A stretch of DNA of 62,536 bases, the filler included, from Stramenopiles sp. TOSAG23-6 (lineage: Eukaryota): assembly GCA_900128565.1 (NCBI GenBank). It is 11 parts of 11 records of this genome, joined end to end, with 100 filler letters (N's around TTAATTAATTAA, not from the genome) between each part and the next. Parts side by side here need not be neighbours in the genome. Positions count along the whole stretch, not along the records: positions 1 to 5,613 come from LT636868.1; positions 5,714 to 11,326 come from LT636869.1; positions 11,427 to 17,037 come from LT636870.1; positions 17,138 to 22,745 come from LT636871.1; positions 22,846 to 28,452 come from LT636872.1; positions 28,553 to 34,155 come from LT636873.1; positions 34,256 to 39,856 come from LT636874.1; positions 39,957 to 45,531 come from LT636875.1; 3 more parts are not named here. The stretch is one strand, 5' to 3'. Both the position numbers and the translations under genes were made by a program. Shown here in pieces: positions 1 through 62,536 of the stretch (within the stretch, counting starts at the first letter, position 1; each line of letters starts with the position of its first letter). Below the pieces are notes generated by a model that was not told where the DNA came from, searched no databases, and saw nothing but the letters and a program-made list of their open reading frames with translations.

Positions 1-54
1 GTACGAAATTTTGTACCTAACGATTTTTTTTTGAAATATTTTTCCAAAATACAT
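1..54 (+). other. Partial consensus intron (3' half), AT acceptor
   Basis: GTACGAAATTTTGTACCTAAC...TGAAATATTTTTCCAAAATACAT, followed by an open frame (.LDKEAWTICPIIAVTFGDG). Confidence 0.8.
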
Positions 55-440
55 GGTTAGATAAGGAAGCTTGGACTATTTGCCCTATTATTGCAGTGAC
101 GTTTGGTGATGGACTTGCTGAACCTGTAGCAGTCTATTGGTCGAGAAATAAGGTTTGCGGCGGTACTCATACGTATCAAACACGTGGCATGTGTACAACT
201 CGTAAGTTTACGCGTAGTATTGAAGGTTCCGCCACTGTATTTTTATGGACTGTGATTGCAATATTTTTCATTTATTCAGAACTTTCTGGTGCTGAACTTG
301 GCTTTCTACTAGTTGTCTTACCCATAAGTATGTCAGTTCTAGAAGCATATGCGCCACACTCTCTTGATAATCCTTTTTTACTTGGCTGGGGATACTTTTG
401 TCTTATTCTTGCACACTATTTTGGTGATTGGGTAGAATGA
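55..440 (+). CDS. Last exon of a CTP-transferase / phytol-dolichol-kinase-like membrane protein
   Basis: GDGLAEPV, RSIEGS and SLDN motifs with hydrophobic helices; 5' exons lie outside the window. Confidence 0.65.
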
Positions 441-595
441 TCTGATATTTTTGAGTACAAGAATAATTCTAAACTTGTTAATGATTTTTTTTTGATGCAA
501 AAAACATAAATAATGATTGAGTTCGATTTGTTCTTATTTTTTCAAAAGAAATACATAAAAAATGAGATACTTATACTCCAAGTTTTTTTTATTTT

Positions 596-3500
596 TTATT
601 TGATTGAATTCTTCACTAAAGGAGGGGGCATTGGTGCTGATGTATTTGGAATGTTTAATGAAGAATTCATCTGAATATCCATGGATTCACCAACTATTAA
701 GCCAGAGGTTACAGCAGACTGATGTCGAGTTATCTCCTTGGCCTCTTTGAAACTTTGCATTATTTCACATATTCTACGAAAATCTGGTCTTTTTTCAGGA
801 TCTTGGTGCCAACATGATGTTATTAAACTTGACCACTCTTCTGAAATTTCTATATTTAGTGGAGGTCTTTGCCCTTCCTGAACAATTTTTGAAATATCAT
901 GTCTATTAATATTTGTATACGGTATTCTTCTAGCTTGAATGACCCACAATAATATCCCATAGCTATACACATCAAACTCAATTGTCTTATCAATAAAAAA
1001 GTTTCCGTTATTTCCGAAAGATTCCGGAGGCATATATTTTGGGACATATTTGAAAAATTTGACTTTTTTTTTTGTTAGGTATAAAATTAAAAATTTTTTT
1101 TTTTTTGAAATTCATGATTAGGGTTAAGGTTAAACGTACATATATTCTAAAGTTCCTTCGACGGGTAGTAACTTCTTCGAAACCTCCGCTATCCGTGATG
1201 GATTCGAATGACGGCGAGTTTTGATTTTTCTCAGATTAGTTCGAAGTTTTGACAAGCCAAAATCGCAAAGTTTCACAACCCATTGTGAATCGTTCTCTGT
1301 ATGCATTGTGAAAAAATATTTTTTTTTTCGAAAAAAAAATCGTTAGTACGGAATTTTCTACCAAATTTTTTTTTTTTAAAGTTTTTAAAAAATTCAATGT
1401 TGAAAACTTATATTATTATTTCCTCGAGTGAGTAAAATATTATCTGGTTTTAGGTCTAAATGAAGAAGGCATTGTTTACCTCTTTCAATGTCTTCATAGT
1501 GAAGATATCGCATTCCTTGTGCAATTTGTAAAGAAATACGAAATTTAAAAGCTTTTGAAAACTCAATTTCTGTATTTAATATCATAGATTTCAAATTCGT
1601 TTCAAGATATTCGGTAATAATATATAAATTATCCTCACTATCCTTTGCAATACCATAAAACCACATTATATTTGGATGATGTAGTCGTGCAAGGGCAGCA
1701 CTTTCAGATTTAAACTCTTCTAAATCCTCTGTATGTAGAGTGAAAAAATATTTCAAAACTTTGATGTTTTTGTTAGGTACAAAATTTCGTATGAAAAATA
1801 AATAAATTTGTAATTTAACCATGAAAACGTACATCTAAAGTCACAGAAAATAACTGTTTTACTGCAACTGTTGTACCATCATATTTACCTTTAAACACTT
1901 GACCTGACCCTCCTGCTGCGATTTTGTCTCCTAACTGTACCTTATCAAATGGTATACACCATTTTTTAATAACGGCATCTCGGTCTTTTTCAGTTTTTTT
2001 ATTTATACTATTCAATACCCAATGTTTATGTTGCCACCAGATTAGTCCCAAAGCAGTGTGAAAAAATATTTCAAAAAAAATTCAAATTTGTTAGGTACAT
2101 TTTTTTTTATTTTCAGGAAAAAAAAAAGAAAAAAAAAAAACGTACTCGTAACGGTAAAACCAATAATACTAAAAAGACTAATTACAATGAGAGCTGTATA
2201 GTCTTCATCTGATGAAGCTGTAAAATTACATGTAGCCTCGGCAGACCAGAGTGTATGGATCATGAAAAATATTTCAAAAATTTAAATCGTTAGGTACAAA
2301 ATTTCGTACGAAAAAAAAATAAACTCGAAATTGAAATGAAAACGCACATCACAATCACAAATACCATTTATATCACATTGCGGTTCAGTTGCCAGACTAT
2401 TACTTTTAGTGGCACAAGTATTGTAAAAAAATATTTCAAAAAATTTTTGAAACTTGTTACAAAATTTTCGTACAAAAAAAAAATTTCGTACAAAAAAAAT
2501 TTTTAAATTTAAATTTCAAATTTAAATTAATAAATTGAAATGAATGATGAAACCGTACAAGTACTTTTACACGTTTGATAACATGTTATTTGAAGCGTGC
2601 TTTGACGATAAAAAGATTCAGGTGTAAGTAAAACCAAATTGCCCAACGGAGTCCCATCTACAGCATGAGGCTGATAGGACAGTGTATATGTTGGAGAAGT
2701 CGATACCCCAGATAAAAACCACATTTGAAATAAATGTATTGTGAAAAAATATTTTTTTTTGTAAAAAAAAATGTTAGGTACAGAATTTCGTACGAAAAAA
2801 AAAATGAAATTCCTCATGAAAGCGTACGTGATTTTTGTCAGGTCTTAAATTAATACAACCGGAAATTGAAGTTTCAGTATCCTCGTGGAGTGAAGAATCG
2901 AGTATTATATCAGTAGTACTTATCTGGATCCGAACACCCCCGCGTGACCCAGATAACTCAAACCTATATAACGTGTGCAATAAATCAACCTTGTTCTGAG
3001 TAAATAAATAGGTATACAATTTTGGTATGGAATGTAAACAAATAGTAAAGTTTGTAATAAACAAAATGCACGTAGAAGCGAAATCCCGCGCTATCAATAT
3101 TTGCAGCATCTGTCGCATTATCAGACACATTCAACATAGATGTTAATGAGACATAGCGAAGTTTAGGAGAGAAATTTTTGAGGGAAGGGCTGTTGACTAA
3201 CGTATAATACGACATATTTGTCGAGGTGCCACTTGCTGCGTTGGAAATATCGTTCACACTCGCGGATACTTCACTAGATGTGACAAATACACCGTTGATA
3301 AGAGTTTTGGGGTATTCAAGAAGCTCGACACATGTATCACATGGAACACATCCTCCTACAAAAGCATCCGCTTCCGCAGTTGTGATTACACCACACCCAC
3401 TGGTCTCTGCGTCAGCAACGTTTTCTTTTGTCACAACAAAATTTCCACTTGGACAAGTTTCAGTACGGAGGACCACTTCCTTTCCAGGTGTTATAGAGTT

Positions 3501-3686
3501 GCATCCAAAACGTGCGTAGTATGGAAATCCTTTCGGAGTTGTGGTGCACACACCACAAGTAGCATTTGCAGTGTAAGAGTAGCTCACTGTCCACGAATTA
3601 CTAATAGATAATGTAGGACTTAAAACGAATACAACTCCAAAAAAAAGCACAGAGTACAAGGAATAGATATTATATAAACCACTCAT
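596..3686 (-). CDS. Receptor-like TKL-type protein kinase (signal peptide, Cys-rich ectodomain, TM helix, kinase domain); 9 exons
   Basis: Exons 3686-3072, 2965-2828, 2733-2559, 2415-2348, 2254-2146, 2050-1833, 1732-1412, 1300-1140, 1031-596 join in frame. Motifs GGSGQV, VAVK, HLDLKPDN, DFG, GTLEYMPPE, DVYSYG. Confidence 0.9.
1032..1139 (-). other. GT-AT intron (kinase)
   Basis: TAT AT|GTACGTTT...CAAAATATAT|G CCT restores GTLEYMPPE. Confidence 0.9.
1301..1411 (-). other. AT-AT intron (kinase)
   Basis: AAT|ATAAGTTTT...CACAATGCAT|ACA; contains an in-frame stop between HLDLKPDN and DFG. Confidence 0.75.
1733..1832 (-). other. GT-AT intron (kinase)
   Basis: GAT|GTACGTTTT...GTACCTAAC...CACTCTACAT|ACA. 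Confidence 0.9.
2051..2145 (-). other. GT-TT intron (kinase)
   Basis: A|GTACGTTTT...CACACTGCTT|TG; 3' end aligned by position to the consensus and compatible with the frame. Confidence 0.7.
2255..2347 (-). other. GT-AT intron (kinase)
   Basis: GAT|GTGCGTTTT...CATGATCCAT|ACA with the full core motif. Confidence 0.85.
2416..2558 (-). other. GT-TT intron (kinase)
   Basis: ACT T|GTACGG...CAATACTT|GT GCC; TACTTGT direct repeat at both junctions. Confidence 0.75.
2734..2827 (-). other. GT-AT intron (kinase)
   Basis: CAC|GTACGC...CACAATACAT|TTA. Confidence 0.85.
2966..3071 (-). other. Degenerate GT-AT intron (kinase)
   Basis: TAC|GTGCATTTT...CACACGTTATAT|AGG restores the frame. Confidence 0.65.
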
Positions 3687-3970
3687 CTAGCCAGATCAGA
3701 TGCACTAAATATCTAGAGATTAAATATTATTCTGTTGTTCCATTTTAATAGGGATATGTAAACGGAATTAGAATCATTAAAATAAGAATAATGTGGTAGG
3801 ACCTCAATGAAATTTGAAGAATTGAATATTTTGAAACTTTCAAATTTTTTCAAGTCGAGTCAGCGTCGGAATAATAGTACGAATTACAGTACTATAGTAA
3901 TAGTATGACCATCCATACTAACTACAACTGTTGAATAGGTTCATTCACTAGGGACATACTTATTAAGAAA

Positions 3971-5296
3971 ATGGTATCTCAAAATTGGTTGGACAGCCCA
4001 GTACTTACAAAGCGCCAACGAGGTGCTTTGTTTAGTATGTTTAAGACTGGTGGTAAAGGATATTGTATTAAAGCTGAGGTATTATTAAAAAAACTTCGTT
4101 CGAAACCCAAATTACTCCATAAAATGAATACTTGGGCAAGCGGTGGAGACGGCACAGCTGCATTTAATGCACAAGTTGAAGCTGAAATAATACGATCAGA
4201 TCCACGCGAAGTGCATTACATTGATAGAAACCTAGAAAAAGAATTAATTGCTAAAATTGCAAACTATGCAACGGAGGCAGTAGCAGATAACGAGTTGAAA
4301 ATTAGCGTCAACGATTTTGTTGATTGGCTCGAACCAAAGCGGGGTAGTTCTAAGGGAAAGAAAAAGAAAAGATTAACAACCGTCGATTTAAATATAGCTG
4401 AAAATAATGTGCATGATTTTGATAGTCGTAGTTTAGAGTGCAGTATTAAAAGTGTAGTTGATAAGCATTTGACGGGCAAGGATAAAGTACCTGATTTTGA
4501 TAGTAGTAGTTTAGAAGGTACCACAGACGCTTCCACCGGAGGTACAGAAGGAGAAGTATCCCTTTTGTCTGTAGTGTCTAATAGTAATAGTATAGAAAAT
4601 AACTGTAGTATACAAAATGTGGAACTGTCACGACGAAAGCGTATAGATTCAATAACAACAGATCTTTCCATTGCTTGGAGTGCACCTATCAGACTTCCTT
4701 CAGAAAGTATCTGGAATGGAATACAGCCAAGACCTCGAACTTGTGCAAAGGGTTCAAAACAACAAAACCAACAAAACCAACAAAAACAGCAAAAGTCAAA
4801 AATATGCACTTTCTCTCGCGGACCTCCTACGGATGGATCCATCGGTTTTATTAATCAATCTAGATCTATTCATTTGAACCATCAAACATCTAGAGAATCG
4901 GGTGATGTGTCTTTTGATATAACAGAAAATTCAAAAATTAGAGAAAACGAAACAGTAGAGAACACCAAAGTAGTACATAAACCAAAAGCGAGATTTACTT
5001 GTCGAAAGTGCCGGTTTTTATTATTTACGCAAGATGATTTAGAAACTCACCAAATAGGTGTTCATGGCTTTGGCTGGCAACAAAAACGAGGCAAATCTTG
5101 CCAGTCGCTTTTCGTGTCTGAAAGATTGCCTTGGATGACGGATTGCACATACGGGATAGAGAACAAAACAATTTGTCCAAAATGCAGGACTAAGCTAGGG
5201 AGTATCAAATGGTGTGGTGCCCAATGCTCCTGTGGTACGTGGATTACACCTGCGCTTCAATTTCCTCTGAGTAAAATAGATGTCAAGTTTTTATAG
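3971..5296 (+). CDS. Protein with a C-terminal YVH1/DUSP12-type zinc-binding domain; no phosphatase domain seen
   Basis: CRKCR..H..C..W..CPKC..KLG..W.G.QCSCG.WITP pattern; intronless ORF. Confidence 0.75.
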   Translation: MVSQNWLDSPVLTKRQRGALFSMFKTGGKGYCIKAEVLLKKLRSKPKLLHKMNTWASGGDGTAAFNAQVEAEIIRSDPREVHYIDRNLEKELIAKIANYATEAVADNELKISVNDFVDWLEPKRGSSKGKKKKRLTTVDLNIAENNVHDFDSRSLECSIKSVVDKHLTGKDKVPDFDSSSLEGTTDASTGGTEGEVSLLSVVSNSNSIENNCSIQNVELSRRKRIDSITTDLSIAWSAPIRLPSESIWNGIQPRPRTCAKGSKQQNQQNQQKQQKSKICTFSRGPPTDGSIGFINQSRSIHLNHQTSRESGDVSFDITENSKIRENETVENTKVVHKPKARFTCRKCRFLLFTQDDLETHQIGVHGFGWQQKRGKSCQSLFVSERLPWMTDCTYGIENKTICPKCRTKLGSIKWCGAQCSCGTWITPALQFPLSKIDVKFL

Positions 5297-5557
5297 AAAA
5301 AAAAAATGTTTTTTTTATTAGGTACAAAATTTCGTACCAAAAAAAAAAAATAGAGGTCAAGTTTTTATAGATTTCCAAATACAGAAAAAATATACTTTAT
5401 TTTTTAAAAAAACACAATGTTTTGACACCAAAATGTAAATAAATATTCATTTTTTTTCAAAACAAAACTAAAGAACTCAATATTTCTAAAATTGTTATTC
5501 GTCTTCCAACAATAGTTATACAAAGTTTCACTTCATCTTCTTTCTCATTGCAACAAT

Positions 5558-5613
5558 ATGTATTTTGGAAAAATATTTCAAAAAAAATCTAAAAAAATTT
5601 GTTAGGTACAAAA
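5558..5613 (-). other. Partial consensus intron at contig end, AT acceptor
   Basis: TTTTGTACCTAAC...TTCCAAAATACAT on the minus strand. Confidence 0.7.
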
Positions 5614-5713
5614 NNNNNNNNNNNNNNNNNNNNNNNNNNNNNNNNNNNNNNNNNNNNTTAATTAATTAANNNNNNNNNNNNNNNNNNNNNNNNNNNNNNN
5701 NNNNNNNNNNNNN
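5614..5713. other. Artificial contig linker (N-run + TTAATTAATTAA + N-run); also at 11327, 17038, 22746, 28453, 34156, 39857, 45532, 51203, 56873
   Basis: Same 100-nt layout each time, with stops in all six frames. Confidence 0.97.
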
Positions 5714-6108
5714 ATAAAAGAAACATGTCAAAATCCAGAAGAAGTTACTTATTCTGATCGATGTTGCGGACCTTCGGAATCTTTTCTTTTCACTTCAAAC
5801 GTTGACATTCTGCGTATAAAAGAATTAGAAAATGAGTTGTTCGAAGAGAGGTCTAAAGTTAAAAAATTGAGTCAAATGCTACAAGAAGAGCTCACTAGTA
5901 GTATAAAACAAACAGTTTCGCTCCGTTCCAAATATATAATTCGGGCATTAGAACGAAAACAGCGAAATAAACTAACCAAAAGTCGGGAATAATAATGATA
6001 CTATGTACTCAATTGTAATTTTCAATGATTACATAAATTTTGTTATAGGTCCTATAAATCCTATAATATGAATTTTATATATAAAAGAATCAAAAAATAT
6101 ATACAGAT

Positions 6109-7219
6109 TTACTTTTTTTTTTGTCTTTTTACTTTCAATTTTGTAGATTTTGACTTTATAGGACGTTTTTTTACATTGGATTTTCCAGGACTAGACAATC
6201 TCTGAAAAACAAATGTGTTTTCTGAAGATGCTTTTTCATTAAACGCGTATGTATTGTGAATAAAAATGTTCTACATTGGAAATTTGTTACGAAATTTATA
6301 CGAAAAAACACTGAAAATAAAAAAAATGAATTTGAAACTGAGGGAAGGAAACATAGTGAAAAATGTGTTTTACGTTATATAAAATTGTTAGCTACGAAAT
6401 CGTTTGTGAAAAAAAATGAAATTTCTGATAAAGAGAAAACATACAACCTCCTTTATAGTAATCCCCTCCGTCGAATTCCTTCAATTTTTCAAGACTATCG
6501 ATTTCGTTGGATATCAAATATCTAGTCATGGCACCTCTGGCCATTTTAGCATAGACAGAAGGACCAGGAAACATACATGTTATTACAGGTGCGTTTAATT
6601 CTTCTACATGAATACTTTTAAAATATTCCTGTGAAGCTACGTTGATTACCCTGACATTACCCCTTTGTTTTTTTTTACACGTGAGTTTCTTTATATCTTT
6701 ATTTAATGCATCTGTAATTTGAGAACCCCAAAATTCATAATTGTTCTTACCTTTAGCTGTGGATAACTTCTTGCTCATATCGAGTCTGTATGGGCGAATT
6801 TTATCGCAGGGTCGAAGTACACCGTATAGTCCACATAAAATACGAAGATGACTTTGCGCGAAAGTCATCTGAGAACTATCAAGTTCTGGAAATCGCAGTG
6901 TTTTATACGCAGCACCAGAAAACATCATACCAGCCTGTTTTTGTTTCAAGTCCATCCAATTTTGATACCTTTCGAAGTTTAGACAACCAATCTTCCCTTT
7001 AACACCTAAAAGTTTGTCCAACTCCTTACGAGTCAACTTTCCCAAAGCATCAGCAAGGTATTCAGCACCCTTACCCAAAAGAGGTTTAGTTGATGCTACG
7101 GGGCATTTCACTGTAGTTTCGTCGAGGGTTTTCGCGGGAGATAATACTATTAGAAATTCCATACGCATATTTCCTTGTTTTACAGATGAAGAAAGACGCT
7201 GGCCAACACTGCGCAGCAT
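6109..7219 (-). CDS. yaaA: YaaA/DUF328 (peroxide stress) family protein; 2 exons
   Basis: LSPAKTLD, GLYGVLRP.D.I.PYRLDM, INVASQEY, AKMARG.M; exon 2 (6248-6109) supplies GYAF..S....VFQR. Confidence 0.9.
6249..6444 (-). other. GT-AT intron, double length
   Basis: GGT T|GTATGTTTT...CACAATACAT|AC GCG. Confidence 0.85.
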
Positions 7220-7510
7220 TAATAAGTTGTATTTATTTTTGGTCTGTTTAGAGTTAGAGAGACTTCAAAAAAAAAGAAGACATTGAATTTTGAGAATTAT
7301 TGGATGATCGGTCCACGGTTACCCGGTAATGGTACATTGACGGTTACTTCTAACGGAAGAAGAAGACCTCTGGCAAAAACGTGCATTTACTTTCAGAATC
7401 AATTTCCAATTGTAAAGGTGCATCTACTTTTCAGAATCAATTTCCGATTTTGAGCAATAAAATACCAATTTGGAATAGTTCTAGCTCTAGCATATTAACT
7501 TTCGGGGGAA

Positions 7511-7960
7511 ATGTTACAACGTAAGGCCGCCGCCGCCGTAGATAATAAAATCGCGTCGTCTTTACCATTTGCAGTGTTACTACACCTAAATAGGTATTTT
7601 GCGACTACCTATTTTCTACTTAATATAGCATTATTTATCTACAAAGACTACAAATATCCATATCCTGACAATGGAAGTTATGGTTGGGAAGTTACTTTTA
7701 TATTTTTTTTCCTTTGTATTGAATATATAAGGTTATTTCTAGGCTCCAAGGGAAACAAAACGGAACAAATTGAGCCTCTTTTTTGGTTTATTGGACTTTC
7801 AATTGGCACTATTCTACTCAACATTTACTACTTAAAACTACAGACATATGTATTACAGATTGATGCGATCATAAATATTATGTCTTTAGTGCTTGTGTCT
7901 GGAGAACTTTTATTTTGTACTTTAGCAGCTTTAACTTTTGCACGAAATGGGAAACTTTAA
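7511..7960 (+). CDS. TMEM216/TMEM17 family ciliary transition-zone membrane protein
   Basis: SSLPF..LL..N, RLFLGSKGNKTE, LQTYVL motifs; four TM segments. Confidence 0.85.
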   Translation: MLQRKAAAAVDNKIASSLPFAVLLHLNRYFATTYFLLNIALFIYKDYKYPYPDNGSYGWEVTFIFFFLCIEYIRLFLGSKGNKTEQIEPLFWFIGLSIGTILLNIYYLKLQTYVLQIDAIINIMSLVLVSGELLFCTLAALTFARNGKL

Positions 7961-8231
7961 CTTTTCCATGGTTTGGGATGAAATGGGAAACTTTGAATCG
8001 AGAATAGAAAAAATAGTACTATCGCCATAGAGGAAGCATTATTTTACTAACAGTAAGAAAATTATACCTATAAACATATTATTATTGAATCGTTTGTGTT
8101 TTGTTTGGCAATTTTTCACCTGTACCATTAAATTTTCTCAACTCGTCTCATGAGACTTCGCAGTTACCGGGTAATGTGTAGAAAAAAATTCAGTCCCTGA
8201 CGCCTTGGACTCTTCGAAATATACTTCAATA

Positions 8232-9623
8232 ATGTCGGGCATGGGTTGTACTGCATGTGATCTTGTGGATGCCTTTGTTACAGAAGAGAGTCATCGAGCT
8301 CACTTTAAATCTGATTGGCATCGGTACAACTTACGCCGTAAACAAGCTGAAATGATGCCTGTGAGCGAAAAACAGTTTATTCAGCGTAGACGAAGAGCGC
8401 AAATGCTTTTGGAGGCTGAATCTCGAAAAGAAGCTGAAGAGGCTGATAGAATTTTTTATTGCGATGTATGCAGCAAGCACTTCAATAGTTCTAGTATGTT
8501 AGAACAACATCTTCTCTCTAAAAAGCATGCCTTGGCTGTAAAGAAAGGTGGGTCAAGTCGACAGAAGAAGAAGAAAAATTACGAAAATAGAAAAAACAAG
8601 CAACAGAAGAAGAAGAAAATAGAACCCGTACGTGGGGAGAAAATCACAAATATACCACAGAGTCCAGAGCAAGAACTTGCTACACCTATTGCGCCGTCTT
8701 TGAATTCTCCAAAACGGGTTTCTTTCAATCTTGAAAAGTCTACAAATGTAGAACCTAACGTCGTGATCCCTAGCATGGGTCAAGAAGAAACATCTACTCA
8801 ACAACCAGAAGGTATTAAAAACGGTATATGTCTATTTTGTTCACATGAGAGCCCATGTGGTACGGCAGAAGGTGTTATGTCACATATGTTTAACGAACAT
8901 GGTTTTTTTCTTCCTGATCAAGAATATCTTCACGATTTGTCTGGTTTGAAAAAATATTTGGGGGAAAAAGTTGGTATTGGTTACCTCTGTCTGTATTGCC
9001 AAAAAGGCTTCTCATCAAAACAAGCATGCCAGCAACATATGATTGATTCATCTCATTGCAAGTTGTTGTATGATCCTGCTATAGACACTTGTGAGTATAC
9101 TGATTTTTATGATTTTTCATCATCTTGGGCTGGTGTTGATGCTGGCGTTGATGGGACATCTTTGCTAGCATCTCGTAGAGTTCGTGTTGACCATAATGGT
9201 GAATTAATACTAGAAGATGGAAGATTAGTTGGACACCGAGACTACCAGCGTGTGTATAAGCAAAAGGTTGTCACTGAAGACAATCGAGAACAAGTTGTTG
9301 CTAATATGTCATCAATTGCAGAAAGAATATTAGGTAAAGAGATGGCATCTGCTTTTGTACAAGCGAGATTGTCGGATGTACCTCATAGTGCCCGACTTTC
9401 TGCTCATGGACGAAGTCAAACACAGAGAAGTAAAGCTCTCATGGGACTATCACCAATGCAGATACAGGCCGTTCGCAAGGCTCGTACTGTTGCACACAAA
9501 GCTATTACACTTCAAAATCATAAATTTTATAAAAATCGTTCAAAGGTCCAATGGAATCAAAACAAATTGAACGTTCTCAATATTGGATCAAATAATAAGC
9601 TTGGACTTTCATGGAAAAAATAA
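8232..9623 (+). CDS. ZNF622: Pre-60S maturation zinc-finger protein ZNF622/Rei1
   Basis: HFKSDWHRYNLRRK, CLFC...HM..EHGFFLPD.EYL.D..GL, GHRDY.RVYKQ. Confidence 0.93.
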   Translation: MSGMGCTACDLVDAFVTEESHRAHFKSDWHRYNLRRKQAEMMPVSEKQFIQRRRRAQMLLEAESRKEAEEADRIFYCDVCSKHFNSSSMLEQHLLSKKHALAVKKGGSSRQKKKKNYENRKNKQQKKKKIEPVRGEKITNIPQSPEQELATPIAPSLNSPKRVSFNLEKSTNVEPNVVIPSMGQEETSTQQPEGIKNGICLFCSHESPCGTAEGVMSHMFNEHGFFLPDQEYLHDLSGLKKYLGEKVGIGYLCLYCQKGFSSKQACQQHMIDSSHCKLLYDPAIDTCEYTDFYDFSSSWAGVDAGVDGTSLLASRRVRVDHNGELILEDGRLVGHRDYQRVYKQKVVTEDNREQVVANMSSIAERILGKEMASAFVQARLSDVPHSARLSAHGRSQTQRSKALMGLSPMQIQAVRKARTVAHKAITLQNHKFYKNRSKVQWNQNKLNVLNIGSNNKLGLSWKK

Positions 9624-9782
9624 TGTAATAAATTATTTGATGAAAAAAATGTGTTTCTCTCTTTTTTTATTTTACATATGAATGCATTAATACTAGAGAA
9701 AACAGAGGGAGTTAATTAAATGACCCCCTAAAAAGACTTATCTTTAAGTAAGCCTTTTATGATACATAATGAGATACTTGAC

Positions 9783-11326
9783 TTAAGCAACTTCATCTTT
9801 TGTGACCCATTTGTGGTCATCTTTTTCACCAATGTAATGCTCCTCCAAATTATTTGGGTCAATACCATGCATGTATCATGGAAAAATATTTTTTTTTAAT
9901 AAAAAAATTGTTAGGTACAAATTTTTCTATGAAAACAAATGTAGATAAAAAAAATACATGATGAAAACGTACATTGGGTTTTCAGCATGGTACTCCAGTG
10001 CTTTCACAAACAACTTTGTGGTTACAGGATTATTCAGAAGAGGGACATCAAAATCCACTGCTGCGCGACGAATAGTGTAATTATCAGCAAGACTCACTGA
10101 ATTTTCATTTGGAAGATTTATAGCCAAATCAATCTTCCCTTCTTTAATGAGCTCCACAGCGTCATCTTCACCTTTTCCGGGCCATGGCGCAAGAGTACTT
10201 TCAACATTATTTGCCTGAAAAAAAGCATGCGTACGTTCTGTAGCAAATAGATTGTAACCAAGTTGAGTTAAGTTGTATGCGGAGTGAATAAAATCTTGTT
10301 TGTACTCATCTTGAATCGATACAAGAATATTTCGTGTATCAACAGGAAGATTAAACCTTGCCGCAAGTAAACCTTTCATAAAAGCCTCTTCTTTATTTGC
10401 TCCAAAACACGCAACTTCACCTGTAGATGCCATTTCCACGCCCAGTGTCGGGTCTGCACCTCGAAGACGAGTGAATGAAAACATTGGGACTTTCACACCT
10501 ACATATGAGCTAGGTCGTGGTGCTTTGTCCAAAGTGGGTAAATCGTCATCTTCTTGTGGCTCGTCGAGCATTGCGCGAGTTGCAACATTGATGAAATCAG
10601 TACCGACAGTCTTCGAGACAAAAGGTACAGAACGTGATGCTCGAAGATTACATTCGATACATTTTATATCAGCATCTTTAGCCAGAAACTGAACGTTGAA
10701 CGGACCAGTAATGTTCAAAGCATCTGCTATCTTTGCAGCATCCTCCCGAACACGCGAAATTTGAAATTTAGATAACTCTTGTGGTGGTAATACATGCGTA
10801 GCATCACCAGAATGTACTCCTGCATTCTCCACATGTTCAGCAACGGCATGACAGATAATCTTGCCATCCTTTGCAACAGCATCAACTTCAACTTCATAAC
10901 AACCATCAATGAATTCAGTAATCACAACAGGTTTGTCTTGGGATACTTCAGCAGCATTAGCAAGAAAAGCTTCAAGCTGTGAAGGATCTCGGGCGACCTT
11001 CATAGCTGCTCCAGAAAGAACATGTAACGTAGGCAAATATTGTTTTTTGTAAACATTCTTTAGTTACAAAATTTTCATAGTAAAAATAAATCAAATTGAA
11101 ATTGATTATGAAAACGTACATATGATGGGCGAATCAGAACCGGGTAACGTTGCTCACACCATGTACGTGCATCATCCAATGTGGAGAGGGCTGACCATGC
11201 TGGTTGGTCAACTCCAATCGTATGTATTTTGGAAAAATATTTCAAAAAAAATTTTAAAAAATTGTTAGGTACAAAATTTACTATAAAACAAAAATTCGTA
11301 TTTGAAAAAAAATAAAACAAACATCC
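9783..11326 (-). CDS. Carbamoyl-phosphate synthetase large chain, C-terminal part (ATP-grasp + MGS domain); 5' truncated by contig end
   Basis: RPSYVLSGAAM after splicing, EHVENAGVHSGDA, IECNLRASRS.PFVSK, EMASTGEV. Confidence 0.95.
9871..9972 (-). other. GT-AT intron (CPS)
   Basis: CCA AT|GTACGTTTT...CATGATACAT|G CAT. Confidence 0.85.
11022..11119 (-). other. GT-AT intron (CPS)
   Basis: TCA TAT|GTACGTTTT...CGTTACAT|GTT CTT restores RPSY-VLSG. Confidence 0.93.
11222..11322 (-). other. GT-AT intron (CPS)
   Basis: GAT|GTTTGTTTT...CAAAATACAT|ACG ATT GGA gives D-TIGVDQP. Confidence 0.8.
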
Positions 11327-11503
11327 NNNNNNNNNNNNNNNNNNNNNNNNNNNNNNNNNNNNNNNNNNNNTTAATTAATTAANNNNNNNNNNNNNNNNNN
11401 NNNNNNNNNNNNNNNNNNNNNNNNNNTTTGGTAAAAAAATTGTTAGGTACAAAATTTCGTATGAAAAAAAACAATTGATAAAAATTCAATTTTCAAAACG
11501 TAC

Positions 11504-11984
11504 AATATTGGACATAGGCAATCTCCTGACAAATTCCACAGAGTGCCATTGGTGGAGGACATGAAACTTTCATCCGCTCTATCATATTTTTATTTGCATT
11601 TAAGAACCCGGAAGCATCACGGCATTGTCTACATTTTGTATTTTTTGAAAGAGACTTTAATCGTTGTTTCTGTTCTTGGCTCTCCCTTGCATGAGCCACC
11701 TGTTGTTTGTGAAGTGCTGTGCTAAATCGAAGGCTAAATTGTGATTGCAGTCGTTTCTCTGATTCAACCGACTCAATGTTTTTGTTTTTTGGAGTATAGA
11801 GATTAGAATCGGATGCATTTTTTTGAAGCCATAATGGAGGTTTGCTCCAATCAAACATGATTTTGGATGCGGTTGTTGGTTCAGTAGTCGTTTTTGGCTT
11901 TTGGAGTTGATCCATGCTTACATGACCACAAAAAACTAAGTCTAATGCAAACAAAATAAAAATATTACTCAATATGATACACAT
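11504..11984 (-). CDS. Hypothetical secreted Cys-containing protein, first exon; a consensus intron starts at 11503
   Basis: Hydrophobic N-terminus, CxxC pairs; the ORF runs into GTACGTTTT plus the core motif. Confidence 0.55.
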
Positions 11985-12278
11985 ATAATATGATATAAGG
12001 TATTCTCAGTAAAAGTCAATGTAAAGCAAGTAATAATTTGAATGAGAGTTATTGTTGTTATCTACGGAGTAGCTACTGCTATATTGGAAGTTGGATATTT
12101 TTTTTCTTTTTTTATAGTTTTTTTTTTCTTCGCTCCAGACAAACCTGCTTTTCGAATCGCCGCGCATTTCAAAGATTCCCTCCATTTCAAACGCTTTTTT
12201 GAACACGAAGAAGAACAAAATCTTTTTTTTCTCTTTAGTTTTACCCAGACAACAACTTGACAAAAGGTAAGGTTGAGA

Positions 12279-13799
12279 ATGCTAAAGGTTGTCTTTGGAA
12301 AGCCAGTACGCCAACGTTGTCATAACCGGACAAAGCCAAGTGCGCGTCAGCAAAGAAAGGCTGCAGCTAATTTGGCTAGTCGTCCTCAGTGGGATTCAAC
12401 AAACCATGATCTTGCCGCTCACCGCGCCACAAAAGAAGATTTGCTTGAGAGAAAGCTCCAACATATGTCCAGACATAACATTTTTGGATGGAAACAACTA
12501 GGCGATGAACTTTTGGATCATCCTGCAAATCCTCGAATACAGAAAAAAATGTTGCGCAAGAAACAAAGGAAAAAGAAAGAGCCCGAAATACTAAAAGACC
12601 GAAATACTAAAGAATTGCAGAGCAAAAGAAAATGTACCTTCGTCACGTGTTGCAGAAACTATCATTAATAACCAAGATGACACCAAAGAAAGATATAAAA
12701 ATGTCTCAAATAAAAAACACAAAGAAAAGTTTGAGAAACATATAAAATCTGTTCGATCTCGTGCACCTTTACAATCGGTTTGTATGAATGTTAAAAATGG
12801 TAATTCCTTGAAAGTCAGAAAAGCATGTAAAACAGGCAACAAAAGTCATAAAAGAGATACTAAGATTCCAGATACACCTCCAAATGGAATTAAGTTTGCT
12901 TTTGGAAAGCGAATTGACATTCACAAAACTGTACCTCGCCAGATATCTGGAGGAGGACACCCCTGGATTAAACAGACTAGTCAACCTAAGCTAATTGTAC
13001 AATATAAAAAAATGACAAATATGAGTCTACCTGAGAAGACGAAGAAACTTTGTGAACAAAAGAAGAATAAAATTAAAGAGAATCATTTTGTAGACGCCGT
13101 GTCCTGTATAGATGAAGAAGCTGAAATCAGGGAATTTGAGCGACGTACTCAAGACAAGAAAAAAACTTTTTATAAAACTAAAAATTTCAAAAATACAAAA
13201 TCTAAAAATACTGAAATTTCTAATCAAGATTTTAGTAACAAACATTTATTAAAGCAGTATAAAACAACTAAAGCAATGTTCGATATACACACTGAAAGTA
13301 CTGCAAGTAAAAAAGAAAAGAACGATGAAAAACTGCTCAAGGAAATGACGGAAAATACAGAGAATGTTGAAGTTGTATGTAGGACAAATTTCGTACGAAA
13401 TAAGACACACCCAAAGAGACGCCGATCATTATCGATCTTATTTCGAACGATACTCTTGCTACGACACAAGATTACTTTTCACGAAATACAAGTACAAATT
13501 CAGTAGAGATGCAAACAACTACACTCTCCAGTAGTAAAGTTGAAAAAACAATCGAAAGCAAAACTCCAAGAGCAGGTGGTATCAGAAAGGTCGAACAAAA
13601 AAGTCGAAATCAAAAGAGTATACAGGAGCCAGTATGCCGACCTGCGTTGAAGATGACTCCAACAATACGCCCTTGTATTAAAGGGGCAAGTGTTTCTCCA
13701 AAAATGTCTGGTGTTTTTGTGTCAAGTATGCAGTCTAGAAGAATTTCAGCAATGCCAATGATGAAAACAAATCCTTTTTTTTCTGCCCAAATTATTTAG
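12279..13799 (+). CDS. SPICE1-like centriole protein; frameshifted by a 16-bp duplication at ~12583, one intron
   Basis: WDSTNHDLAAHRATKEDL resembles the SPICE1 N-terminal motif as recalled; three ORF pieces can be joined. Confidence 0.6.
13375..13487 (+). other. GT-AT intron with internal inverted repeat
   Basis: GTT|GTATGT...TTTTCACGAAAT|ACA joins ORF 12784 to ORF 13509 in frame. Confidence 0.6.
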
Positions 13800-13894
13800 T
13801 TTGACACGATTATTTCTTCAATAAAATATCCAAAGAGTACTTAGACAATACCTACTCATACATATTTTTAGTATATATCAAAGTACCATTTTGT

Positions 13895-14281
13895 CTAAGG
13901 TGAAGAGCTAATTTCCGATATTGCACTTTCTAACTCACTTCGCATATCACTTAAATGATTTTGTATGTATACAAGTTTCTGTCTACCTAATTCGGCTTTT
14001 CTCTTTGGAACATACGCATTTTTGCTATATGGTCTATAATCTGTAAGCATATTTTTATGAGTACCAAGATCGGCAAATATTTCACGAATGGATGAAAGGT
14101 ATACTGTTGATAATTGCTTTGCTTTTTCTATTTCAGATGGATCGATTTTCTGAAGTACTTCAAGAAATTCAGCGGCTGTCTCCAACAACCCAATCGTCTT
14201 TTCTTCAATTGAATCTAATTCTAAGAGAAATGTCTCCGTTTTGGAGTGAGTATCATCCGTCATATTTGTTGATTCCGACAT
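13895..14281 (-). CDS. MED11: Mediator subunit 11-like protein
   Basis: 128 aa helical protein with L.ELDSIEE.....L..A...L..L and Y.PY....Y..R patterns. Confidence 0.6.
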   Translation of the reverse strand: MSESTNMTDDTHSKTETFLLELDSIEEKTIGLLETAAEFLEVLQKIDPSEIEKAKQLSTVYLSSIREIFADLGTHKNMLTDYRPYSKNAYVPKRKAELGRQKLVYIQNHLSDMRSELESAISEISSSP

Positions 14282-14497
14282 TGATGGAATTTATTTGGTG
14301 AAGCAATGGCTATAAATTTACGTACGATTTTTACTTTGTTGTATAATATGATCAGCTACTATTCGAGAGAGCCACGCATTTTTTTTGGCCATCATCAAAA
14401 GAATCAAATCGTGCCGACATTATTTTCAAAAATTTTATAATAGAAGGCAAGGGTTAGGGTTAGGTGACGCTTTATTTAAGAAATAGAAAAAAAATCA

Positions 14498-15385
14498 TCA
14501 GAGTTTTGTGTGTTGAATTTTTAAGGACAGATCCAAAGATGAATACCCTTGAGTCAAAGCCCCCATACTAAGAACATCAACGTGAGGTGCAGCAAAGGAA
14601 CAAATACTATCAGAACGAATTCCTCCACTACACTCAATAATTACGTTTGGAAATTTAGACTTTATTGTTTTTGCTACATCTTCAACTGAGTCCGGTAAAA
14701 AATTATCAAGCATAATAATATCTGCCCCAGCATCACAAGCTTCTAAAGCATCTGCTAAAGATCTACATTCAACTTCAATTTTTGTAGAAAATCCACCCAC
14801 AGTCTTGGCTTCATTAACTGTTTTAGTGATGCTCCCTTTACTCCAAATATGATTATCCTTCAGCATTATCATTTGGGATAAGTCCATTCTGTGTGTTGAT
14901 CCTCCACCAACTAAAACTGCATACTTTTCAACGATACGAAAGCCAGGTGTTGTCTTGCGTGTTGCGGCTACATGGCCTTTCCAGCCTTCCTTTCGTACTT
15001 TATTTACAATGGTTTGAGTCATTGTTGCAATTCCAGATGCTCTTGTCACTATATTTAAAGCGAGTCTTTCGCCCATCAAGATTTTCCTTGCTGGACCAGT
15101 GACTTCAGCAATTACAATACGATTTGTATCAGACGCATCTTCGCAGTATTGACCTTCTTCGATCGCACCTGTCCATCGCACTGAACAGTCAAACTCTTCA
15201 AATACAGCTTCAAAGAATGGTTTCCCACAAAATACACCTCGAGATTTTAACAAAAGTTGGGCAGTTTCTTGTTTATTACCCACAACAAAACCACCATAAT
15301 CAAATGACGGTATATCCTCTTTTATCCAAAGTTTTAGCCAATCGCGCCATGTTGGTGGCAAAAGGTGGGCTAGCTCCAAAGGCAT
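14498..15385 (-). CDS. QPRT: Nicotinate-nucleotide pyrophosphorylase (quinolinate phosphoribosyltransferase)
   Basis: [47 protein letters not shown]. Confidence 0.96.
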
Positions 15386-15701
15386 TTTGATAAAAGTTGT
15401 TGTGTAAAATACTTATAGGTAGGTCCTAACGACGAATTCAATATGATCAATCAAAATAGCAATTTTCGAATTTTGACAGAATAAAAATAAAACAATGTCA
15501 CGTAAGATACTAGCCTAGGGTTAGGGTTTTTTTGATGCCGACGGGTAATTTTTCATTTCCTCGTCTTGACTCTTGACTCGAATTATCACGCATACAAAAC
15601 AATTGTTTTTATATAATATATAATATATTGTACATCGTCGGATGCTGACGAATGTCACAGGATTGTATTGCATCCGTTCATTTTAAGTTGTAGCTATATA
15701 G

Positions 15702-17037
15702 ATGTTATCACCAATGAAAGCATTGGAATATTTGACACATGAGTTGAGAAGTTCTGGAGAGAAAGATGTCCGTGAATTTGTTTCCCAATTGTCTGAACTT
15801 TTGGAAGACGAGGCTTTAACTGGTTACTTATACACAGCGATTGTCGGGGCAGATTCATTAGATGAAGCATGCGAAGTTATGTCTAATTTTGTACCTGCAT
15901 TTTCAGACACACCAAAAGATACACAAATAAAAGCTATCGAGTATTTACGGAACCCAAAGATCCAACCAGAAAGTAGAAATAGAAGTATCTCAACTGAAGT
16001 TGCGTTAGGCAAAAACGGTGTAGATACAACTGATAAAGATGAAATAGATCAGTTCACTGACCAGATGTGGTCTTGCTCTAGGTGTACTTTTGTGAATAAA
16101 GTGGGGGAAACAAATTGTGGCATATGTATGACTTTAAGGACTGAAGATTTTCCTACGTTATCTTCTCACACACAACAGGTCGTTGATAGTAGTAGTCGAA
16201 ATATACGTAAAAGTAAGGGGAAATGTAATGTGGATATGAATATTGAATCAATTGATCCTGAGGTTGATATTCTTTCCTGTCTTAAAGAACAACGTATGAA
16301 AGTTAAAGATAGTATTCGTTTTCATGAAATTAAGATGATACTTTCCAACTGTCTTCGATCTCATAATAATAAAGATATAACAAATGATGATGTTTCTGAT
16401 GTCTCTACAGAATTGAAGGAAGTTCTTGAGGATGAATCATTCACTGAATATATTTATAGTGCAGTAGTCGAAGAAACTGTTCAAAATGCTGTACAAATTC
16501 TTAGTAATTTTTTTCCATCTTTTGCGAATGCAGAAATAGATGCACAGACTGAAACAATTATAAAAATAAAAGATTTTGCTAGTAAAAACAACGTAAAAGA
16601 TAAATTAACACATCAAATATCAAACTCAGAAAAAAATAGTAAAAAATATAAATCGATGAAGAGTAAAAAAAAGAAGAAGAAAAATAGTAAAAAACAAAAT
16701 ATAGAAAAACAAGAATTTGATTATGGGAAAATTCAAACAGGTACAAAATCAGAAATTAGAACTGAATCAAATATCATGAAAGCAGCAGAAGAATGTGTAA
16801 TGAAATCATTGAATATCAAACCATCATCTGAAGTATATACCCTTGTAAATTCACTATGTGATCTTGTTGGTTTGTCTTCCACTGGAAATATTTCAACCAA
16901 TTCTAACAAAAAAACTGTGTGGCAAGTTTTGAGGATACTCGCTGCTGGCGATGCTACAAAAGCTACGGATATACTTCTAGAATATTGTAAAGAAAAAGAT
17001 ATCGATGCAGCTATGTACGAACTACAAGAGCGTTGTG
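15702..17037 (+). CDS. RanBP2-type zinc-finger protein with two related helical repeats; 3' truncated
   Basis: WSCSRCTFVN.....CGIC; repeated L.E.LEDE..T.Y.Y.A.V...SNF.P.F. Confidence 0.65.
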
Positions 17038-17137
17038 NNNNNNNNNNNNNNNNNNNNNNNNNNNNNNNNNNNNNNNNNNNNTTAATTAATTAANNNNNNN
17101 NNNNNNNNNNNNNNNNNNNNNNNNNNNNNNNNNNNNN

Positions 17138-20100
17138 TCGGGCGGATAATCGCGGAAATACCCCATTGTTTGTTGCTTTACAGAAAGATCATGTTGGAGT
17201 AGTTCAACTACTTCTTGGTGTAGAGGGAATTGATGTCAATCAGGCTCCTACAAGTGGATTATCGAGTGGAGAAACCCCATTGTGGATTGCTTCAGAGAAA
17301 GGTCATGATAAAGTAGTTGAAAAACTTATCACGTTAAAAGCAGATGTCAATCAGGCTAAAAAAGACGGATCTACTCCATTGTATATCGCTTCGCAGAATG
17401 GTAATGTTGGAGTAGTTGAACTACTTCTTCTTCGTGGTGCAAATATCAATCAGTCTGATAAAGACGGATATACCCCATTGTATATTGCTTCACATCAAGG
17501 TCACGAAGAAGTAGTTCAAAGACTTCTTGAAGCAAAGGGAATTGATGTCAATCAGGCTGATATACTCGGATGTACCCCATTGTNNNNNNNNNNNNNNNNN
17601 NNNNNNNNNNNNNNNNNNNNNNNNNNNNNNNNNNNNNNNNNNNNNNNNNNNNNNNNNNNNNNNNNNNNNNNNNNNNNNNNNTTATTGCTTCAATGAATGG
17701 TCATGAAGGAGTAGTTCGACTACTTCTTGATAAGGGTGCTGAGGTCGATCAGGCTGATAACAACGGATTTACCCCATTGTTTACTGCTTCAGAGAAAGGT
17801 CATGATAAAGTAGTTGAATTACTTGTCGGTGCTAAAGCAAAAGTCAATGAGGCTAGTAAAGACAGATTTACCCCATTGTTTATTGCTTCAAGGGAAGGTC
17901 ATGTCGGAGTAGTTCAAATACTTCTTGATAATGATGCTGAAGTCAACCTGGCAGATAAAAACAACTAACCTGGCAGATAAAAACAACTTTACCCCACTGT
18001 ATATTGCTTCATATAAAGGTCATCAAGGAATAGTTAAACGACTGATTGCCAAGGGTGCTACCATTGACTTGGCAACTGATTCGCTGGGAGAACGTCATAC
18101 TCTTTCTGGTCAAACTCCTTTACTTGCAGCAATCAGTTTAGTTCATGGTGCAGAGGATTTGGTAAAAATTTTACTTGATGCTGGTGCGAATCCTTCATAT
18201 CCGGTCCCTGGTCAAACTTTATCCGATGTTTTTCGTGTAAAAGGGAGGTCTGAAGTGGAAGTGACAAGATTATTCAAACTTTTAATCGATAGAGGGGCTG
18301 TCACAAAAGATGGTGTACCATCCATTTCGAATTTGCTAAAAGGTTTAGTACTCAGATGGCAATTACAACCAGTTAGATTGTTACTCAATGCAGGGGTGCC
18401 GCCGTACACAACCGGGGGAAAACAAAGTGGTGAAGCACTTTTATCTTTAGTGCATAGTTTTAATTCTAAGAACCCATTTAAAGTTGATGGTGATGAAGAT
18501 TTTAAGACATATAACACAATCCCGCTATATATGATGCATTTACTTGCTCAGTATACTGATCCTAATGATATCAGGGAGACAATCACGAGAAAGATAAAAT
18601 CAAAACAAAAAGATTGGCTAGAAAAAAATAAAGCGATTTTGTGCTTTCTTCTTGAACAACGAGAACAACCACTATTACAAATGCCTCCAAATCGGAAAAC
18701 GAAAACGAAAATGAAGCGGTCATCTATATGTGCAAAATACAAGTCTTTAATGGAGAACATTTCGAAAAAAATTGAATTCGTACACTCCCATAATACAATG
18801 TTTGATCTTTTGTATCTTAATCTTGACAGCGCCGTGGATTACAGCAAACAAAAGAAGTATTTTTTTGACGGCTCTAATAATGCCGCAATCGGTGACAATA
18901 TTGGGGAAGATATACCATTTACCCCACATAACTCATTATTTTCTCAGTTTGAGGAAGAAGAACACGAAAAGAGTCTAAATGATTTAGAGACTTTTCTGGT
19001 ACCCCTTGATCAAGCTATACAAATCTACGGCTCGGAGAGGCACTTGGAAGCTATATATACAATGCAACACTTACTGGGGATATCAAAAGGAGACATTACA
19101 ATGGAGCAGCCAGACTTGGAGATGGAATGCGAGGTTATCGATAGAATACTGATTCGATTGCTTAGTTTAGATGCAAGGGTTAAAAGAATAAGAAAACTTT
19201 ATGAGCATGAGAATGGTCGAAATGACTTACTAGAAAACCCAAGACTTTTAAGAAAGTATCAAGAGATTCGTGAGTTGATTTTAAAGTCAGCGAAGTCAAC
19301 GAAGGTGATGAAAACTTTAAACACGCGCGTAAATAAAAAACTGGAAGCAACACAGAGTGTAATTAAAAGAAAACAACATGAAGCGACATTTGAGGCTACT
19401 TCATATAAAGGTATTGAAATGGTGCAAGAAAGGAAGGCATCAACCATGTGGAATAAAATTGGTGAGATATTATCTATTCCCATGAAAGATAAATTCAATT
19501 GGGAACACGAAGCTAAGAAACTTGCTCAAGCCGATGCTGACGTAGTAGAAATAGAGAAACAATCAGCGATGTCAGCTAGACAATTACAAGATCGTACATT
19601 GCAACAGAGTTCAATAGCTGGATCAGCACAACCAGAACCAGATATGAGTCATATGGCAGTCGAAGATTTGAGCAATGATTCAGGTGATAGCGATATTACA
19701 TCTAGTTCCGATTCTAGTGATGATGGTGATAGCGATAGTACATTTAGTTCCGATTATTCAGTAATGCTTCACGATGATGTGCGAAAATGGGTAGCCACGG
19801 CACCTGATACAGATCGTAAACATTTCATAGCGTTCCTAAGCGGTCTAAAAAATGAAGGTATTGCTAAAAGGCGCAACACGAAGATTTTAAAAAGTTGCAG
19901 AGGTCTTTTCGGTCCAATATACCAATCAAGACTTGATAAGAAGCAAAGAATACTCTGGGAAGTGGATATAACAGGGGAAAACACTGTAATGTATGTAGCA
20001 AGAGTATTAGAAAAGCACCATGCCATAGATTTACGCAGAGCATGTGCATCGATGGGTATGGAGACCAAAGATGAATACGCTCAACTTCAATCCGATCAGA

Positions 20101-22319
20101 CAGTTGCCGCTGCTCAAGCATCAAGAGAAAGTGTCACAGCAATGCAAATGTCATCAAACTATGGGTCTGGGTCTAGTAAATGGTTTAATTTTCTTGTGAC
20201 GTCAACAACAGGTTTAGATTGGAATACTACGTTGATGAAGAAAAATTGGCGACATAATTTTTATTTGACACCTCGACAAACTGAACTTGTAAATATTCGT
20301 GGATTTCTGATGATACAAGCGCGTAGTGGTACGGGAAAGACAGAAGTCATTGTGTCACGAATGATTGCTAGGTCAGCAGAAGATACAGGACAAAAACAAT
20401 TATTTGTTGCACACTCGAAGAGTTTATGCGAAGCAACGAAAAAAGAGATAACTACAGAGTTATCAGTAGAAATGGATTTTAAATCAATTGGTGAATTAGT
20501 AACAGAAATATTCGAAAGTACTCCAATACATAAATATGATGGATTGAGAAAATTTACAAAATCGATGTTTCTCCGTGGATATTCAAACATACTGGAAGGT
20601 GTACGCCGACTTAGTACAAAAAACATTCTCCGTGATATTCCAAAAGACATTATTTGGGCTCATATTCAGACATTGATAAAAGGATCTTTGGATGCTGTGA
20701 AGAATAAAAAGGCATTAACCGAGGAGGAATACATAAAGGTTGCTTCAACAAGGACTAATTTGAATGAGACTGATTTACGTGCAATATATGAATTATTCCT
20801 TTCTTATGACTCCTGTAAATATAGTGAAGAGTTCACACCCATGGGGCATGTCGAAGGTAAGACGCCCAAGCAATTATGGTATGATGAAGCTGAGCTTATT
20901 TTGGATTTGACTGAGACATTAGAAAAACAAAAGAGAACCAGGTATAAATATGTATATCTTGATGAAGTGCAAGATGTTACACCTGCTGAATTGAAATTTC
21001 TTCTACTCTTGGCCGGTAATAATCCAAATGCATTAACAGTAGCAGGTGATATTGCACAGCAAGTCATACCTGGTGTGATATTTAAATATGCAGATGTAAA
21101 TGGCATAATGCATTCATCAGGCGTTGATAGTAAAATAATGACGAAACCAGAAAAGTTATATGTAAATTATCGTACACATTCTGGTGTTTTGAATCTTGCT
21201 AAGTTTTTCATAGACACATTGGTAAAACACTTTGGTTTGCCACCAGGAGAGAGTGATCGTGCAATCAATGAAGGTCCTCTACCTCAAATTTGGATTCCAC
21301 CCAGTGATGAACATACCACAGCATTACGTACTTTTCGTAGAGAGATTGGTGACAGTTGCGACGCAACATTATTATTTAGAACACAAGCTGATCTGGATAT
21401 GTTCATGGCATCCCCAGAATTTAGCGATTATAAAGGAGAAAAAATGACAATACTGCAAGCAAAGGGACTTGAATTTGATAATGTAATACTTGTTGATTAT
21501 TTTTCATCATCATCTAAAATTGTAGGAACAAAAGCATGGAGGCATTTACTTGATGATAGTGTTGGAAAGAGAGATATTCATAATACTATGGAGCTCGAAT
21601 TACGGTTACTGTATACTGCAGTGACAAGATGCAAAGGCCGATTATTTTTTGTAGAATTGCAATGGCCCCAGGACTTAGATTCAAGACTCACAACAAAGCG
21701 TTCGAAGAAGGCGTTTCGAGGTTCACCTGAGAATGCTGAAATCGCAATTTCTATTAGCAATTGGCTTCTAGGAAATGGATCTCATGTATTTGCATCGTCT
21801 ACATCAACAGATGGTGTTATTCACATGGGTGGCTCAAGAATGTCTTCAGCAGATGGACATACACATGCATTGGCCACATTAATTCCTGAAGTAAGCGGAA
21901 ATGCTGAACCAGGAAAGATTCTTCATCTAAATCAAATGACAACATCAAAGAAAAGAGACGCGGCATTTACTTATGTCCAAAGAGCGTTACAATGTGATGA
22001 TGGTGACGATAGAGCTCGACTGCTTGGTGAAGCAAAGATCTTCTTTAATTCTGCTAAATTATATACATACACTTCTAAAGTAGAGCAACTAGAGAAGTGT
22101 CTCTCAATATCAATAGACCCAAGACAAGTATCTTCTCAATTTAAAAATATTGATGGATTCATTACTTCTGTTATAGATTGCATTACTATTGGCGAATTTA
22201 GAAGGGCTTCTATTATCTTGCAGCTACAGCTTGAGCACCCCGAGAATTGGGAAATGGAAAAAGTCGAAATGCAGAAATATATCAAAATGATGGAAGATTT
22301 AATTTCTGTCCACTCCTGA
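17138..22319 (+). CDS. Ankyrin-repeat + putative RelE-like domain + UvrD/SF1 helicase (TRANK1-like); 5' truncated
   Basis: About ten G.TPL.IAS..GH ankyrin units; ARSGTGKT, LDEVQD, AGDIAQ, NYRTH, AKGLEFD, LYTAVTR. A 22-bp duplication at 17945 shifts the frame. Confidence 0.85.
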
Positions 22320-22441
22320 AGCAACAAAGTGAATATTGCGTTTTAGTTTGGTAACCAATAAAATTGAACTGTATATTTTTTTCAATATTTTATTCTTCAA
22401 GCCATTTAAGATTAATTCAATTGTATATTTTTTTCAATATT

Positions 22442-22690
22442 TTATTCTTCAAGCCATTTAATATTCCCCATCAATAAATATGGTCCAGGTAGTTTCCCGG
22501 CACATGGTACCATTAATGTGATAGTTCGCTTTTCTTCATCAACTGAAGTTATGTATACAAAACCTGCAGTATTAGTAGTGAGTAATTCATTTTCATTTTG
22601 GCAATGTGATACAGCCATTATGGAATGCATCAATGCACGTTCTGGTTCACGTGGGGTAAGCCGAAAAGAAGTAAGACTTGCGACACCTGT
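22442..22690 (-). CDS. CLP1: CLP1 polynucleotide kinase, last exon (preceded by a consensus AT acceptor at 22691)
   Basis: HSIMAVS...TNTAGFVYITSVD...TITLMVPCAGKLP. Confidence 0.8.
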   Translation of the reverse strand, partial: TGVASLTSFRLTPREPERALMHSIMAVSHCQNENELLTTNTAGFVYITSVDEEKRTITLMVPCAGKLPGPYLLMGNIKWLEE

Positions 22691-22845
22691 ATGTATTTTG
22701 GAAAAATATTTGAAAAAAAAAACGTTAGGTACAAAATTTCGTACGNNNNNNNNNNNNNNNNNNNNNNNNNNNNNNNNNNNNNNNNNNNNTTAATTAATTA
22801 ANNNNNNNNNNNNNNNNNNNNNNNNNNNNNNNNNNNNNNNNNNNN

Positions 22846-23077
22846 CTTAGAAGTATTGAAATGGTTAAGAAGTCAAAATCCACCTTGTCCATGGAATGAA
22901 CTGACGTGTAGTGAAGCAGCTAAATATGGTCACTTGGAAGTATTACAATGGGTAACAAGTCAAAATCCACCTTGTCTGTGGGATGAAGGCACATGTATTA
23001 TTGCAGATGCAAAAGGTCACTTGGAAGTATTACAATGGTTAAAAGAAGTAAAAGCACCAGGATATCAAAATTATTAG
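22846..23077 (+). CDS. Ankyrin-like repeat protein fragment (LKWLRSQNPPCPW type)
   Basis: Two W.E.TC..A...GHLEVLQW repeats. Confidence 0.75.
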
Positions 23078-23476
23078 TATTTCAAACTCCATTGGGTTCA
23101 AAGAGTATATTATATATATGATATACAACCGAATTAGCTAATAATAAAATCATGGTAATATATTTAAAATTTAAATGTATGATATATATAATTGTAATAA
23201 AACTATAATCTATGATCTTCTCAGACGTATTTGAGTAATATAATTTACTATATAATTGTAATATTTTATAGATATGTACAAAACTGTCACATTTATGCTC
23301 TCCCTTTTTATTTTTCAGAATATGATGGCCTTCTTTTTTTTTGCAAGTTCGATTAGAGATGCATTTGAGATTGATGATTTCAGTTCGATTGAGTTGTTAG
23401 TTAAATAATTTCAAATTTCGAAATTGGTATTTTTATTATCAAATCTTAAAAATGAATAAATGAATGAGATTCTCAA

Positions 23477-26028
23477 TCATTTCATACCTCTCATTTTTTC
23501 TTTTTCATCTTCTTGTTCTTCTTTTATTTTAATTGATTCCCAATCGACCGAGACTTTCTTATTATATTTTTGAAAATTCGAATCTGTTTCTTTCTTTTGC
23601 CGTGTATTGTAAAAAAATATTGTAGAAAAAAAATTGTTAGATACGAAATTTCGTACGAAAAAAAAACAATTTAAAATTCATCATGAAATACGTACGTTGT
23701 TCCAAGTAATTTTGTCGGTATCCTACAACTGTATCTACATGTGTTTGATTCTTAGTAGCTAATTTTAGTGCTCTTTTCCATCGAAACAATCGAATATTTA
23801 ATTTAATTGCTCTATATATCATGGGTGGGGATGCTTGCAGCAAAATATTTTCGGCTTCATCAATGGCACCCCGATACACAGCTAATTCGGCATTTCTTCT
23901 TTCTTCAACTGGTATACCTTTCATATACAAAACAAATTGTAGTTTTGCCATTTCGGAAACTTTTGCAAGAGCTATTTCAGCAGTGCTAAGATGTCTACCC
24001 CACAATGCCATTGAAGCTAGTGCAGCCCAAAGTTCCTTCCTTTTCACAAATCTACACAATGTATTGTGAAAATATTTTTTTTGTAACAAAATTTGTTAGG
24101 TACAAATTTTCGTACGAAAACAAAATTTAATTTGAAATTTAATTTTGAAAACGTACATCGAACAGCTTCATTCCACTGCTGCTTTACAATAAATGCATAT
24201 AATAATGGTGGATACGGTGATACTGAAGCAGTAACAATGGATCCATCAGATTTTCTTACTGTAACCCGGGAACCAAAGTTTGAAACAATAAAAGGATGTT
24301 TACCAAAGCTTGCCGCATCACTGACAATTTTTGTTTGTTCAAGTAAGTCTTTATCCACATAAACGCTATGTGGATAAACCCATGTAACAAGTTTACCATC
24401 TGTACAAGCAGAGAGCATGAATTGTAAAAAAATATTTATTTTTTGTAAAATTTGTTAGGTACAAAATTTTCATAGTAAAAAAAACAAATTTTGAAAAAAA
24501 AAACATACATGTCAGAAGAATCATTCCATTCTGATGTATCGCACATGGTGACAAGCTTTACTGGTTTTTGTCCCAGTTTTACGACATAAAGATCACGATT
24601 TGAATCTACAAAAGAGATCATTGGATCTCTAGACTTTGTAAATTGACTCAAATCTAATTCTTGGATATCACGTGAATGCACTATAGGTTTACCTCTAGGT
24701 TGTCCTGTGTGTACATCAAACACTATGAAACTTTTACGCATCGACGAATTGAGAATTGCTATTTTGTCTGCACTGAGGGATATAGCACGCTCATTCAGCA
24801 TTTCTGCGCGCAATCCTTTAAATCTAGGATTAGACAAAACACGACCTTCATAATTATATACTTGAATGCCAGCAATAGCATTCACCATTACGAACAAACA
24901 ATCACTTTGAATAATCATTGTTGGAGGATGTCTTAAATCAAATATATGCGGCGTGTTATAGTTATCCACAGAGTAAATATGACATTGAGAAGATGTAGTC
25001 ACAATTAAATGACCAAATGCAATAGACATGTCAATCACACGGCTACGGAAATCAATTTTTTCACTGTTTTCAGTCATGCAATTCATTACTTCTATTCGAT
25101 TTGCATCGGTTAGAGTCACTTCAATGTTTTTCCATTCCAAACGTCGATTGACCAAAGTACTAATAATAACACTCCCAACGCCACCGGCACCAGCACAGCT
25201 TGTACCATCATCAGTCCACGCCAAGCGTAAAAGTGAACCACTCTGAAGTCGAGATCTTGAATAAGACCAACCTGTTTGATCACAGAGCCGAAGTAAGTTA
25301 TATGATCCAACAGAAAAACATTCACCAGTTGGAGACCAGGCGATAGAAGTAATGACATAGTCAAATGGGGCACTCGAGTACAAAAGACGCCCATATGAAT
25401 CCCACACTTTATATTTACAGTCTTCACCACATGAAATAATCTTACCATTCACTGGATTCCAGTCTGCTTCAGTGACAATACCATCGTGCGCTTTCCATTG
25501 AAGATGTTTCCGATCAATCTTTGTTGTTTTTATTAACAAATCCCGACCCTGGGTAAATAAAAGTTGATCATCATTAGGTGCCCATCGTACACTATATATT
25601 GGATGTTTTGATTTCATGATTGTGGCTCTTAACTGTCCCGTGCGGGAAAAAGTTTTCACTGCTCCATCCTCACCACCAGTTACAATTACATTTCCTTGAA
25701 AACTCCAACGAACGCAAATGACAGCACCACGATGAGCTTCAATTTTTTTTTCTATACGACCAGATTTATGTATCAGACAAAACGAACCATCTGTACACCC
25801 GGAAACGAACATATCTGCTACCATATTATGTGTTGTAGGCTGCCAATGAAGACTTGTTACATAAGTGTTAAATGTAACTAAAGTTGGTTTGAGGAGTTCT
25901 CCACTGGTTGACCACAGGCTGATTGTTTTATCATCTGATGCTGCAATTACTTCATTATTTGGAGTAAATTCAACTGCTGATACAACTTCGTCGTGATGCC
26001 GCTGTACTTTTGCAATATCAAGTCGCAT
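23477..26028 (-). CDS. IFT80: Intraflagellar transport protein 80; 4 exons
   Basis: WD40 repeats, GEDCKYKVWDSYGR, AVRLCRFVK after splicing, THVDTV; exons 26028-24509, 24416-24157, 24058-23696, 23601-23477. Confidence 0.95.
23602..23695 (-). other. GT-AC intron (IFT80)
   Basis: CAA C|GTACGTA...CAATACAC|GG CAA; the frame requires this length. Confidence 0.8.
24059..24156 (-). other. GT-AT intron (IFT80)
   Basis: CGA T|GTACGTTTT...CACAATACAT|TG TGT restores VRLCRFVK. Confidence 0.93.
24417..24508 (-). other. GT-AT intron (IFT80)
   Basis: GAC AT|GTATGTTTT...CAATTCAT|G CTC. Confidence 0.9.
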
Positions 26029-26331
26029 TTTACTTTTGCTAATTGTCCAGAAAGATAAAAACCGTAGTATAATTATCTACTTTGTCGGTTGAAAACCAAA
26101 TCTTTTTTGGAACCGTTATAACTTATAACGTCCTTTTTGAAACGAACACGAAATCTCAAAATCTCAAAAACAAAAAACCGTTACAAAATATATGACATCT
26201 TCCTTTTTTGATCGTCCAGAATGTTTACACACGGCTTTTTACTTTAACAAGATTCAATATTATTATATTATTATATTTTTCTGTACAACAAAGTAAATAA
26301 ATATAAACGAATATATACAAAAAAATATAAA

Positions 26332-27513
26332 ATGTCACATGCTGTTCGTACAGCAAAACCAAAGTTAAGAAATAGAAAAAAGAATATAGGCATTCCTGGA
26401 AGCCCTATCGGCCCAGGTCTAATTGACGACAATGGGATATATTCAAGTATGCGTAGCTTACTCTCTCAAGCTTTCGATGATTTTGACACAGACAAAAATG
26501 GATATATAGATGCCGAAGAACTCGAAAACCTCTGTAAAATGTTAGGCTCTAGACTATCAAAACAGCAAGTAGAAGAATTACTTCAGGAATTAGATACTAA
26601 TAGAAGTGGTTCCGTCGATAAAACCGAGTTTATTGCGTGGTGGTTGAATAAAAAAAACGAAGCTAGAAGGAAGTTACGAGCAGAAAAACTTGGTACAAAG
26701 CCAGGCAAAAATAGATCTCAAATGTACAGTACACATCTACTACCGCAACTCCCCGGAGCAGCCCCGGTACGATTATTGGATGCGAGACGCAATCGAAAGT
26801 TGACAGACCGAGATACTGAAATGTTAAGAAATCGTGTAAAACTTTTAAAAGTAGAAGAACTCAAAACATTAAAGCGTATATCAGATGCAAACTACCAAGC
26901 TGCTAAAATATTTAAGAGGAAACAAACACAGACAAATAAAATGATGCGGCGAGTGGAAAACGCGAGAACAGAACTAAAGAGAAATAGGACAGCACAGGAG
27001 CAAAACTATGTATGTTTTATTTTTTTCAATTTTTTATCTAATTTTGTTTTCGTACTAAATTTTGTACCTAACGATTTTTTTTTGAAATATTTTTTCACAA
27101 TATATGTCAAAAAAGAACTTGCCAGAATTTCTAAATTGAAAGCAGCTCGAGCAGTGGTAGCACGAAAGAATGCAGCTGCTCAACATATAAAAAATGAAAG
27201 AAAAAGATTGAACAACATTAAAAAACAAGAAAATGATCAATTGAGATCAAAGAGATCTAAAAGAAAAAAACAAATTTTGTCGATCCGTCAAAAAGTCTTT
27301 GAAGAAAAGTTGAAACGAGAAGACGAAAGAGCCGAACAAGCTGAACTTGTCTATTTATCGAGAGTAATGCACGAACAACAATTACAGAGGGAAAAGGAAC
27401 AGACTCTTCGTGAATTAGAAAAAAGAGAAGCTGAATTAATTGGTAGATTACAAAATGCACACTTAATGCAAGAAGAAGCTTTACATAGTCTAGGTCGTGT
27501 CTTGACACAATAA
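26332..27513 (+). CDS. EF-hand + coiled-coil protein; 2 exons
   Basis: EF-hands DTDKNGYIDAEE and DTNRSGSVDKTE; coiled-coil C-terminus. Confidence 0.85.
   Translation: MSHAVRTAKPKLRNRKKNIGIPGSPIGPGLIDDNGIYSSMRSLLSQAFDDFDTDKNGYIDAEELENLCKMLGSRLSKQQVEELLQELDTNRSGSVDKTEFIAWWLNKKNEARRKLRAEKLGTKPGKNRSQMYSTHLLPQLPGAAPVRLLDARRNRKLTDRDTEMLRNRVKLLKVEELKTLKRISDANYQAAKIFKRKQTQTNKMMRRVENARTELKRNRTAQEQNYVCFIFFNFLSNFVFVLNFVPNDFFLKYFFTIYVKKELARISKLKAARAVVARKNAAAQHIKNERKRLNNIKKQENDQLRSKRSKRKKQILSIRQKVFEEKLKREDERAEQAELVYLSRVMHEQQLQREKEQTLRELEKREAELIGRLQNAHLMQEEALHSLGRVLTQ
27010..27105 (+). other. GT-AT intron (96 nt, in frame, read through by the ORF track)
   Basis: TAT|GTATGTTTT...CACAATATAT|GTC; an F-rich insert interrupts the coiled coil. 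Confidence 0.88.
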
Positions 27514-27631
27514 AATTTCAAAGTGGGAAGGAACAATAACTTTCTCTTGCTTTGTAAATTATACGTATAAATATTTATAACAACTTTTAATTAGTTTATT
27601 TTCTATAAGACGTTTCGTTGATATCAGTGTT

Positions 27632-28452
27632 TCATTTTGTAATATTCCTCGGAGGTGGAGGATGTGCCCGATGAATGGTTTTTTTTTGAGGAGGATGGGC
27701 ATTATAATGCGCCTTTTGAGGAGGAGGACGAGGAGTATAATGTTTTGTTTTACGTGATGGAGGTCGTCTTTGATGAAATTTAGGTATATCCAGTTTCGAT
27801 TTTTGTGGTGGTGTTGGCTTGAGCTTGAGAGGCGACTGTTTTGAAACTTTTCTGGGCTTCTTTTCAACGTCTCCTTCTTTCGCAATTATTATTTCTTCTT
27901 GTTCTTTTTTTACACGTTCGAGCTCTGCTTTTGCTTGGTATTCCTCGTGCTCGGCCTCAACCATTGATCGCTCTAGATTTATACGTTCGACTTCGAATTT
28001 TGCATCTTCTTCACGGCGTACGCTTTCGGCATACTTCTTATTTGCTTCCTGTTCCTTGCTTATGGCATCAGCTTTAACTCTCTCCAATCGCAATTGCTCT
28101 TTTTCCACTAAGGCTTCTTCTTCTCGGAATGTTTGTTGTTTTAGGCGTAATTTTTCAGCTTCATCGTTTTGTTCTTCTTCAAGGCGTAATCTTTCAGCCT
28201 CATCTTGTTGTTTTTGTTCAAGATGTAATCTTTCAGCATCATCTTGTTGTTCTTCTTCAAGACTTTCAGCTTCAGCTTCATCTTGTTGTTCTTCTTCAAG
28301 ACGTACTATTTCAGCTTCAGCCTTCTGTTCTTGTTCGAGACGTAATCTTTCAGCTTCATCTTTTTGTTCTTGGTCAAGACGTAATCTTTCAGCCTCGTCT
28401 TTTTGTTCTTGTTCAAGACGTAATCTTTCAACCTCTGCTTTTTGTTCTTGTT
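27632..28452 (-). CDS. Repetitive coiled-coil protein with Pro-rich tail; 5' truncated
   Basis: ~39-bp tandem units encoding EQEQKDEAERLRL-like repeats. Confidence 0.7.
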
Positions 28453-28552
28453 NNNNNNNNNNNNNNNNNNNNNNNNNNNNNNNNNNNNNNNNNNNNTTAA
28501 TTAATTAANNNNNNNNNNNNNNNNNNNNNNNNNNNNNNNNNNNNNNNNNNNN

Positions 28553-29270
28553 TTTTCAACCATTTCTTTGTATGTATTTATATCTGTATTATTTTGATTA
28601 TTTTGATTATTTTGATTATTTTGATTCGTCTTAAAAACTAAATCCAAATTGTTAGGGTTAGGGTTGTTAGGGGTATCATCTAGTATAGCCCAACGATGAT
28701 CTCTACTATCACAAACAGCCCCATAACGCACTAAAAGACAACCCAATTCTTCATTTGCTGAGTTAATAGCAATGGTAAGCGGATGTATATTATGTCTACA
28801 ATATTTCATTTTTTTTTTAAATTATTTTAGTTTTTCATTTTTTTTTTTTCAATTTTTTTTTAATATTTCGTGTATTTCGTTGGAAAAAAAAAAAAGCTAA
28901 TAATCCTAAGTAAATAAATATTGAAAACATGAATATAACATGAATATATGTATGAATAATGAAAACATATATACCATTTAATGCGGTACAATTAGGATCT
29001 GCACCTAAATTTAGACATATTTCACATAAATTTAAATCATTGTGAAGAGCTGCCCATAATAGAGGAGTATATCCTGAAGCATCACAAATATACATTGTCA
29101 ACAATATTTCATTTTTTTTTTTTTAGTATTAGTACATTTGACTTTGGTACAACATTTAATTTAAAAAAAAAAAAAAAAATTTTGTTTAAAAAATTTTGGT
29201 TAAAAAATGTGTTACAAAAACCAAAAACCTTTTTTTTTTTTTTTTTTTTGATTAGGGTTAGGGTTATTTA

Positions 29271-29303
<33 letters not shown>

Positions 29304-30221
29304 AGTAAGACAAGAGTAATGAAAACATACATGCATTGATTCGAAATCTTCTTTACCAACCACAAGAGGTGTAAATGGTGTTCCATCTAAGGCAAGTGCA
29401 GATGTAATCTCTTGGTCAGTTGTGAATGTAACAAACGCAAAACCGCCTGTTGCTTTTTCCATATCTGATGATTTTGTTGTTTTTAATGATTTTAATGATT
29501 TTAATGATTTTAATGATTGTAATGATTGTTTAGTTTCTTTTTTTTTTGATCCGTGTTTTGTTCGACAACCAAGTTTTACTTGGTATCCATCTTGTAGTTG
29601 CACACCGCCATCAGAAAGCCATTGGATCACTTGTTCGGTTGTAGCAGTATATGGTAATTGTTGAATATAAACTTGTTTTCGATTTCGCCATCTCATTTTC
29701 TTTTTTTTTTTCGTTTTTGTGTTTTTTGTGTTTTTTGTGTTTTTTGTGTTTTGTTTTTGTATCAGATTATTTCCATTAAAGTTTTTTTGATGTCCAGACA
29801 TTGCATGGCTTGATACAGTACATTTTGAAGCAGAGTCATTCATGATAGTTTGTATTGTGTTGTTGTTGACCGGTGGGGAAATAATGTCATTTGAAAATGG
29901 AGAAACGTTGTTATCTCTGTTTGGGTGATTAGGGTTAGGGTTTTTCGTCTCTACTTTAGATTTCTTTGTCACTGGTTCTTGTTGAGTTCCTTCCATTATA
30001 GATTGTTTTAATGTATTGATAACACTTTCTTTATCGTTTCCAATTGGTAGTAACAACATTGCTTTTCGTTTACGCTTCGCTTTATCCTTATTTTTTCGAT
30101 TGCGTCTCTTTTTTTTTTCATCTTTTGCTTCTTTCAGTGAACGCTTTTTAAGCTTTCCATTACCACGACGAGTCTTTTTCTTGTGAATATCGTGGATGAT
30201 ACTTGTTTGTTCTTTAGTCAT
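28553..30221 (-). CDS. RRM + ankyrin-repeat protein (mirror copy of 32487-34155)
   Basis: Identical to the + strand copy. Confidence 0.65.
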
Positions 30222-30586
30222 TGGATATACAATTTGAAAAGTTTGATGATGATGAAAATGAAAATCAATATTTGTTTCTTTGTATGTCCTGTCTGGTAGA
30301 ATGAAATCTCGAAAACAAATCAGTACTCATCTCGGTAATTTTGACTGACTTGTTCTTGTTGCTGTTCTAGAGGTTAAAAAACAGGAATGTTCCAACTTGT
30401 CAAACAAAAGATACTGCATATTTTATATACGGATTTTCGTACCTAAACACAAAGTTCGGAGTTGTCAAAAATGGCCATCAACGGTGAATTAAATTTAAAA
30501 AAAAAAAAAAAAAAAAAAGATATTTTTTCAGTACAAAACAAATCCCAAAATATATTCTACTGTATACACACTGAAATCACACGACA

Positions 30587-31236
30587 ATGATCAAAGGACG
30601 TCGAAGGCATTCTTCATTTGGAGAACACGGTCATCCAGGAGGTATGGCTGAGATCCAACGCGAAGAGCGTTTCATGGTAGGTCCAGCGAAAAAGAAATAT
30701 ATTGTGTTGGGTGGACGAAAGCGAAAAGGATTGACTGGTGACACTGCAGAGAAGTTGACGAACTGGGTCTTTACTCAATTCTTACCCTGTGGAAGGGCAA
30801 TCGATGAATATCATTTGCGTCGTCTGTGTACGCAAATCAGACACCTCGCAAATAAACATGAATCTGGATTGAAGTTTGATCAATATCACATTTGGTTTCA
30901 ACGAGTTTGTCAAGACATTTCAATTCACCGAGAAAAAAATAAAGGAAATGTCAACTCAACAAAACAAAACCTAAATGGATACAATTCAAAATACGATCCA
31001 GGACATTCTGGTAGACCTAGTCACAGGACCCTTCCTGGTTATTCGAATGGTTTATCTACTGGGTTTGAATCAGGTTGTGTTGTCATTGATCATCCTAATA
31101 AGCCTAAAAAAACTAAAAAAACTAAAACAACTAAAAAAGGAAAACATCAACATCAACAAAAAAGGAAAAAACAAAATGGTACATCTAAACCCAAAATAAG
31201 AAAATTCAACAAAATTGAAACAACAATGAGACGTAT
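30587..31236 (+). CDS. Hypothetical protein, first exon; runs into a consensus intron donor at ~31237
   Basis: ORF ending in GTATGTTTT plus the core motif. Confidence 0.6.
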
Positions 31237-31471
31237 GTATGTTTTATTTTTTTTCAAATTCAAATTTTTTTTTCGTACGAAATTTTGTACCTAACAAATT
31301 TTAGGTTTTTTTTTTTTCAAATTCCAATTTTTTTTTCGTACGAAATTTTGTACCTAACAAATTTTTTTTGAAATATTTTTCTGGAATTTGAAAAAAAAAA
31401 AACCTAAAATTTGTTAGGTACAAAATTTCGTACGAAAAAAAAATTTGAATTTGAAAAAAAATAAAACATAC

Positions 31472-32121
31472 ATACGTCTCATTGTTGTTTCAATTTTGTT
31501 GAATTTTCTTATTTTGGGTTTAGATGTACCATTTTGTTTTTTCCTTTTTTGTTGATGTTGATGTTTTCCTTTTTTAGTTGTTTTAGTTTTTTTAGTTTTT
31601 TTAGGCTTATTAGGATGATCAATGACAACACAACCTGATTCAAACCCAGTAGATAAACCATTCGAATAACCAGGAAGGGTCCTGTGACTAGGTCTACCAG
31701 AATGTCCTGGATCGTATTTTGAATTGTATCCATTTAGGTTTTGTTTTGTTGAGTTGACATTTCCTTTATTTTTTTCTCGGTGAATTGAAATGTCTTGACA
31801 AACTCGTTGAAACCAAATGTGATATTGATCAAACTTCAATCCAGATTCATGTTTATTTGCGAGGTGTCTGATTTGCGTACACAGACGACGCAAATGATAT
31901 TCATCGATTGCCCTTCCACAGGGTAAGAATTGAGTAAAGACCCAGTTCGTCAACTTCTCTGCAGTGTCACCAGTCAATCCTTTTCGCTTTCGTCCACCCA
32001 ACACAATATATTTCTTTTTCGCTGGACCTACCATGAAACGCTCTTCGCGTTGGATCTCAGCCATACCTCCTGGATGACCGTGTTCTCCAAATGAAGAATG
32101 CCTTCGACGTCCTTTGATCAT
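31472..32121 (-). CDS. Mirror copy of the 30587 hypothetical protein
   Basis: Identical translation. Confidence 0.55.
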
Positions 32122-32486
32122 TGTCGTGTGATTTCAGTGTGTATACAGTAGAATATATTTTGGGATTTGTTTTGTACTGAAAAAATATCTTTTTTTTTTT
32201 TTTTTTTTTTTAAATTTAATTCACCGTTGATGGCCATTTTTGACAACTCCGAACTTTGTGTTTAGGTACGAAAATCCGTATATAAAATATGCAGTATCTT
32301 TTGTTTGACAAGTTGGAACATTCCTGTTTTTTAACCTCTAGAACAGCAACAAGAACAAGTCAGTCAAAATTACCGAGATGAGTACTGATTTGTTTTCGAG
32401 ATTTCATTCTACCAGACAGGACATACAAAGAAACAAATATTGATTTTCATTTTCATCATCATCAAACTTTTCAAATTGTATATCCA

Positions 32487-33404
32487 ATGACTAAAGAACA
32501 AACAAGTATCATCCACGATATTCACAAGAAAAAGACTCGTCGTGGTAATGGAAAGCTTAAAAAGCGTTCACTGAAAGAAGCAAAAGATGAAAAAAAAAAG
32601 AGACGCAATCGAAAAAATAAGGATAAAGCGAAGCGTAAACGAAAAGCAATGTTGTTACTACCAATTGGAAACGATAAAGAAAGTGTTATCAATACATTAA
32701 AACAATCTATAATGGAAGGAACTCAACAAGAACCAGTGACAAAGAAATCTAAAGTAGAGACGAAAAACCCTAACCCTAATCACCCAAACAGAGATAACAA
32801 CGTTTCTCCATTTTCAAATGACATTATTTCCCCACCGGTCAACAACAACACAATACAAACTATCATGAATGACTCTGCTTCAAAATGTACTGTATCAAGC
32901 CATGCAATGTCTGGACATCAAAAAAACTTTAATGGAAATAATCTGATACAAAAACAAAACACAAAAAACACAAAAAACACAAAAAACACAAAAACGAAAA
33001 AAAAAAAGAAAATGAGATGGCGAAATCGAAAACAAGTTTATATTCAACAATTACCATATACTGCTACAACCGAACAAGTGATCCAATGGCTTTCTGATGG
33101 CGGTGTGCAACTACAAGATGGATACCAAGTAAAACTTGGTTGTCGAACAAAACACGGATCAAAAAAAAAAGAAACTAAACAATCATTACAATCATTAAAA
33201 TCATTAAAATCATTAAAATCATTAAAAACAACAAAATCATCAGATATGGAAAAAGCAACAGGCGGTTTTGCGTTTGTTACATTCACAACTGACCAAGAGA
33301 TTACATCTGCACTTGCCTTAGATGGAACACCATTTACACCTCTTGTGGTTGGTAAAGAAGATTTCGAATCAATGCATGTATGTTTTCATTACTCTTGTCT
33401 TACT

Positions 33405-33437
<33 letters not shown>

Positions 33438-34155
33438 TAAATAACCCTAACCCTAATCAAAAAAAAAAAAAAAAAAAAGGTTTTTGGTTTTTGTAACACA
33501 TTTTTTAACCAAAATTTTTTAAACAAAATTTTTTTTTTTTTTTTTAAATTAAATGTTGTACCAAAGTCAAATGTACTAATACTAAAAAAAAAAAAATGAA
33601 ATATTGTTGACAATGTATATTTGTGATGCTTCAGGATATACTCCTCTATTATGGGCAGCTCTTCACAATGATTTAAATTTATGTGAAATATGTCTAAATT
33701 TAGGTGCAGATCCTAATTGTACCGCATTAAATGGTATATATGTTTTCATTATTCATACATATATTCATGTTATATTCATGTTTTCAATATTTATTTACTT
33801 AGGATTATTAGCTTTTTTTTTTTTCCAACGAAATACACGAAATATTAAAAAAAAATTGAAAAAAAAAAAATGAAAAACTAAAATAATTTAAAAAAAAAAT
33901 GAAATATTGTAGACATAATATACATCCGCTTACCATTGCTATTAACTCAGCAAATGAAGAATTGGGTTGTCTTTTAGTGCGTTATGGGGCTGTTTGTGAT
34001 AGTAGAGATCATCGTTGGGCTATACTAGATGATACCCCTAACAACCCTAACCCTAACAATTTGGATTTAGTTTTTAAGACGAATCAAAATAATCAAAATA
34101 ATCAAAATAATCAAAATAATACAGATATAAATACATACAAAGAAATGGTTGAAAA
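32487..34155 (+). CDS. RRM + ankyrin-repeat protein; introns ~33378-33618 (GT-AT) and ~33738-33921 (AT-AT); 3' truncated
   Basis: RNP2 VYIQQLPY, RNP1 GFAFVTF; GYTPLLWAA and GIHPLTIA ankyrin units after splicing. Confidence 0.7.
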
Positions 34156-34331
34156 NNNNNNNNNNNNNNNNNNNNNNNNNNNNNNNNNNNNNNNNNNNNT
34201 TAATTAATTAANNNNNNNNNNNNNNNNNNNNNNNNNNNNNNNNNNNNNNNNNNNNTTTTTTTTCAAACAAAATTTCGTACCTAAAAAAAAAAATCAAAAA
34301 AAAAAAAAAAAAATATTTTTTCACAATACAT

Positions 34332-35210
34332 CATTTTAACGTGCAGAAGCAAAAAACATTTCAAGCCCCTCTGAAATCAAAATCACCAATGACATTTCAA
34401 TGTGGTTTTCGCCGTTTCAAAGTTAGACCAATTTTTTCCGAACAATCGCGTAATTGTGATAAGCATAAGTTCCAGCGGTTTATCAAGAATGGATGGTCTA
34501 TTGCATGTATGTTTTATTTCTTTTTTTTTTACGGTAAAAAAAAAATCGAATTTTTTTTTTCGTACGAAATTTTGTACCTAACATTTTTTTTGTTTTTTTG
34601 AAATATTTTTCCAAAATACATCAGTGTATGGACCAGTAACCTACGCCCCTGCATCTCTTCTCGCATTCACTGAAAATGATGAACTTGCTGTAGTTGGATC
34701 ACTACAGTCTGTGAATCCTGATAGAATTATTTTGAAAAGAATTATTTTGACAGGAATTCCAGTTAAAATTCATAAAAAAGTTGCTGTGATTACTCAAATG
34801 TTTTACCGCCCTGAAGACATCAAATGTACGTTTTCAGTAACAACATCCTTGGACAGGTTTGTTCAAAATTTCAATTTTTTACTTTTTTTTTACTATGAAA
34901 GTTCCGTATCTAACAAATTGTTTTTTCAAGATGATTATTTTTTCACAATACATGGTTTAAACCAATTGAGTTGCGCACAAAATATGGAATGGTGGGAAAT
35001 ATTAAAGACTCTGTAGGTACACATGTACGTTTTCAATTTCGAATTTCAATTTTTTTTTCATACGAAATTTTGTACCTAACAAATTTTTTTGTGATTTTTT
35101 TTTTCACAATACATGGTGCTATGAAGTGTACGTTTAATAAACCAATTAAGAATCACGACACAGTTTGTATGCATTTATATAAAAGATCATATCCAAAGTG
35201 GTGTCAATAG
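34332..35210 (+). CDS. TSR1: Pre-rRNA processing protein TSR1, C-terminal exons
   Basis: CGFRRF..RPIFS, DKHKFQRF, RIILKRIILTG, WFKPIELRTKYG, GTHGAMKC.F, LYKRSYPKW; exons 34332-34506, 34622-34825, 34954-35024, 35115-35210. Confidence 0.95.
34507..34621 (+). other. GT-AT intron (TSR1)
   Basis: GCA T|GTATGTTTT...CAAAATACAT|CA GTG. Confidence 0.92.
34826..34953 (+). other. GT-AT intron (TSR1)
   Basis: AAA T|GTACGTTTT...CACAATACAT|GG TTT restores WFKP. Confidence 0.93.
35025..35114 (+). other. GT-AT intron (TSR1)
   Basis: CAT|GTACGTTTT...CACAATACAT|GGT restores GTHG. Confidence 0.93.
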
Positions 35211-35281
35211 AGATAAAAGATCATATCCAAAGTGGTATCAATAGAGATAAAAGATCATATCCAAAGTGGTGTCAATAGAGA
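35179..35281 (+). repeat. Three tandem 34-bp copies spanning the TSR1 stop codon
   Basis: ATAAAAGATCATATCCAAAGTGGT(G/A)TCAATAGAG x3. Confidence 0.9.
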
Positions 35282-35479
35282 AACTGAAAATATATTCGTC
35301 TTTTGTGTGTGTCTAACTAAAAGAGTAGAAATAAGTTTTCTTGTTTCATGTGAAATTTATTATACTATGTTCAGTAAAATTATTAAATATAACATTCAAT
35401 ATTTCATTTATTTTGTTTTTAAACGCAACCTTTTTTTTGTTTTGGTAGAACATTTTGTACCTAATATTTTTTTTCTCTT

Positions 35480-37658
35480 TTAGCCAAATGCACGAACGAA
35501 ACTTCTCTTTATTGCATTATTCATCTCACGTCTTGAAGATGTCAGACAACTTGTTGCACTAGGTTTACTAAAATAGTACGATGATAAAAGAGCTTGGGTT
35601 CTAGGCAATAATGATTGAATTAACATATCTGCGAAATCATCATCCCATAAATTTGTAACCGCGCATAATAACACCCACAGACGCCATGCACTGGCTTTTT
35701 TATCTCGAGAATGCCATTTTTTTATTGAATTAGAAAAATACTTTTTAGAACGTTCAAGTTTCTTTTTTTTTTCCTTTTGGATTTCATTTTTTTGTGTTGT
35801 ACTAAATTCTGTACCTAAAGAATGTTCAAGTTTCTTGGAGACATTGCTCTGTCTATTATTTTCAGTATCAACATTTTTCTCTTTTGTAAGAACATCAGTT
35901 TTTGTTTTTTTCTCTATTTTTTTCTTTTTCTTGTTTTTCTTCTTTTTATTTTTGACATTACTCATTTTACCAAAGGTATCACAAACAATTTCATGCTCAA
36001 TATCACTCCAAAATAAAGGTCCAAGAGCCCAACCTTCGAGGACGGAAGCTAAAGGACGAAGTAACTTTTGAATTTCAAAAATAGTTTTTAACTTTTTTGA
36101 TACAATGGGTGAAATATCATAGCAAATGTTTTCACGTGAGAGAATCCAATTAGGACAGTTTAGATGATAATTTTCCATTTCGACAAAACTGGCACAAGAT
36201 TTTGTTTTTCCTGGTAAAAGTCCTTTTATATTACAACGCCACTCATTTTCACTACTTTCATCATCACTTTGAAAATTCGAAACTGAATCTCTATCAAATT
36301 TTGTACTTTTCTTTGTAATTAATCTTTTACGTTTTGTAGTGGATTTTGTAGATTTTGTAGATTTGCCTCGACAATGTTTTTTAGTGTTGTGAGAGTATTT
36401 CGTGTTTTCATCAATTGTATTGTTTTTTGTATTTCCACTTTTATCACTTTTTTTTGATATTTCGTTTGACAATTTTGAAAGTCGTTTCGTTGTTTCTTTA
36501 GACGCTGATTTACGAGCCTCGGCAACTAATTGAGATATACGACCAATAGAAGGACCACTATAGGCATACAATGCAGCAAGAGCAAAGTCTGGGCCATTTG
36601 ACAAATGATTTGTGTTTTTTATAAATTTAGGTTTTAAGTGAATATCTTCTTTTAACAGATTATTATTATTCTGTTTTTTTGATGACGTCAACAAAAAGCC
36701 TTCATTGTGCTTTCCCATGTCATGTATTTTGGAAAAATATATCAAAAAAAATCTAAAAAAAATGTTAGGTACAAAATGTCGTACGAAAAACAAATTCGAT
36801 TTTTTTGTAAAAAAAAAAAATAAAACATACATGTATAGCAATCCATCCAAACAATTGGCCAATATCCATACTATCCTCTTCTATTTCCTTCCCAACTAGA
36901 ATGGCACAAACACGACCATTCAAAGCAAAACCTTCTTCCTCAATGTTAGACAGAAGAAAATTACTATACAACGATTTAACCTCTTTTTGAGGTTTCTTTA
37001 AAATACTGAGTGTTTTACTTCCAATAAAATGTGAAGCTATTAGAGAACGATCTCTCATACTACGATTTTTGCAGCACACGCGTAGTAAAGTACATACTTG
37101 GGATTCAACCATTGGCAAATCTGTCAAAGGCAATTTCCCCAAGACACAAACGTCAGTACGCCACTCTTGCGGTAAAACAAAATGGCGTTGCCAATATTGT
37201 GAACATGCACATACTATTGCTTGTGCGACAACGGAAGGGATGTCCAGTGAAAACACACACGATATAAGTCGACCTACTAATATAGCCCAGTCTGTAGAGG
37301 AATGACTAGCGCATTCAAAAAACTCGTTGAAAATTTTATCAGCATAAGACCAAGCTCCATCATGTGTACTTGAACTAATATGGCACCGATTGCAAATGGA
37401 TTCGAATAAGTTGCGAATATCACTATGTATATCGCGAGAAACAGCAATAATCGAAAATCTTTCATTCAATCGTAAATATGTGACAACACGTGGTAAAACT
37501 GATTTAAATTTCAATGATATATCGTTTTGACTCGACGTTGAAGCTCTATCATTCCGGCTGCGCTTAGATGTTGGTTCCAGCTTTCTGCATTCACCAGAGC
37601 GCTTCAGACGTTTCCATGTACTCTGCCTTTTCATCGGAGATGGATTATGATCAGGCAT
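35480..37658 (-). CDS. Hypothetical protein, possible F-box-like N-terminus; 2 exons
   Basis: Two long ORFs joined by intron 36722-36830; LP.V..YL.L.ER.....VSR pattern. Confidence 0.7.
36722..36830 (-). other. GT-AT intron
   Basis: CAT|GTATGTTTT...CAAAATACAT|GAC. Confidence 0.9.
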
Positions 37659-38018
37659 TGCTACGTCTTATAACATCTGCTATATAATTCCTTGCGTCGG
37701 CTTTCACCATGCCAGTTTGCCAAAATGAAAACGATGATTGAGTGATACCTGACGACTTTTTCTTATCGTTTTGTCATGACGCATGTCAATGTCAATCAAA
37801 TCAACGCAAGCTAGACAGGTTTGTCGGTCGAAATTTTTGAGATATTTCACCTAATGTGACCGCGGTTCAGTTTGACTGTTCAGAACTTCAGCTTGTTGAC
37901 ATCACGTCATTCAAAGGCTGCTCTGCTACCCTTTGGCCTTTGCGTCATTTTACTAGCATTACACCGCTCGCACGATTGAGACGATTGCGTTTATTCTGTT
38001 ATATTGACACAACGTAAA

Positions 38019-39769
38019 ATGTTGATTAACCCTAATGAATATCGGAGATATGATTCCTTTGATGACCACAACAACAATAATTGTAGCATCGTGGAGGATA
38101 CTGTGACATCCTTGTCACCAAATTCCTTTGATGAAGACCACAACAACAATAATTGTAGCATTGTGGAGGATACTGTGACATCTTTGTCACCAAATCCTGT
38201 TGATCCTGGGAGGGGTTCTTCTGTTGAACTATATTTAGATGAAGTTGCTGAATTTCTACAAGCTTATTATGGAGGTAAATATGCTAATACTACGTATATC
38301 ACCGATGACGTTTTAGTGAAACCCGATGGTCCTTCTCTCGAAGCTATGTTAGTAAATGATAAAGCGAAACGCTTTCAGTTTTTGTGGGCAGGTGATTTAC
38401 AGTTTGTGAAGTTACGAGGAGTCAAATTTCCTGAGTATTCCCAAGAAGTGGAGTCATATTTGTTTAAAATTGAAAAGGCATTTCGTCAAAATGGAAATGC
38501 TTCCATCAATTCTTCTCAACTTAATGGTGGTCCGCTTGGCATACACAAACCACAAGACTGTGATATTCCACTTCAAGAAATGTTGGTGAATGATCCTCAA
38601 CAACGTTTTAAGATTACAAGAAAGGGAGTCAAGGGTCTCTTTGTGCGTTTAGTATCTAGAAATAATAGTCCAAATGAAAAGAAAACCTCTACCACGAAAA
38701 GGGCCACATTATCCCCCAAAGAAGCTAATTCACCCATAGTAAAGGAATATTTGATAAAAATTGTAAAATTCATAAAGCTAAGAACGAGTCAGGGGAAGGA
38801 TAAGGCTGGATTTATCAACACATCAACATTTAATGATCCCAATGCATGTTTTATTTTTTTTTGAATTTCGAATTTATTTTTCATACGAAATTTTTGTACC
38901 TAACGAATTTTTTTTTGAAATATTTTTTCAAAATACATTTTAACCTGAGTAAACCCAATTTAAATCCCCATGTGTCAGTAAGAGCTCTGCTTCTTTCTGA
39001 CAAATATCAGCGATTTGAAGTTCAAAGATTTGGTTCTGTGGATTTCGCACGATTAGTTAATAGACCGTGTACGTTTTCATCATGAATTTAAAATTGTTTT
39101 CATACGAAATTTTGTACCTAAGCAAAAAATATTTTTTTTTGAGTTTTTTATTTGATACGTTTACCTAATTGTTTTTTATCCTTATGCTATGATTTTCGTG
39201 CCTAACAAATTTCAAATTTGACATATATTTTCGCGCACATTTTATCCAAAATCTTCCCCGCTACATTCTTCAGGTGGGGACCCAAGGGAGAAGTCTTTAG
39301 ATGATGATGAAATTCATGTACGTTTTATTTTTTTTTTTCAAAAAAATCGAATTATTTTTCGTACGAAATTTTGTACCTAACAAATTTTTTAAGATTTTTT
39401 TTGAAATATTTTTCCAAATTTCATACTAGACCTGAAATAAAACAATATCTAGCCAAAGTTGAAAAATTCATCGAGGAAGCTCCCAAAAGATATGGAGGCT
39501 ACGTTGATACATCTAAATTTAATATGCCCCTTCACGGGCTTATTAAACCTAGATTTTGTAAACAAAATGTCAAAACTCTTTTATTGTCAGATCCTCAAAA
39601 TAGATTTGTGATGAAAAAAATAGGCTCTGTTAATTTTGCAAAATTATCTGGACATTTGAAAATACAAAAAACAGAGAATTTCGTCCAAGATTCAAATTCT
39701 CTACAACCGTGCCCCGAAGAAATATCAAAATATTTGTTAAAGGTTACAAATATTTTGTCTACAGAATAT
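38019..39769 (+). CDS. Hypothetical protein with ~5 repeats of a ~70-aa domain; at least 4 exons, 3' truncated
   Basis: Repeat YL.K...F....G....S....P...L.KP......LL..D...RF.....G...F..L. Confidence 0.75.
38844..38938 (+). other. GC-AT intron
   Basis: AAT|GCATGTTTT...CAAAATACAT|TTT AAC. Confidence 0.85.
39069..39240 (+). other. GT-AT intron with several branch-motif copies
   Basis: CCG T|GTACGTTTT...GCGCACAT|TT TAT; frame-consistent with the next 77-nt exon. Confidence 0.75.
39318..39424 (+). other. GT-AT intron
   Basis: CAT|GTACGTTTT...CAAATTTCAT|ACT. Confidence 0.85.
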
Positions 39770-39980
39770 GTATGTTTTAATTTTTTTTCAAATTCGTTTT
39801 CTTTTTTTCGTACGAAATTTTGTACCTAACGATTTTTTTTTGAAATATTTTTCCAANNNNNNNNNNNNNNNNNNNNNNNNNNNNNNNNNNNNNNNNNNNN
39901 TTAATTAATTAANNNNNNNNNNNNNNNNNNNNNNNNNNNNNNNNNNNNNNNNNNNNAAAAAAAAAATTTTTAAAAAAAAA

Positions 39981-40014
<34 letters not shown>

Positions 40015-40035
40015 TGATTGATAAAAAAAACCTAC

Positions 40036-40729
40036 GGTAAATTTTCATGCTGGTAAAAAGTTTCTCCTAATAATATAGAGCAATTATCACATCGAAAGCA
40101 TTGCTTATGCCACTTTTTATTTAATGCAGTTATTATTGTACAAGTAATTGGTAATTGACAACTACAACAAGTAGAGGTACGAAGATTCACTATAGAGTTA
40201 CTATTACATGTATTGGAAAAAATATTTTTTTTTTTTTGGTGTAAAAAAAATCGTTAGGTACGAAATTTCGTATAAAAAATATTTTTTGCGAAATTAATAA
40301 TACAAACGTACTTGGATGATATATTTTCGAGTATGGTTCTGGTCTCCTTGCAAATGGCTTTTGTGTGTTTTTGTATTGTTTTGGAATAATTGAATATGGT
40401 TCTGGAGTCCTTGGAGTATTTTCATATCGTCTACTTGCATTCTGTAGAGCAATATTGATGGGTGTTTCTAAAGTGTTTTTTGTGTTTTTTTTATATTTTT
40501 GTAATTCTTCAAGTCTACATAAAAGCTGTAATTGTATTTCTGTATTTAGCAGAAGAGCAACAAGATCTTTTTTTTCAATACAATTGCTAGTATTAGCTGA
40601 TGCTACATGTAAAAGAGTTTTTAATGTCTTGACGGGTAAATTTGATACACGTTGCTTCGAACGAAGTATTTCAGGTAATTCTAGAAGTGTTTCTTTTTCA
40701 AAATGGCTAATTGACGCAGCGGCCCCCAT
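40036..40729 (-). CDS. LIM-domain protein with possible N-myristoylation start (MGAAAS); 3' truncated
   Basis: Exon 2 (40207-40036) encodes CCSC...ALNKKWHKQCFRCDNC. Confidence 0.8.
40208..40311 (-). other. GT-AT intron (LIM gene)
   Basis: CCA A|GTACGTTT...CCAATACAT|GT AAT. Confidence 0.85.
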
Positions 40730-41474
40730 TGATTTTTTCTATTACTTATTATTCGTGGTTTTTGTACATAACTACGAATGCAGTCCTACTTATCAATGGC
40801 ATCTTTCGTAAAATATGATACAATCTCAAATTAGATCTCACTCACACTTGTAAGTGGTGTCGCTTTACTACTATAAAAAAGTGAGTTTTGACCTGTGCTG
40901 ATCGATCGGTACGAGTAGTATCGTATATCCGACAGTTTCATTTCGAATGATGCCGATACCCGGTACTTGAAGAAATTTATTACATTACAATTTAATCGGG
41001 TAGTAAAGAAAAAAATATTGATGGTGTGATGCTTTACATGATGGCGAAAACAAAGAAAAAACATAAAAAGAATGACATTTTTAAAATAAACCAAGTTTTT
41101 CTTTTTAAAATTTGTTCATTTGTAAAAAAAGTGATTTTTTTTTTTAAATTTGTTCATTTGTAAAAAAAGTGATTTTTTTTTTTAAAGTTTGTTCATTTGT
41201 TCATTTGTATAATTGGATAGTATATATAGTAAAAAAAAGTGCTTACCCCTAGTACTGGTACTGACGATATCCTTTTCACCTGTAAGACCTGTAACGGGGG
41301 AACATCAGAACTCTGCTTCTTAAACCCTCTCAACTTCATCTTGGTCATGCCATTTCTAATAGTACTACTAATAGTACTACTAATACCAATAATAATAGTT
41401 GTCATTCCATTGTACGAGGTACTTTTCTTAATTCTGATGGTATAATAGAAAAAAATGGATATTGTATTACACAT

Positions 41475-42115
41475 TTGGTTCACACAGTTTCAATGGTATC
41501 GATTATTGTTGGAGCAACTCATTTAAAAGCAAAACCTGGTCAAGAGAATGAAGATCGTCGTTTTGTTCAAATTAACCAATTATTAGAAAAAATATGTACA
41601 ATCACTAGTAAAGAGATGGAGAATAATACAGATGTAGCTATTATTTTGTGTGGTAAGTTTTCATTCTTTATTTTGATTTTTTTTTTTAACTTTTCAAATT
41701 TCATAATGTAAACATATTTTTCTCAAATTTCAAAAGTGTAAACATATTATTCACCAATACATGCGATTTCAACACAGATCCATTTGATATAATAGATAAA
41801 CACAAAGCACGTGTAATACCAGCTATAATTAGTCATACAGGCTTAGATGTATGTAAACATTCTTTACGAAGTGCATACCCTCTACCTACAATTGGTGATG
41901 AGGAATCGTATACAACATGGAAAATGCGCAAAGGTAAAGAATCTCGTCACGTTATTGATTATATATTTCATAGTAAAGAATTACAACCAGTACAATTTTT
42001 AAATGCGCCAATATCGAATGATGTTGCACCATCAAGATTACCCGGTATACAATATCCTTCCGATCATATTTCAATTATGGTACAGTTTCAAATGAGTCGT
42101 AACAAAAGTAAGTAA
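41475..42115 (+). CDS. EEP (nocturnin/CCR4-like) phosphatase-nuclease, C-terminal part; start uncertain
   Basis: THLKAK, CGDFN after splicing, YTTWK.R, IDYIF, YPSDH. Confidence 0.85.
41653..41762 (+). other. GT-AT intron lacking the family core motif
   Basis: TGT G|GTAAGT...CCAATACAT|GC GAT TTC AAC gives CGDFN. Confidence 0.9.
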
Positions 42116-43395
42116 TAAAAAAATCGTTAGGTACAAAATTTGGTACGAAAAAAAAATATATATTTGAAGTTGAAAAAAAAAAATACATTCGAAATTGAAA
42201 TGATTTGAGAGTATTGTTTATTTTATTTTTTAACAATTAAAGAATCGATTCTTTTTGATCTTCACTCATTCCTAACTAATACACTTAATCATAGAAATAT
42301 GCTAAAGTTCCCTGGAGAAAAGTAATCTGAAATCGACAATGTAAACCCAACACCGAATACTCAATATTACCAAACATGTGTAATATTAGGGTTAGGGTTT
42401 TTACAGAGAAAACAAGAAAAAAATAAAAACAAACGAGGAAACTCAATAGAAAAACAGTACTAAATTTCATAGATGTACGCCAAAGCTATTCTAAGTTCCA
42501 CCAGGGAAATCTGAAGAAACAACTCTCAAGGGCAAATCGAAGAACCGGAAGACGTTTCAGAACGAAACTAATCAAGTTGGTTAAACGCAATTTTAATATT
42601 CCATTCTTGTAACAAACTGTGAAGTAAAATGAAGAACGTATCCTTCAGCAACACAATTCTGACATAAGTATGGGAAGGTAACACAATGTGAAGATAACAC
42701 GATATACAGATATATCGATTACGTCACAAGAGGTGTGGAAAAGAAGGAAAGAAAAGAATAGTTGAAAGAAATATAACAATGAGCTGGAATTGAACCAGCT
42801 GTCGAAACAAAACTGTACAACACAAAAACATCATATTATTGTCATACATTTTTGAATAGATAGAAGCCATTCCCAAAGTAAAAGGTGTCGTGGAGACACG
42901 ACGTAGAGTAAGCTCCGTTGAGTTGACCACAGAAGGTAGCACGACGTCTACAATCTGTGGTTAATCGTATAACTTTGTTTACACAAACAACTAGATGGTT
43001 CAACTGACAAAGCTCAAGCTCATATCGAAATACAAACCTTCACAGCTATACAGCGTACCTCTAGTCTCGTCAATGAAGACGGCCACTCTCTGGCTCAGTG
43101 TGCGGAGACTTTCCCCCGCCCGAAGGCGGAAACGATTCTTACGTCGGTCTTGAACACACGCACGCAAACAAACGAGAGAAAACAAAAAGCCAAAGCGAAT
43201 GAATGGTGAAAAATAACACGAGTTTTTGGAAAAATCAACTGACTCGAAAATTGAGTTGACCGCGTCAAAAAGACTGTCAAAAACTTCATATCTTTTTGCT
43301 TCAAATTAAAATTGTTATATTATTCTGTCTACGTACGTACAAATTAAGAGTGTTTTCATATATACCATGAAACAAATTTGTGTATATTATCAATC

Positions 43396-45109
43396 ATGAG
43401 TACACAAAAGAGTGGAGATGGCAATGGTGATAGTCTCTCCGTCGTCCGTGTCAAGCCTATTGGCGTTGGGGCAGGTGGAGTTGAGAAGTCAGTCACTGGG
43501 ATCTTGGATGGGGAGGGGGCACTCCGTTACTCAAGCAAACCCCCTCAAGTATCAGTCGTCAAATCAAAGACTGCGAAAACGTTTAAGTATCCTGCACATG
43601 TAATCACTCCTGATATAGATAATGCATCACTCTATGATATCTTTATGCCTCGGCGTGTGCAAGCTTTTCTAGATGGAGTCAACGTCAATGTCTTGGCTTA
43701 TGGTCAAACAGGCACTGGAAAGACACACACAATGTTTGGTACACCAGGAATAATGGCAAAGGCAAGTGCTGGTACATTCGGATTAAATATTTCTCCAGAT
43801 TATGGTCTTTTTCCTCGTGCCATTATTGATATATTTCAACGAGTGAAACAGCGTGGTAATAAATTTGTACTTACAGCTTCTTCAGTGGAGCTTTCAATGA
43901 TTCTAGGTAACCGAGATTTATTGACTTCTAGAAAGGGATCCAAATTGACAGGTATGTGGCAATCTAGCTGTAATGGTATTACCCTTAACAGAGACACAAA
44001 GCCTCCACGTCTGGTTGGAATGTACATTTTCAAAATAGAATATTTTAATTAGATTTTTTTTTCGTACCAAATGGAAATCTAAAAGTTTCATACCTAACAA
44101 TTTTTTCATTTTTTTTTTAAATTTCACAATACATGAGGGAAGTTGAGTTAACTGATGAGTCGTCAATTCTTGAAATATTCAAAGGCTTATCAGAACGTTG
44201 TACTTCAGCAACGTCATTAAATGATACAAGTTCTCGTACTCATTGTTTTGTATGGTAAATATTTTACTACATTTTTTTTTCTACCAAAATTTGTACCTAC
44301 TAGTAATAGTAGTAAGTAACAAAAACAATTTTTACTAATTTTTTTTTTTGAAATATTTTCTCAAAGTACATGTTTGGCTTACACTAAGAGCTTTTGATTC
44401 AACAACAAAATGTGTCAAAACATCTCGGTTTCAATTTGTAGATTTAGCAGGAAGTGAACGAATAAAAGATGCACATAATACATATAATTACAAAGAGGCA
44501 GGTTTGGAAGGTATGACTGGTATGTTGACAAATTATAGTTTAACTATGTTGTCAGCGTGTGTAAGGGCTGTATTTTATCCGATTTTATCATGAATTTCAA
44601 AAAAAATCAATTTTAAATTTTGTATGAAACAAAAACAATTCACCAATTTCGAATTTTAAATATTTTTCACAATGTATGTAGTACAGGCAAAACAAAAGGG
44701 TAAAATGAAGAACTTTTCTTTCAGGTTATACATGTTTGATGTAGTCCTTCTTCTCTCAGAGTCAATGACAGGTGCAGCATTAACTACAGTGTTTGTATGT
44801 GTCTCCCAGGAACTAAATAGTGCCTCACAATCAGTCAATGCATTGGACTTTGGAAAAGAATTTAGTTGTCTTGCTATAAAAAGACCTCGTGTTGTTCATT
44901 CAAAGAAGATAAATAAGCTCATTCGAGATACTACAGCTCAATTACAAGTCGCTCAGATAGCAGTAGAAAAGAATATTCCAGAAAGATTCAAAAAAATACG
45001 AACTGGACAAATTACAGATGCAAAACAGACTTTATACTACTTGAAAAAGTTTGCTGATGATACTACTACAACAACAACAACTACTACTATAGAGTCGGCT
45101 TCTAAATAA
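43396..45109 (+). CDS. Divergent short kinesin motor protein; 4 exons
   Basis: AYGQTGTGKTHTM, NDTSSRTH, FVDLAGSER. Confidence 0.92.
44022..44134 (+). other. GT-AT intron (kinesin)
   Basis: GGA AT|GTACATTTT...CACAATACAT|G AGG. Confidence 0.88.
44250..44371 (+). other. GT-AT intron (kinesin)
   Basis: TTT|GTATGG...AAAGTACAT|GTT TGG. Confidence 0.85.
44570..44677 (+). other. GT-AT intron (kinesin); alternative in-frame donor at 44561
   Basis: GCT|GTATTTT...CACAATGTAT|GTA. Confidence 0.75.
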
Positions 45110-45232
45110 CATTTTTTCTTTGCTGATTTTGAAGTAGGGTAATGTATTTATAAAGAAAATGTAAATTAAAAAAAAATCATAATAATCATAAAAATCATAA
45201 TAATCATAAAAATCAAATAATTACGTGTTTTA

Positions 45233-45496
45233 TTACTTAATTATAAGTCTTTTCTTACGCGCGCCATGTTCATATTTATCACAATGAGTATCGTATAATT
45301 TTTGAAGAGCCGTAATGTATTCATTCTTCACTTTATTAATTTCATCTTTTGTTGGATTTTTAACTTTTTTAACAGTGATTGGGGCACCAACTACAGTGGT
45401 GATGTTACATTTTCGGGGAAGGAAATGTCGTACAAGTGGCATACTTAAACCAAATAAATTTTGAAATTTTTTCTTTATAGCTTCAATGTACTGACC
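45233..45496 (-). CDS. DGAT2/MOGAT family acyltransferase, last exon
   Basis: ITTVVGAPI.V.K..NPT..EI......YI.AL..LYD; preceded by an intron end TTTTTACAATACCT. Confidence 0.8.
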   Translation of the reverse strand, partial: GQYIEAIKKKFQNLFGLSMPLVRHFLPRKCNITTVVGAPITVKKVKNPTKDEINKVKNEYITALQKLYDTHCDKYEHGARKKRLIIK

Positions 45497-46316
45497 AGGT
45501 ATTGTAAAAAATATTTTTTTTTTTTTTTTTTNNNNNNNNNNNNNNNNNNNNNNNNNNNNNNNNNNNNNNNNNNNNTTAATTAATTAANNNNNNNNNNNNN
45601 NNNNNNNNNNNNNNNNNNNNNNNNNNNNNNNAGACTAAGTGGTAGCACATCCAAGATAGCTGTTACACGTAAAAATAACAAATCAATTCGGCGTACGCTT
45701 AACGAACGAGTACCTGTACTAGAAGAACCTGGTTGAACATCGTATTTTCCACGCAGTAAACTACAGAAACATGCCAGTAAATGCGACGCGACTTCGTTAG
45801 GAAATTGCGCAGCAAGGGACCGTATGTACAAAAAAGCAGATAAATCACTACTATGACATATATGTGGCAACTTTTTTTCTATCATAGTATACATTTGGTT
45901 ACTACAATGCGAAGAAATTATTTGCATATACGTATAACTCAAATGTACCCCAGGACATTAGGGTGTGAATATATTTTATATCAGTAGTACAGGTAATCAC
46001 ACGCCTCTATTAGCATAATATAGCTACTAACTAGTTTTTTTAAACATCGGCCAGACAGCGGTCAGACATCGCGAAATTCGGAAATTAGACACGTGGCGGT
46101 CAGTACGCGAGTCGCGACACAATTCTTTCTCTCTTTCTTCTTTGTTGTTACACTAACAAGTGTCTCAACAAGACTGTATTGCAGATTTGTTCTTGCTCTC
46201 CCCGCAAGAGCTTTTGTTATAACTAGCCTCTAGGTTGGTTAATAACAGCTTCATTCTCTTAGGAGTTTGGGATTGCCGCCCGGTTGGGTGCCCGACTCCT
46301 TGTATTCGAAAAAGAA

Positions 46317-47003
46317 ATGTCAAAAACTATCTTAATCCCAGCTTGCTGCTCAAAGTTAAGGTGTCCCTCTTGTTGCGTCACACAGAGGTCTATTACTTAC
46401 AAAAATGAGTATCAATCTGAGCCAAAAACATTTCAATTTTACAAACTAAATGAAAGCTTTGAGTTTAATCAACCACGCTCAAGCGAGAATAACCAAAACA
46501 GTGCGTCTCTCAACAAAATCGAAAGTTCCAAGAGGAATACAACTGGCATTGGTAAAATTTGCGGGGACTCTCTTGCTCTAATCTTGGCGGCACTTCCTAC
46601 CGCTTCACGTTTCTGTGCTCTACGTGTATCATCATTTTGGTATAAAACTGGAACATCTATACCAGATTGTTGGAAAACAGTTCGTTTACTCAACCCAAAG
46701 CTTAGGGATTCCGATCTGGTACGTGTGATTGGTTGGGCTCGAGACAGACTTGAATATCTTCAAGTTGGATGTGAAGAATACCCTTCATGGCCTCCTGGCG
46801 AATATGCTGGATGTGCTACGATCACTAGCAATCCATTGCAACTACTGAGAAAATGCCCTCGTTTGAAAGTTCTTAAGCTTAATTGTCCTGGAATATCGGA
46901 TAAAGATAAAGTTTTGAAAGAAATTAAAAAAAGAACAAATAGTTCAGGAATAGGTATTTTGTCCGTGCGGAAAATGCCAATTGGTGTATTCATCAGACGT
47001 TAA
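46317..47003 (+). CDS. F-box/LRR-like protein
   Basis: F-box-like L..IL..LP...R..A.RVS..W and LRR-like CPRLKVLKLNCPGISD. Confidence 0.55.
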   Translation: MSKTILIPACCSKLRCPSCCVTQRSITYKNEYQSEPKTFQFYKLNESFEFNQPRSSENNQNSASLNKIESSKRNTTGIGKICGDSLALILAALPTASRFCALRVSSFWYKTGTSIPDCWKTVRLLNPKLRDSDLVRVIGWARDRLEYLQVGCEEYPSWPPGEYAGCATITSNPLQLLRKCPRLKVLKLNCPGISDKDKVLKEIKKRTNSSGIGILSVRKMPIGVFIRR

Positions 47004-47157
47004 TGATTTTCACTACTATAGTATGTTATTTGCTTAAATGGATTGCTTCCCTATATTTTTACAGTATGTAATGCAAATATTTTCGAGTTTTCAACTTTTC
47101 AAACTTGGTAGCAATAACAATAAAACTAAATTTTCAATAATTTTAGTGCTCAAAATT

Positions 47158-47845
47158 TCATTTATTTATTTTTTCTGACCTCGTAACATGAAACGCGCCA
47201 ATATTGGGATATAAATCATGGATATGAGGTCTTTTTTGCTTATTAGTAAAATCATTATAACAAGATAAACATAAACAGAACTCATCGGGGCAAAACGGAC
47301 ACTCATATCTTGGCTGACCTTCTTCAATAACATAGGTACAGTTATCACAGAACCATTCTTCTTCATTGTTTATATTATTACAATTGATTTTTACACATTG
47401 TTGATTTTTACTATAGCCTTCTATGAGTTGAGTTTCTACGTTTTTACTTTTTTTTATTTTACTAGAGAGCAATTCTTTCGGCCAACATTCTTTCGGGAAT
47501 GAACTTTTAGAGNNNNNNNNNNNNNNNNNNNNNNNNNNNNNNNNNNNNNNNNNNNNNNNNNNNNNNNNNNNNNNNNNTTTTAAATGAAAACACATGCTCT
47601 TGAGTAAGTAGAGCGTCAGGAGCCCACGTCACGTTCATCGCTCTGTTTTTCTTTTTGACCTTTACTTGCAATTTCTTGGATTTCTTTGGCTTAGGAATTT
47701 CGACCATTTCTTCTAATTTGCGCTTATTACTTAAAGTAAGATTTTGTGCACTATTTGATTTTTTCTCCACCAATTTTACCACTGGTGTCTCTTCCTCTTC
47801 GTCACTACTACCATACGCTTGTACCAAGGAGAACGCGTTTTCCAT
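47158..47845 (-). CDS. Protein with C-terminal ZZ-type zinc finger; spans an assembly gap
   Basis: FCDNC...I....RYEC.FC..FCLCLSCY...H.H; N-terminal SLVQAYGSSDEEE. Confidence 0.6.
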
Positions 47846-48271
47846 CGTTTTAATATTNNNNNNNNNNNNNNNNNNNNNNNNNNNNNNNNNNNNNNNNNNN
47901 NNNNNNNNNNNNNNNNNNNNNNNNNNNNNNNNNNNNNNNNNNNNNNNNNNNNNNNNNNNNNNNNNNNNNNNNNNNNNNNNNNNNNNNNNNNNNNNNNNNN
48001 NNNNNNNNNNNNNNNNNNNNNNNNNNNTATCATGTTGGTGGTGTTGTTTGATGAAAAACCGAACCGAACAAGCTTTTTGAGGTGCGCATGCCATGAGATT
48101 TCAGATTCGAAGCCAAAAGTTCGAAAATTTTTTGATTTCCAATATTTCGTGCATTAAATTTTCTTTTCAGCGCGAATAATATTTATTACACATTACAAGT
48201 ACTACGAAATAAAGAGCCTGTACTTGGCCTATATGCTTCTTGGTCTACAGCGAATATTTAGAAGCACTACA

Positions 48272-50860
48272 ATGGGACGCGGACGCGGGCGGAACAATCG
48301 CCGAGGTGGTGGAAATAAACGTGGTTATGGTGGAAAACGAGAGGGCAGAGGGCGTGGTGGTAGACCCAGAGAACCTGGGCCTCCTCGTGACTATTCCAGG
48401 ACGTTTAAGCCATTTACTCGTGTTTCAGCTTCCGAAACTGATGTTGGCATCTCGTTGTACCGCAATGATAAAGTTACTGGTTTTCAAGCCATTATCAAAG
48501 AGCGATATTCCGACTTTCTGGTGAATGAAGTGGATCGTGACGGTACAATTGTTCACTTAACAGATTTGGGTGAAGGTTTTGTGTCGAAAGCACAGAAGAA
48601 GAAATATGGTAATAATCACAGTACTCTAGATAAGGAAAGTACACCAATACAACACGTAAGTTGGGGTTCCTATTTAACTGGTACAGGATTAGTTGCATCA
48701 GCTAATGCCTTGGAATCTGAACGCAAAAAACTTGCAAAGCAGGCCTTGGAAAAAGCTGAGAAACGTAATGCAGAAATTTTGGCAAAGAAAGAGTTAGATG
48801 ATAAGGCGAATGAAGGACACAGTAAACTAGTGGAGCTTGTTGGTGAAGAATTTGCCAAGAAATTTTTTGATTTTGTAGTTTCTCATAGGTCAAGTCTGCA
48901 AAGGAAGCGTGATGATGCGAGAAGAAAATGGTTGATTAAACAAGCTGACTTAGGTGACAAAGCGGCTACTGAAGAGCTTCTTACTTTTGGTAATTCGAAA
49001 CCTTTAAATGATACTATAAATTTGGAACCCGATGCTGATATGCTACTACCACCATCTGATGATAAGGTTTTACGTACAAAACTTCATAATATTGTACGTG
49101 AATATTTTTCAGGTTTTGTCACAGATTCAGTTGATGGTCCAGAAGGCTCCCAGTCAAAATCTAANTGTGTACGAGTTCGTCCTGGTAAAGAGCACAGGGC
49201 TCGTGGTGGTGGTGGAAAACGTAATAAAAGTAAAAATGGATACGATCCACGTAATAATAGAAAGGAATGGATTGGGGGACAAGATAAACCGTATATACAT
49301 TTCACTTTATTCAAAGAAAATATGGATACAGTAAGAGCTATTGGAGAAATCTGCAAGATATTAAGAATTCGTGATAAATCAATGGGATATGCAGGTACGA
49401 AAGATAAACGTGCGATTACTGCTCAACGTATCTCAGCGTATAAACTTGAACCACAAAAGTTATTAAAGATAAATTCTGCTCGCTGCCCTCTTCATGTGGG
49501 TAATATAGAGTTTCATTCTAAACCCTTGAGCTTAGGCCAATTATCTGGAAATCATTTTACGATTGTTTTACGCGATGTAAATTTAAATGAATCTGTTGAC
49601 ATCACCGCTGATACTAAAGATGATACTGTGGTGTTAAATAAAGCTCTTGAATTATGGAAAAAAAGAGGATTTGTCAATTATTTTGGACTTCAGCGTTTTG
49701 GTACCGGTGCCATTCCTACACATGAAATAGGAGCTGCTTTGATTCGTCGGGATTGGTCTGAAGCTGTTGATTTATTGTTGAAACCGAGAAAAGGTGAACG
49801 TGAAGATATTCAGGCGGCCAGAGATTTTTTTGCTGCATCTGAAAAACAAGATGTTTTGGGTACATTGGAGAGAATGCCATGGCAGTGCACAATCGAAAGA
49901 AAAATATTGAGTGGTTTACTTCAGCATGGCTGTACTGATTATCAAGGGGCTTTGAATGGATTACCTCGTAATATGCGTAAATTATATGTTCATGCATATC
50001 AGAGTTATATTTGGAATAAATTGACTTCTGAAAGGCTTTCAAAAATGGATGATAATTATGCTGTTGAAGGTGATCTTGTATTAAAGTCTACTTTGAGTGC
50101 CGATGATGATGCCTCTGAAGCTACATTAATGGACATAGACAATACTGAAGTAAAAAATGATCCAGAAACAAATCTAGGAAATTCAAAAGATGAAAAGAAA
50201 AATTTTCCATTACCAGATGTTCATATAGTTTCACCAGAAGAAGCTTCTTCTAAAATGTTTTCTATATATGATGTTGTTTTACCATTACCTGGCTATGACG
50301 TCACTTTGCCTACTCACTCTCTTCGAGATCGTTATTCTGATCTTCTGAAGGAACATAATATTACACAACAACAATTTCATTCTCCTCAAGGTCGTTCTGA
50401 GTATAAATTACGTGGGTTTTATAGGCATATTGTACATAAACCAAAAGATGTTTGTTGGGATTTTATAAAATATAACGATAATTGCGTTCCTCTCACTGTG
50501 TCAGATATGGACCGAATGAACTCGAATGATATGAATTTTATCAATGAAGGAAAATTTCTCGCGATAAAGGTCCAATTTGCATTACCTGTATCGAGTTATG
50601 CAACAATGTGTCTGCGTGAGTTAACTAAGGAATCAACTCATGTATCNCACCATGCCAATCGTACCAAATCAAACGAAGCAGCTTTGAAGGAAAGTAAAGA
50701 TGTAGCGTTGAATGGAAATGCTTCCGTATCAAATTCTCTACCAAAAGAATTAGAAGACCCAATGAAAGTTGATACTCGTAATAATCTATTAAAGAGATCT
50801 GTGGTCGATGCTACTTTTAATGACAGCGAAAAGATGAACAAAAAAGCAAAATTGAATTGA
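48272..50860 (+). CDS. PUS7: Pseudouridine synthase PUS7 (TruD family)
   Basis: IKERYSDFLVNE, YAGTKDKRAIT.Q, GNHFTIVLR, NYFGLQRFG, HAYQSYIWN, SSYATMCLRE. Confidence 0.96.
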   Translation: MGRGRGRNNRRGGGNKRGYGGKREGRGRGGRPREPGPPRDYSRTFKPFTRVSASETDVGISLYRNDKVTGFQAIIKERYSDFLVNEVDRDGTIVHLTDLGEGFVSKAQKKKYGNNHSTLDKESTPIQHVSWGSYLTGTGLVASANALESERKKLAKQALEKAEKRNAEILAKKELDDKANEGHSKLVELVGEEFAKKFFDFVVSHRSSLQRKRDDARRKWLIKQADLGDKAATEELLTFGNSKPLNDTINLEPDADMLLPPSDDKVLRTKLHNIVREYFSGFVTDSVDGPEGSQSKSXCVRVRPGKEHRARGGGGKRNKSKNGYDPRNNRKEWIGGQDKPYIHFTLFKENMDTVRAIGEICKILRIRDKSMGYAGTKDKRAITAQRISAYKLEPQKLLKINSARCPLHVGNIEFHSKPLSLGQLSGNHFTIVLRDVNLNESVDITADTKDDTVVLNKALELWKKRGFVNYFGLQRFGTGAIPTHEIGAALIRRDWSEAVDLLLKPRKGEREDIQAARDFFAASEKQDVLGTLERMPWQCTIERKILSGLLQHGCTDYQGALNGLPRNMRKLYVHAYQSYIWNKLTSERLSKMDDNYAVEGDLVLKSTLSADDDASEATLMDIDNTEVKNDPETNLGNSKDEKKNFPLPDVHIVSPEEASSKMFSIYDVVLPLPGYDVTLPTHSLRDRYSDLLKEHNITQQQFHSPQGRSEYKLRGFYRHIVHKPKDVCWDFIKYNDNCVPLTVSDMDRMNSNDMNFINEGKFLAIKVQFALPVSSYATMCLRELTKESTHVXHHANRTKSNEAALKESKDVALNGNASVSNSLPKELEDPMKVDTRNNLLKRSVVDATFNDSEKMNKKAKLN

Positions 50861-51359
50861 TGTGAATATTTATTGATTTTTAAAGTGAAAAAATTATTGA
50901 TGTATTAAAAGTTTATTTATTACCCGTTGGGAACACTTGCCCGGAAGATTTAAATTTCATTTTATGTGTACATTTTTGTCAAAATATTGTTAAGTAATAG
51001 AAATTCACCCTTTACGTTATCTGAAAAAGGCTCAACAAAGACGATGCCGCTTCTTCTTCTTCTAGTTTTTTATTAAAGGCATTTTCCAGAAGACCATTTA
51101 ACTTCATTGAATATCGGTAAACAAAGACATCCAGGAAATTGTGTCGAGATACTGGAAGCTCTACTCCCGGAAGTAAAGCAACAATTTTTTTTAGATTATT
51201 TTNNNNNNNNNNNNNNNNNNNNNNNNNNNNNNNNNNNNNNNNNNNNTTAATTAATTAANNNNNNNNNNNNNNNNNNNNNNNNNNNNNNNNNNNNNNNNNN
51301 NNAGGTACAAAATTTCGTACGAAAAAAAAAATTGGAATTTGAAAAAAAATAAAACATCC

Positions 51360-52061
51360 ATAGTCAGTAACATGATTAATCACAGCATATGCAATTTCTG
51401 CTTCTGCAGCAAGTTGTGCTTCTGGGACAGTAGTCATATTAATCAAATCAAGATTCCATTGTCTAAAAATATTGCTTTCAGTGCGTGTAGAAAATCTCGG
51501 TCCATTGATGGAAACAACACTTCCTCTCTCATGCAACTTTTTGGAAAATTCGGGATTTTCCTTTTTTTTATCTGCTATCATCTTGGAACACTCTGATATC
51601 AATATTTCACGAAGCACAGGACAAAATGGATCCGCGAGGCTAATATGAGCTACGCAGCCATCTCCAAAAAATGTACCCTCGCGCTGACCACCAGAGGTTC
51701 TGTCAAAGCTTCCATTTGGAATTGCTATGTCTCCTGGCCGGAAGTTTTCTTGTAAACTTCCACATGCACTTACAGAGATAAGCCATTTGACACCAAATTT
51801 CTTGAAACCATATATATTTGCACGGTAATTGATTTCTTGTGGTAATATGCCATGACCAACACCATGGCGAGCCAAAAACACAACGGAATGACCATGTAGC
51901 TTTCCAATGACATACGAATCACTTGGTGCTCCATAAGGAGTGCTTAGTGTAACTTTTTTGATATCTGTCATTTCAGGTAGATTGTACATACCACTACCGC
52001 CAATAATGCCAATATCAGCGGAATAAGCAAATGTATCCCTGGTATAATTTTCGCTCGACAT
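51360..52061 (-). CDS. MTAP: S-methyl-5'-thioadenosine phosphorylase, first exon; intron with GG donor begins at 51359
   Basis: IGIIGGSG, TPYGAPSD, FLARHG, NYRANI, GPRFSTR.ES, NMT..PEA.LA, VTDY. Confidence 0.95.
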
Positions 52062-52342
52062 TATCAAATAAATAGTTTAAACTTTATACTGTGGACTGAA
52101 TACTATTTTTTAGTCTTGTCGTACTAGTTATAGTGTATTGTTGGTGTCATGACATTTTGTGTGATTTGGATTTGCGGGTCAAGTTGAGAAAAACACGAAA
52201 TCATCACTTCGGCTTCCGTTACGTAGTAAAAACGGTCGGCGATCTTTGGAATATTTGTGGCCAACTACTACACGACTTACAGTAGCAATTTATCCAAGTT
52301 CAGTTTATTAAGGTTCGCTTTCACCCAAATTAAGGTTTTAGA

Positions 52343-55300
52343 ATGATTCCAAAGAGAACTGCAATGAGTCTCGCCAGAGAAAAGCTAACGGAATTTGAAA
52401 AGAAGCATGCTGTAAGCGCCAATATCTACAATATAAGTGAAACTAGTTTCTTGAATAAAATGAAACGAATCAACAACAGCAGTGAATTGTCTGATATCAA
52501 TATGCACGCAGAATTGACCGAAGCAGATGAAATGGTTGAACTTCTAAAGAAACGTTTGGGAGAAAAAGCAAAATATGAAAAATCACTTATGCAAGGTATC
52601 GAATCCGCAAAGTCGTCAGAAGACGTTTTGAGAGCACAACTAGACAGTGAGGTCCGAGCTCGAGAGCATGTTGAGAGACAGATCGAACAGCTTCAAGACC
52701 AGGTAAAAGAATATAAAAAATCTGTTGAACGCAACCAAAAGAAAGAAGTCGCGCAAGTCGAAGAAATCAATTCACTCGAATTACAAATGAAAGACTTGAA
52801 AATGACGTATGATCAAACAGTTGCAAAAGAGCACAAAGCTGAAATTAATCTTCATGAAAGTGAAAAAAGATCACGTGACCTTGAAAGAGAATTAATTCAT
52901 GTTCGCATTGAAAACGCTCGACTTCAAGAACAATATGATCTTAAACAACAAGAGTCTCATGAATTGGAACTTAAGTGCAGTACTGCACGAGATAAGTTAA
53001 TTCGGGAAGTCAACGCCACCAAAATTAAAGTCATCGCAATGAAGAAAAATTACGCGGAGTGCGTCGCTGATATCGAAAAACTTCAAGTAGATCTCAAAGA
53101 AGGGCAATCCACTTTAGAGAACTCAAAGGTAGAACACGAGAAGGCAAAGGCAGTTTTAGAAGCTACCCAGGCTGAACTTGATGCTCGACTTGTTGAAGAA
53201 GAGAGAGCAACGGAAATTTTATGTGCTGAGTTGACAGAAAAAAATAAGCAGGAAATGCACCTAACTGTTCAAATGGAAACATGTAAAAAAGCAAGAGTTA
53301 TGCTTTCTGAGACTCTGGCGGAAAAAACGGAACTAGCAGAGGATCTTGGTAAACGTCTAAGTAATCTTCAAGGGCATTTAGAAATTATGGAAGAACGAAT
53401 GGAAGAAAAATACAAGGAGAATAGTAAACTTGCAAAGGAACTCGAGCACACCGAATCGAATTTAAATTTATTGAAACTCCAGCTTAGCAAGGAAAGGCAC
53501 AATAAAGCTGAACAAGAACGAGCTTTAAAACGAGAACAGTCAAATGCTGCTATTATTCAAAGAGAGATTTTAGCAAGATCAAATACTGATAAACAAATGC
53601 TTACTGCTGTAAACGAAGCTGAAGTTAAGTCTCAAGATTTGTCAGATCAACTTCAAGCATGCGAAGAAGAGCGTCAAAAGTACTTGGCAGAAATTACTCA
53701 TACTAATGATAAAATGTATGTTTTACGCCAAAAATACGACGGCGTTCAAAAGGCTTTAAAAAATATGAAACTTAAACTTACTTTGAAAAAAGAAGAGTAT
53801 GATTCCATGGATAAAGAGTTGAAAAAGCGCTCAAAAGAGTTTGTGTTTAATGAACATGAAGCAAAGCTCAAAGCGACTGATTTGAGACATCAAATTGCAG
53901 AAAATACTGAAAGATTACAAGTCTTGAAAAATACGTTGGACTTAAATGAAATTAAGATCAAAGATTCAAAGAGTGTATTACATCAAGTTTGTGAAAATGC
54001 AGAATTTGAACGCCAAAATCTTAGCCAGCAAATACAAGAGCTAAAATCAGCCAACGCTTTGATCGCAACAGAAACTGAACAAGAAAAGCATAAAGGCAGG
54101 GCACTTGAGAATGATTTGATATCCGCAGAAAATCGTTTAAGAGAAGCCTTGGCAGCCATTGGCGCACAAGAGAAGAAGAGTCAAGGACTAAATATTGTGA
54201 ATCAAGAAGAGCAGGACAGAATGATGCAGCAACTCAGAGATATTACAGCACAGATTGATGATATGAATCAAAAGACAATGGATAATCGATCCGAAATTCG
54301 CGACTGGCAAGTAAAATTGAACGATACAAAGCAAGAAAAGATGCGTATTGAAGAACATCTCAGTAGTGAACAGGCCATCACAAAGAAACTTCGTGATCAG
54401 CTTGAAGAAAAGATGGACATTGGTCTTTCTCAGAAATCAAAGATTGCTATGCTGGAACAACATAATCACGACCTGGATATCAACATGTCTGCAATATCCA
54501 AAGAAGAAGAGAAGGTTCGTTGTGATGTTGACGAAATTCAGTCAAAGGTTGATGTACTGAAACAAGAGGTTCGTGATGCTGAATTGCGTAACCAAACATT
54601 TTACAATGAACAACAAGCAACGCATAGAACTATCATGGAATTAGAAAGCTCACTAAAAACACAGGAATCTCAACACATAGCAGATGCACGAGCAGTGAAG
54701 TTATCTATCGTATCTCTACAGGATGCTTTATTATCAAAGGTGAATATTGTTGAAAGTTTGGTACACTCAACTCGTGCCACACAGGCAAAAGCAAAGTCTG
54801 TACAGAAACGTTTAGATGATACTAATGCCGCGGCTGCGGCTTCTCAAGGTCGCTACCAGACAATGTTGATGGAAGAGCAACGTACTACAGCTGCACTACG
54901 GCAAGAAATTGAAACACAAATGCGCAATGAAAGAGTTCTGCAACAACATTTACTCAAGAAAGATCAACAAGGCCAAGAATTGCAAACAAAATTGGCGGAA
55001 CAAACTTCGCGGACAAGCATCATTCAGAGCGATGCGTTAACCAAACGAAAAGAAGCTGACATGGTTATGGCAAGTTTGGAGAAGAAGACTTCAAGAGAGA
55101 AAGAAATGATGTCGGCAATAAACGAGCGCAGTGAAGAAATATTGGGTTTTAGAACAAAACAGCGCGAAGAGGATATGAAAGAGAAACAGATTCGAACATC
55201 ATTGAAACAAACTGAATTCGAAAACAATTTACTGAAAAAGCAGATTGCAATAAAAATGAGATCAGAAAGAGTCGCACTAGTCGACATAGAGGCAGAGAGA

Positions 55301-55372
55301 GTGCATTTAAAACGTGATCCTGAAAATGAAGTAAATGAATTCAAAAACGGGAGCGAAGTTGGAAAAGTTTAA
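52343..55372 (+). CDS. Long coiled-coil protein of unknown function
   Basis: 1009-aa intronless ORF rich in E/K/Q heptads. Confidence 0.85.
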   Translation: MIPKRTAMSLAREKLTEFEKKHAVSANIYNISETSFLNKMKRINNSSELSDINMHAELTEADEMVELLKKRLGEKAKYEKSLMQGIESAKSSEDVLRAQLDSEVRAREHVERQIEQLQDQVKEYKKSVERNQKKEVAQVEEINSLELQMKDLKMTYDQTVAKEHKAEINLHESEKRSRDLERELIHVRIENARLQEQYDLKQQESHELELKCSTARDKLIREVNATKIKVIAMKKNYAECVADIEKLQVDLKEGQSTLENSKVEHEKAKAVLEATQAELDARLVEEERATEILCAELTEKNKQEMHLTVQMETCKKARVMLSETLAEKTELAEDLGKRLSNLQGHLEIMEERMEEKYKENSKLAKELEHTESNLNLLKLQLSKERHNKAEQERALKREQSNAAIIQREILARSNTDKQMLTAVNEAEVKSQDLSDQLQACEEERQKYLAEITHTNDKMYVLRQKYDGVQKALKNMKLKLTLKKEEYDSMDKELKKRSKEFVFNEHEAKLKATDLRHQIAENTERLQVLKNTLDLNEIKIKDSKSVLHQVCENAEFERQNLSQQIQELKSANALIATETEQEKHKGRALENDLISAENRLREALAAIGAQEKKSQGLNIVNQEEQDRMMQQLRDITAQIDDMNQKTMDNRSEIRDWQVKLNDTKQEKMRIEEHLSSEQAITKKLRDQLEEKMDIGLSQKSKIAMLEQHNHDLDINMSAISKEEEKVRCDVDEIQSKVDVLKQEVRDAELRNQTFYNEQQATHRTIMELESSLKTQESQHIADARAVKLSIVSLQDALLSKVNIVESLVHSTRATQAKAKSVQKRLDDTNAAAAASQGRYQTMLMEEQRTTAALRQEIETQMRNERVLQQHLLKKDQQGQELQTKLAEQTSRTSIIQSDALTKRKEADMVMASLEKKTSREKEMMSAINERSEEILGFRTKQREEDMKEKQIRTSLKQTEFENNLLKKQIAIKMRSERVALVDIEAERVHLKRDPENEVNEFKNGSEVGKV

Positions 55373-55505
55373 TTTATAACTTTGTTTTTCTTTTTGAAAG
55401 CAAAGGAAACAGAATTCTACATTCATTAACGAGAAACGACTTTGTACAATAAAAGTAGATAATATCCGAAATTATTGTAATATTTTATCATACTCAAATC
55501 TTAAA

Positions 55506-56775
55506 TCACATAGATAAAGCACGTTGTGTAATATCTCTACTAGTAGATGGAGTACTGTGCAATGCTTTATCAGAACCAGGGCTTCTAATTTCTTCAATAC
55601 TTTCACCATCATCCAAATCCACTTTATCTAATGCCGGTATTGTAGTTATCACTCGCATACCAAGCTCTGATACTTTGTGTCGAAAGTTAGAATCTGGACA
55701 AGTGATAAACATCATATTCATGGAAACTCCAAGCTCACGGGCAATCCATTGAACAGATGAAGGTGAGAATGTACCTGACATACAAATACACGAAACCTGA
55801 ATTTTCGGATAAATGCTGTCTAGCAATTGAACATGTTCATATAAGTTTTTGGGTACTCCCACTTCAGGATCATACACATGCACAACAAGCATTTTGGCAG
55901 TTTCTTCATTCTCTCGAACATAAAGTATAGCTTTATTTAGAATCACGAGAGAATCATTTTTTAGAAAAAATACTACCTTTTTATCCGCAATTTCCGCCAT
56001 CATTTGTTTAGCTGTAATATCCCAACGCTGGCGAAAACTTTTAAAATGTCTAAATAATTTGTAGGAACCTCGGAGGTACATCTTGAGTAAGAATGTTCTT
56101 TGAAACATTATCATCATTATTAAGGCTACAGCCGCTGTGTACATAAGAAAGTACTGCAATGCTGCACCTTTTGAAATTAAATTACCTACCACTCCCATTG
56201 CAGCACTTATGAGGGCAACAACAACCGTGAACCACGAGGCTTCTACTTGGCGTGGTAGTCCAGGTCGTTTGTATTTCAGTAGCATTGTGCCAATTGTGAA
56301 GCATATCATAAGTCCTAGAAATGCAAAACAATAGACACCACTTAAATTCTCTAAATTTATCTTGTGTGATATTCCAGTCAAAATATCGTACTGTAATACA
56401 ATAAGCAGAGATGATGCAACAACAAAATATCCAAATATAATATAATGGTTCGTACCTCGCCATGAATTTGTTTTAAGAAAAAATTGTGGTAAACATCGAT
56501 CTTGAGAAAGCTTACGAATTAAACCTCCGACGCCGACATATGCTGTTAAAACTGAACCAGATAAAACAATGAATGCGTCAATTGATACTAAAAGTTTAAG
56601 CCAAACATCAGAGATGATTATCGTTTCACTTGTCTTTGAAGGATAGTTTGAGGATACTGCAACTTCTCCCATAATCGCCAGAAGAGTTCCAGAGTTTTTA
56701 GGAATAGCAGTAAGTTTAATTGTACAGAGTGCTAGAAAAGTAATCATTGGGTTGAAGAAGCTTACAATGGCCCAC
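55506..56775 (-). CDS. APC-superfamily amino acid permease, last exon (AT acceptor at 56776)
   Basis: DAFIVLSGSVLTAYVGV.GL...DRCLP, L.GVY.FAFL, LNKAILYVRENE. Confidence 0.88.
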
Positions 56776-57029
56776 ATGTATTTTGAAACAATATTTCAAA
56801 AAAAAAACNTNAANTTGNTANGTANCAAAATTTCGTATGAAAAATAAATTCGATTTTTTTGTTAAAAAAAAANNNNNNNNNNNNNNNNNNNNNNNNNNNN
56901 NNNNNNNNNNNNNNNNTTAATTAATTAANNNNNNNNNNNNNNNNNNNNNNNNNNNNNNNNNNNNNNNNNNNNAGGTACAAAATTTCGTACGAAAAAAAAA
57001 ATTGGAATTTGAAAAAAAATAAAACATCC

Positions 57030-57731
57030 ATAGTCAGTAACATGATTAATCACAGCATATGCAATTTCTGCTTCTGCAGCAAGTTGTGCTTCTGGGACAG
57101 TAGTCATATTAATCAAATCAAGATTCCATTGTCTAAAAATATTGCTTTCAGTGCGTGTAGAAAATCTCGGTCCATTGATGGAAACAACACTTCCTCTCTC
57201 ATGCAACTTTTTGGAAAATTCGGGATTTTCCTTTTTTTTATCTGCTATCATCTTGGAACACTCTGATATCAATATTTCACGAAGCACAGGACAAAATGGA
57301 TCCGCGAGGCTAATATGAGCTACGCAGCCATCTCCAAAAAATGTACCCTCGCGCTGACCACCAGAGGTTCTGTCAAAGCTTCCATTTGGAATTGCTATGT
57401 CTCCTGGCCGGAAGTTTTCTTGTAAACTTCCACATGCACTTACAGAGATAAGCCATTTGACACCAAATTTCTTGAAACCATATATATTTGCACGGTAATT
57501 GATTTCTTGTGGTAATATGCCATGACCAACACCATGGCGAGCCAAAAACACAACGGAATGACCATGTAGCTTTCCAATGACATACGAATCACTTGGTGCT
57601 CCATAAGGAGTGCTTAGTGTAACTTTTTTGATATCTGTCATTTCAGGTAGATTGTACATACCACTACCGCCAATAATGCCAATATCAGCGGAATAAGCAA
57701 ATGTATCCCTGGTATAATTTTCGCTCGACAT
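57030..57731 (-). CDS. MTAP: MTAP (duplicate contig copy)
   Basis: Identical to 51360-52061. Confidence 0.9.
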
Positions 57732-58012
57732 TATCAAATAAATAGTTTAAACTTTATACTGTGGACTGAATACTATTTTTTAGTCTTGTCGTACTAGTTA
57801 TAGTGTATTGTTGGTGTCATGACATTTTGTGTGATTTGGATTTGCGGGTCAAGTTGAGAAAAACACGAAATCATCACTTCGGCTTCCGTTACGTAGTAAA
57901 AACGGTCGGCGATCTTTGGAATATTTGTGGCCAACTACTACACGACTTACAGTAGCAATTTATCCAAGTTCAGTTTATTAAGGTTCGCTTTCACCCAAAT
58001 TAAGGTTTTAGA

Positions 58013-61000
58013 ATGATTCCAAAGAGAACTGCAATGAGTCTCGCCAGAGAAAAGCTAACGGAATTTGAAAAGAAGCATGCTGTAAGCGCCAATATCTACA
58101 ATATAAGTGAAACTAGTTTCTTGAATAAAATGAAACGAATCAACAACAGCAGTGAATTGTCTGATATCAATATGCACGCAGAATTGACCGAAGCAGATGA
58201 AATGGTTGAACTTCTAAAGAAACGTTTGGGAGAAAAAGCAAAATATGAAAAATCACTTATGCAAGGTATCGAATCCGCAAAGTCGTCAGAAGACGTTTTG
58301 AGAGCACAACTAGACAGTGAGGTCCGAGCTCGAGAGCATGTTGAGAGACAGATCGAACAGCTTCAAGACCAGGTAAAAGAATATAAAAAATCTGTTGAAC
58401 GCAACCAAAAGAAAGAAGTCGCGCAAGTCGAAGAAATCAATTCACTCGAATTACAAATGAAAGACTTGAAAATGACGTATGATCAAACAGTTGCAAAAGA
58501 GCACAAAGCTGAAATTAATCTTCATGAAAGTGAAAAAAGATCACGTGACCTTGAAAGAGAATTAATTCATGTTCGCATTGAAAACGCTCGACTTCAAGAA
58601 CAATATGATCTTAAACAACAAGAGTCTCATGAATTGGAACTTAAGTGCAGTACTGCACGAGATAAGTTAATTCGGGAAGTCAACGCCACCAAAATTAAAG
58701 TCATCGCAATGAAGAAAAATTACGCGGAGTGCGTCGCTGATATCGAAAAACTTCAAGTAGATCTCAAAGAAGGGCAATCCACTTTAGAGAACTCAAAGGT
58801 AGAACACGAGAAGGCAAAGGCAGTTTTAGAAGCTACCCAGGCTGAACTTGATGCTCGACTTGTTGAAGAAGAGAGAGCAACGGAAATTTTATGTGCTGAG
58901 TTGACAGAAAAAAATAAGCAGGAAATGCACCTAACTGTTCAAATGGAAACATGTAAAAAAGCAAGAGTTATGCTTTCTGAGACTCTGGCGGAAAAAACGG
59001 AACTAGCAGAGGATCTTGGTAAACGTCTAAGTAATCTTCAAGGGCATTTAGAAATTATGGAAGAACGAATGGAAGAAAAATACAAGGAGAATAGTAAACT
59101 TGCAAAGGAACTCGAGCACACCGAATCGAATTTAAATTTATTGAAACTCCAGCTTAGCAAGGAAAGGCACAATAAAGCTGAACAAGAACGAGCTTTAAAA
59201 CGAGAACAGTCAAATGCTGCTATTATTCAAAGAGAGATTTTAGCAAGATCAAATACTGATAAACAAATGCTTACTGCTGTAAACGAAGCTGAAGTTAAGT
59301 CTCAAGATTTGTCAGATCAACTTCAAGCATGCGAAGAAGAGCGTCAAAAGTACTTGGCAGAAATTACTCATACTAATGATAAAATGTATGTTTTACGCCA
59401 AAAATACGACGGCGTTCAAAAGGCTTTAAAAAATATGAAACTTAAACTTACTTTGAAAAAAGAAGAGTATGATTCCATGGATAAAGAGTTGAAAAAGCGC
59501 TCAAAAGAGTTTGTGTTTAATGAACATGAAGCAAAGCTCAAAGCGACTGATTTGAGACATCAAATTGCAGAAAATACTGAAAGATTACAAGTCTTGAAAA
59601 ATACGTTGGACTTAAATGAAATTAAGATCAAAGATTCAAAGAGTGTATTACATCAAGTTTGTGAAAATGCAGAATTTGAACGCCAAAATCTTAGCCAGCA
59701 AATACAAGAGCTAAAATCAGCCAACGCTTTGATCGCAACAGAAACTGAACAAGAAAAGCATAAAGGCAGGGCACTTGAGAATGATTTGATATCCGCAGAA
59801 AATCGTTTAAGAGAAGCCTTGGCAGCCATTGGCGCACAAGAGAAGAAGAGTCAAGGACTAAATATTGTGAATCAAGAAGAGCAGGACAGAATGATGCAGC
59901 AACTCAGAGATATTACAGCACAGATTGATGATATGAATCAAAAGACAATGGATAATCGATCCGAAATTCGCGACTGGCAAGTAAAATTGAACGATACAAA
60001 GCAAGAAAAGATGCGTATTGAAGAACATCTCAGTAGTGAACAGGCCATCACAAAGAAACTTCGTGATCAGCTTGAAGAAAAGATGGACATTGGTCTTTCT
60101 CAGAAATCAAAGATTGCTATGCTGGAACAACATAATCACGACCTGGATATCAACATGTCTGCAATATCCAAAGAAGAAGAGAAGGTTCGTTGTGATGTTG
60201 ACGAAATTCAGTCAAAGGTTGATGTACTGAAACAAGAGGTTCGTGATGCTGAATTGCGTAACCAAACATTTTACAATGAACAACAAGCAACGCATAGAAC
60301 TATCATGGAATTAGAAAGCTCACTAAAAACACAGGAATCTCAACACATAGCAGATGCACGAGCAGTGAAGTTATCTATCGTATCTCTACAGGATGCTTTA
60401 TTATCAAAGGTGAATATTGTTGAAAGTTTGGTACACTCAACTCGTGCCACACAGGCAAAAGCAAAGTCTGTACAGAAACGTTTAGATGATACTAATGCCG
60501 CGGCTGCGGCTTCTCAAGGTCGCTACCAGACAATGTTGATGGAAGAGCAACGTACTACAGCTGCACTACGGCAAGAAATTGAAACACAAATGCGCAATGA
60601 AAGAGTTCTGCAACAACATTTACTCAAGAAAGATCAACAAGGCCAAGAATTGCAAACAAAATTGGCGGAACAAACTTCGCGGACAAGCATCATTCAGAGC
60701 GATGCGTTAACCAAACGAAAAGAAGCTGACATGGTTATGGCAAGTTTGGAGAAGAAGACTTCAAGAGAGAAAGAAATGATGTCGGCAATAAACGAGCGCA
60801 GTGAAGAAATATTGGGTTTTAGAACAAAACAGCGCGAAGAGGATATGAAAGAGAAACAGATTCGAACATCATTGAAACAAACTGAATTCGAAAACAATTT
60901 ACTGAAAAAGCAGATTGCAATAAAAATGAGATCAGAAAGAGTCGCACTAGTCGACATAGAGGCAGAGAGAGTGCATTTAAAACGTGATCCTGAAAATGAA

Positions 61001-61042
61001 GTAAATGAATTCAAAAACGGGAGCGAAGTTGGAAAAGTTTAA
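58013..61042 (+). CDS. Coiled-coil protein (duplicate contig copy)
   Basis: Identical to 52343-55372. Confidence 0.85.
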   Translation: MIPKRTAMSLAREKLTEFEKKHAVSANIYNISETSFLNKMKRINNSSELSDINMHAELTEADEMVELLKKRLGEKAKYEKSLMQGIESAKSSEDVLRAQLDSEVRAREHVERQIEQLQDQVKEYKKSVERNQKKEVAQVEEINSLELQMKDLKMTYDQTVAKEHKAEINLHESEKRSRDLERELIHVRIENARLQEQYDLKQQESHELELKCSTARDKLIREVNATKIKVIAMKKNYAECVADIEKLQVDLKEGQSTLENSKVEHEKAKAVLEATQAELDARLVEEERATEILCAELTEKNKQEMHLTVQMETCKKARVMLSETLAEKTELAEDLGKRLSNLQGHLEIMEERMEEKYKENSKLAKELEHTESNLNLLKLQLSKERHNKAEQERALKREQSNAAIIQREILARSNTDKQMLTAVNEAEVKSQDLSDQLQACEEERQKYLAEITHTNDKMYVLRQKYDGVQKALKNMKLKLTLKKEEYDSMDKELKKRSKEFVFNEHEAKLKATDLRHQIAENTERLQVLKNTLDLNEIKIKDSKSVLHQVCENAEFERQNLSQQIQELKSANALIATETEQEKHKGRALENDLISAENRLREALAAIGAQEKKSQGLNIVNQEEQDRMMQQLRDITAQIDDMNQKTMDNRSEIRDWQVKLNDTKQEKMRIEEHLSSEQAITKKLRDQLEEKMDIGLSQKSKIAMLEQHNHDLDINMSAISKEEEKVRCDVDEIQSKVDVLKQEVRDAELRNQTFYNEQQATHRTIMELESSLKTQESQHIADARAVKLSIVSLQDALLSKVNIVESLVHSTRATQAKAKSVQKRLDDTNAAAAASQGRYQTMLMEEQRTTAALRQEIETQMRNERVLQQHLLKKDQQGQELQTKLAEQTSRTSIIQSDALTKRKEADMVMASLEKKTSREKEMMSAINERSEEILGFRTKQREEDMKEKQIRTSLKQTEFENNLLKKQIAIKMRSERVALVDIEAERVHLKRDPENEVNEFKNGSEVGKV

Positions 61043-61175
61043 TTTATAACTTTGTTTTTCTTTTTGAAAGCAAAGGAAACAGAATTCTACATTCATTAAC
61101 GAGAAACGACTTTGTACAATAAAAGTAGATAATATCCGAAATTATTGTAATATTTTATCATACTCAAATCTTAAA

Positions 61176-62445
61176 TCACATAGATAAAGCACGTTGTGTA
61201 ATATCTCTACTAGTAGATGGAGTACTGTGCAATGCTTTATCAGAACCAGGGCTTCTAATTTCTTCAATACTTTCACCATCATCCAAATCCACTTTATCTA
61301 ATGCCGGTATTGTAGTTATCACTCGCATACCAAGCTCTGATACTTTGTGTCGAAAGTTAGAATCTGGACAAGTGATAAACATCATATTCATGGAAACTCC
61401 AAGCTCACGGGCAATCCATTGAACAGATGAAGGTGAGAATGTACCTGACATACAAATACACGAAACCTGAATTTTCGGATAAATGCTGTCTAGCAATTGA
61501 ACATGTTCATATAAGTTTTTGGGTACTCCCACTTCAGGATCATACACATGCACAACAAGCATTTTGGCAGTTTCTTCATTCTCTCGAACATAAAGTATAG
61601 CTTTATTTAGAATCACGAGAGAATCATTTTTTAGAAAAAATACTACCTTTTTATCCGCAATTTCCGCCATCATTTGTTTAGCTGTAATATCCCAACGCTG
61701 GCGAAAACTTTTAAAATGTCTAAATAATTTGTAGGAACCTCGGAGGTACATCTTGAGTAAGAATGTTCTTTGAAACATTATCATCATTATTAAGGCTACA
61801 GCCGCTGTGTACATAAGAAAGTACTGCAATGCTGCACCTTTTGAAATTAAATTACCTACCACTCCCATTGCAGCACTTATGAGGGCAACAACAACCGTGA
61901 ACCACGAGGCTTCTACTTGGCGTGGTAGTCCAGGTCGTTTGTATTTCAGTAGCATTGTGCCAATTGTGAAGCATATCATAAGTCCTAGAAATGCAAAACA
62001 ATAGACACCACTTAAATTCTCTAAATTTATCTTGTGTGATATTCCAGTCAAAATATCGTACTGTAATACAATAAGCAGAGATGATGCAACAACAAAATAT
62101 CCAAATATAATATAATGGTTCGTACCTCGCCATGAATTTGTTTTAAGAAAAAATTGTGGTAAACATCGATCTTGAGAAAGCTTACGAATTAAACCTCCGA
62201 CGCCGACATATGCTGTTAAAACTGAACCAGATAAAACAATGAATGCGTCAATTGATACTAAAAGTTTAAGCCAAACATCAGAGATGATTATCGTTTCACT
62301 TGTCTTTGAAGGATAGTTTGAGGATACTGCAACTTCTCCCATAATCGCCAGAAGAGTTCCAGAGTTTTTAGGAATAGCAGTAAGTTTAATTGTACAGAGT
62401 GCTAGAAAAGTAATCATTGGGTTGAAGAAGCTTACAATGGCCCAC
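61176..62445 (-). CDS. APC amino acid permease (duplicate contig copy)
   Basis: Identical to 55506-56775. Confidence 0.85.
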
Positions 62446-62536
62446 ATGTATTTTGAAACAATATTTCAAAAAAAAAACNTNAANTTGNTANGTANCAAAA
62501 TTTCGTATGAAAAATAAATTCGATTTTTTTGTTAAA

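Follow-up and report, generated by a model that had tools for sequence, protein, structure and literature searches.

The AG that closes introns is among the most constant signals of eukaryotic gene expression, and the known exceptions, Euglena, Fritillaria, Amoebophrya and the diplonemids, have lost the consensus altogether. The locus studied here raises the question of whether this signal has instead been exchanged for another one, since an original prediction made from its sequence described a genome-wide set of introns running from GT to AT. We analysed the window, i.e. the whole stretch of 62,536 nucleotides, which consists of about 10 distinct 5.6-kb contigs of eukaryotic origin chained together.

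Results

Introns of the window and their ends

The contigs use the standard genetic code and contain long open frames, with exons free of stops. The IFT80 encoded in the window was 96% identical to that of EukProt record GSMAST32, a match that suggests a MAST-3 stramenopile. The assembly contains chimeras, one palindromic (chimeric) contig having intron copies at its centre (profile matches at 31233-31475, no strand assigned). The amino-acid permease exon beside 56776-56872 is repeated near 62446-62536, and contig ends fall within copies of the intron family.

The catalogue comprises 26 complete introns of 90-196 nt, with six extra 3' ends and three extra 5' ends at contig edges. Complete introns began with GT in 24 cases and with GC and AT in one case each, and their last dinucleotide was AT (23/26), TT (2/26) or AC (1/26), never AG (0/26). 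Since the edge-cut 3' ends all read ACAT (6/6), AT closes 29 of the 32 intron 3' ends, a recount that bears out the predicted 28 of 31, with two TT, one AC and no AG. The orientation proposed for them was likewise found, with 26 of 26 complete introns running in the same direction as the reading frames beside them. Borders could be slid in 22/26 introns, and in none of the 26 did sliding yield an equivalent border ending in AG; GT-AT was the reading that suited most introns (21/26). Lengths were indivisible by three in 19 of 26 introns, and the pentamer TACAT occurred 217 times in the window versus 162 ± 13 expected. These data confirm that the introns are real and lack AG at the 3' end.

Several introns were delimited by reading frame. 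In a kinase gene on the minus strand, these were 1032-1139 (GT..AT, 108 nt, junction GTLEY|MPPE), 1301-1411 (111 nt), which has A at +1 (ATAAGT..GCAT) and joins ..TRGNNN to TENDSQWVVKLCDFG, and 1733-1832 (GT..AT, 100 nt). On the same strand lie 2051-2145 (GT..TT, 95 nt, non-slidable), whose 3' end is set by frame and family register only, and 2255-2347 (GTGCGT..CCAT, 93 nt). On the plus strand, the intron at 38844-38938 (95 nt) has a GC donor (GCATGT..ACAT), and that at 39318-39424 (107 nt) runs from GT to AT within TTCAT. The intron at 27010-27105 (plus strand, GT..AT within TATAT, 96 nt), in the gene of an EF-hand protein, is open in frame and was assigned to the family by profile.

The introns cut by contig edges were, except where stated, identified by profile match. 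The 3' parts ending in ACAT lie at 1-54 (plus strand), 5558-5613 and 22691-22745 (minus strand), 34256-34331 (plus strand, followed by a TSR1 exon) and 56776-56872 (minus strand, followed by the amino-acid permease exon). A nearly whole copy at 11222-11326 (minus strand) has GGATGT at the edge and ends in ACAT, and CPS homology starts directly after it. The 5' parts begin with GTACGT (11427-11503, minus strand), GTATGT (39770-39856, plus strand) and an apparent GG donor, GGATGT (51303-51359, minus strand); the second of these is continued by 22 DNA contigs of seawater run X3, with consensus ..CACAATACAT.

Junctions at the protein level

Junctions were scanned with no dinucleotide rule by moving each end ±21-27 nt and scoring the products against 4-8 homologues, the scan covering nine introns in the IFT80, kinesin, TSR1 and nocturnin-like genes. 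For eight of the nine, the top score went to the model or to a slide with an unchanged protein product. In the ninth (TSR1, 34507-34621, plus strand, GT..AT, 115 nt) a variant one codon longer scored slightly above the model, and this border is uncertain by one codon. The top AG-ending alternatives reached 811 vs 978 in TSR1 and 782 vs 815 in kinesin.

The match to homologues was free of indels at three junctions in IFT80, two in kinesin, two in TSR1 and one in the nocturnin-like gene; the third TSR1 junction was off by a possible codon. The IFT80 introns, on the minus strand, are 23602-23695 (GT..AC, 94 nt), 24059-24156 (GT..AT, 98 nt, AVR|LCRFVK) and 24417-24508 (GT..AT within TTCAT, 92 nt, SSDM|LSA). 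The other introns scanned lie on the plus strand and include, in TSR1, 34826-34953 (GT..AT, 128 nt, EDIK|WFKP), where an internal AG is bypassed, and 35025-35114 (GT..AT, 90 nt, GTH|GAMKC). The nocturnin-like gene carries a diverged copy, GTAAGT..ACAT (41653-41762, 110 nt, ILC|GDFN); an AT-AC reading of this intron is impossible from its sequence. Kinesin contains 44022-44134 (GTACAT..ACAT, 113 nt), 44250-44371 (GTATGG..ACAT, 122 nt, THCF|VWLTL), where an AG lying 5 nt short of the end is skipped, and a degenerate copy, GTATTT..GTAT (44570-44677, 108 nt). The latter is a possible exception, as it can also be read as GT..AG, 12 nt longer and in frame.

In the CPS gene, on the minus strand, removal of the intron at 11022-11119 (GT..AT, 98 nt, RPSY|VLSGAAM) brings the exons on either side together exactly between residues 1121|1122 of the solved structure chain 5dot_A, and near the CPS C-terminus the 3' end of 9871-9972 (GT..AT, 102 nt) was placed by reading frame only. 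By these protein comparisons, ten junctions were exact. The relatives' proteins P0002 and P0003 (IFT80), P0124 (kinesin) and P0159 (TSR1), which may be transcripts, are continuous across the junctions. The restoration of conserved motifs that had been predicted was upheld for CPS, IFT80, TSR1 and the nocturnin-like (EEP) gene; GTLEY|MPPE, which we take to be a conserved kinase motif, lay outside the solved-structure alignments, which did not extend to that junction. In the public annotation of the 96%-identical IFT80 (P0001), all three introns are read into or mis-spliced.

A high-copy repeat family

Sequence comparison established that all the introns belong to one high-copy, introner-like family of about 100 nt per copy. 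A profile search of the window gave 54 matches, copies were present on 9 of the 10 distinct contigs, and a 19-base intron core occurred exactly 12 times versus 0 in 100 shuffles. Two long introns contain more than one copy, as judged by profile match: 6249-6444 (minus strand, GT..AT, 196 nt), with 1.5 family copies, and 39069-39240 (plus strand, GT..AT, 172 nt), with two partial ones. Because the introns form one repeat family, the likeness of their 3' ends is partly a matter of shared ancestry.

The last two bases of the 5' exon equalled the last two of the intron in 18 of 26 cases (permutation p 0.008). Non-AT ends matched the exon in two of three (permutation p 0.026), namely at 2416-2558 (minus strand, GTACGG..ACTT, 143 nt), where both exon and intron end in TT, and at the IFT80 intron 23602-23695, where both end in AC. 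This matching hints at a duplicated target site and not at a signal that the spliceosome reads. Seven introns end in AT next to an exon with another end, for instance AC at 2734-2827 (minus strand, GT..AT, 94 nt, non-slidable, delimited by reading frame), TT at 6249-6444, GT at 39069-39240 and AA at 40208-40311 (minus strand, GT..AT, 104 nt, with a weak downstream frame). The inverted repeat at the intron ends is limited to GTA/TAC.

A family that resembles a mobile element, short direct repeats included, in an assembly that contains chimeras, might consist of inserts that are excised from DNA in the manner of ciliate internal eliminated sequences, or that are never taken out, whether as dead insertions or as artefacts of assembly or amplification. 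Removal at the DNA level was examined in run X3, an independent seawater DNA run, whose contigs preserve the exon-intron borders; in a gene without known family, they enter the intron at 36722-36830 (minus strand, GT..AT, 109 nt) from both exons. Among the run X3 matches listed, no DNA contig joined exons. The sense orientation of all 26 copies, the residue-exact recovery of reading frames and conserved motifs, and the exons without stops also speak against these possibilities, and a ciliate is disfavoured by the standard code together with the length of the open frames. In the RNA runs, no contig bridging a junction was seen among the matches, and intron sequence was present at high depth; it could represent RNA not yet spliced, introns after excision or carried-over DNA. 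Altogether, we consider elimination from DNA, or lack of removal, extremely unlikely.

Matching contig pieces numbered 8542 in run X3 vs 1339-1536 per RNA run, with a depth of 8,700-34,000 over intron bins vs about 8 over exons. The genome-wide reach ascribed to these introns is in keeping with the copies on 9 of 10 contigs and the thousands of run X3 DNA pieces, and extends as far as those two sets.

Splicing signals within the introns

The predicted U2-like donor and branch motif were both recovered. Donor counts in the 26 introns were G25 T25 A25 Y24 G24 T23, then TTT, a GTRNGT-like pattern, and conservation extended to +9, positions +7 to +9 being T in 23-25 of 26. A CTAAC-like branch motif, of the CTRAY type, was present in 23 of 26 introns; in 22 of these it sits 34-46 nt from the 3' end, compared with the roughly 35-50 nt first proposed for CCTAAC. 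It is followed by a T-rich stretch at -18 to -11 and by the last three bases, C23, A24 and T25 of 26. Donor, branch and final three bases are 88-96% kept, whereas whole copies have a median identity of just 63%; in the alignment, conservation starts at -2 and ends at +1 of the downstream exon. Six introns contain an AG 11-28 nt past the branch A. Splicing at any of them would put the reading frame out, since the stretch left to the AT end is 5, 23, 26 or 31 nt, and the bypassing of these AGs fits a machinery that does not require AG.

As a credible alternative, we considered a minor (U12-type) spliceosome that has been enlarged and modified, since this machinery tolerates several 3' pairs including GT-AT. 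A donor kept to +9 and a long, nearly invariant branch motif are both typical of minor introns; going by PMC1557818 and 10.1101/2020.10.12.336362, donor conservation past +6 and the GT-AT pair are more characteristic of the minor type. The donor, however, has G at +5 (24/26) and T at +6 (23/26) rather than the TCC core of [G/A]TATC[C/T]TTT, and a long T tract follows the branch. In animals, the minor-intron branch motif lies 10-20 nt from the 3' end. For Physarum, the distance described is 9-12 nt (10.1101/2020.10.12.336362), against 34-46 nt here. GT-AT is a recorded non-canonical U12-type pair: Table 2 of PMC1557818 gives it for 7 of 66 introns of that kind, and the paper describes the pair as capable of productive U12-type splicing. 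A search of the 62-kb window for snRNAs gave none, those of the minor spliceosome (U11, U12, U4atac and U6atac) included. Splicing by a minor spliceosome is, on balance, unlikely.

Excision guided by pairing of the intron ends, without a spliceosome, as proposed for Euglena nonconventional introns, would draw on the complementarity of the junctions CAU|GUA (5') and UACAU|G (3'), whose consensus ends give a helix of 5-6 bp across both. Most borders can be slid owing to short direct repeats, a trait of 84% of Euglena introns according to PMC12501133, and the ends were paired in the minimum-energy structure of 2 of 6 single folds. Against this, RNAalifold on 20 aligned introns gave no consensus structure, fold z-scores were weak (-1.4 to -2.6), and the AC/AC and TT/TT introns do not pair at their ends. 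The Euglena signature N3-CDG ... CHG-N5-6|R is absent, positions +4 to +6 being YGT and -8 to -6 being CAA. Such a route would also leave the near-perfect donor and branch motifs unexplained, and we regard it as very unlikely.

Discussion

The anatomy of these introns is established in the DNA, and leaves no AG reading. We consider it probable that a spliceosome of the major type (U2-like) takes them out of pre-mRNA. Each copy carries a donor of yeast-like form (AT|GTAYGTTTT), a branch site of high strength (TTGTACCTAAC), a T-rich tract and a 3' end of its own (..TTTTYCAMAATACAT|G). Removal would take place at the RNA level, the second step cutting after YAT 34-46 nt past the branch A, with AG neither required nor used. 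The first and last intron bases may pair as G-U instead of G-G, a pairing that would also accommodate the one A..T and the one G..C intron. The family may have spread as a mobile element favouring (C)AT|G sites.

From the sequence, a rewired spliceosome appears likely. The rewired 3' splice-site recognition of the original prediction is partly supported by the introns, their lack of AG and their U2-like donor and branch; its premise that no GT-AT default was known has to be qualified, as the pair itself is already known as a rare, splicing-competent U12-type combination, according to PMC1557818. A broader proposal, to which we would give somewhat less than an even chance, is that throughout MAST-3, a group of marine flagellates found in abundance, the default 3' splice site has changed from AG to AU. 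Thousands of introner-derived GU...AU introns would then be spliced by the major spliceosome with G-U in place of G-G as the first-last pair, and the readers of AG (U2AF35, step-2 factors) would be lost or altered.

If true, this would be the first uniform replacement rule for the 3' splice site, as opposed to a loss of consensus, and a natural experiment on how the second splicing step finds its site while textbook donor and branch are retained, the first-last base pair, U2AF35, Prp8, Slu7 and Prp18 being candidate players. It would further bear on the mutual influence of mobile introns and the spliceosome. GT-AT introns are beyond standard gene-finder models. Predicted genes number 3289 and 2694 in MAST-3 assemblies vs 4652-8537 in MAST-4 (Table 1, PMC5778133); given these few genes and the mis-spliced IFT80, functional inferences on MAST-3 may rest on damaged gene models.

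Comparison with known systems

The family resembles the introners, intron families of transposon origin in fungi and marine protists, described by Gozashti et al. (10.1101/2022.06.06.494994, PMC12130899) in that alike short introns are inserted in sense, at high copy, in unrelated genes, with direct repeats overlapping the borders and splice signals carried by the element itself. It differs in its AT ends, those introners ending GY-AG as described, in having no clear terminal inverted repeat beyond GTA/TAC, and in a target-site duplication that is merely hinted at. The later introner survey, as Gozashti et al. describe it, left out any family whose splice sites were unfamiliar and lacked support from RNA.

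Animals and Physarum have rare introns with the same GT-AT terminal pair (PMC1557818; 10.1101/2020.10.12.336362), including one conserved U2-type case, in DGCR2 (PMC1557818). In the figures given there, such introns amount to a fraction of a percent, whereas here they are 21 of 26 introns from 10 contigs, and, unlike the U12-type GT-AT introns described, they have neither a U12-like donor core nor a U12-like branch distance. Euglena and Amoebophrya (PMC12501133, PMC7789003) share with this organism a majority of non-GT/AG introns, slidable borders and direct repeats at the borders; repeated 'introner elements' are described in Amoebophrya (PMC7789003). On those accounts, however, their introns have weak or no terminal consensus, with end pairing or hairpins, and here the signals are textbook U2-type with only the last base differing. 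In the tunicate Fritillaria borealis, as reported in PMC13326754, most introns are also non-GT/AG, with non-AG 3' ends and a spliceosome presumed to preserve its core; the 3'-end change is linked there to a duplication of U2AF subunits, and the patterns in which U1 and U6 are modified are different as well. Unlike the introns described for Fritillaria, those studied here combine a fully canonical donor with a 3' end that follows one uniform rule, AT.

Intron family and termini

Introns of the family were located by scanning for the donor and branch motifs and then searching with a profile, which returned elements on both strands of the window. Twenty-six complete copies of 90-196 nt were delimited, together with six 3′ parts and three 5′ parts at contig edges, and the family consensus reads AT/GTAYGTTTTC ... 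TTTTTCGTACGAAATTTTGTACCTAAC ... T-rich ... GAAATATTTTTTCACAATACAT/G (slashes mark the intron borders). The complete copies start with GT in 24 cases, GC in one and AT in one, and end in AT in 23, TT in two, AC in one and AG in none. The six additional 3′ ends at contig edges all read ACAT, bringing the AT total to 29/32; the original prediction had counted 28 AT ends in 31 introns and none in AG. The sense orientation relative to the flanking frames that had been claimed for all introns was found in 26/26, and the branch-like CCTAAC, noted there as usually about 35-50 nt from the 3′ end, has its counterpart in a branch-like motif present in 23 introns, 22 of which have its A 34-46 nt upstream of their 3′ end. 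Intron length is not a multiple of three in 19/26.

A 19-base intron core occurs 12 times in the window vs 0 in 100 shuffles, and beyond the window it gave chance matches only (three in metagenome_contigs, one, from a Bacteroidales MAG, in genome_contigs, and none in viral_contigs). Donor variants comprise ATAAGT, with A at +1, at 1411 (- strand), GCATGT at 38844 (+ strand), and GGATGT at the contig edges 51359 and 11326 (both - strand). Directly 5′ of CCTAAC the introns carry a conserved, near-palindromic block, CGTACGAAATTT(T/C)GTAC, complementary to the donor GTACG; the donor pairs with this block in one of six folds.

Source organism and make-up of the window

Eleven contigs, each about 5.6 kb long, make up the window; they are ordered from long to short and merely chained by linkers of the form N44-TTAATTAATTAA-N44 (5614-5713, 11327-11426, then every ~5.7 kb), so that genes on either side of a linker are not genomic neighbours. 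One contig was filed twice, 56973-62536 being an exact copy of 51303-56872 (0 mismatches in 5564 bases). Contig 28553-34155 is palindromic, matching its reverse complement at 99.4% identity about a centre (31327-31381) that lies within an intron copy. It probably arose as a chimera during amplification or assembly. Telomere-like CCCTAA repeat units are present around 33440 and 34030 in this palindromic contig, and also inside an intron at 1090-1125 (- strand). At about 37860, between two divergent genes, records 13 and 14 of X3, an independent seawater DNA run, and an RNA contig (X5 record 21) lose their match at 37860-37862, and this point may mark a chimeric joint or a rearrangement in the window contig.

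G+C content is 29-37%, and the eukaryotic genes include those for IFT80, CPS, TSR1, kinesin, a kinase and TruD, among others. An RNase MRP RNA gene was identified at 42895-43150 (- strand; 82 bits, full model length); neither snRNAs, at gathering or E ≤ 0.5 thresholds, nor tRNAs were found in the window. An IFT80 exon shows 96% identity to EukProt record GSMAST32 (P0001), followed by marine metagenome proteins and stramenopiles, and on these matches we take the organism to be a stramenopile of MAST-3 (Nanomonadea) or of a closely related lineage.

Intron borders tested against homologues

Since reading frame alone permits an acceptor at every third base, borders were tested against homologues. 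For nine introns, all donors and acceptors within ±21 nt (±27 nt in one extended scan) were combined with no dinucleotide rule, and 4-8 homologues served to score every resulting translation. The modelled border, or a slide encoding the same protein, ranked top for eight of the nine (three in IFT80, two in kinesin, two in TSR1 and one in the nocturnin-like gene). For TSR1 intron 34507..34621 (+), a one-codon-longer variant beat the model by 25 points because the homologues have one extra residue nearby. The top AG-ending candidates were clearly lower (811 vs 978 in TSR1, 782 vs 815 in kinesin).

Proteins of relatives are continuous over the junctions in IFT80 (P0002 and P0003), kinesin (P0124) and TSR1 (P0159). 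In CPS, the two exons meet without a gap on the solved-structure chain 5dot_A, the upstream one stopping at residue 1121 and the downstream one beginning at residue 1122. Alignments of the kinase and of the nocturnin-like gene to solved structures end before the junctions and no abutment was seen; the nocturnin-like junction (intron 41653..41762, +) was settled by the homologue scan. The claim that intron removal restores conserved motifs is backed for CPS by the abutment on 5dot_A and for IFT80, TSR1 and the nocturnin-like gene by the scan; for the kinase, the alignment falls short of the junction. Kinesin intron 44570..44677 (+) has an alternative GT..AG reading, 12 nt longer and also in frame. 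A 60-nt intron model at 44312 was rejected, as tblastn places the donor at 44250.

GT-AT reading and slidable borders

AT closes the 5′ exon in 16/26 cases and G opens the following exon in 15/26; as a result, 22 of the 26 borders are free to shift by 1-7 bases with the same mRNA. Across these slides a GT-AT reading is open to 21 of the 26 introns, TG-CA to 16, TA-TG to 14 and AT-AC to 10, and no slide ends in AG. Introns 2051..2145 (-) and 2734..2827 (-) permit no slide, and intron 41653..41762 allows at the nucleotide level only GT-AT or TA-TG, AA-GC just encoding the same protein. Slide counts and unslidable introns together leave GT-AT as the only reading able to accommodate almost every intron. 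An AT-AC reading, open to only 10/26, was rejected as a general rule; for intron 41653..41762 it was ruled out since the -2 slide translates to a stop and is absent from the best scan candidates, and for kinesin intron 44250..44371 (+) it scored lower in the junction scan.

An AC-ending exon precedes the AC-ending intron, and of the two introns ending in TT, one follows a TT-ending exon. Exon end and intron end match in 2/3 introns with non-AT ends (permutation p = 0.026) and in 18/26 overall (p = 0.008). This pattern hints at a putative 2-4 base target-site duplication, (C)AT/G, into which seven AT-ending introns next to exons with a different end do not fit.

Repeat family in DNA and RNA

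Twenty aligned copies have a median identity of 63% (range 46-83%), with the donor, branch motif and last three bases conserved at 88-96%; conservation starts two bases upstream of GT and ends one base past AT. Nine contig starts or ends fall inside family copies, as expected because repeats disrupt assembly. Partial or degenerate copies outside long frames (intergenic or untranslated) lie at 5302-5348, 35415-35473 and 42117-42181, the copy at 35415 being followed by ..CTCTTTTAG.

In run X3, 8542 contig pieces matched contig 34256-39856, with summed depths of 8,700-34,000 in intron-holding bins vs about 8 over exons, and 22 X3 contigs extend the truncated intron 39770..39856 (+), a 5′ part at the contig edge, with the consensus ..CACAATACAT. 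X3 records 9 and 11-14 retain the exon-intron borders; the inserts therefore also occur in DNA from other samples, and amplification did not create them. Removal of the inserts from DNA, which the original prediction had considered, was not seen among the X3 contigs listed. That the inserts are removed from DNA, or are never removed at all, is highly improbable, both being opposed by the homologue-checked borders and the repeat-family and X3 evidence.

Three metatranscriptome runs, together with the DNA run, were compared with contig 34256-39856. Metatranscriptome contigs over its exons are thin (depth 1-5), and no intron-bridging RNA contig was present among those listed from the three runs. 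The joints listed leap between repeat copies, with 349 joints beyond them. The intron family is deep in the RNA runs, and the intron/exon depth ratio of RNA vs DNA is uninterpretable, showing neither splicing nor retention. Reading frames, homology, orientation and the splice-like motifs lead us to infer that the inserts are removed at the RNA level.

Candidate splicing mechanism

The introns have a donor, a branch and a T tract of the textbook major-spliceosome kind, and the last base alone departs from YAG. In six introns an AG lies 11-28 nt past the branch A, and splicing there would put the exons out of frame, with 5, 23, 26 or 31 bases left over. An AG downstream of the branch is expected to be taken by a scanning spliceosome. 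In view of the textbook signals and the frame-shifting AGs, we think that the spliceosome of this lineage would place the second splicing step after YAU, with a fixed spacing from the branch, AG not being read. Yeast genetics and spliceosome structures support pairing of the first intron base with the last as G-G; a G-U pair might replace it here, and such a change would also suit the single A..U and G..C introns.

An altered minor (U12-type) spliceosome could also be considered, given that GT-AT is on record as a competent U12-type pair (PMC1557818) and that minor introns, as Physarum shows, can expand by transposon-like spread (10.1101/2020.10.12.336362), but neither the donor core nor the branch distance of these introns is U12-like, and we regard this explanation as unlikely. 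Excision guided by end pairing, as in Euglena, would agree with the mutual complementarity of the intron ends; however, aligned introns share no consensus fold, single folds are weakly better than shuffles, and the Euglena code, as outlined in PMC12501133, was not found in them, which makes this possibility more doubtful still.

Gene models and comparison with known systems

When the IFT80 model P0001 was compared with window 23602-26076 (-), all three introns were found to be mis-spliced, through intron read-in or cryptic GT..AG sites. P0001 has SSDMYVFFFKIYGKLV at the position where relatives have SSDMLSA.CDGKLV, and lacks the stretch ..DGSAIVTGGEDGAVKTFSRTG.. present in relatives. The practical effect is a public gene model that is wrong at each IFT80 intron.

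Introner surveys start from annotated introns, and families with unfamiliar ends lacking RNA support are discarded, according to the survey texts (10.1101/2022.06.06.494994, PMC12130899). MAST and stramenopiles go unmentioned in their main text, and supplementary species lists may bear on the point. In a full-text literature search and in term look-ups in MAST genome papers, no mention of MAST-3 introns ending in AT was found. Lineage-wide non-canonical splicing is described for Euglena (PMC12501133), Fritillaria (PMC13326754) and Amoebophrya (PMC7789003), the groups that the original prediction had named in stating that it knew of no GT-AT default. Introns that follow a uniform GT-AT rule but are canonical in other respects appear to be new.

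Follow-up and report, generated by a model that had tools for sequence, protein, structure and literature searches.

According to the available sections of the reports that describe them in Micromonas, Aureococcus, Chrysochromulina and Polarella (PMC11282704; bioRxiv 2022.06.06.494994, 2020.10.14.339549), Introners are short, high-copy elements that duplicate their target site, carry one splice site while the duplication provides the other, and leave mRNA length unchanged, all of which they share with the intron family described here. The Introners of Chrysochromulina likewise show a duplication without terminal inverted repeats (TIRs) and a co-opted 3' site. As far as those sections go, however, the acceptors co-opted by Introners are AG and their duplications span 3-8 nt, whereas the present family duplicates 2 nt, mostly AT.

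The closest published case is that of the introns of Fritillaria tunicates, which have duplicated, divergent U2AF subunits; these introns end in AT at the 3' side in 34% of cases in Fritillaria borealis and 44% in F. pellucida, as stated in the accessible parts of two papers (PMC13326754; PMC11282704). Like the present family, the introns described there are regarded as transposon-derived, are processed by a U2-type spliceosome and have a repeat before the donor that also forms the 3' end. In these parts of the literature, the Fritillaria repeat is a YAY triplet and the main intron classes are AG-AC and AG-AT, with diverse ends, while here a single family combines a canonical GT donor, a strong branch box and a 2-nt repeat. 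These differences, together with the stramenopile host, indicate an independent origin.

Two other systems offer partial parallels. The marine protist Amoebophrya also has mostly non-GT-AG introns with direct repeats at the junctions, but the portion of its description at hand (PMC7789003) reports inverted repeats of 8-20 nt, direct repeats of 3-5 nt, no clear end signature and no U1, whereas the family studied here has fixed ends and an inverted repeat of 3-4 nt, and U1 is present. When yeast lacks Prp18, the non-G acceptors that work best are CAU and UAU, a poly(U) tract is needed, and U-1 has been proposed to pair with G+1, according to the passages of the report available to us (PMC10711555). 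The family studied here likewise ends in CAT or TAT after a T tract, but the HAU sites used in yeast are described in those passages as errors of the mutant, while here they would be the normal sites.

Here, we compare with these systems an intron from a window of 62,536 nt, that is, the whole stretch of DNA presented, in which 11 contigs of about 5.6 kb each are joined by spacers. The original prediction for this intron was that an element GTA...TAC inserts with a 2-bp target duplication, preferring AT, and that splicing removes the element plus one repeat copy without leaving a scar; our analysis supports this proposal.

Materials and methods

The assembly comprises 21,121,382 bases in 6,236 contigs, including duplicate and palindromic contigs, and its host, an uncultured protist, is taken to be a MAST-3-like marine stramenopile on the basis of the source label of database protein P0001 rather than of a tree. 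The DNA analysed was the window plus 40 further stretches, 458,549 of the 21,121,382 bases; 20 of these stretches were picked for matches to the core of the family and the other 20 are consecutive pieces of large contigs, half of the 458,549-base sample being selected for core matches. Boundary profiles that leave out the flanking dinucleotides gave 243 unique candidates, among which both ends scored in 129 and the flank was sufficient for a frame test in 122. The validated set consists of the 95 copies for which removal of GTA..TAC plus two bases gave the best frame and no stop; several of the 34 left-out copies failed because of an adjoining uncalled intron or a miscalled end. For the census of the window, one row was kept per donor; 2 rows lying in the middle of a palindromic contig were dropped, as were 1 row whose end had been miscalled and 8 donors with low scores. 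RNA data were contigs assembled from four seawater RNA runs (X1, X2, X4 and X5). The bar for a TIR was 6 nt, as given in the accessible text of the 2022 Introner survey.

Results

Three introns of an IFT80 gene

The focal intron is the second of three in an IFT80 gene on the minus strand, to which all the following features belong. Exon 1 (24509..26028), recognised by homologs and by the Pfam domain Beta-prop_IFT80_2nd (E=3e-75), is followed by intron 1 (24417..24508), which is 92 nt long, reads AT/GT..TTCAT, with the slash marking the exon-intron boundary, and is delimited by homologs and by a skip in an RNA contig. Exon 2 (24157..24416), placed by translation and homolog alignment and covered with 0 differences by an RNA contig at 24240-24415, leads to the focal intron (24059..24156), a GT..AT intron of 98 nt in phase 1. 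Exon 3 (23696..24058) carries the Pfam domain TPR_IFT80_172 (E=2e-43) and is covered by RNA contigs at 23714-24027 and 23695-23919. Intron 3 (23602..23695), of 94 nt and delimited by homologs, reads AC/GT..TACAC with a non-AT duplication, and the coding part of exon 4 (23477..23601) was found by six-frame translation and matches the C-termini of P0001-P0003.

The focal intron reads CGAT/GTACGT..CAATACAT/TGTG on the minus strand, in agreement with the AT/GT..AT arrangement and the 2-nt direct repeat at the junctions that had been noted for it. The element proper, GTA...TAC (24061..24156, minus strand), has 96 nt, as defined by the sequence and by end profiles over 95 copies. On the same strand, the upstream copy of the duplicated AT (24157..24158) forms the exon end and is exonic by the synonymy test given below, while the downstream copy (24059..24060) serves as the 3' splice site. 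A branch-point-like box, TACCTAAC, which fits the family profile, lies at 24095..24102 (minus strand), with position 24096 as the putative branch A, at a distance of 38 nt to the end of the intron, and a palindromic part of the conserved family core occupies 24107..24120 (no strand assigned). An inverted repeat ATGTA...TACAT had also been described and is present, but its terminal AT is the self-complementary duplication, and the element's own pairing covers only 3-4 nt. The predicted fold of the focal intron has a z of -2.5 (3 of 200 shuffles were as good) and leaves its two ends unpaired.

Removal of the focal intron as GT..AT is gap-free over the junction in 100 of 100 IFT80 homologs; the GT..AT join of intron 1 leaves no gap in 100 of 100 and the GT..AC join of intron 3 in 98 of 100. 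The AG alternatives within 45 nt of the focal intron lead to stops (+7, +19 and +23) or to a gap in all 100 homologs (+42), and the in-frame AG options of intron 3, +12 and +18, are gap-free in 0 and 3 of 100, respectively. The nearest database protein, P0001, is identical to this IFT80 over the shared exons; this public gene model uses AG-type joins, continues into intron 1 and is missing conserved residues at three further places. P0002, which is 79% identical and was called in full on a contig of 8,485 nt, continues across all three intron sites. Among metagenome contigs, 80 of 125 loci of IFT80 relatives were kept, with a best identity of 57% and neither a close relative nor an empty allele among them. 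These distant loci, many of which may be transcripts, are uninterrupted in 64 of 64, 59 of 59 and 46 of 54 of the cases that cover the three sites.

At the RNA level, a 351-nt contig of run X4 (depth 9.8) lacks precisely 92 nt where intron 1 lies. It shows 3 differences over its 351 nt, and the shorter flank of the skip measures 175 nt; five equivalent cuts would produce the skip, of which one starts with GT and none ends in AG. This is one contig for a neighbouring intron, and an intron-less allele would look identical; if such an allele were its source, the contig would confirm the duplication itself. Runs X1, X2 and X5 yielded no exon-exon joint, the focal intron is crossed by no contig, and one run X5 contig ceases to align at the boundary of intron 3 with 19 letters left, too few to count.

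A family of related introns

Copies of the family follow the general layout NN/GTAYGT...CTAAC...TAC-NN/, in which a donor GTAYGTTTT precedes a conserved core that finishes with CTAAC, resembling a branch box; next come a T tract and an end motif that closes in TAC or TAT and is followed by two variable bases. A 26-nt core pattern with at most 1 mismatch has 6,372 matches in the assembly, a count inflated by duplicate contigs, against 0 for the reversed control; viral contigs held 0 matches to the core and hence no hint of a viral carrier. The 95 validated copies measure 87-130 nt (median 98), their donor is GT in 84 and non-GT in 11, G stands at +5 in 89, T at -15 to -12 in 92-95 and C or T at -3 in 94, and the branch box lies 33-52 nt from the intron end. 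Sense orientation was found in 123 of 127 elements. The 5' and 3' end variants are linked into subfamilies (p=6e-7), and copies at unrelated loci are up to 94.6% alike, which indicates that the copies are derived from one another and have more in common than their splice signals. The best non-allelic identity has a median of 85% and is at least 90% in 19 of 129 copies. Few of the 62 exons between copies are shorter than 60 nt, and their lengths show no clear nucleosome period.

The census of the window gave 21 complete introns, with AT at the exon end in 15 and a non-AT acceptor in 3, two of which copy the exon end; for the non-AT acceptors these are the counts noted beforehand. These two are intron 3 of IFT80 and a TT duplication, TT/GT..TACTT, at 2416..2558 (minus strand), and both read as originally described; the third, GA/GT..TT at 2051..2145 (minus strand), does not copy its exon end, and its boundary comes from profiles only. 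AT-repeat introns on the minus strand lie at 1032-1139, 1733-1832 and 2255-2347 (span 1032..2347), with a low-scoring one with an AT donor at 1301-1411, and AT/GT..AT introns on the same strand at 9871..9972 and 36722..36830. On the plus strand, one gene holds three AT/GT..AT introns (34507-34621, 34826-34953 and 35025-35114; span 34507..35114), two AT..AT introns follow at 38844-38938 (GC donor) and 39318-39424 (span 38844..39424), another AT/GT..AT intron lies at 44022..44134, and an EF-hand gene contains an in-frame, stop-free AT/GT..TATAT intron of 96 nt (27010..27105). Decayed repeats are seen on the minus strand at 2734..2827 (AC/GT..AT, the difference being synonymous) and 40208..40311 (AA/GT..AT).

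The two-base direct repeat is a target-site duplication

Of the 95 validated copies, 61 have AT as their exon end and 74 as their intron end, AT making up 9.7% of exon dinucleotides. The proportion of AT exon ends first reported, 19 of 31 introns, agrees with this larger sample, although the total of 31 was not reproduced in the census. The decisive expectation of the original prediction, covariation between exon end and intron end once AT sites are excluded, also holds: where both ends are non-AT they match in 13 of 17 copies (shuffled mean 3.4; maximum 10 in 50,000 shuffles), and non-AT intron ends equal their own exon end in 13 of 21 (3.1 expected). The matched non-AT pairs are GT (5), TT (4), AG (2), AA (1) and AC (1), and AT accounts for 57 of the 70 matched duplications. 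A profile-only set of 90 copies gave 11 matches of 13, with a mutual information reached by 1 of 20,000 shuffles. The agreement of exon and intron ends outside AT pairs argues that the two bases are a target-site duplication, and since the third base, at position -3, does not covary (p=0.16), the duplication comprises two bases. Assignment to the Fritillaria type of intron was rejected on this lack of a YAY triplet and on the donors, which are GT and not AG.

Mismatched repeats occur in 25 of the 95 validated copies, with both bases differing in 6. The repeat is intact in 27 of the 31 youngest-looking copies, those with the closest relatives, compared with 19 of the 31 oldest-looking and most distant ones (rank test p=0.017). 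Non-AT terminal bases do not follow the kinship of the elements, the nearest relative sharing the end in 2 of 21 cases, and at one locus two unlike elements adjoin in the order AT-element-AT-element-AT. Covariation, decay with age and independence from element kinship together bear out the claim of a 2-bp target duplication with a preference for AT. The flanks are symmetric about the duplication, with C before it in 28 and G after it in 31 of the 70 matched copies; at AT sites, C precedes in 24 of 57 against 62 of 358 in the exon background (p=7e-5) and G follows in 25 of 57 against 82 of 358 (p=0.002). This symmetry is as expected for a two-fold symmetric cutting enzyme, and selection on splicing could contribute partly.

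With GTA..TAC plus two bases removed, 108 of the 122 copies show their best frame among the three compared, and 96 are free of stops, as against 20 and 15 for cuts shifted by one base. These frame tests, the homolog alignments and the one RNA contig show exact removal of the element and one copy that restores the mRNA without a scar, as had been proposed, presumably through lariat chemistry.

Mode of insertion

The best overall explanation, which we consider likely, is a short DNA element whose 2-nt duplication supplies the 3' splice site. A non-autonomous element (GTA...TAC, about 96 nt) would enter a 2-nt staggered cut, preferentially at C-AT-G, and repair would duplicate the two target bases, as the statistics on the repeat show. 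The element carries a donor of the major-spliceosome type (GTAYGT) together with a branch box (CTAAC) and a stretch rich in T; the duplication's downstream copy would become the 3' splice site, with the element plus one copy being spliced out and the original mRNA restored. With the downstream copy as 3' splice site, the U2-type spliceosome of the host would have to accept YAU and, less often, GU, UU, AC, AA and AG.

For the cutting enzyme, we lean towards a dimeric DDE transposase supplied in trans, which is the simplest source of both fixed ends and a fixed 2-bp duplication. Against a transposase counts the inverted repeat of 3-4 nt, which is short for a DDE substrate: of 95 copies, 73, 81, 82 and 55 have element ends that pair at positions 1, 2, 3 and 4, respectively, and 2 have ends that pair at position 5, and no covariation between paired ends was found in these copies. 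Extending only 3-4 nt beyond the duplication, the repeat is too short for a TIR by the 6-nt bar of the survey, and a MITE or TIR DNA transposon was rejected on this count, as pairing stops after position 3-4. ISL2EU elements (PHIS superfamily) likewise have a 2-bp AT target duplication, and a DDE_Tnp_4 domain is present in the assembly; however, the accessible description of ISL2EU (PMC4482050) gives targets A/AT/T, TIRs of 6-259 bp starting with GG and an occurrence in animals only, and this assignment was discarded because our family has a C-AT-G context, a GTA start and a 3-4-nt repeat and tolerates non-AT targets. DDE_Tnp_4 has five matches in the assembly, in two different open frames; among these search results no autonomous partner could be tied to the family, element ends being unseen at the five loci.

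The same splicing would follow if a Spo11/topoisomerase VI-like host enzyme broke the DNA with a 2-nt stagger and copies were caught in those breaks, with fill-in of the overhangs producing the duplication, a reading that is live yet less likely than the transposase and that we judge improbable. In the available part of a study of SPO11 (PMC11922745), breaks by the enzyme have 2-nt 5' overhangs and a bias of rotational symmetry, the sites cut in vitro in the mouse case fit GNATNC, and the yeast protein favours C at -2, in line with the symmetric C-AT-G target seen here and with an element that lacks a real TIR; the same part, however, calls the SPO11 signature a composition bias and not a motif, as against AT in 57 of 70 duplications in our family. 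Moreover, G at -3 is not evident, and ends fixed to the base need a precisely cut donor, which break capture does not supply.

Very unlikely, in our view, is that no duplication takes place and that the terminal AT belongs to the element or TGTA...TACA inserts between A and T, AT exon ends then reflecting nothing but a target preference. AT is dominant on both sides, and such a reading would suit the 16 of 95 copies in which an intron ending in AT follows a non-AT exon end, or 17 with one AC exon end added. It is largely refuted by the 13 copies that match at non-AT dinucleotides, and the mismatches, enriched at phase 1, for synonymous change and in older copies, look like drift of an exon copy that was once identical. 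Helitrons insert between A and T without duplication and are ruled out by the same 13 matched non-AT repeats.

Cryptons use a tyrosine recombinase for crossover at a short shared core. A crossover of this type at a 2-nt core common to element and target would produce a short direct repeat with almost no TIR, but the GT, TT, AG and AC enders are not clustered by sequence (P=0.18, 0.50, 0.13 and 0.59; n=7, 4, 4 and 4, a small sample), and we give this possibility very little credit.

The upstream copy is exonic

With the element plus 2-nt duplication as the preferred reading, either copy of the repeat could in principle be retained. A cut two bases earlier would turn the introns into AT...AC introns (U12-like or U2-type AT-AC), with the same mRNA if the repeat is perfect; an RNA joint gives the same result for either register, and AT..AC termini are a known splicing-compatible pair in the accessible text of PMC13326754. 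Imperfect repeats tell the two registers apart. Single-base mismatches are synonymous in 11 of 19 cases against 21% expected (p=5e-4), mismatched repeats as a whole concentrate at phase 1, with the repeat starting on a third codon position (15 of 25 versus 19 of 70, p=0.007), and in the 21 pairs with exactly one AT the downstream, intronic copy is the AT in 17. Because mismatches are mostly synonymous and commoner in older copies, the upstream copy is exonic and the introns have GT..AT rather than AT..AC termini: the upstream bases drift within the limits set by coding, while the downstream ones are kept as splice site. Retaining the downstream copy instead makes a stop in one gene, intron 1 of IFT80 would become AT..TC, and it is in the GT register that the donor reads GTAYGT with its frequent G+5. 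U6atac had no match in the assembly, a weak point given an incomplete genome, and overall we see hardly any room for the AT..AC register. U12-type introns have an RTATCCTT donor and a branch close to the intron end; this identity was rejected for the family, with its donor GTAYGTTTT and branch 33-52 nt from the end.

Splice signals and spliceosomal components

The signals of U2-type introns, a GT donor with extended consensus, a branch box and a pyrimidine tract, are all present in the family, and an AG end was found in 4 of the 95 validated copies. Across the assembly, the two bases after one end motif are AT in 1,072 instances and AG in 58. Genes for U6, U2 and U5 were found above cut-off in the assembly, and a U1 gene at E=8e-12 with 54.1 bits, below its cut-off of 69.5. 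A Pfam search of the assembly for Prp18 gave no match, in an incomplete genome with intron-split genes and with no control genome giving a signal, and Slu7 was found by the same route; loss of Prp18 is thus a weak lead. A strict search for GT..AG introns outside the family returned 0, and a looser one, which recovers 60 of the 95 family introns, returned 22 rows, most of which are family copies extended to AG. Two rows are plausible ordinary GTAAG..CAG introns outside the family, and these candidates suggest that AG acceptors probably still work. Donors starting with A end in C in 2 of 6 copies against 2 of 89 for G donors (p=0.019), a small hint of an interplay between the first and last bases.

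We find it barely credible that the AT is not used and that nearby AGs are cut, or that editing turns the last base into G ahead of splicing. In 38 of 95 copies, the first AG encountered from the end onwards keeps the frame, and P0001 has such joins, but the 38 include the 4 true AG ends and are close to the chance level of one third. Joining at AG causes a break or a gap in IFT80 at each of the three introns, the run X4 contig joins where AG is absent, and editing has no support.

Discussion

The family works like an Introner that carries its own donor and takes its acceptor from the duplication, the acceptor usually not being AG. Many similar introns at unrelated loci, a locus-specific target-site duplication and precise removal restoring the coding sequence (frame tests, homologs, one RNA contig), by which Introners are recognised, are all found here. 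The parallel originally drawn with the AG/GT..AG/G arrangement of Introners therefore stands for the layout but not for the co-opted acceptor. The finding is real, with good support at the DNA level and thin support at the RNA level.

AT acceptors at scale have already been published for Fritillaria; the novelty, as far as the literature searched goes, lies in the lineage, in the canonical donor and in the duplication of 2 bp. Our searches brought up no publication that treats GT-AT introns in stramenopiles, MAST included, although subscription papers and supplements, including unseen bioRxiv ones, could hold such a report. The accessible text of single-cell genomics papers mentioning MAST-3 has no passage on splice sites; the words "stramenopile" and "MAST" are absent from the text and 12 of 14 supplements of a 2025 Introner survey, and in the listed part of the supplement of the 2022 survey "Stramenopiles" occurs in the download list only. 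Introner surveys that start from annotated introns, as the accessible descriptions have it, would miss such families, and gene models that force GT-AG on this marine grazer lineage are wrong, with P0001 as an example.

Eukaryotic splicing has few rules as conserved as that of the AG acceptor, and thousands of copies here appear to end otherwise, which makes this, within the literature searched and the parts of it available, a second, independent large-scale case of AT acceptors besides Fritillaria. With ordinary donors and branch boxes in one family, the 3' step is isolated, and it becomes testable which of Prp18, U2AF, Slu7 and Prp8 enforce AG. The family also shows directly that a target duplication is able to create a class of splice sites. 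It is possible, and we propose it tentatively, that the spliceosome of this organism is blind to the last two intron bases, with Prp18-type proofreading lost and the 3' cut set by the T-tract/CACAATAC signal plus two bases. If so, such a spliceosome would make the element harmless at any sense-strand site and would account for the supply of most introns by one family, and AT would be the product of the target choice of an enzyme and not a new splice rule.

Splice-site variation and gene models

Among the 95 frame-validated copies of the family, 11 carry a non-GT donor (AT in 6, GA in 2, GC in 2 and GG in 1), and two of the AT-donor copies end in AC. Examples are found at 1301-1411 (minus strand) and 38844-38938 (plus strand) of the window, and in two other stretches of the assembly, L019 (minus strand) and L009 (position 5908, plus strand). 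Two candidate introns of the GTAAG..CAG form, near position 8546 of stretch L003 (plus strand) and in L009 (minus strand), are plausibly ordinary introns from outside the family.

The public gene model P0001, the nearest database protein to the window IFT80 (23477-26028, minus strand), imposes different joins on this gene: it leaves out a 19-residue exon stretch, runs into intron 1, and lacks residues near introns 2 and 3 as well as inside exon 3.

RNA depth over intron cores

Summed contig depth in the seawater RNA runs X1 and X4 reached thousands over the intron cores at 23602-23695, 24059-24156 and 27010-27105, compared with less than 10 over the IFT80 exons. Such depth may reflect matches summed over thousands of copies; intron retention, DNA carry-over into the RNA runs or stable excised introns may also account for it.

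snRNA and rRNA genes

The U5, U2 and U1 snRNA genes of the assembly lie head to tail on the same strand, separated by gaps of 2 and 23 nt within a span of about 500 nt, and are possibly a single transcript; the U1 match scores under the Rfam cut-off. A second full-length SSU rRNA match, in stretch L023, scores lower and is possibly organellar or bacterial.

Contig structure, copy arrangement and candidate enzymes

The window includes a palindromic contig centred on a family copy (28553-34155) and a near-duplicate contig pair (51303-56872 and 56973-62536), structures typical of amplification or assembly artefacts, and many contigs end inside family copies. Separately, an intronless 1,468-aa frame (17913-22319, plus strand) contains, by eye, ankyrin-like repeats and, after them, a region resembling a helicase.

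Family copies are strongly clustered in stretches L007, L008 and L030-L032, where some genes hold more than 10 and long genes nearby hold none. At L002:7483-7678 (plus strand), two unlike copies abut with no exon separating them, and AT stands before, between and after them. The assembly also encodes two distinct open DDE_Tnp_4 frames, of 420 and 508 aa, one of them present on four contigs that look identical; these are candidates for the enzyme that mobilises the family, or for domesticated genes.

Follow-up and report, generated by a model that had tools for sequence, protein, structure and literature searches.

The terminal AG of introns is among the most conserved signals of eukaryotic gene expression, and the fritillariid tunicates are the only well-documented genomes in which AT or AC ends occur on a large scale. 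The non-canonical introns of the larvaceans Fritillaria borealis and F. pellucida were reportedly described by Henriet et al. in 2019. In these two species, introns end most often with AT (34% and 44%, respectively) and next, in F. borealis, with AC, and the last three intron bases are YAY, a motif that often also stands just before the 5' site (PMC13326754, Soo et al. 2026). The same paper, in the parts drawn on here, has the U2-type spliceosome excise every intron class, implicates divergent, duplicated U2AF paralogues, and counts introner transposons among the possible origins of these splice sites. The Fritillaria introns are backed by RNA proof, and GT-AG introns at conserved positions persist there. 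As described in those parts, the AT- and AC-ending introns of Fritillaria are the closest known parallel to the introns reported here, of which all 21 that were counted end in YAY and 16 have A-pyrimidine before the 5' site. In Fritillaria, however, the 5' end departs from the canon as well, being AG in most cases, and intron ends vary widely (PMC13326754), whereas the introns described here have strong GTAYGT or GTAAGT donors. Since the host in this case is a stramenopile protist and Fritillaria is an animal, the likeness would be convergent.

Introners are MITE-like, intron-generating transposons found in Micromonas, Aureococcus, dinoflagellates and others (PMC9860276, PMC12130899, PMC11282704, as far as the consulted parts of these papers go). 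The introns described here resemble them in deriving from a short multi-copy element inside coding exons, of which the 62.5 kb contain 40 profile matches at E < 0.01 (many at the ends of contigs), and in having short terminal inverted repeats and a duplication at the flanks, with the duplicated target containing or adjoining one of the splice sites. They differ in that the curation in PMC12130899 accepts AG and AC 3' sites, with no AT-ending family mentioned in the sections covered here, and in that the intron on which we focus has no detectable match to the family profile. In the marine protist Amoebophrya, more than 60% of the introns are non-GT-AG, and many are repeated elements with border-spanning inverted and direct repeats; there is no predominant dinucleotide pair, the hairpins are 8–20 nt and the G+C content is ≈50% (PMC7789003, in part). 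Here, in contrast, GT-AY predominates, the pairing between intron ends is weak and the G+C content is about 27–39%. U12-type (minor) introns, including those with rare non-canonical termini, are likewise a class not bound to a 3' AG, but the 5' and branch-site motifs that define that class are absent here. In the openly readable literature, supplements aside, we found no description of AT-ending introns in stramenopiles or of intron ends in MAST-3, and the openly available parts of the MAST genome papers (PMC5778133, PMC12614181, PMC8163842 and bioRxiv 10.64898/2026.04.17.719054) contain no splice-site statement. For Incisomonas marina, a MAST-3 member in culture, gene prediction with a standard tool attained 93% BUSCO (PMC12614181), which suggests conventional introns in that species.

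The window, i.e., the whole stretch of 62,536 nt that was analysed, consists of 11 contigs in order of decreasing length, from 5,613 down to 5,564 or more bases, joined by N44-TTAATTAATTAA-N44 spacers; the target contig occupies positions 39957–45531. The contig at 28553–34155 is palindromic almost throughout, its 31 mismatches all being central, and the last two contigs are identical across 5,564 bases, which we take to be typical artefacts of amplified single-cell DNA. The G+C content of the window is 27–39%. A public protein model that is letter-identical to part of the window (P0008, see below) carries a label from which the source can be read as a MAST-type marine stramenopile. A tunicate source was considered and rejected on these protein matches, and an Amoebophrya source was rejected on G+C content.

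The target intron lies at 41653–41762 on the plus strand and is 110 nt long, in phase 1, as read from the sequence and from the translation of the splice choices. The left boundary reads ...ATT TTG TGT G|GTAAGTTTTCATTC..., with the first intron base at 41653, and the right boundary reads ...TTATTCACCAATACAT|GC GAT TTC AAC (in its shorter form, CACCAATACAT|GC GAT TTC AAC), with the final intron base at 41762. Excision of this segment (G|GTAAGT...CAATACAT|GC) yields the protein ILCGDFNTDPFD; translation of the GT..AT product across the junction gives VAIILCGDFNTDPFD, or, over a longer stretch, ...DVAIILCGDFNTDPFDIIDKHKARVIPAII... An earlier note on this DNA had claimed that GT-AT removal gives the catalytic GDFN, that a shift of two bases to the left creates TGA, that the upstream AG leads to a stop and that the downstream AG deletes GDFN, and all four readings were borne out. 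With both ends shifted leftwards by two bases, the sequence reads TTG TGA, a stop. With the GTAAGT donor, the upstream AG at 41735–41736 produces ILCV*, while the downstream AG at 41776–41777 keeps the frame but produces ILCDPFD, from which GDFNT is gone. After exact removal, 119 + 116 = 235 codons are open on the two sides of the intron, compared to at most nine when the acceptor is shifted by one or two bases. A one-base shift to a TA..TG register (41654–41763) gives an mRNA identical to that of GT..AT, and this register would be equally compatible with the sequence.

The 5' splice site, G|GTAAGT at 41653–41658 (+), is U1-complementary and GTRAGT-like. Scored with a weight matrix derived from the 20 introns other than the target, it reached 5.3 bits, rank 2 in the scanned range 41500–41899. 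The 3' end at 41749–41762 (+), TTCACCAATACAT, terminates in CAT instead of the AG of U2-type introns, resembles the family 3' consensus TTTTCACAATACAT, and also ranked second in that range, with 9.5 bits. Most family members outscore the target at both donor and acceptor. The internal AG at 41735–41736 (+), 26 nt before the intron end, has to be skipped. The interior of the intron includes a 30-nt tandem duplication (41696–41725 and 41726–41755, +; repeat family D6) with copies that are 73% alike and a unit that reads AAATTTCA..GTAAACATATT..TTC. There is no CTAAC in the intron; the only YTRAY matches are located 73 and 86 nt upstream of the intron end, and the region is T-rich.

Combining every donor in 41620–41699 with every acceptor in 41700–41799 gave 8000 pairs and 1393 distinct open, in-frame products, which were compared with seven aligned homologues (P0001–P0005, P0128 and P0129). 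The product of 41653..41762 ranked first of the 1393, a rank shared by the registers GT..AT, TA..TG and AA..GC, which encode the same protein. Exon 2 is 45–53% identical to the seven homologues and exon 1 is 33–44% identical to six of them, P0128 being aligned to exon 2 only. The homologue alignments (tblastn) end with ...LCG at 41654 and restart with DFNTDPFD at 41765, with zero residues lost, and the homologue numbering is continuous across the gap (470 to 471 in P0002, 307 to 308 in P0003 and 50 to 51 in P0129). The motif [GA]DFNT[DE] occurs without a preceding insertion in seven of seven homologues (P0001–P0007), and human nocturnin likewise has GDFNAEP. As judged from these alignments, the product of the GT...AT register alone matches every homologue gap-free. 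A search of a collection of 5.8 billion proteins with exon 2 returned relatives with 30–53% identity only, with no near-identical protein spanning the junction and none from the TOSAG23-6 organism. Among metagenome contigs, two distant, G+C-rich loci (L001 and L002) are related, and both are uninformative on the position of the target intron. Five seawater metatranscriptome runs contain 0.05–0.11 of the sampled words of 39957–45531, which we do not count as evidence of expression or habitat.

The gene itself appears nocturnin-like, of the exo/endonuclease-phosphatase (EEP) type, by its sequence matches, as the earlier note had proposed: homologue P0003 matches PDB nocturnin structures (6MAL and 6BT1) with an E-value of 1e-35, and exon 2 matches the human nocturnin chains with 7e-14. 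Exon 2 alone falls under the cut-off for Pfam PF03372 (E 0.041), a domain that only one of the longer homologues lacks. The upstream coding exon (provisionally 41295–41652, +; ORF 41295–41711) ends with ...VAIILC and the first base of the Gly codon, and corresponds to positions 243–325 of a 432-position profile built from five homologues. It is preceded by an in-frame TAA at 41292–41294 and has no ATG before the domain. The downstream coding exon (41763–42115, +), (G)DFNTDPFD...YPSDHISIMVQF..., ends with the stop codon TAA at 42113–42115. The C-terminal motifs THLKAK, GDFN and SDH are all present after GT-AT removal, GDFN solely then, and GDFN and SDH are shared with the nocturnin/CCR4-type EEP deadenylase-phosphatases (PDB 6MAL, 6BT1). 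Compared to the complete enzymes, however, the locus encodes the C-terminal part only (profile positions 243–430 of 432, the C-terminal ≈45% of the enzyme), without the N-terminal metal-binding part. A profile search in six frames found no N-terminal half of the EEP domain in the contig or in the whole window; there is a weak FITLQFN match at 40952–41008 (E 6.2). A gene fragment, a pseudogene or an effect of contig chimerism are thus all possible. In view of the artefacts in the assembly, a pseudogene and a contig that is chimeric or incomplete are equally likely, and the 235 codons that are open after splicing in DNA of ≈30% G+C argue against long decay.

Two other genes in the window allowed a comparison of splice products by homology. 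In the IFT80 gene, on the minus strand, the top-scoring products were those with removals of 92, 98 and 94 nt, whose registers include GT-AT, GT-AT and GT-AC, respectively. Intron 1 (24417–24508, −; 92 nt) reads GTATGT...ATTCAT and leaves the junction ...SSDM|LSAC..., which is gap-free against 11 homologues. Intron 2 (24059–24156, −; 98 nt) reads GTACGT...ATACAT, and its excision restores the invariant RLCRF. Intron 3 (23602–23695, −; 94 nt) reads GTACGT...ATACAC and is the sole AC-ending case. The resulting 756-residue model with A-pyrimidine ends is gap-free at all three junctions against the 11 homologues, which range from stramenopiles to vertebrates and include one that is 79% identical, and it has the invariant RLCRF/Y. 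Its best match is P0008, a public model in EukProt labelled 'GSMAST32.ASY1.ANO1.832.1 assembled CDS', which agrees with the window letter for letter in blocks of 113 and 374 residues. Further matches were unnamed proteins with 79% and 58% identity, followed by oomycetes, algae and animals at 42–50%.

In the kinesin gene, for which the homologues were fetched using one exon, the GT-AT product ranked top at all three junctions. Intron 1 (44022–44134, +; 113 nt) reads GTACAT...ATACAT and was the top of 585 products, with the best GT-AG product at rank 17; its register is ambiguous, as AT precedes it. Intron 2 (44250–44371, +; 122 nt; GTATGG...GTACAT) was the top of 568, with the best GT-AG at rank 44, and the exon before it ends with TT (...TGTTTT). 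Intron 3 (44570–44677, +; 108 nt; GTATTT...ATGTAT) was the top of 626, with the best GT-AG at rank 81; the exon ends with CT (...GGGCT), and the intron has no match to the family profile. The exon ends TT and CT at 44250 and 44570 had been pointed out before, and both the reading of the sequence and the ranking by homology agree with a GT-AT register there.

A family profile built from seven core-bearing copies was searched over the 62.5-kb window. In all, 22 candidate introns were compiled: the target, three each in the IFT80, kinesin and Tsr1 genes, two in the CPSase gene, two in a kinase gene, one after YaaA and seven in unnamed genes. The 3' ends of the introns other than the target were picked by eye from the family alignment, ahead of the frame test; for c2256, the outcome of the test led to a choice of another CAT, 4 nt upstream. 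In the frame test, which compared open-frame lengths, exact GT..AY removal beat acceptors shifted by one or two bases in 20 of the 22 candidates, the exceptions being c2256 and CPS_9872 (for which the downstream exon has just 28 codons). The counts that follow leave out the candidate at ≈1301–1408 (−), whose family-aligned 5' end is ATAAGT and which has an equally open GT..AG pair (111 nt), and thus refer to 21 introns. A second kinase intron at ≈1017–1139 (−), GT..TATAT by eye, stands outside the counts, and overlapping low-complexity ORFs at 12.5–13.5 kb were uninformative.

The 21 introns are 90–128 nt long, with a mean of 103 nt. Their 5' sites read G21 T20 A20 Y20 G19 T19, then TTT, with GT in 20 and GC in one. 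The last three bases are CAT in 17, TAT in three and CAC in one, giving 20 AT ends and one AC end. The exon dinucleotide before the intron is AT in 14, AC in two and another in five, and the first exon base after the intron is G in 14 of the 21. In 16 introns, CTAAC occurs 34–46 nt before the intron end, with a T-rich tract after it. In six introns (the target, KIN_2, PK_1734, Tsr1_34866, c36723 and c39319), splicing has to skip an AG located among the final 31 nt. In 21 of the 22 candidates, a GT-AG pair can also leave the frame open, mostly at the cost of a few codons; frame alone can therefore not exclude AG, and it is homology that discriminates. Homology favoured the GT-AY product at seven of seven junctions tested (one EEP, three IFT80 and three kinesin). 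The earlier note had inferred that the AT acceptor is a general splicing requirement. Within the window its generality stands, with non-AG ends in 21 of 21 introns and GT-AY at all seven tested junctions, but the requirement appears to be for A-pyrimidine, not strictly for AT.

The relationship between the target and the introner-like family is less direct. The note had described the target as having a GTAAGT donor and lacking the CGTACG/CCTAAC core; the sequence and the position lists confirm this, with neither CGTACG nor CCTAAC, nor the combined family core CGTACG...CCTAAC, within 41653–41762. A search with the family profile (nhmmer --max, E ≤ 10), which returned 80 matches in the window, gave none in 41653–41762. 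The family core also had no matches in viral contigs. Nevertheless, the first 10 bases of the target, GTAAGTTTTC, agree with the family consensus GTAYGTTTTC in nine cases, and the final ≈14 bases equal the family end with one inserted C. Before its 5' site stands GTG, in place of the A-pyrimidine found in 16 of the 21 introns. The claim that the AT acceptor is not just a relic of the element therefore goes further than these results: a profile match is absent (E > 10), but the termini are family-like, and the target may be an old, decayed copy that has retained both ends. Judging from these termini, the simplest reading is an old family copy with a decayed interior, not an independent origin, and decay of the interior with the ends kept would point to selection on the ends, CAT included.

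The evidence described above suggests that 41653–41762 is probably a real GT-AT spliceosomal intron, most likely of the U2 type, in a nocturnin-like gene of an uncultured marine stramenopile of the MAST type. We considered the possibility that a conventional AG acceptor is used instead, which is the norm across nearly all eukaryotes and for which this locus offers two open, in-frame products, just as most other candidates in the window have frame-keeping GT-AG alternatives. A donor at 41657 (GTTTTC) could be joined to the AG at 41736, removing 80 nt and giving ...LCGNVNILFTNTCDFN..., in which DFN is retained behind an 11-residue insertion; this is the best GT-AG product, but it ranked 166 of 1393, and none of the seven homologues nor human nocturnin has an insertion there. 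Use of GTAAGT with the AG at 41777 gives ...LCDPFD, a catalytically dead form from which the catalytic D and N are deleted, and ranked 1079. The matrix scores point in the same direction (−4.2 bits for the donor at 41657, and −26.6 and −10.8 bits for the AGs at 41736 and 41777, respectively), and an AG-based model of the IFT80 gene destroys the invariant RLCRF. An AG acceptor at this junction thus appears very unlikely. Even less probable is that the introns are U12-type AT-AC introns in a register shifted leftwards by two bases (/ATGTAYGT...TAC/AT), with the target as an exception. U12-type introns have a 5' site RTATCCTT and a branch site TCCTTAAC located ≈10–15 nt from the 3' end. Neither motif was present in the target; ATGTAYGTTTT is unlike the U12 5' motif, and CTAAC lies 34–46 nt from the intron end. 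Because AT stands before GT in 14 of the 21 introns, an AT...AC or TG...CA reading would give the identical mRNA in those cases, and many AT-AC minor introns have been reported in Blastocystis, a related stramenopile (PMC10639083, in part). The shift is impossible, however, in five introns without an upstream A-pyrimidine, namely the target (GTG), where it creates the TGA noted above, KIN_2 (TT), KIN_3 (CT), the intron after YaaA (TT) and c40213 (AA), as well as in c2735, which is preceded by AC yet ends with AT.

A different kind of objection is that the locus is a truncated, unexpressed pseudogene or an assembly chimera, so that the gap in the alignment is an intron fossil or an insertion that is silent on present-day splicing. 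The missing N-terminal half of the EEP domain and the lack of a start codon in the upstream exon are consistent with this, as are a 38-nt tandem repeat and AT-rich filler upstream, the palindromic and duplicated contigs in the window, and the failure to find a matching transcript-derived protein in the 5.8-billion-protein collection. On the other hand, the 235 codons have remained open where we estimate ≈8% stops per random codon, all three C-terminal motifs are kept, the IFT80 and kinesin genes, which are less problematic, obey the same rule, and even a fossil would record a register that was once under selection. We therefore regard this explanation as unlikely. Removal by something other than the spliceosome, either transposon-like excision at the DNA level or a structure-guided, "nonconventional" excision of RNA with paired ends, was suggested by the family termini, which are short inverted repeats, (C)ATGTA...TACAT(G), often flanked by repeated AT or ATG. 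Against this, near-perfect spliceosomal donors (GTAYGT or GTAAGT) are found in 19–21 of the 21 introns and CTAAC followed by a T-rich tract in 16, while the end-to-end pairing is weak, with a mean of −3.6 kcal/mol compared to −2.4 kcal/mol for shuffled 3' ends, and has no effect in the target (−4.1 versus −4.7 kcal/mol). Such a mechanism seems highly improbable to us.

The preferred reading, spliceosomal GT-AT removal, can be placed in a model in which the introns seen here would be ≈100-nt descendants of a MITE-like "introner" element with the consensus GTAYGTTTT...CGTACG..TTGTACCTAAC...T-rich...CACAATACAT. The AT/ATG flanking repeat and the short inverted termini fit such an element. In most cases, the last two bases of the intron would occur a second time, as AT (or AC), right in front of the element; insertion would duplicate an AT-containing target, such that exact restoration of the exon would need a cut after the second AT. 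The spliceosome would then cut after pyrimidine-A-pyrimidine, mostly CAT and far less often TAT or CAC, and skip AGs. The U1-type donors, the yeast-like CTAAC with a T-rich tract behind it, and the lengths of 90–128 nt point to the U2-type spliceosome, which would excise the introns at the RNA level, presumably with CTAAC as the branch site 34–46 nt upstream of the 3' end. Recognition of the 3' site would be altered, e.g., through changes in U2AF, whose U2AF1 subunit reads AG by means of zinc-finger residues, or in a second-step factor. We lean, with some reserve, towards the broader proposal that a MAST-3-like lineage has replaced AG by a YAY 3' site in most or all of its introns by way of a ≈100-nt GTAYGT introner, convergently with Fritillaria. 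On the sequence evidence, the target is probably the clearest single witness of this candidate lineage-wide GT-AY splicing code.

If this is true, altered 3'-site recognition, involving U2AF1/U2AF2 or second-step factors, would be implied, and introner invasions would be capable of shifting the 3' code of a spliceosome repeatedly. A second, unrelated lineage with a normal GT donor would also separate the question of the 3' site from that of the 5' site, and would offer a comparative test of which factors have changed (the U2AF subunits or Slu7/Prp18/Prp8). Standard gene finders would mis-annotate these genomes, presumably coping by way of the open GT-AG alternatives mentioned above, and the proteomes of these protists that are used for ecology and phylogenomics are probably degraded as a result. 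The public IFT80 model P0008 provides an example. By forcing AG, it runs into the introns (SSDMYVFFFKI...), turns RLCRF into R-CTF and has indels at all three junctions, with four residues lost at the third and an additional, spurious 20-residue deletion. Compared to the homologues, the model is thus wrong at all three introns.

The public IFT80 protein model of this same sequence (P0008, labelled GSMAST32; 23400–26031, minus strand), with its AG-forced junctions, is incorrect at all three introns. A further 20 residues (VIVTGGEDGAVKTFSRTGQ...) are missing from it, having been removed as an intron that is not real.

In the protein kinase gene, two introns on the minus strand lie on either side of a DFG mini-exon. 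Removal of the intron at ≈1017–1139, which has an 8-base repeat (AATATATG) at each border, restores GTLEYMPPE. The other intron, at ≈1301–1408, has ATAAGT at its family-aligned 5′ end and ACAG four bases beyond its ACAT, and a GT..AG reading of 111 nt is therefore equally open. Some copies of the family, the introner-like elements that typically start GTAYGT, have a first dinucleotide other than GT at the aligned 5′ end (38844, plus strand; 51341, 57011 and 11303, minus strand). At 38844 this aligned end reads GCATGT, and removal there leaves 288 and 48 codons open; in family copies at contig edges it reads GGATGT.

Directly after the stop codon of the nocturnin-like EEP gene sits a family copy in reverse orientation (42116–42187). 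Because the termini of the family are inverted repeats, the plus strand of this reversed copy still reads GTAAGT...AAATACAT. In principle, the EEP transcript could lose this copy by splicing, which would alter the C-terminus. A tandem array of three 38-nt, AT-rich units (TTTT..AAATTTGTTCATTTGTAAAAAAAGTGA; 41097–41211) lies shortly before the EEP exon, at the place where one would expect the N-terminal coding sequence that the locus lacks. The interval from the EEP gene to the kinesin gene contains a gene for RNase MRP RNA (42895–43150, minus strand), which matched Rfam RF00030 over the full model length with 82.3 bits, compared to a gathering score of 50.

The window is made up of 11 contigs in order of descending length, from 5,613 to 5,564+ bases, separated throughout by spacers of the form N44-TTAATTAATTAA-N44 (5614–5713, 11327–11426, and onward to 56873–56972). 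Many of the contig ends fall within copies of the family. The contigs at 51303–56872 and 56973–62536 showed no mismatches over 5,564 bases, and thus represent one sequence filed twice. The contig at 28553–34155 is a near-perfect palindrome, with 31 mismatches relative to its own reverse complement, all of them confined to 31327–31381, and has the appearance of an amplification chimera. The telomere-like hexamer TTAGGG/CCCTAA occurs in short interstitial runs at several sites in the window (28652–28672, 29252–29263 and 29929–29940, with mirror sites in 32768–34056, and also at 14454 and 42386–42397). Finally, a gene for YaaA, a bacterial-type peroxide-stress protein, is present on a eukaryotic contig (6395–7264, minus strand; PF03883, E = 5e-67), with a family-type intron after it.
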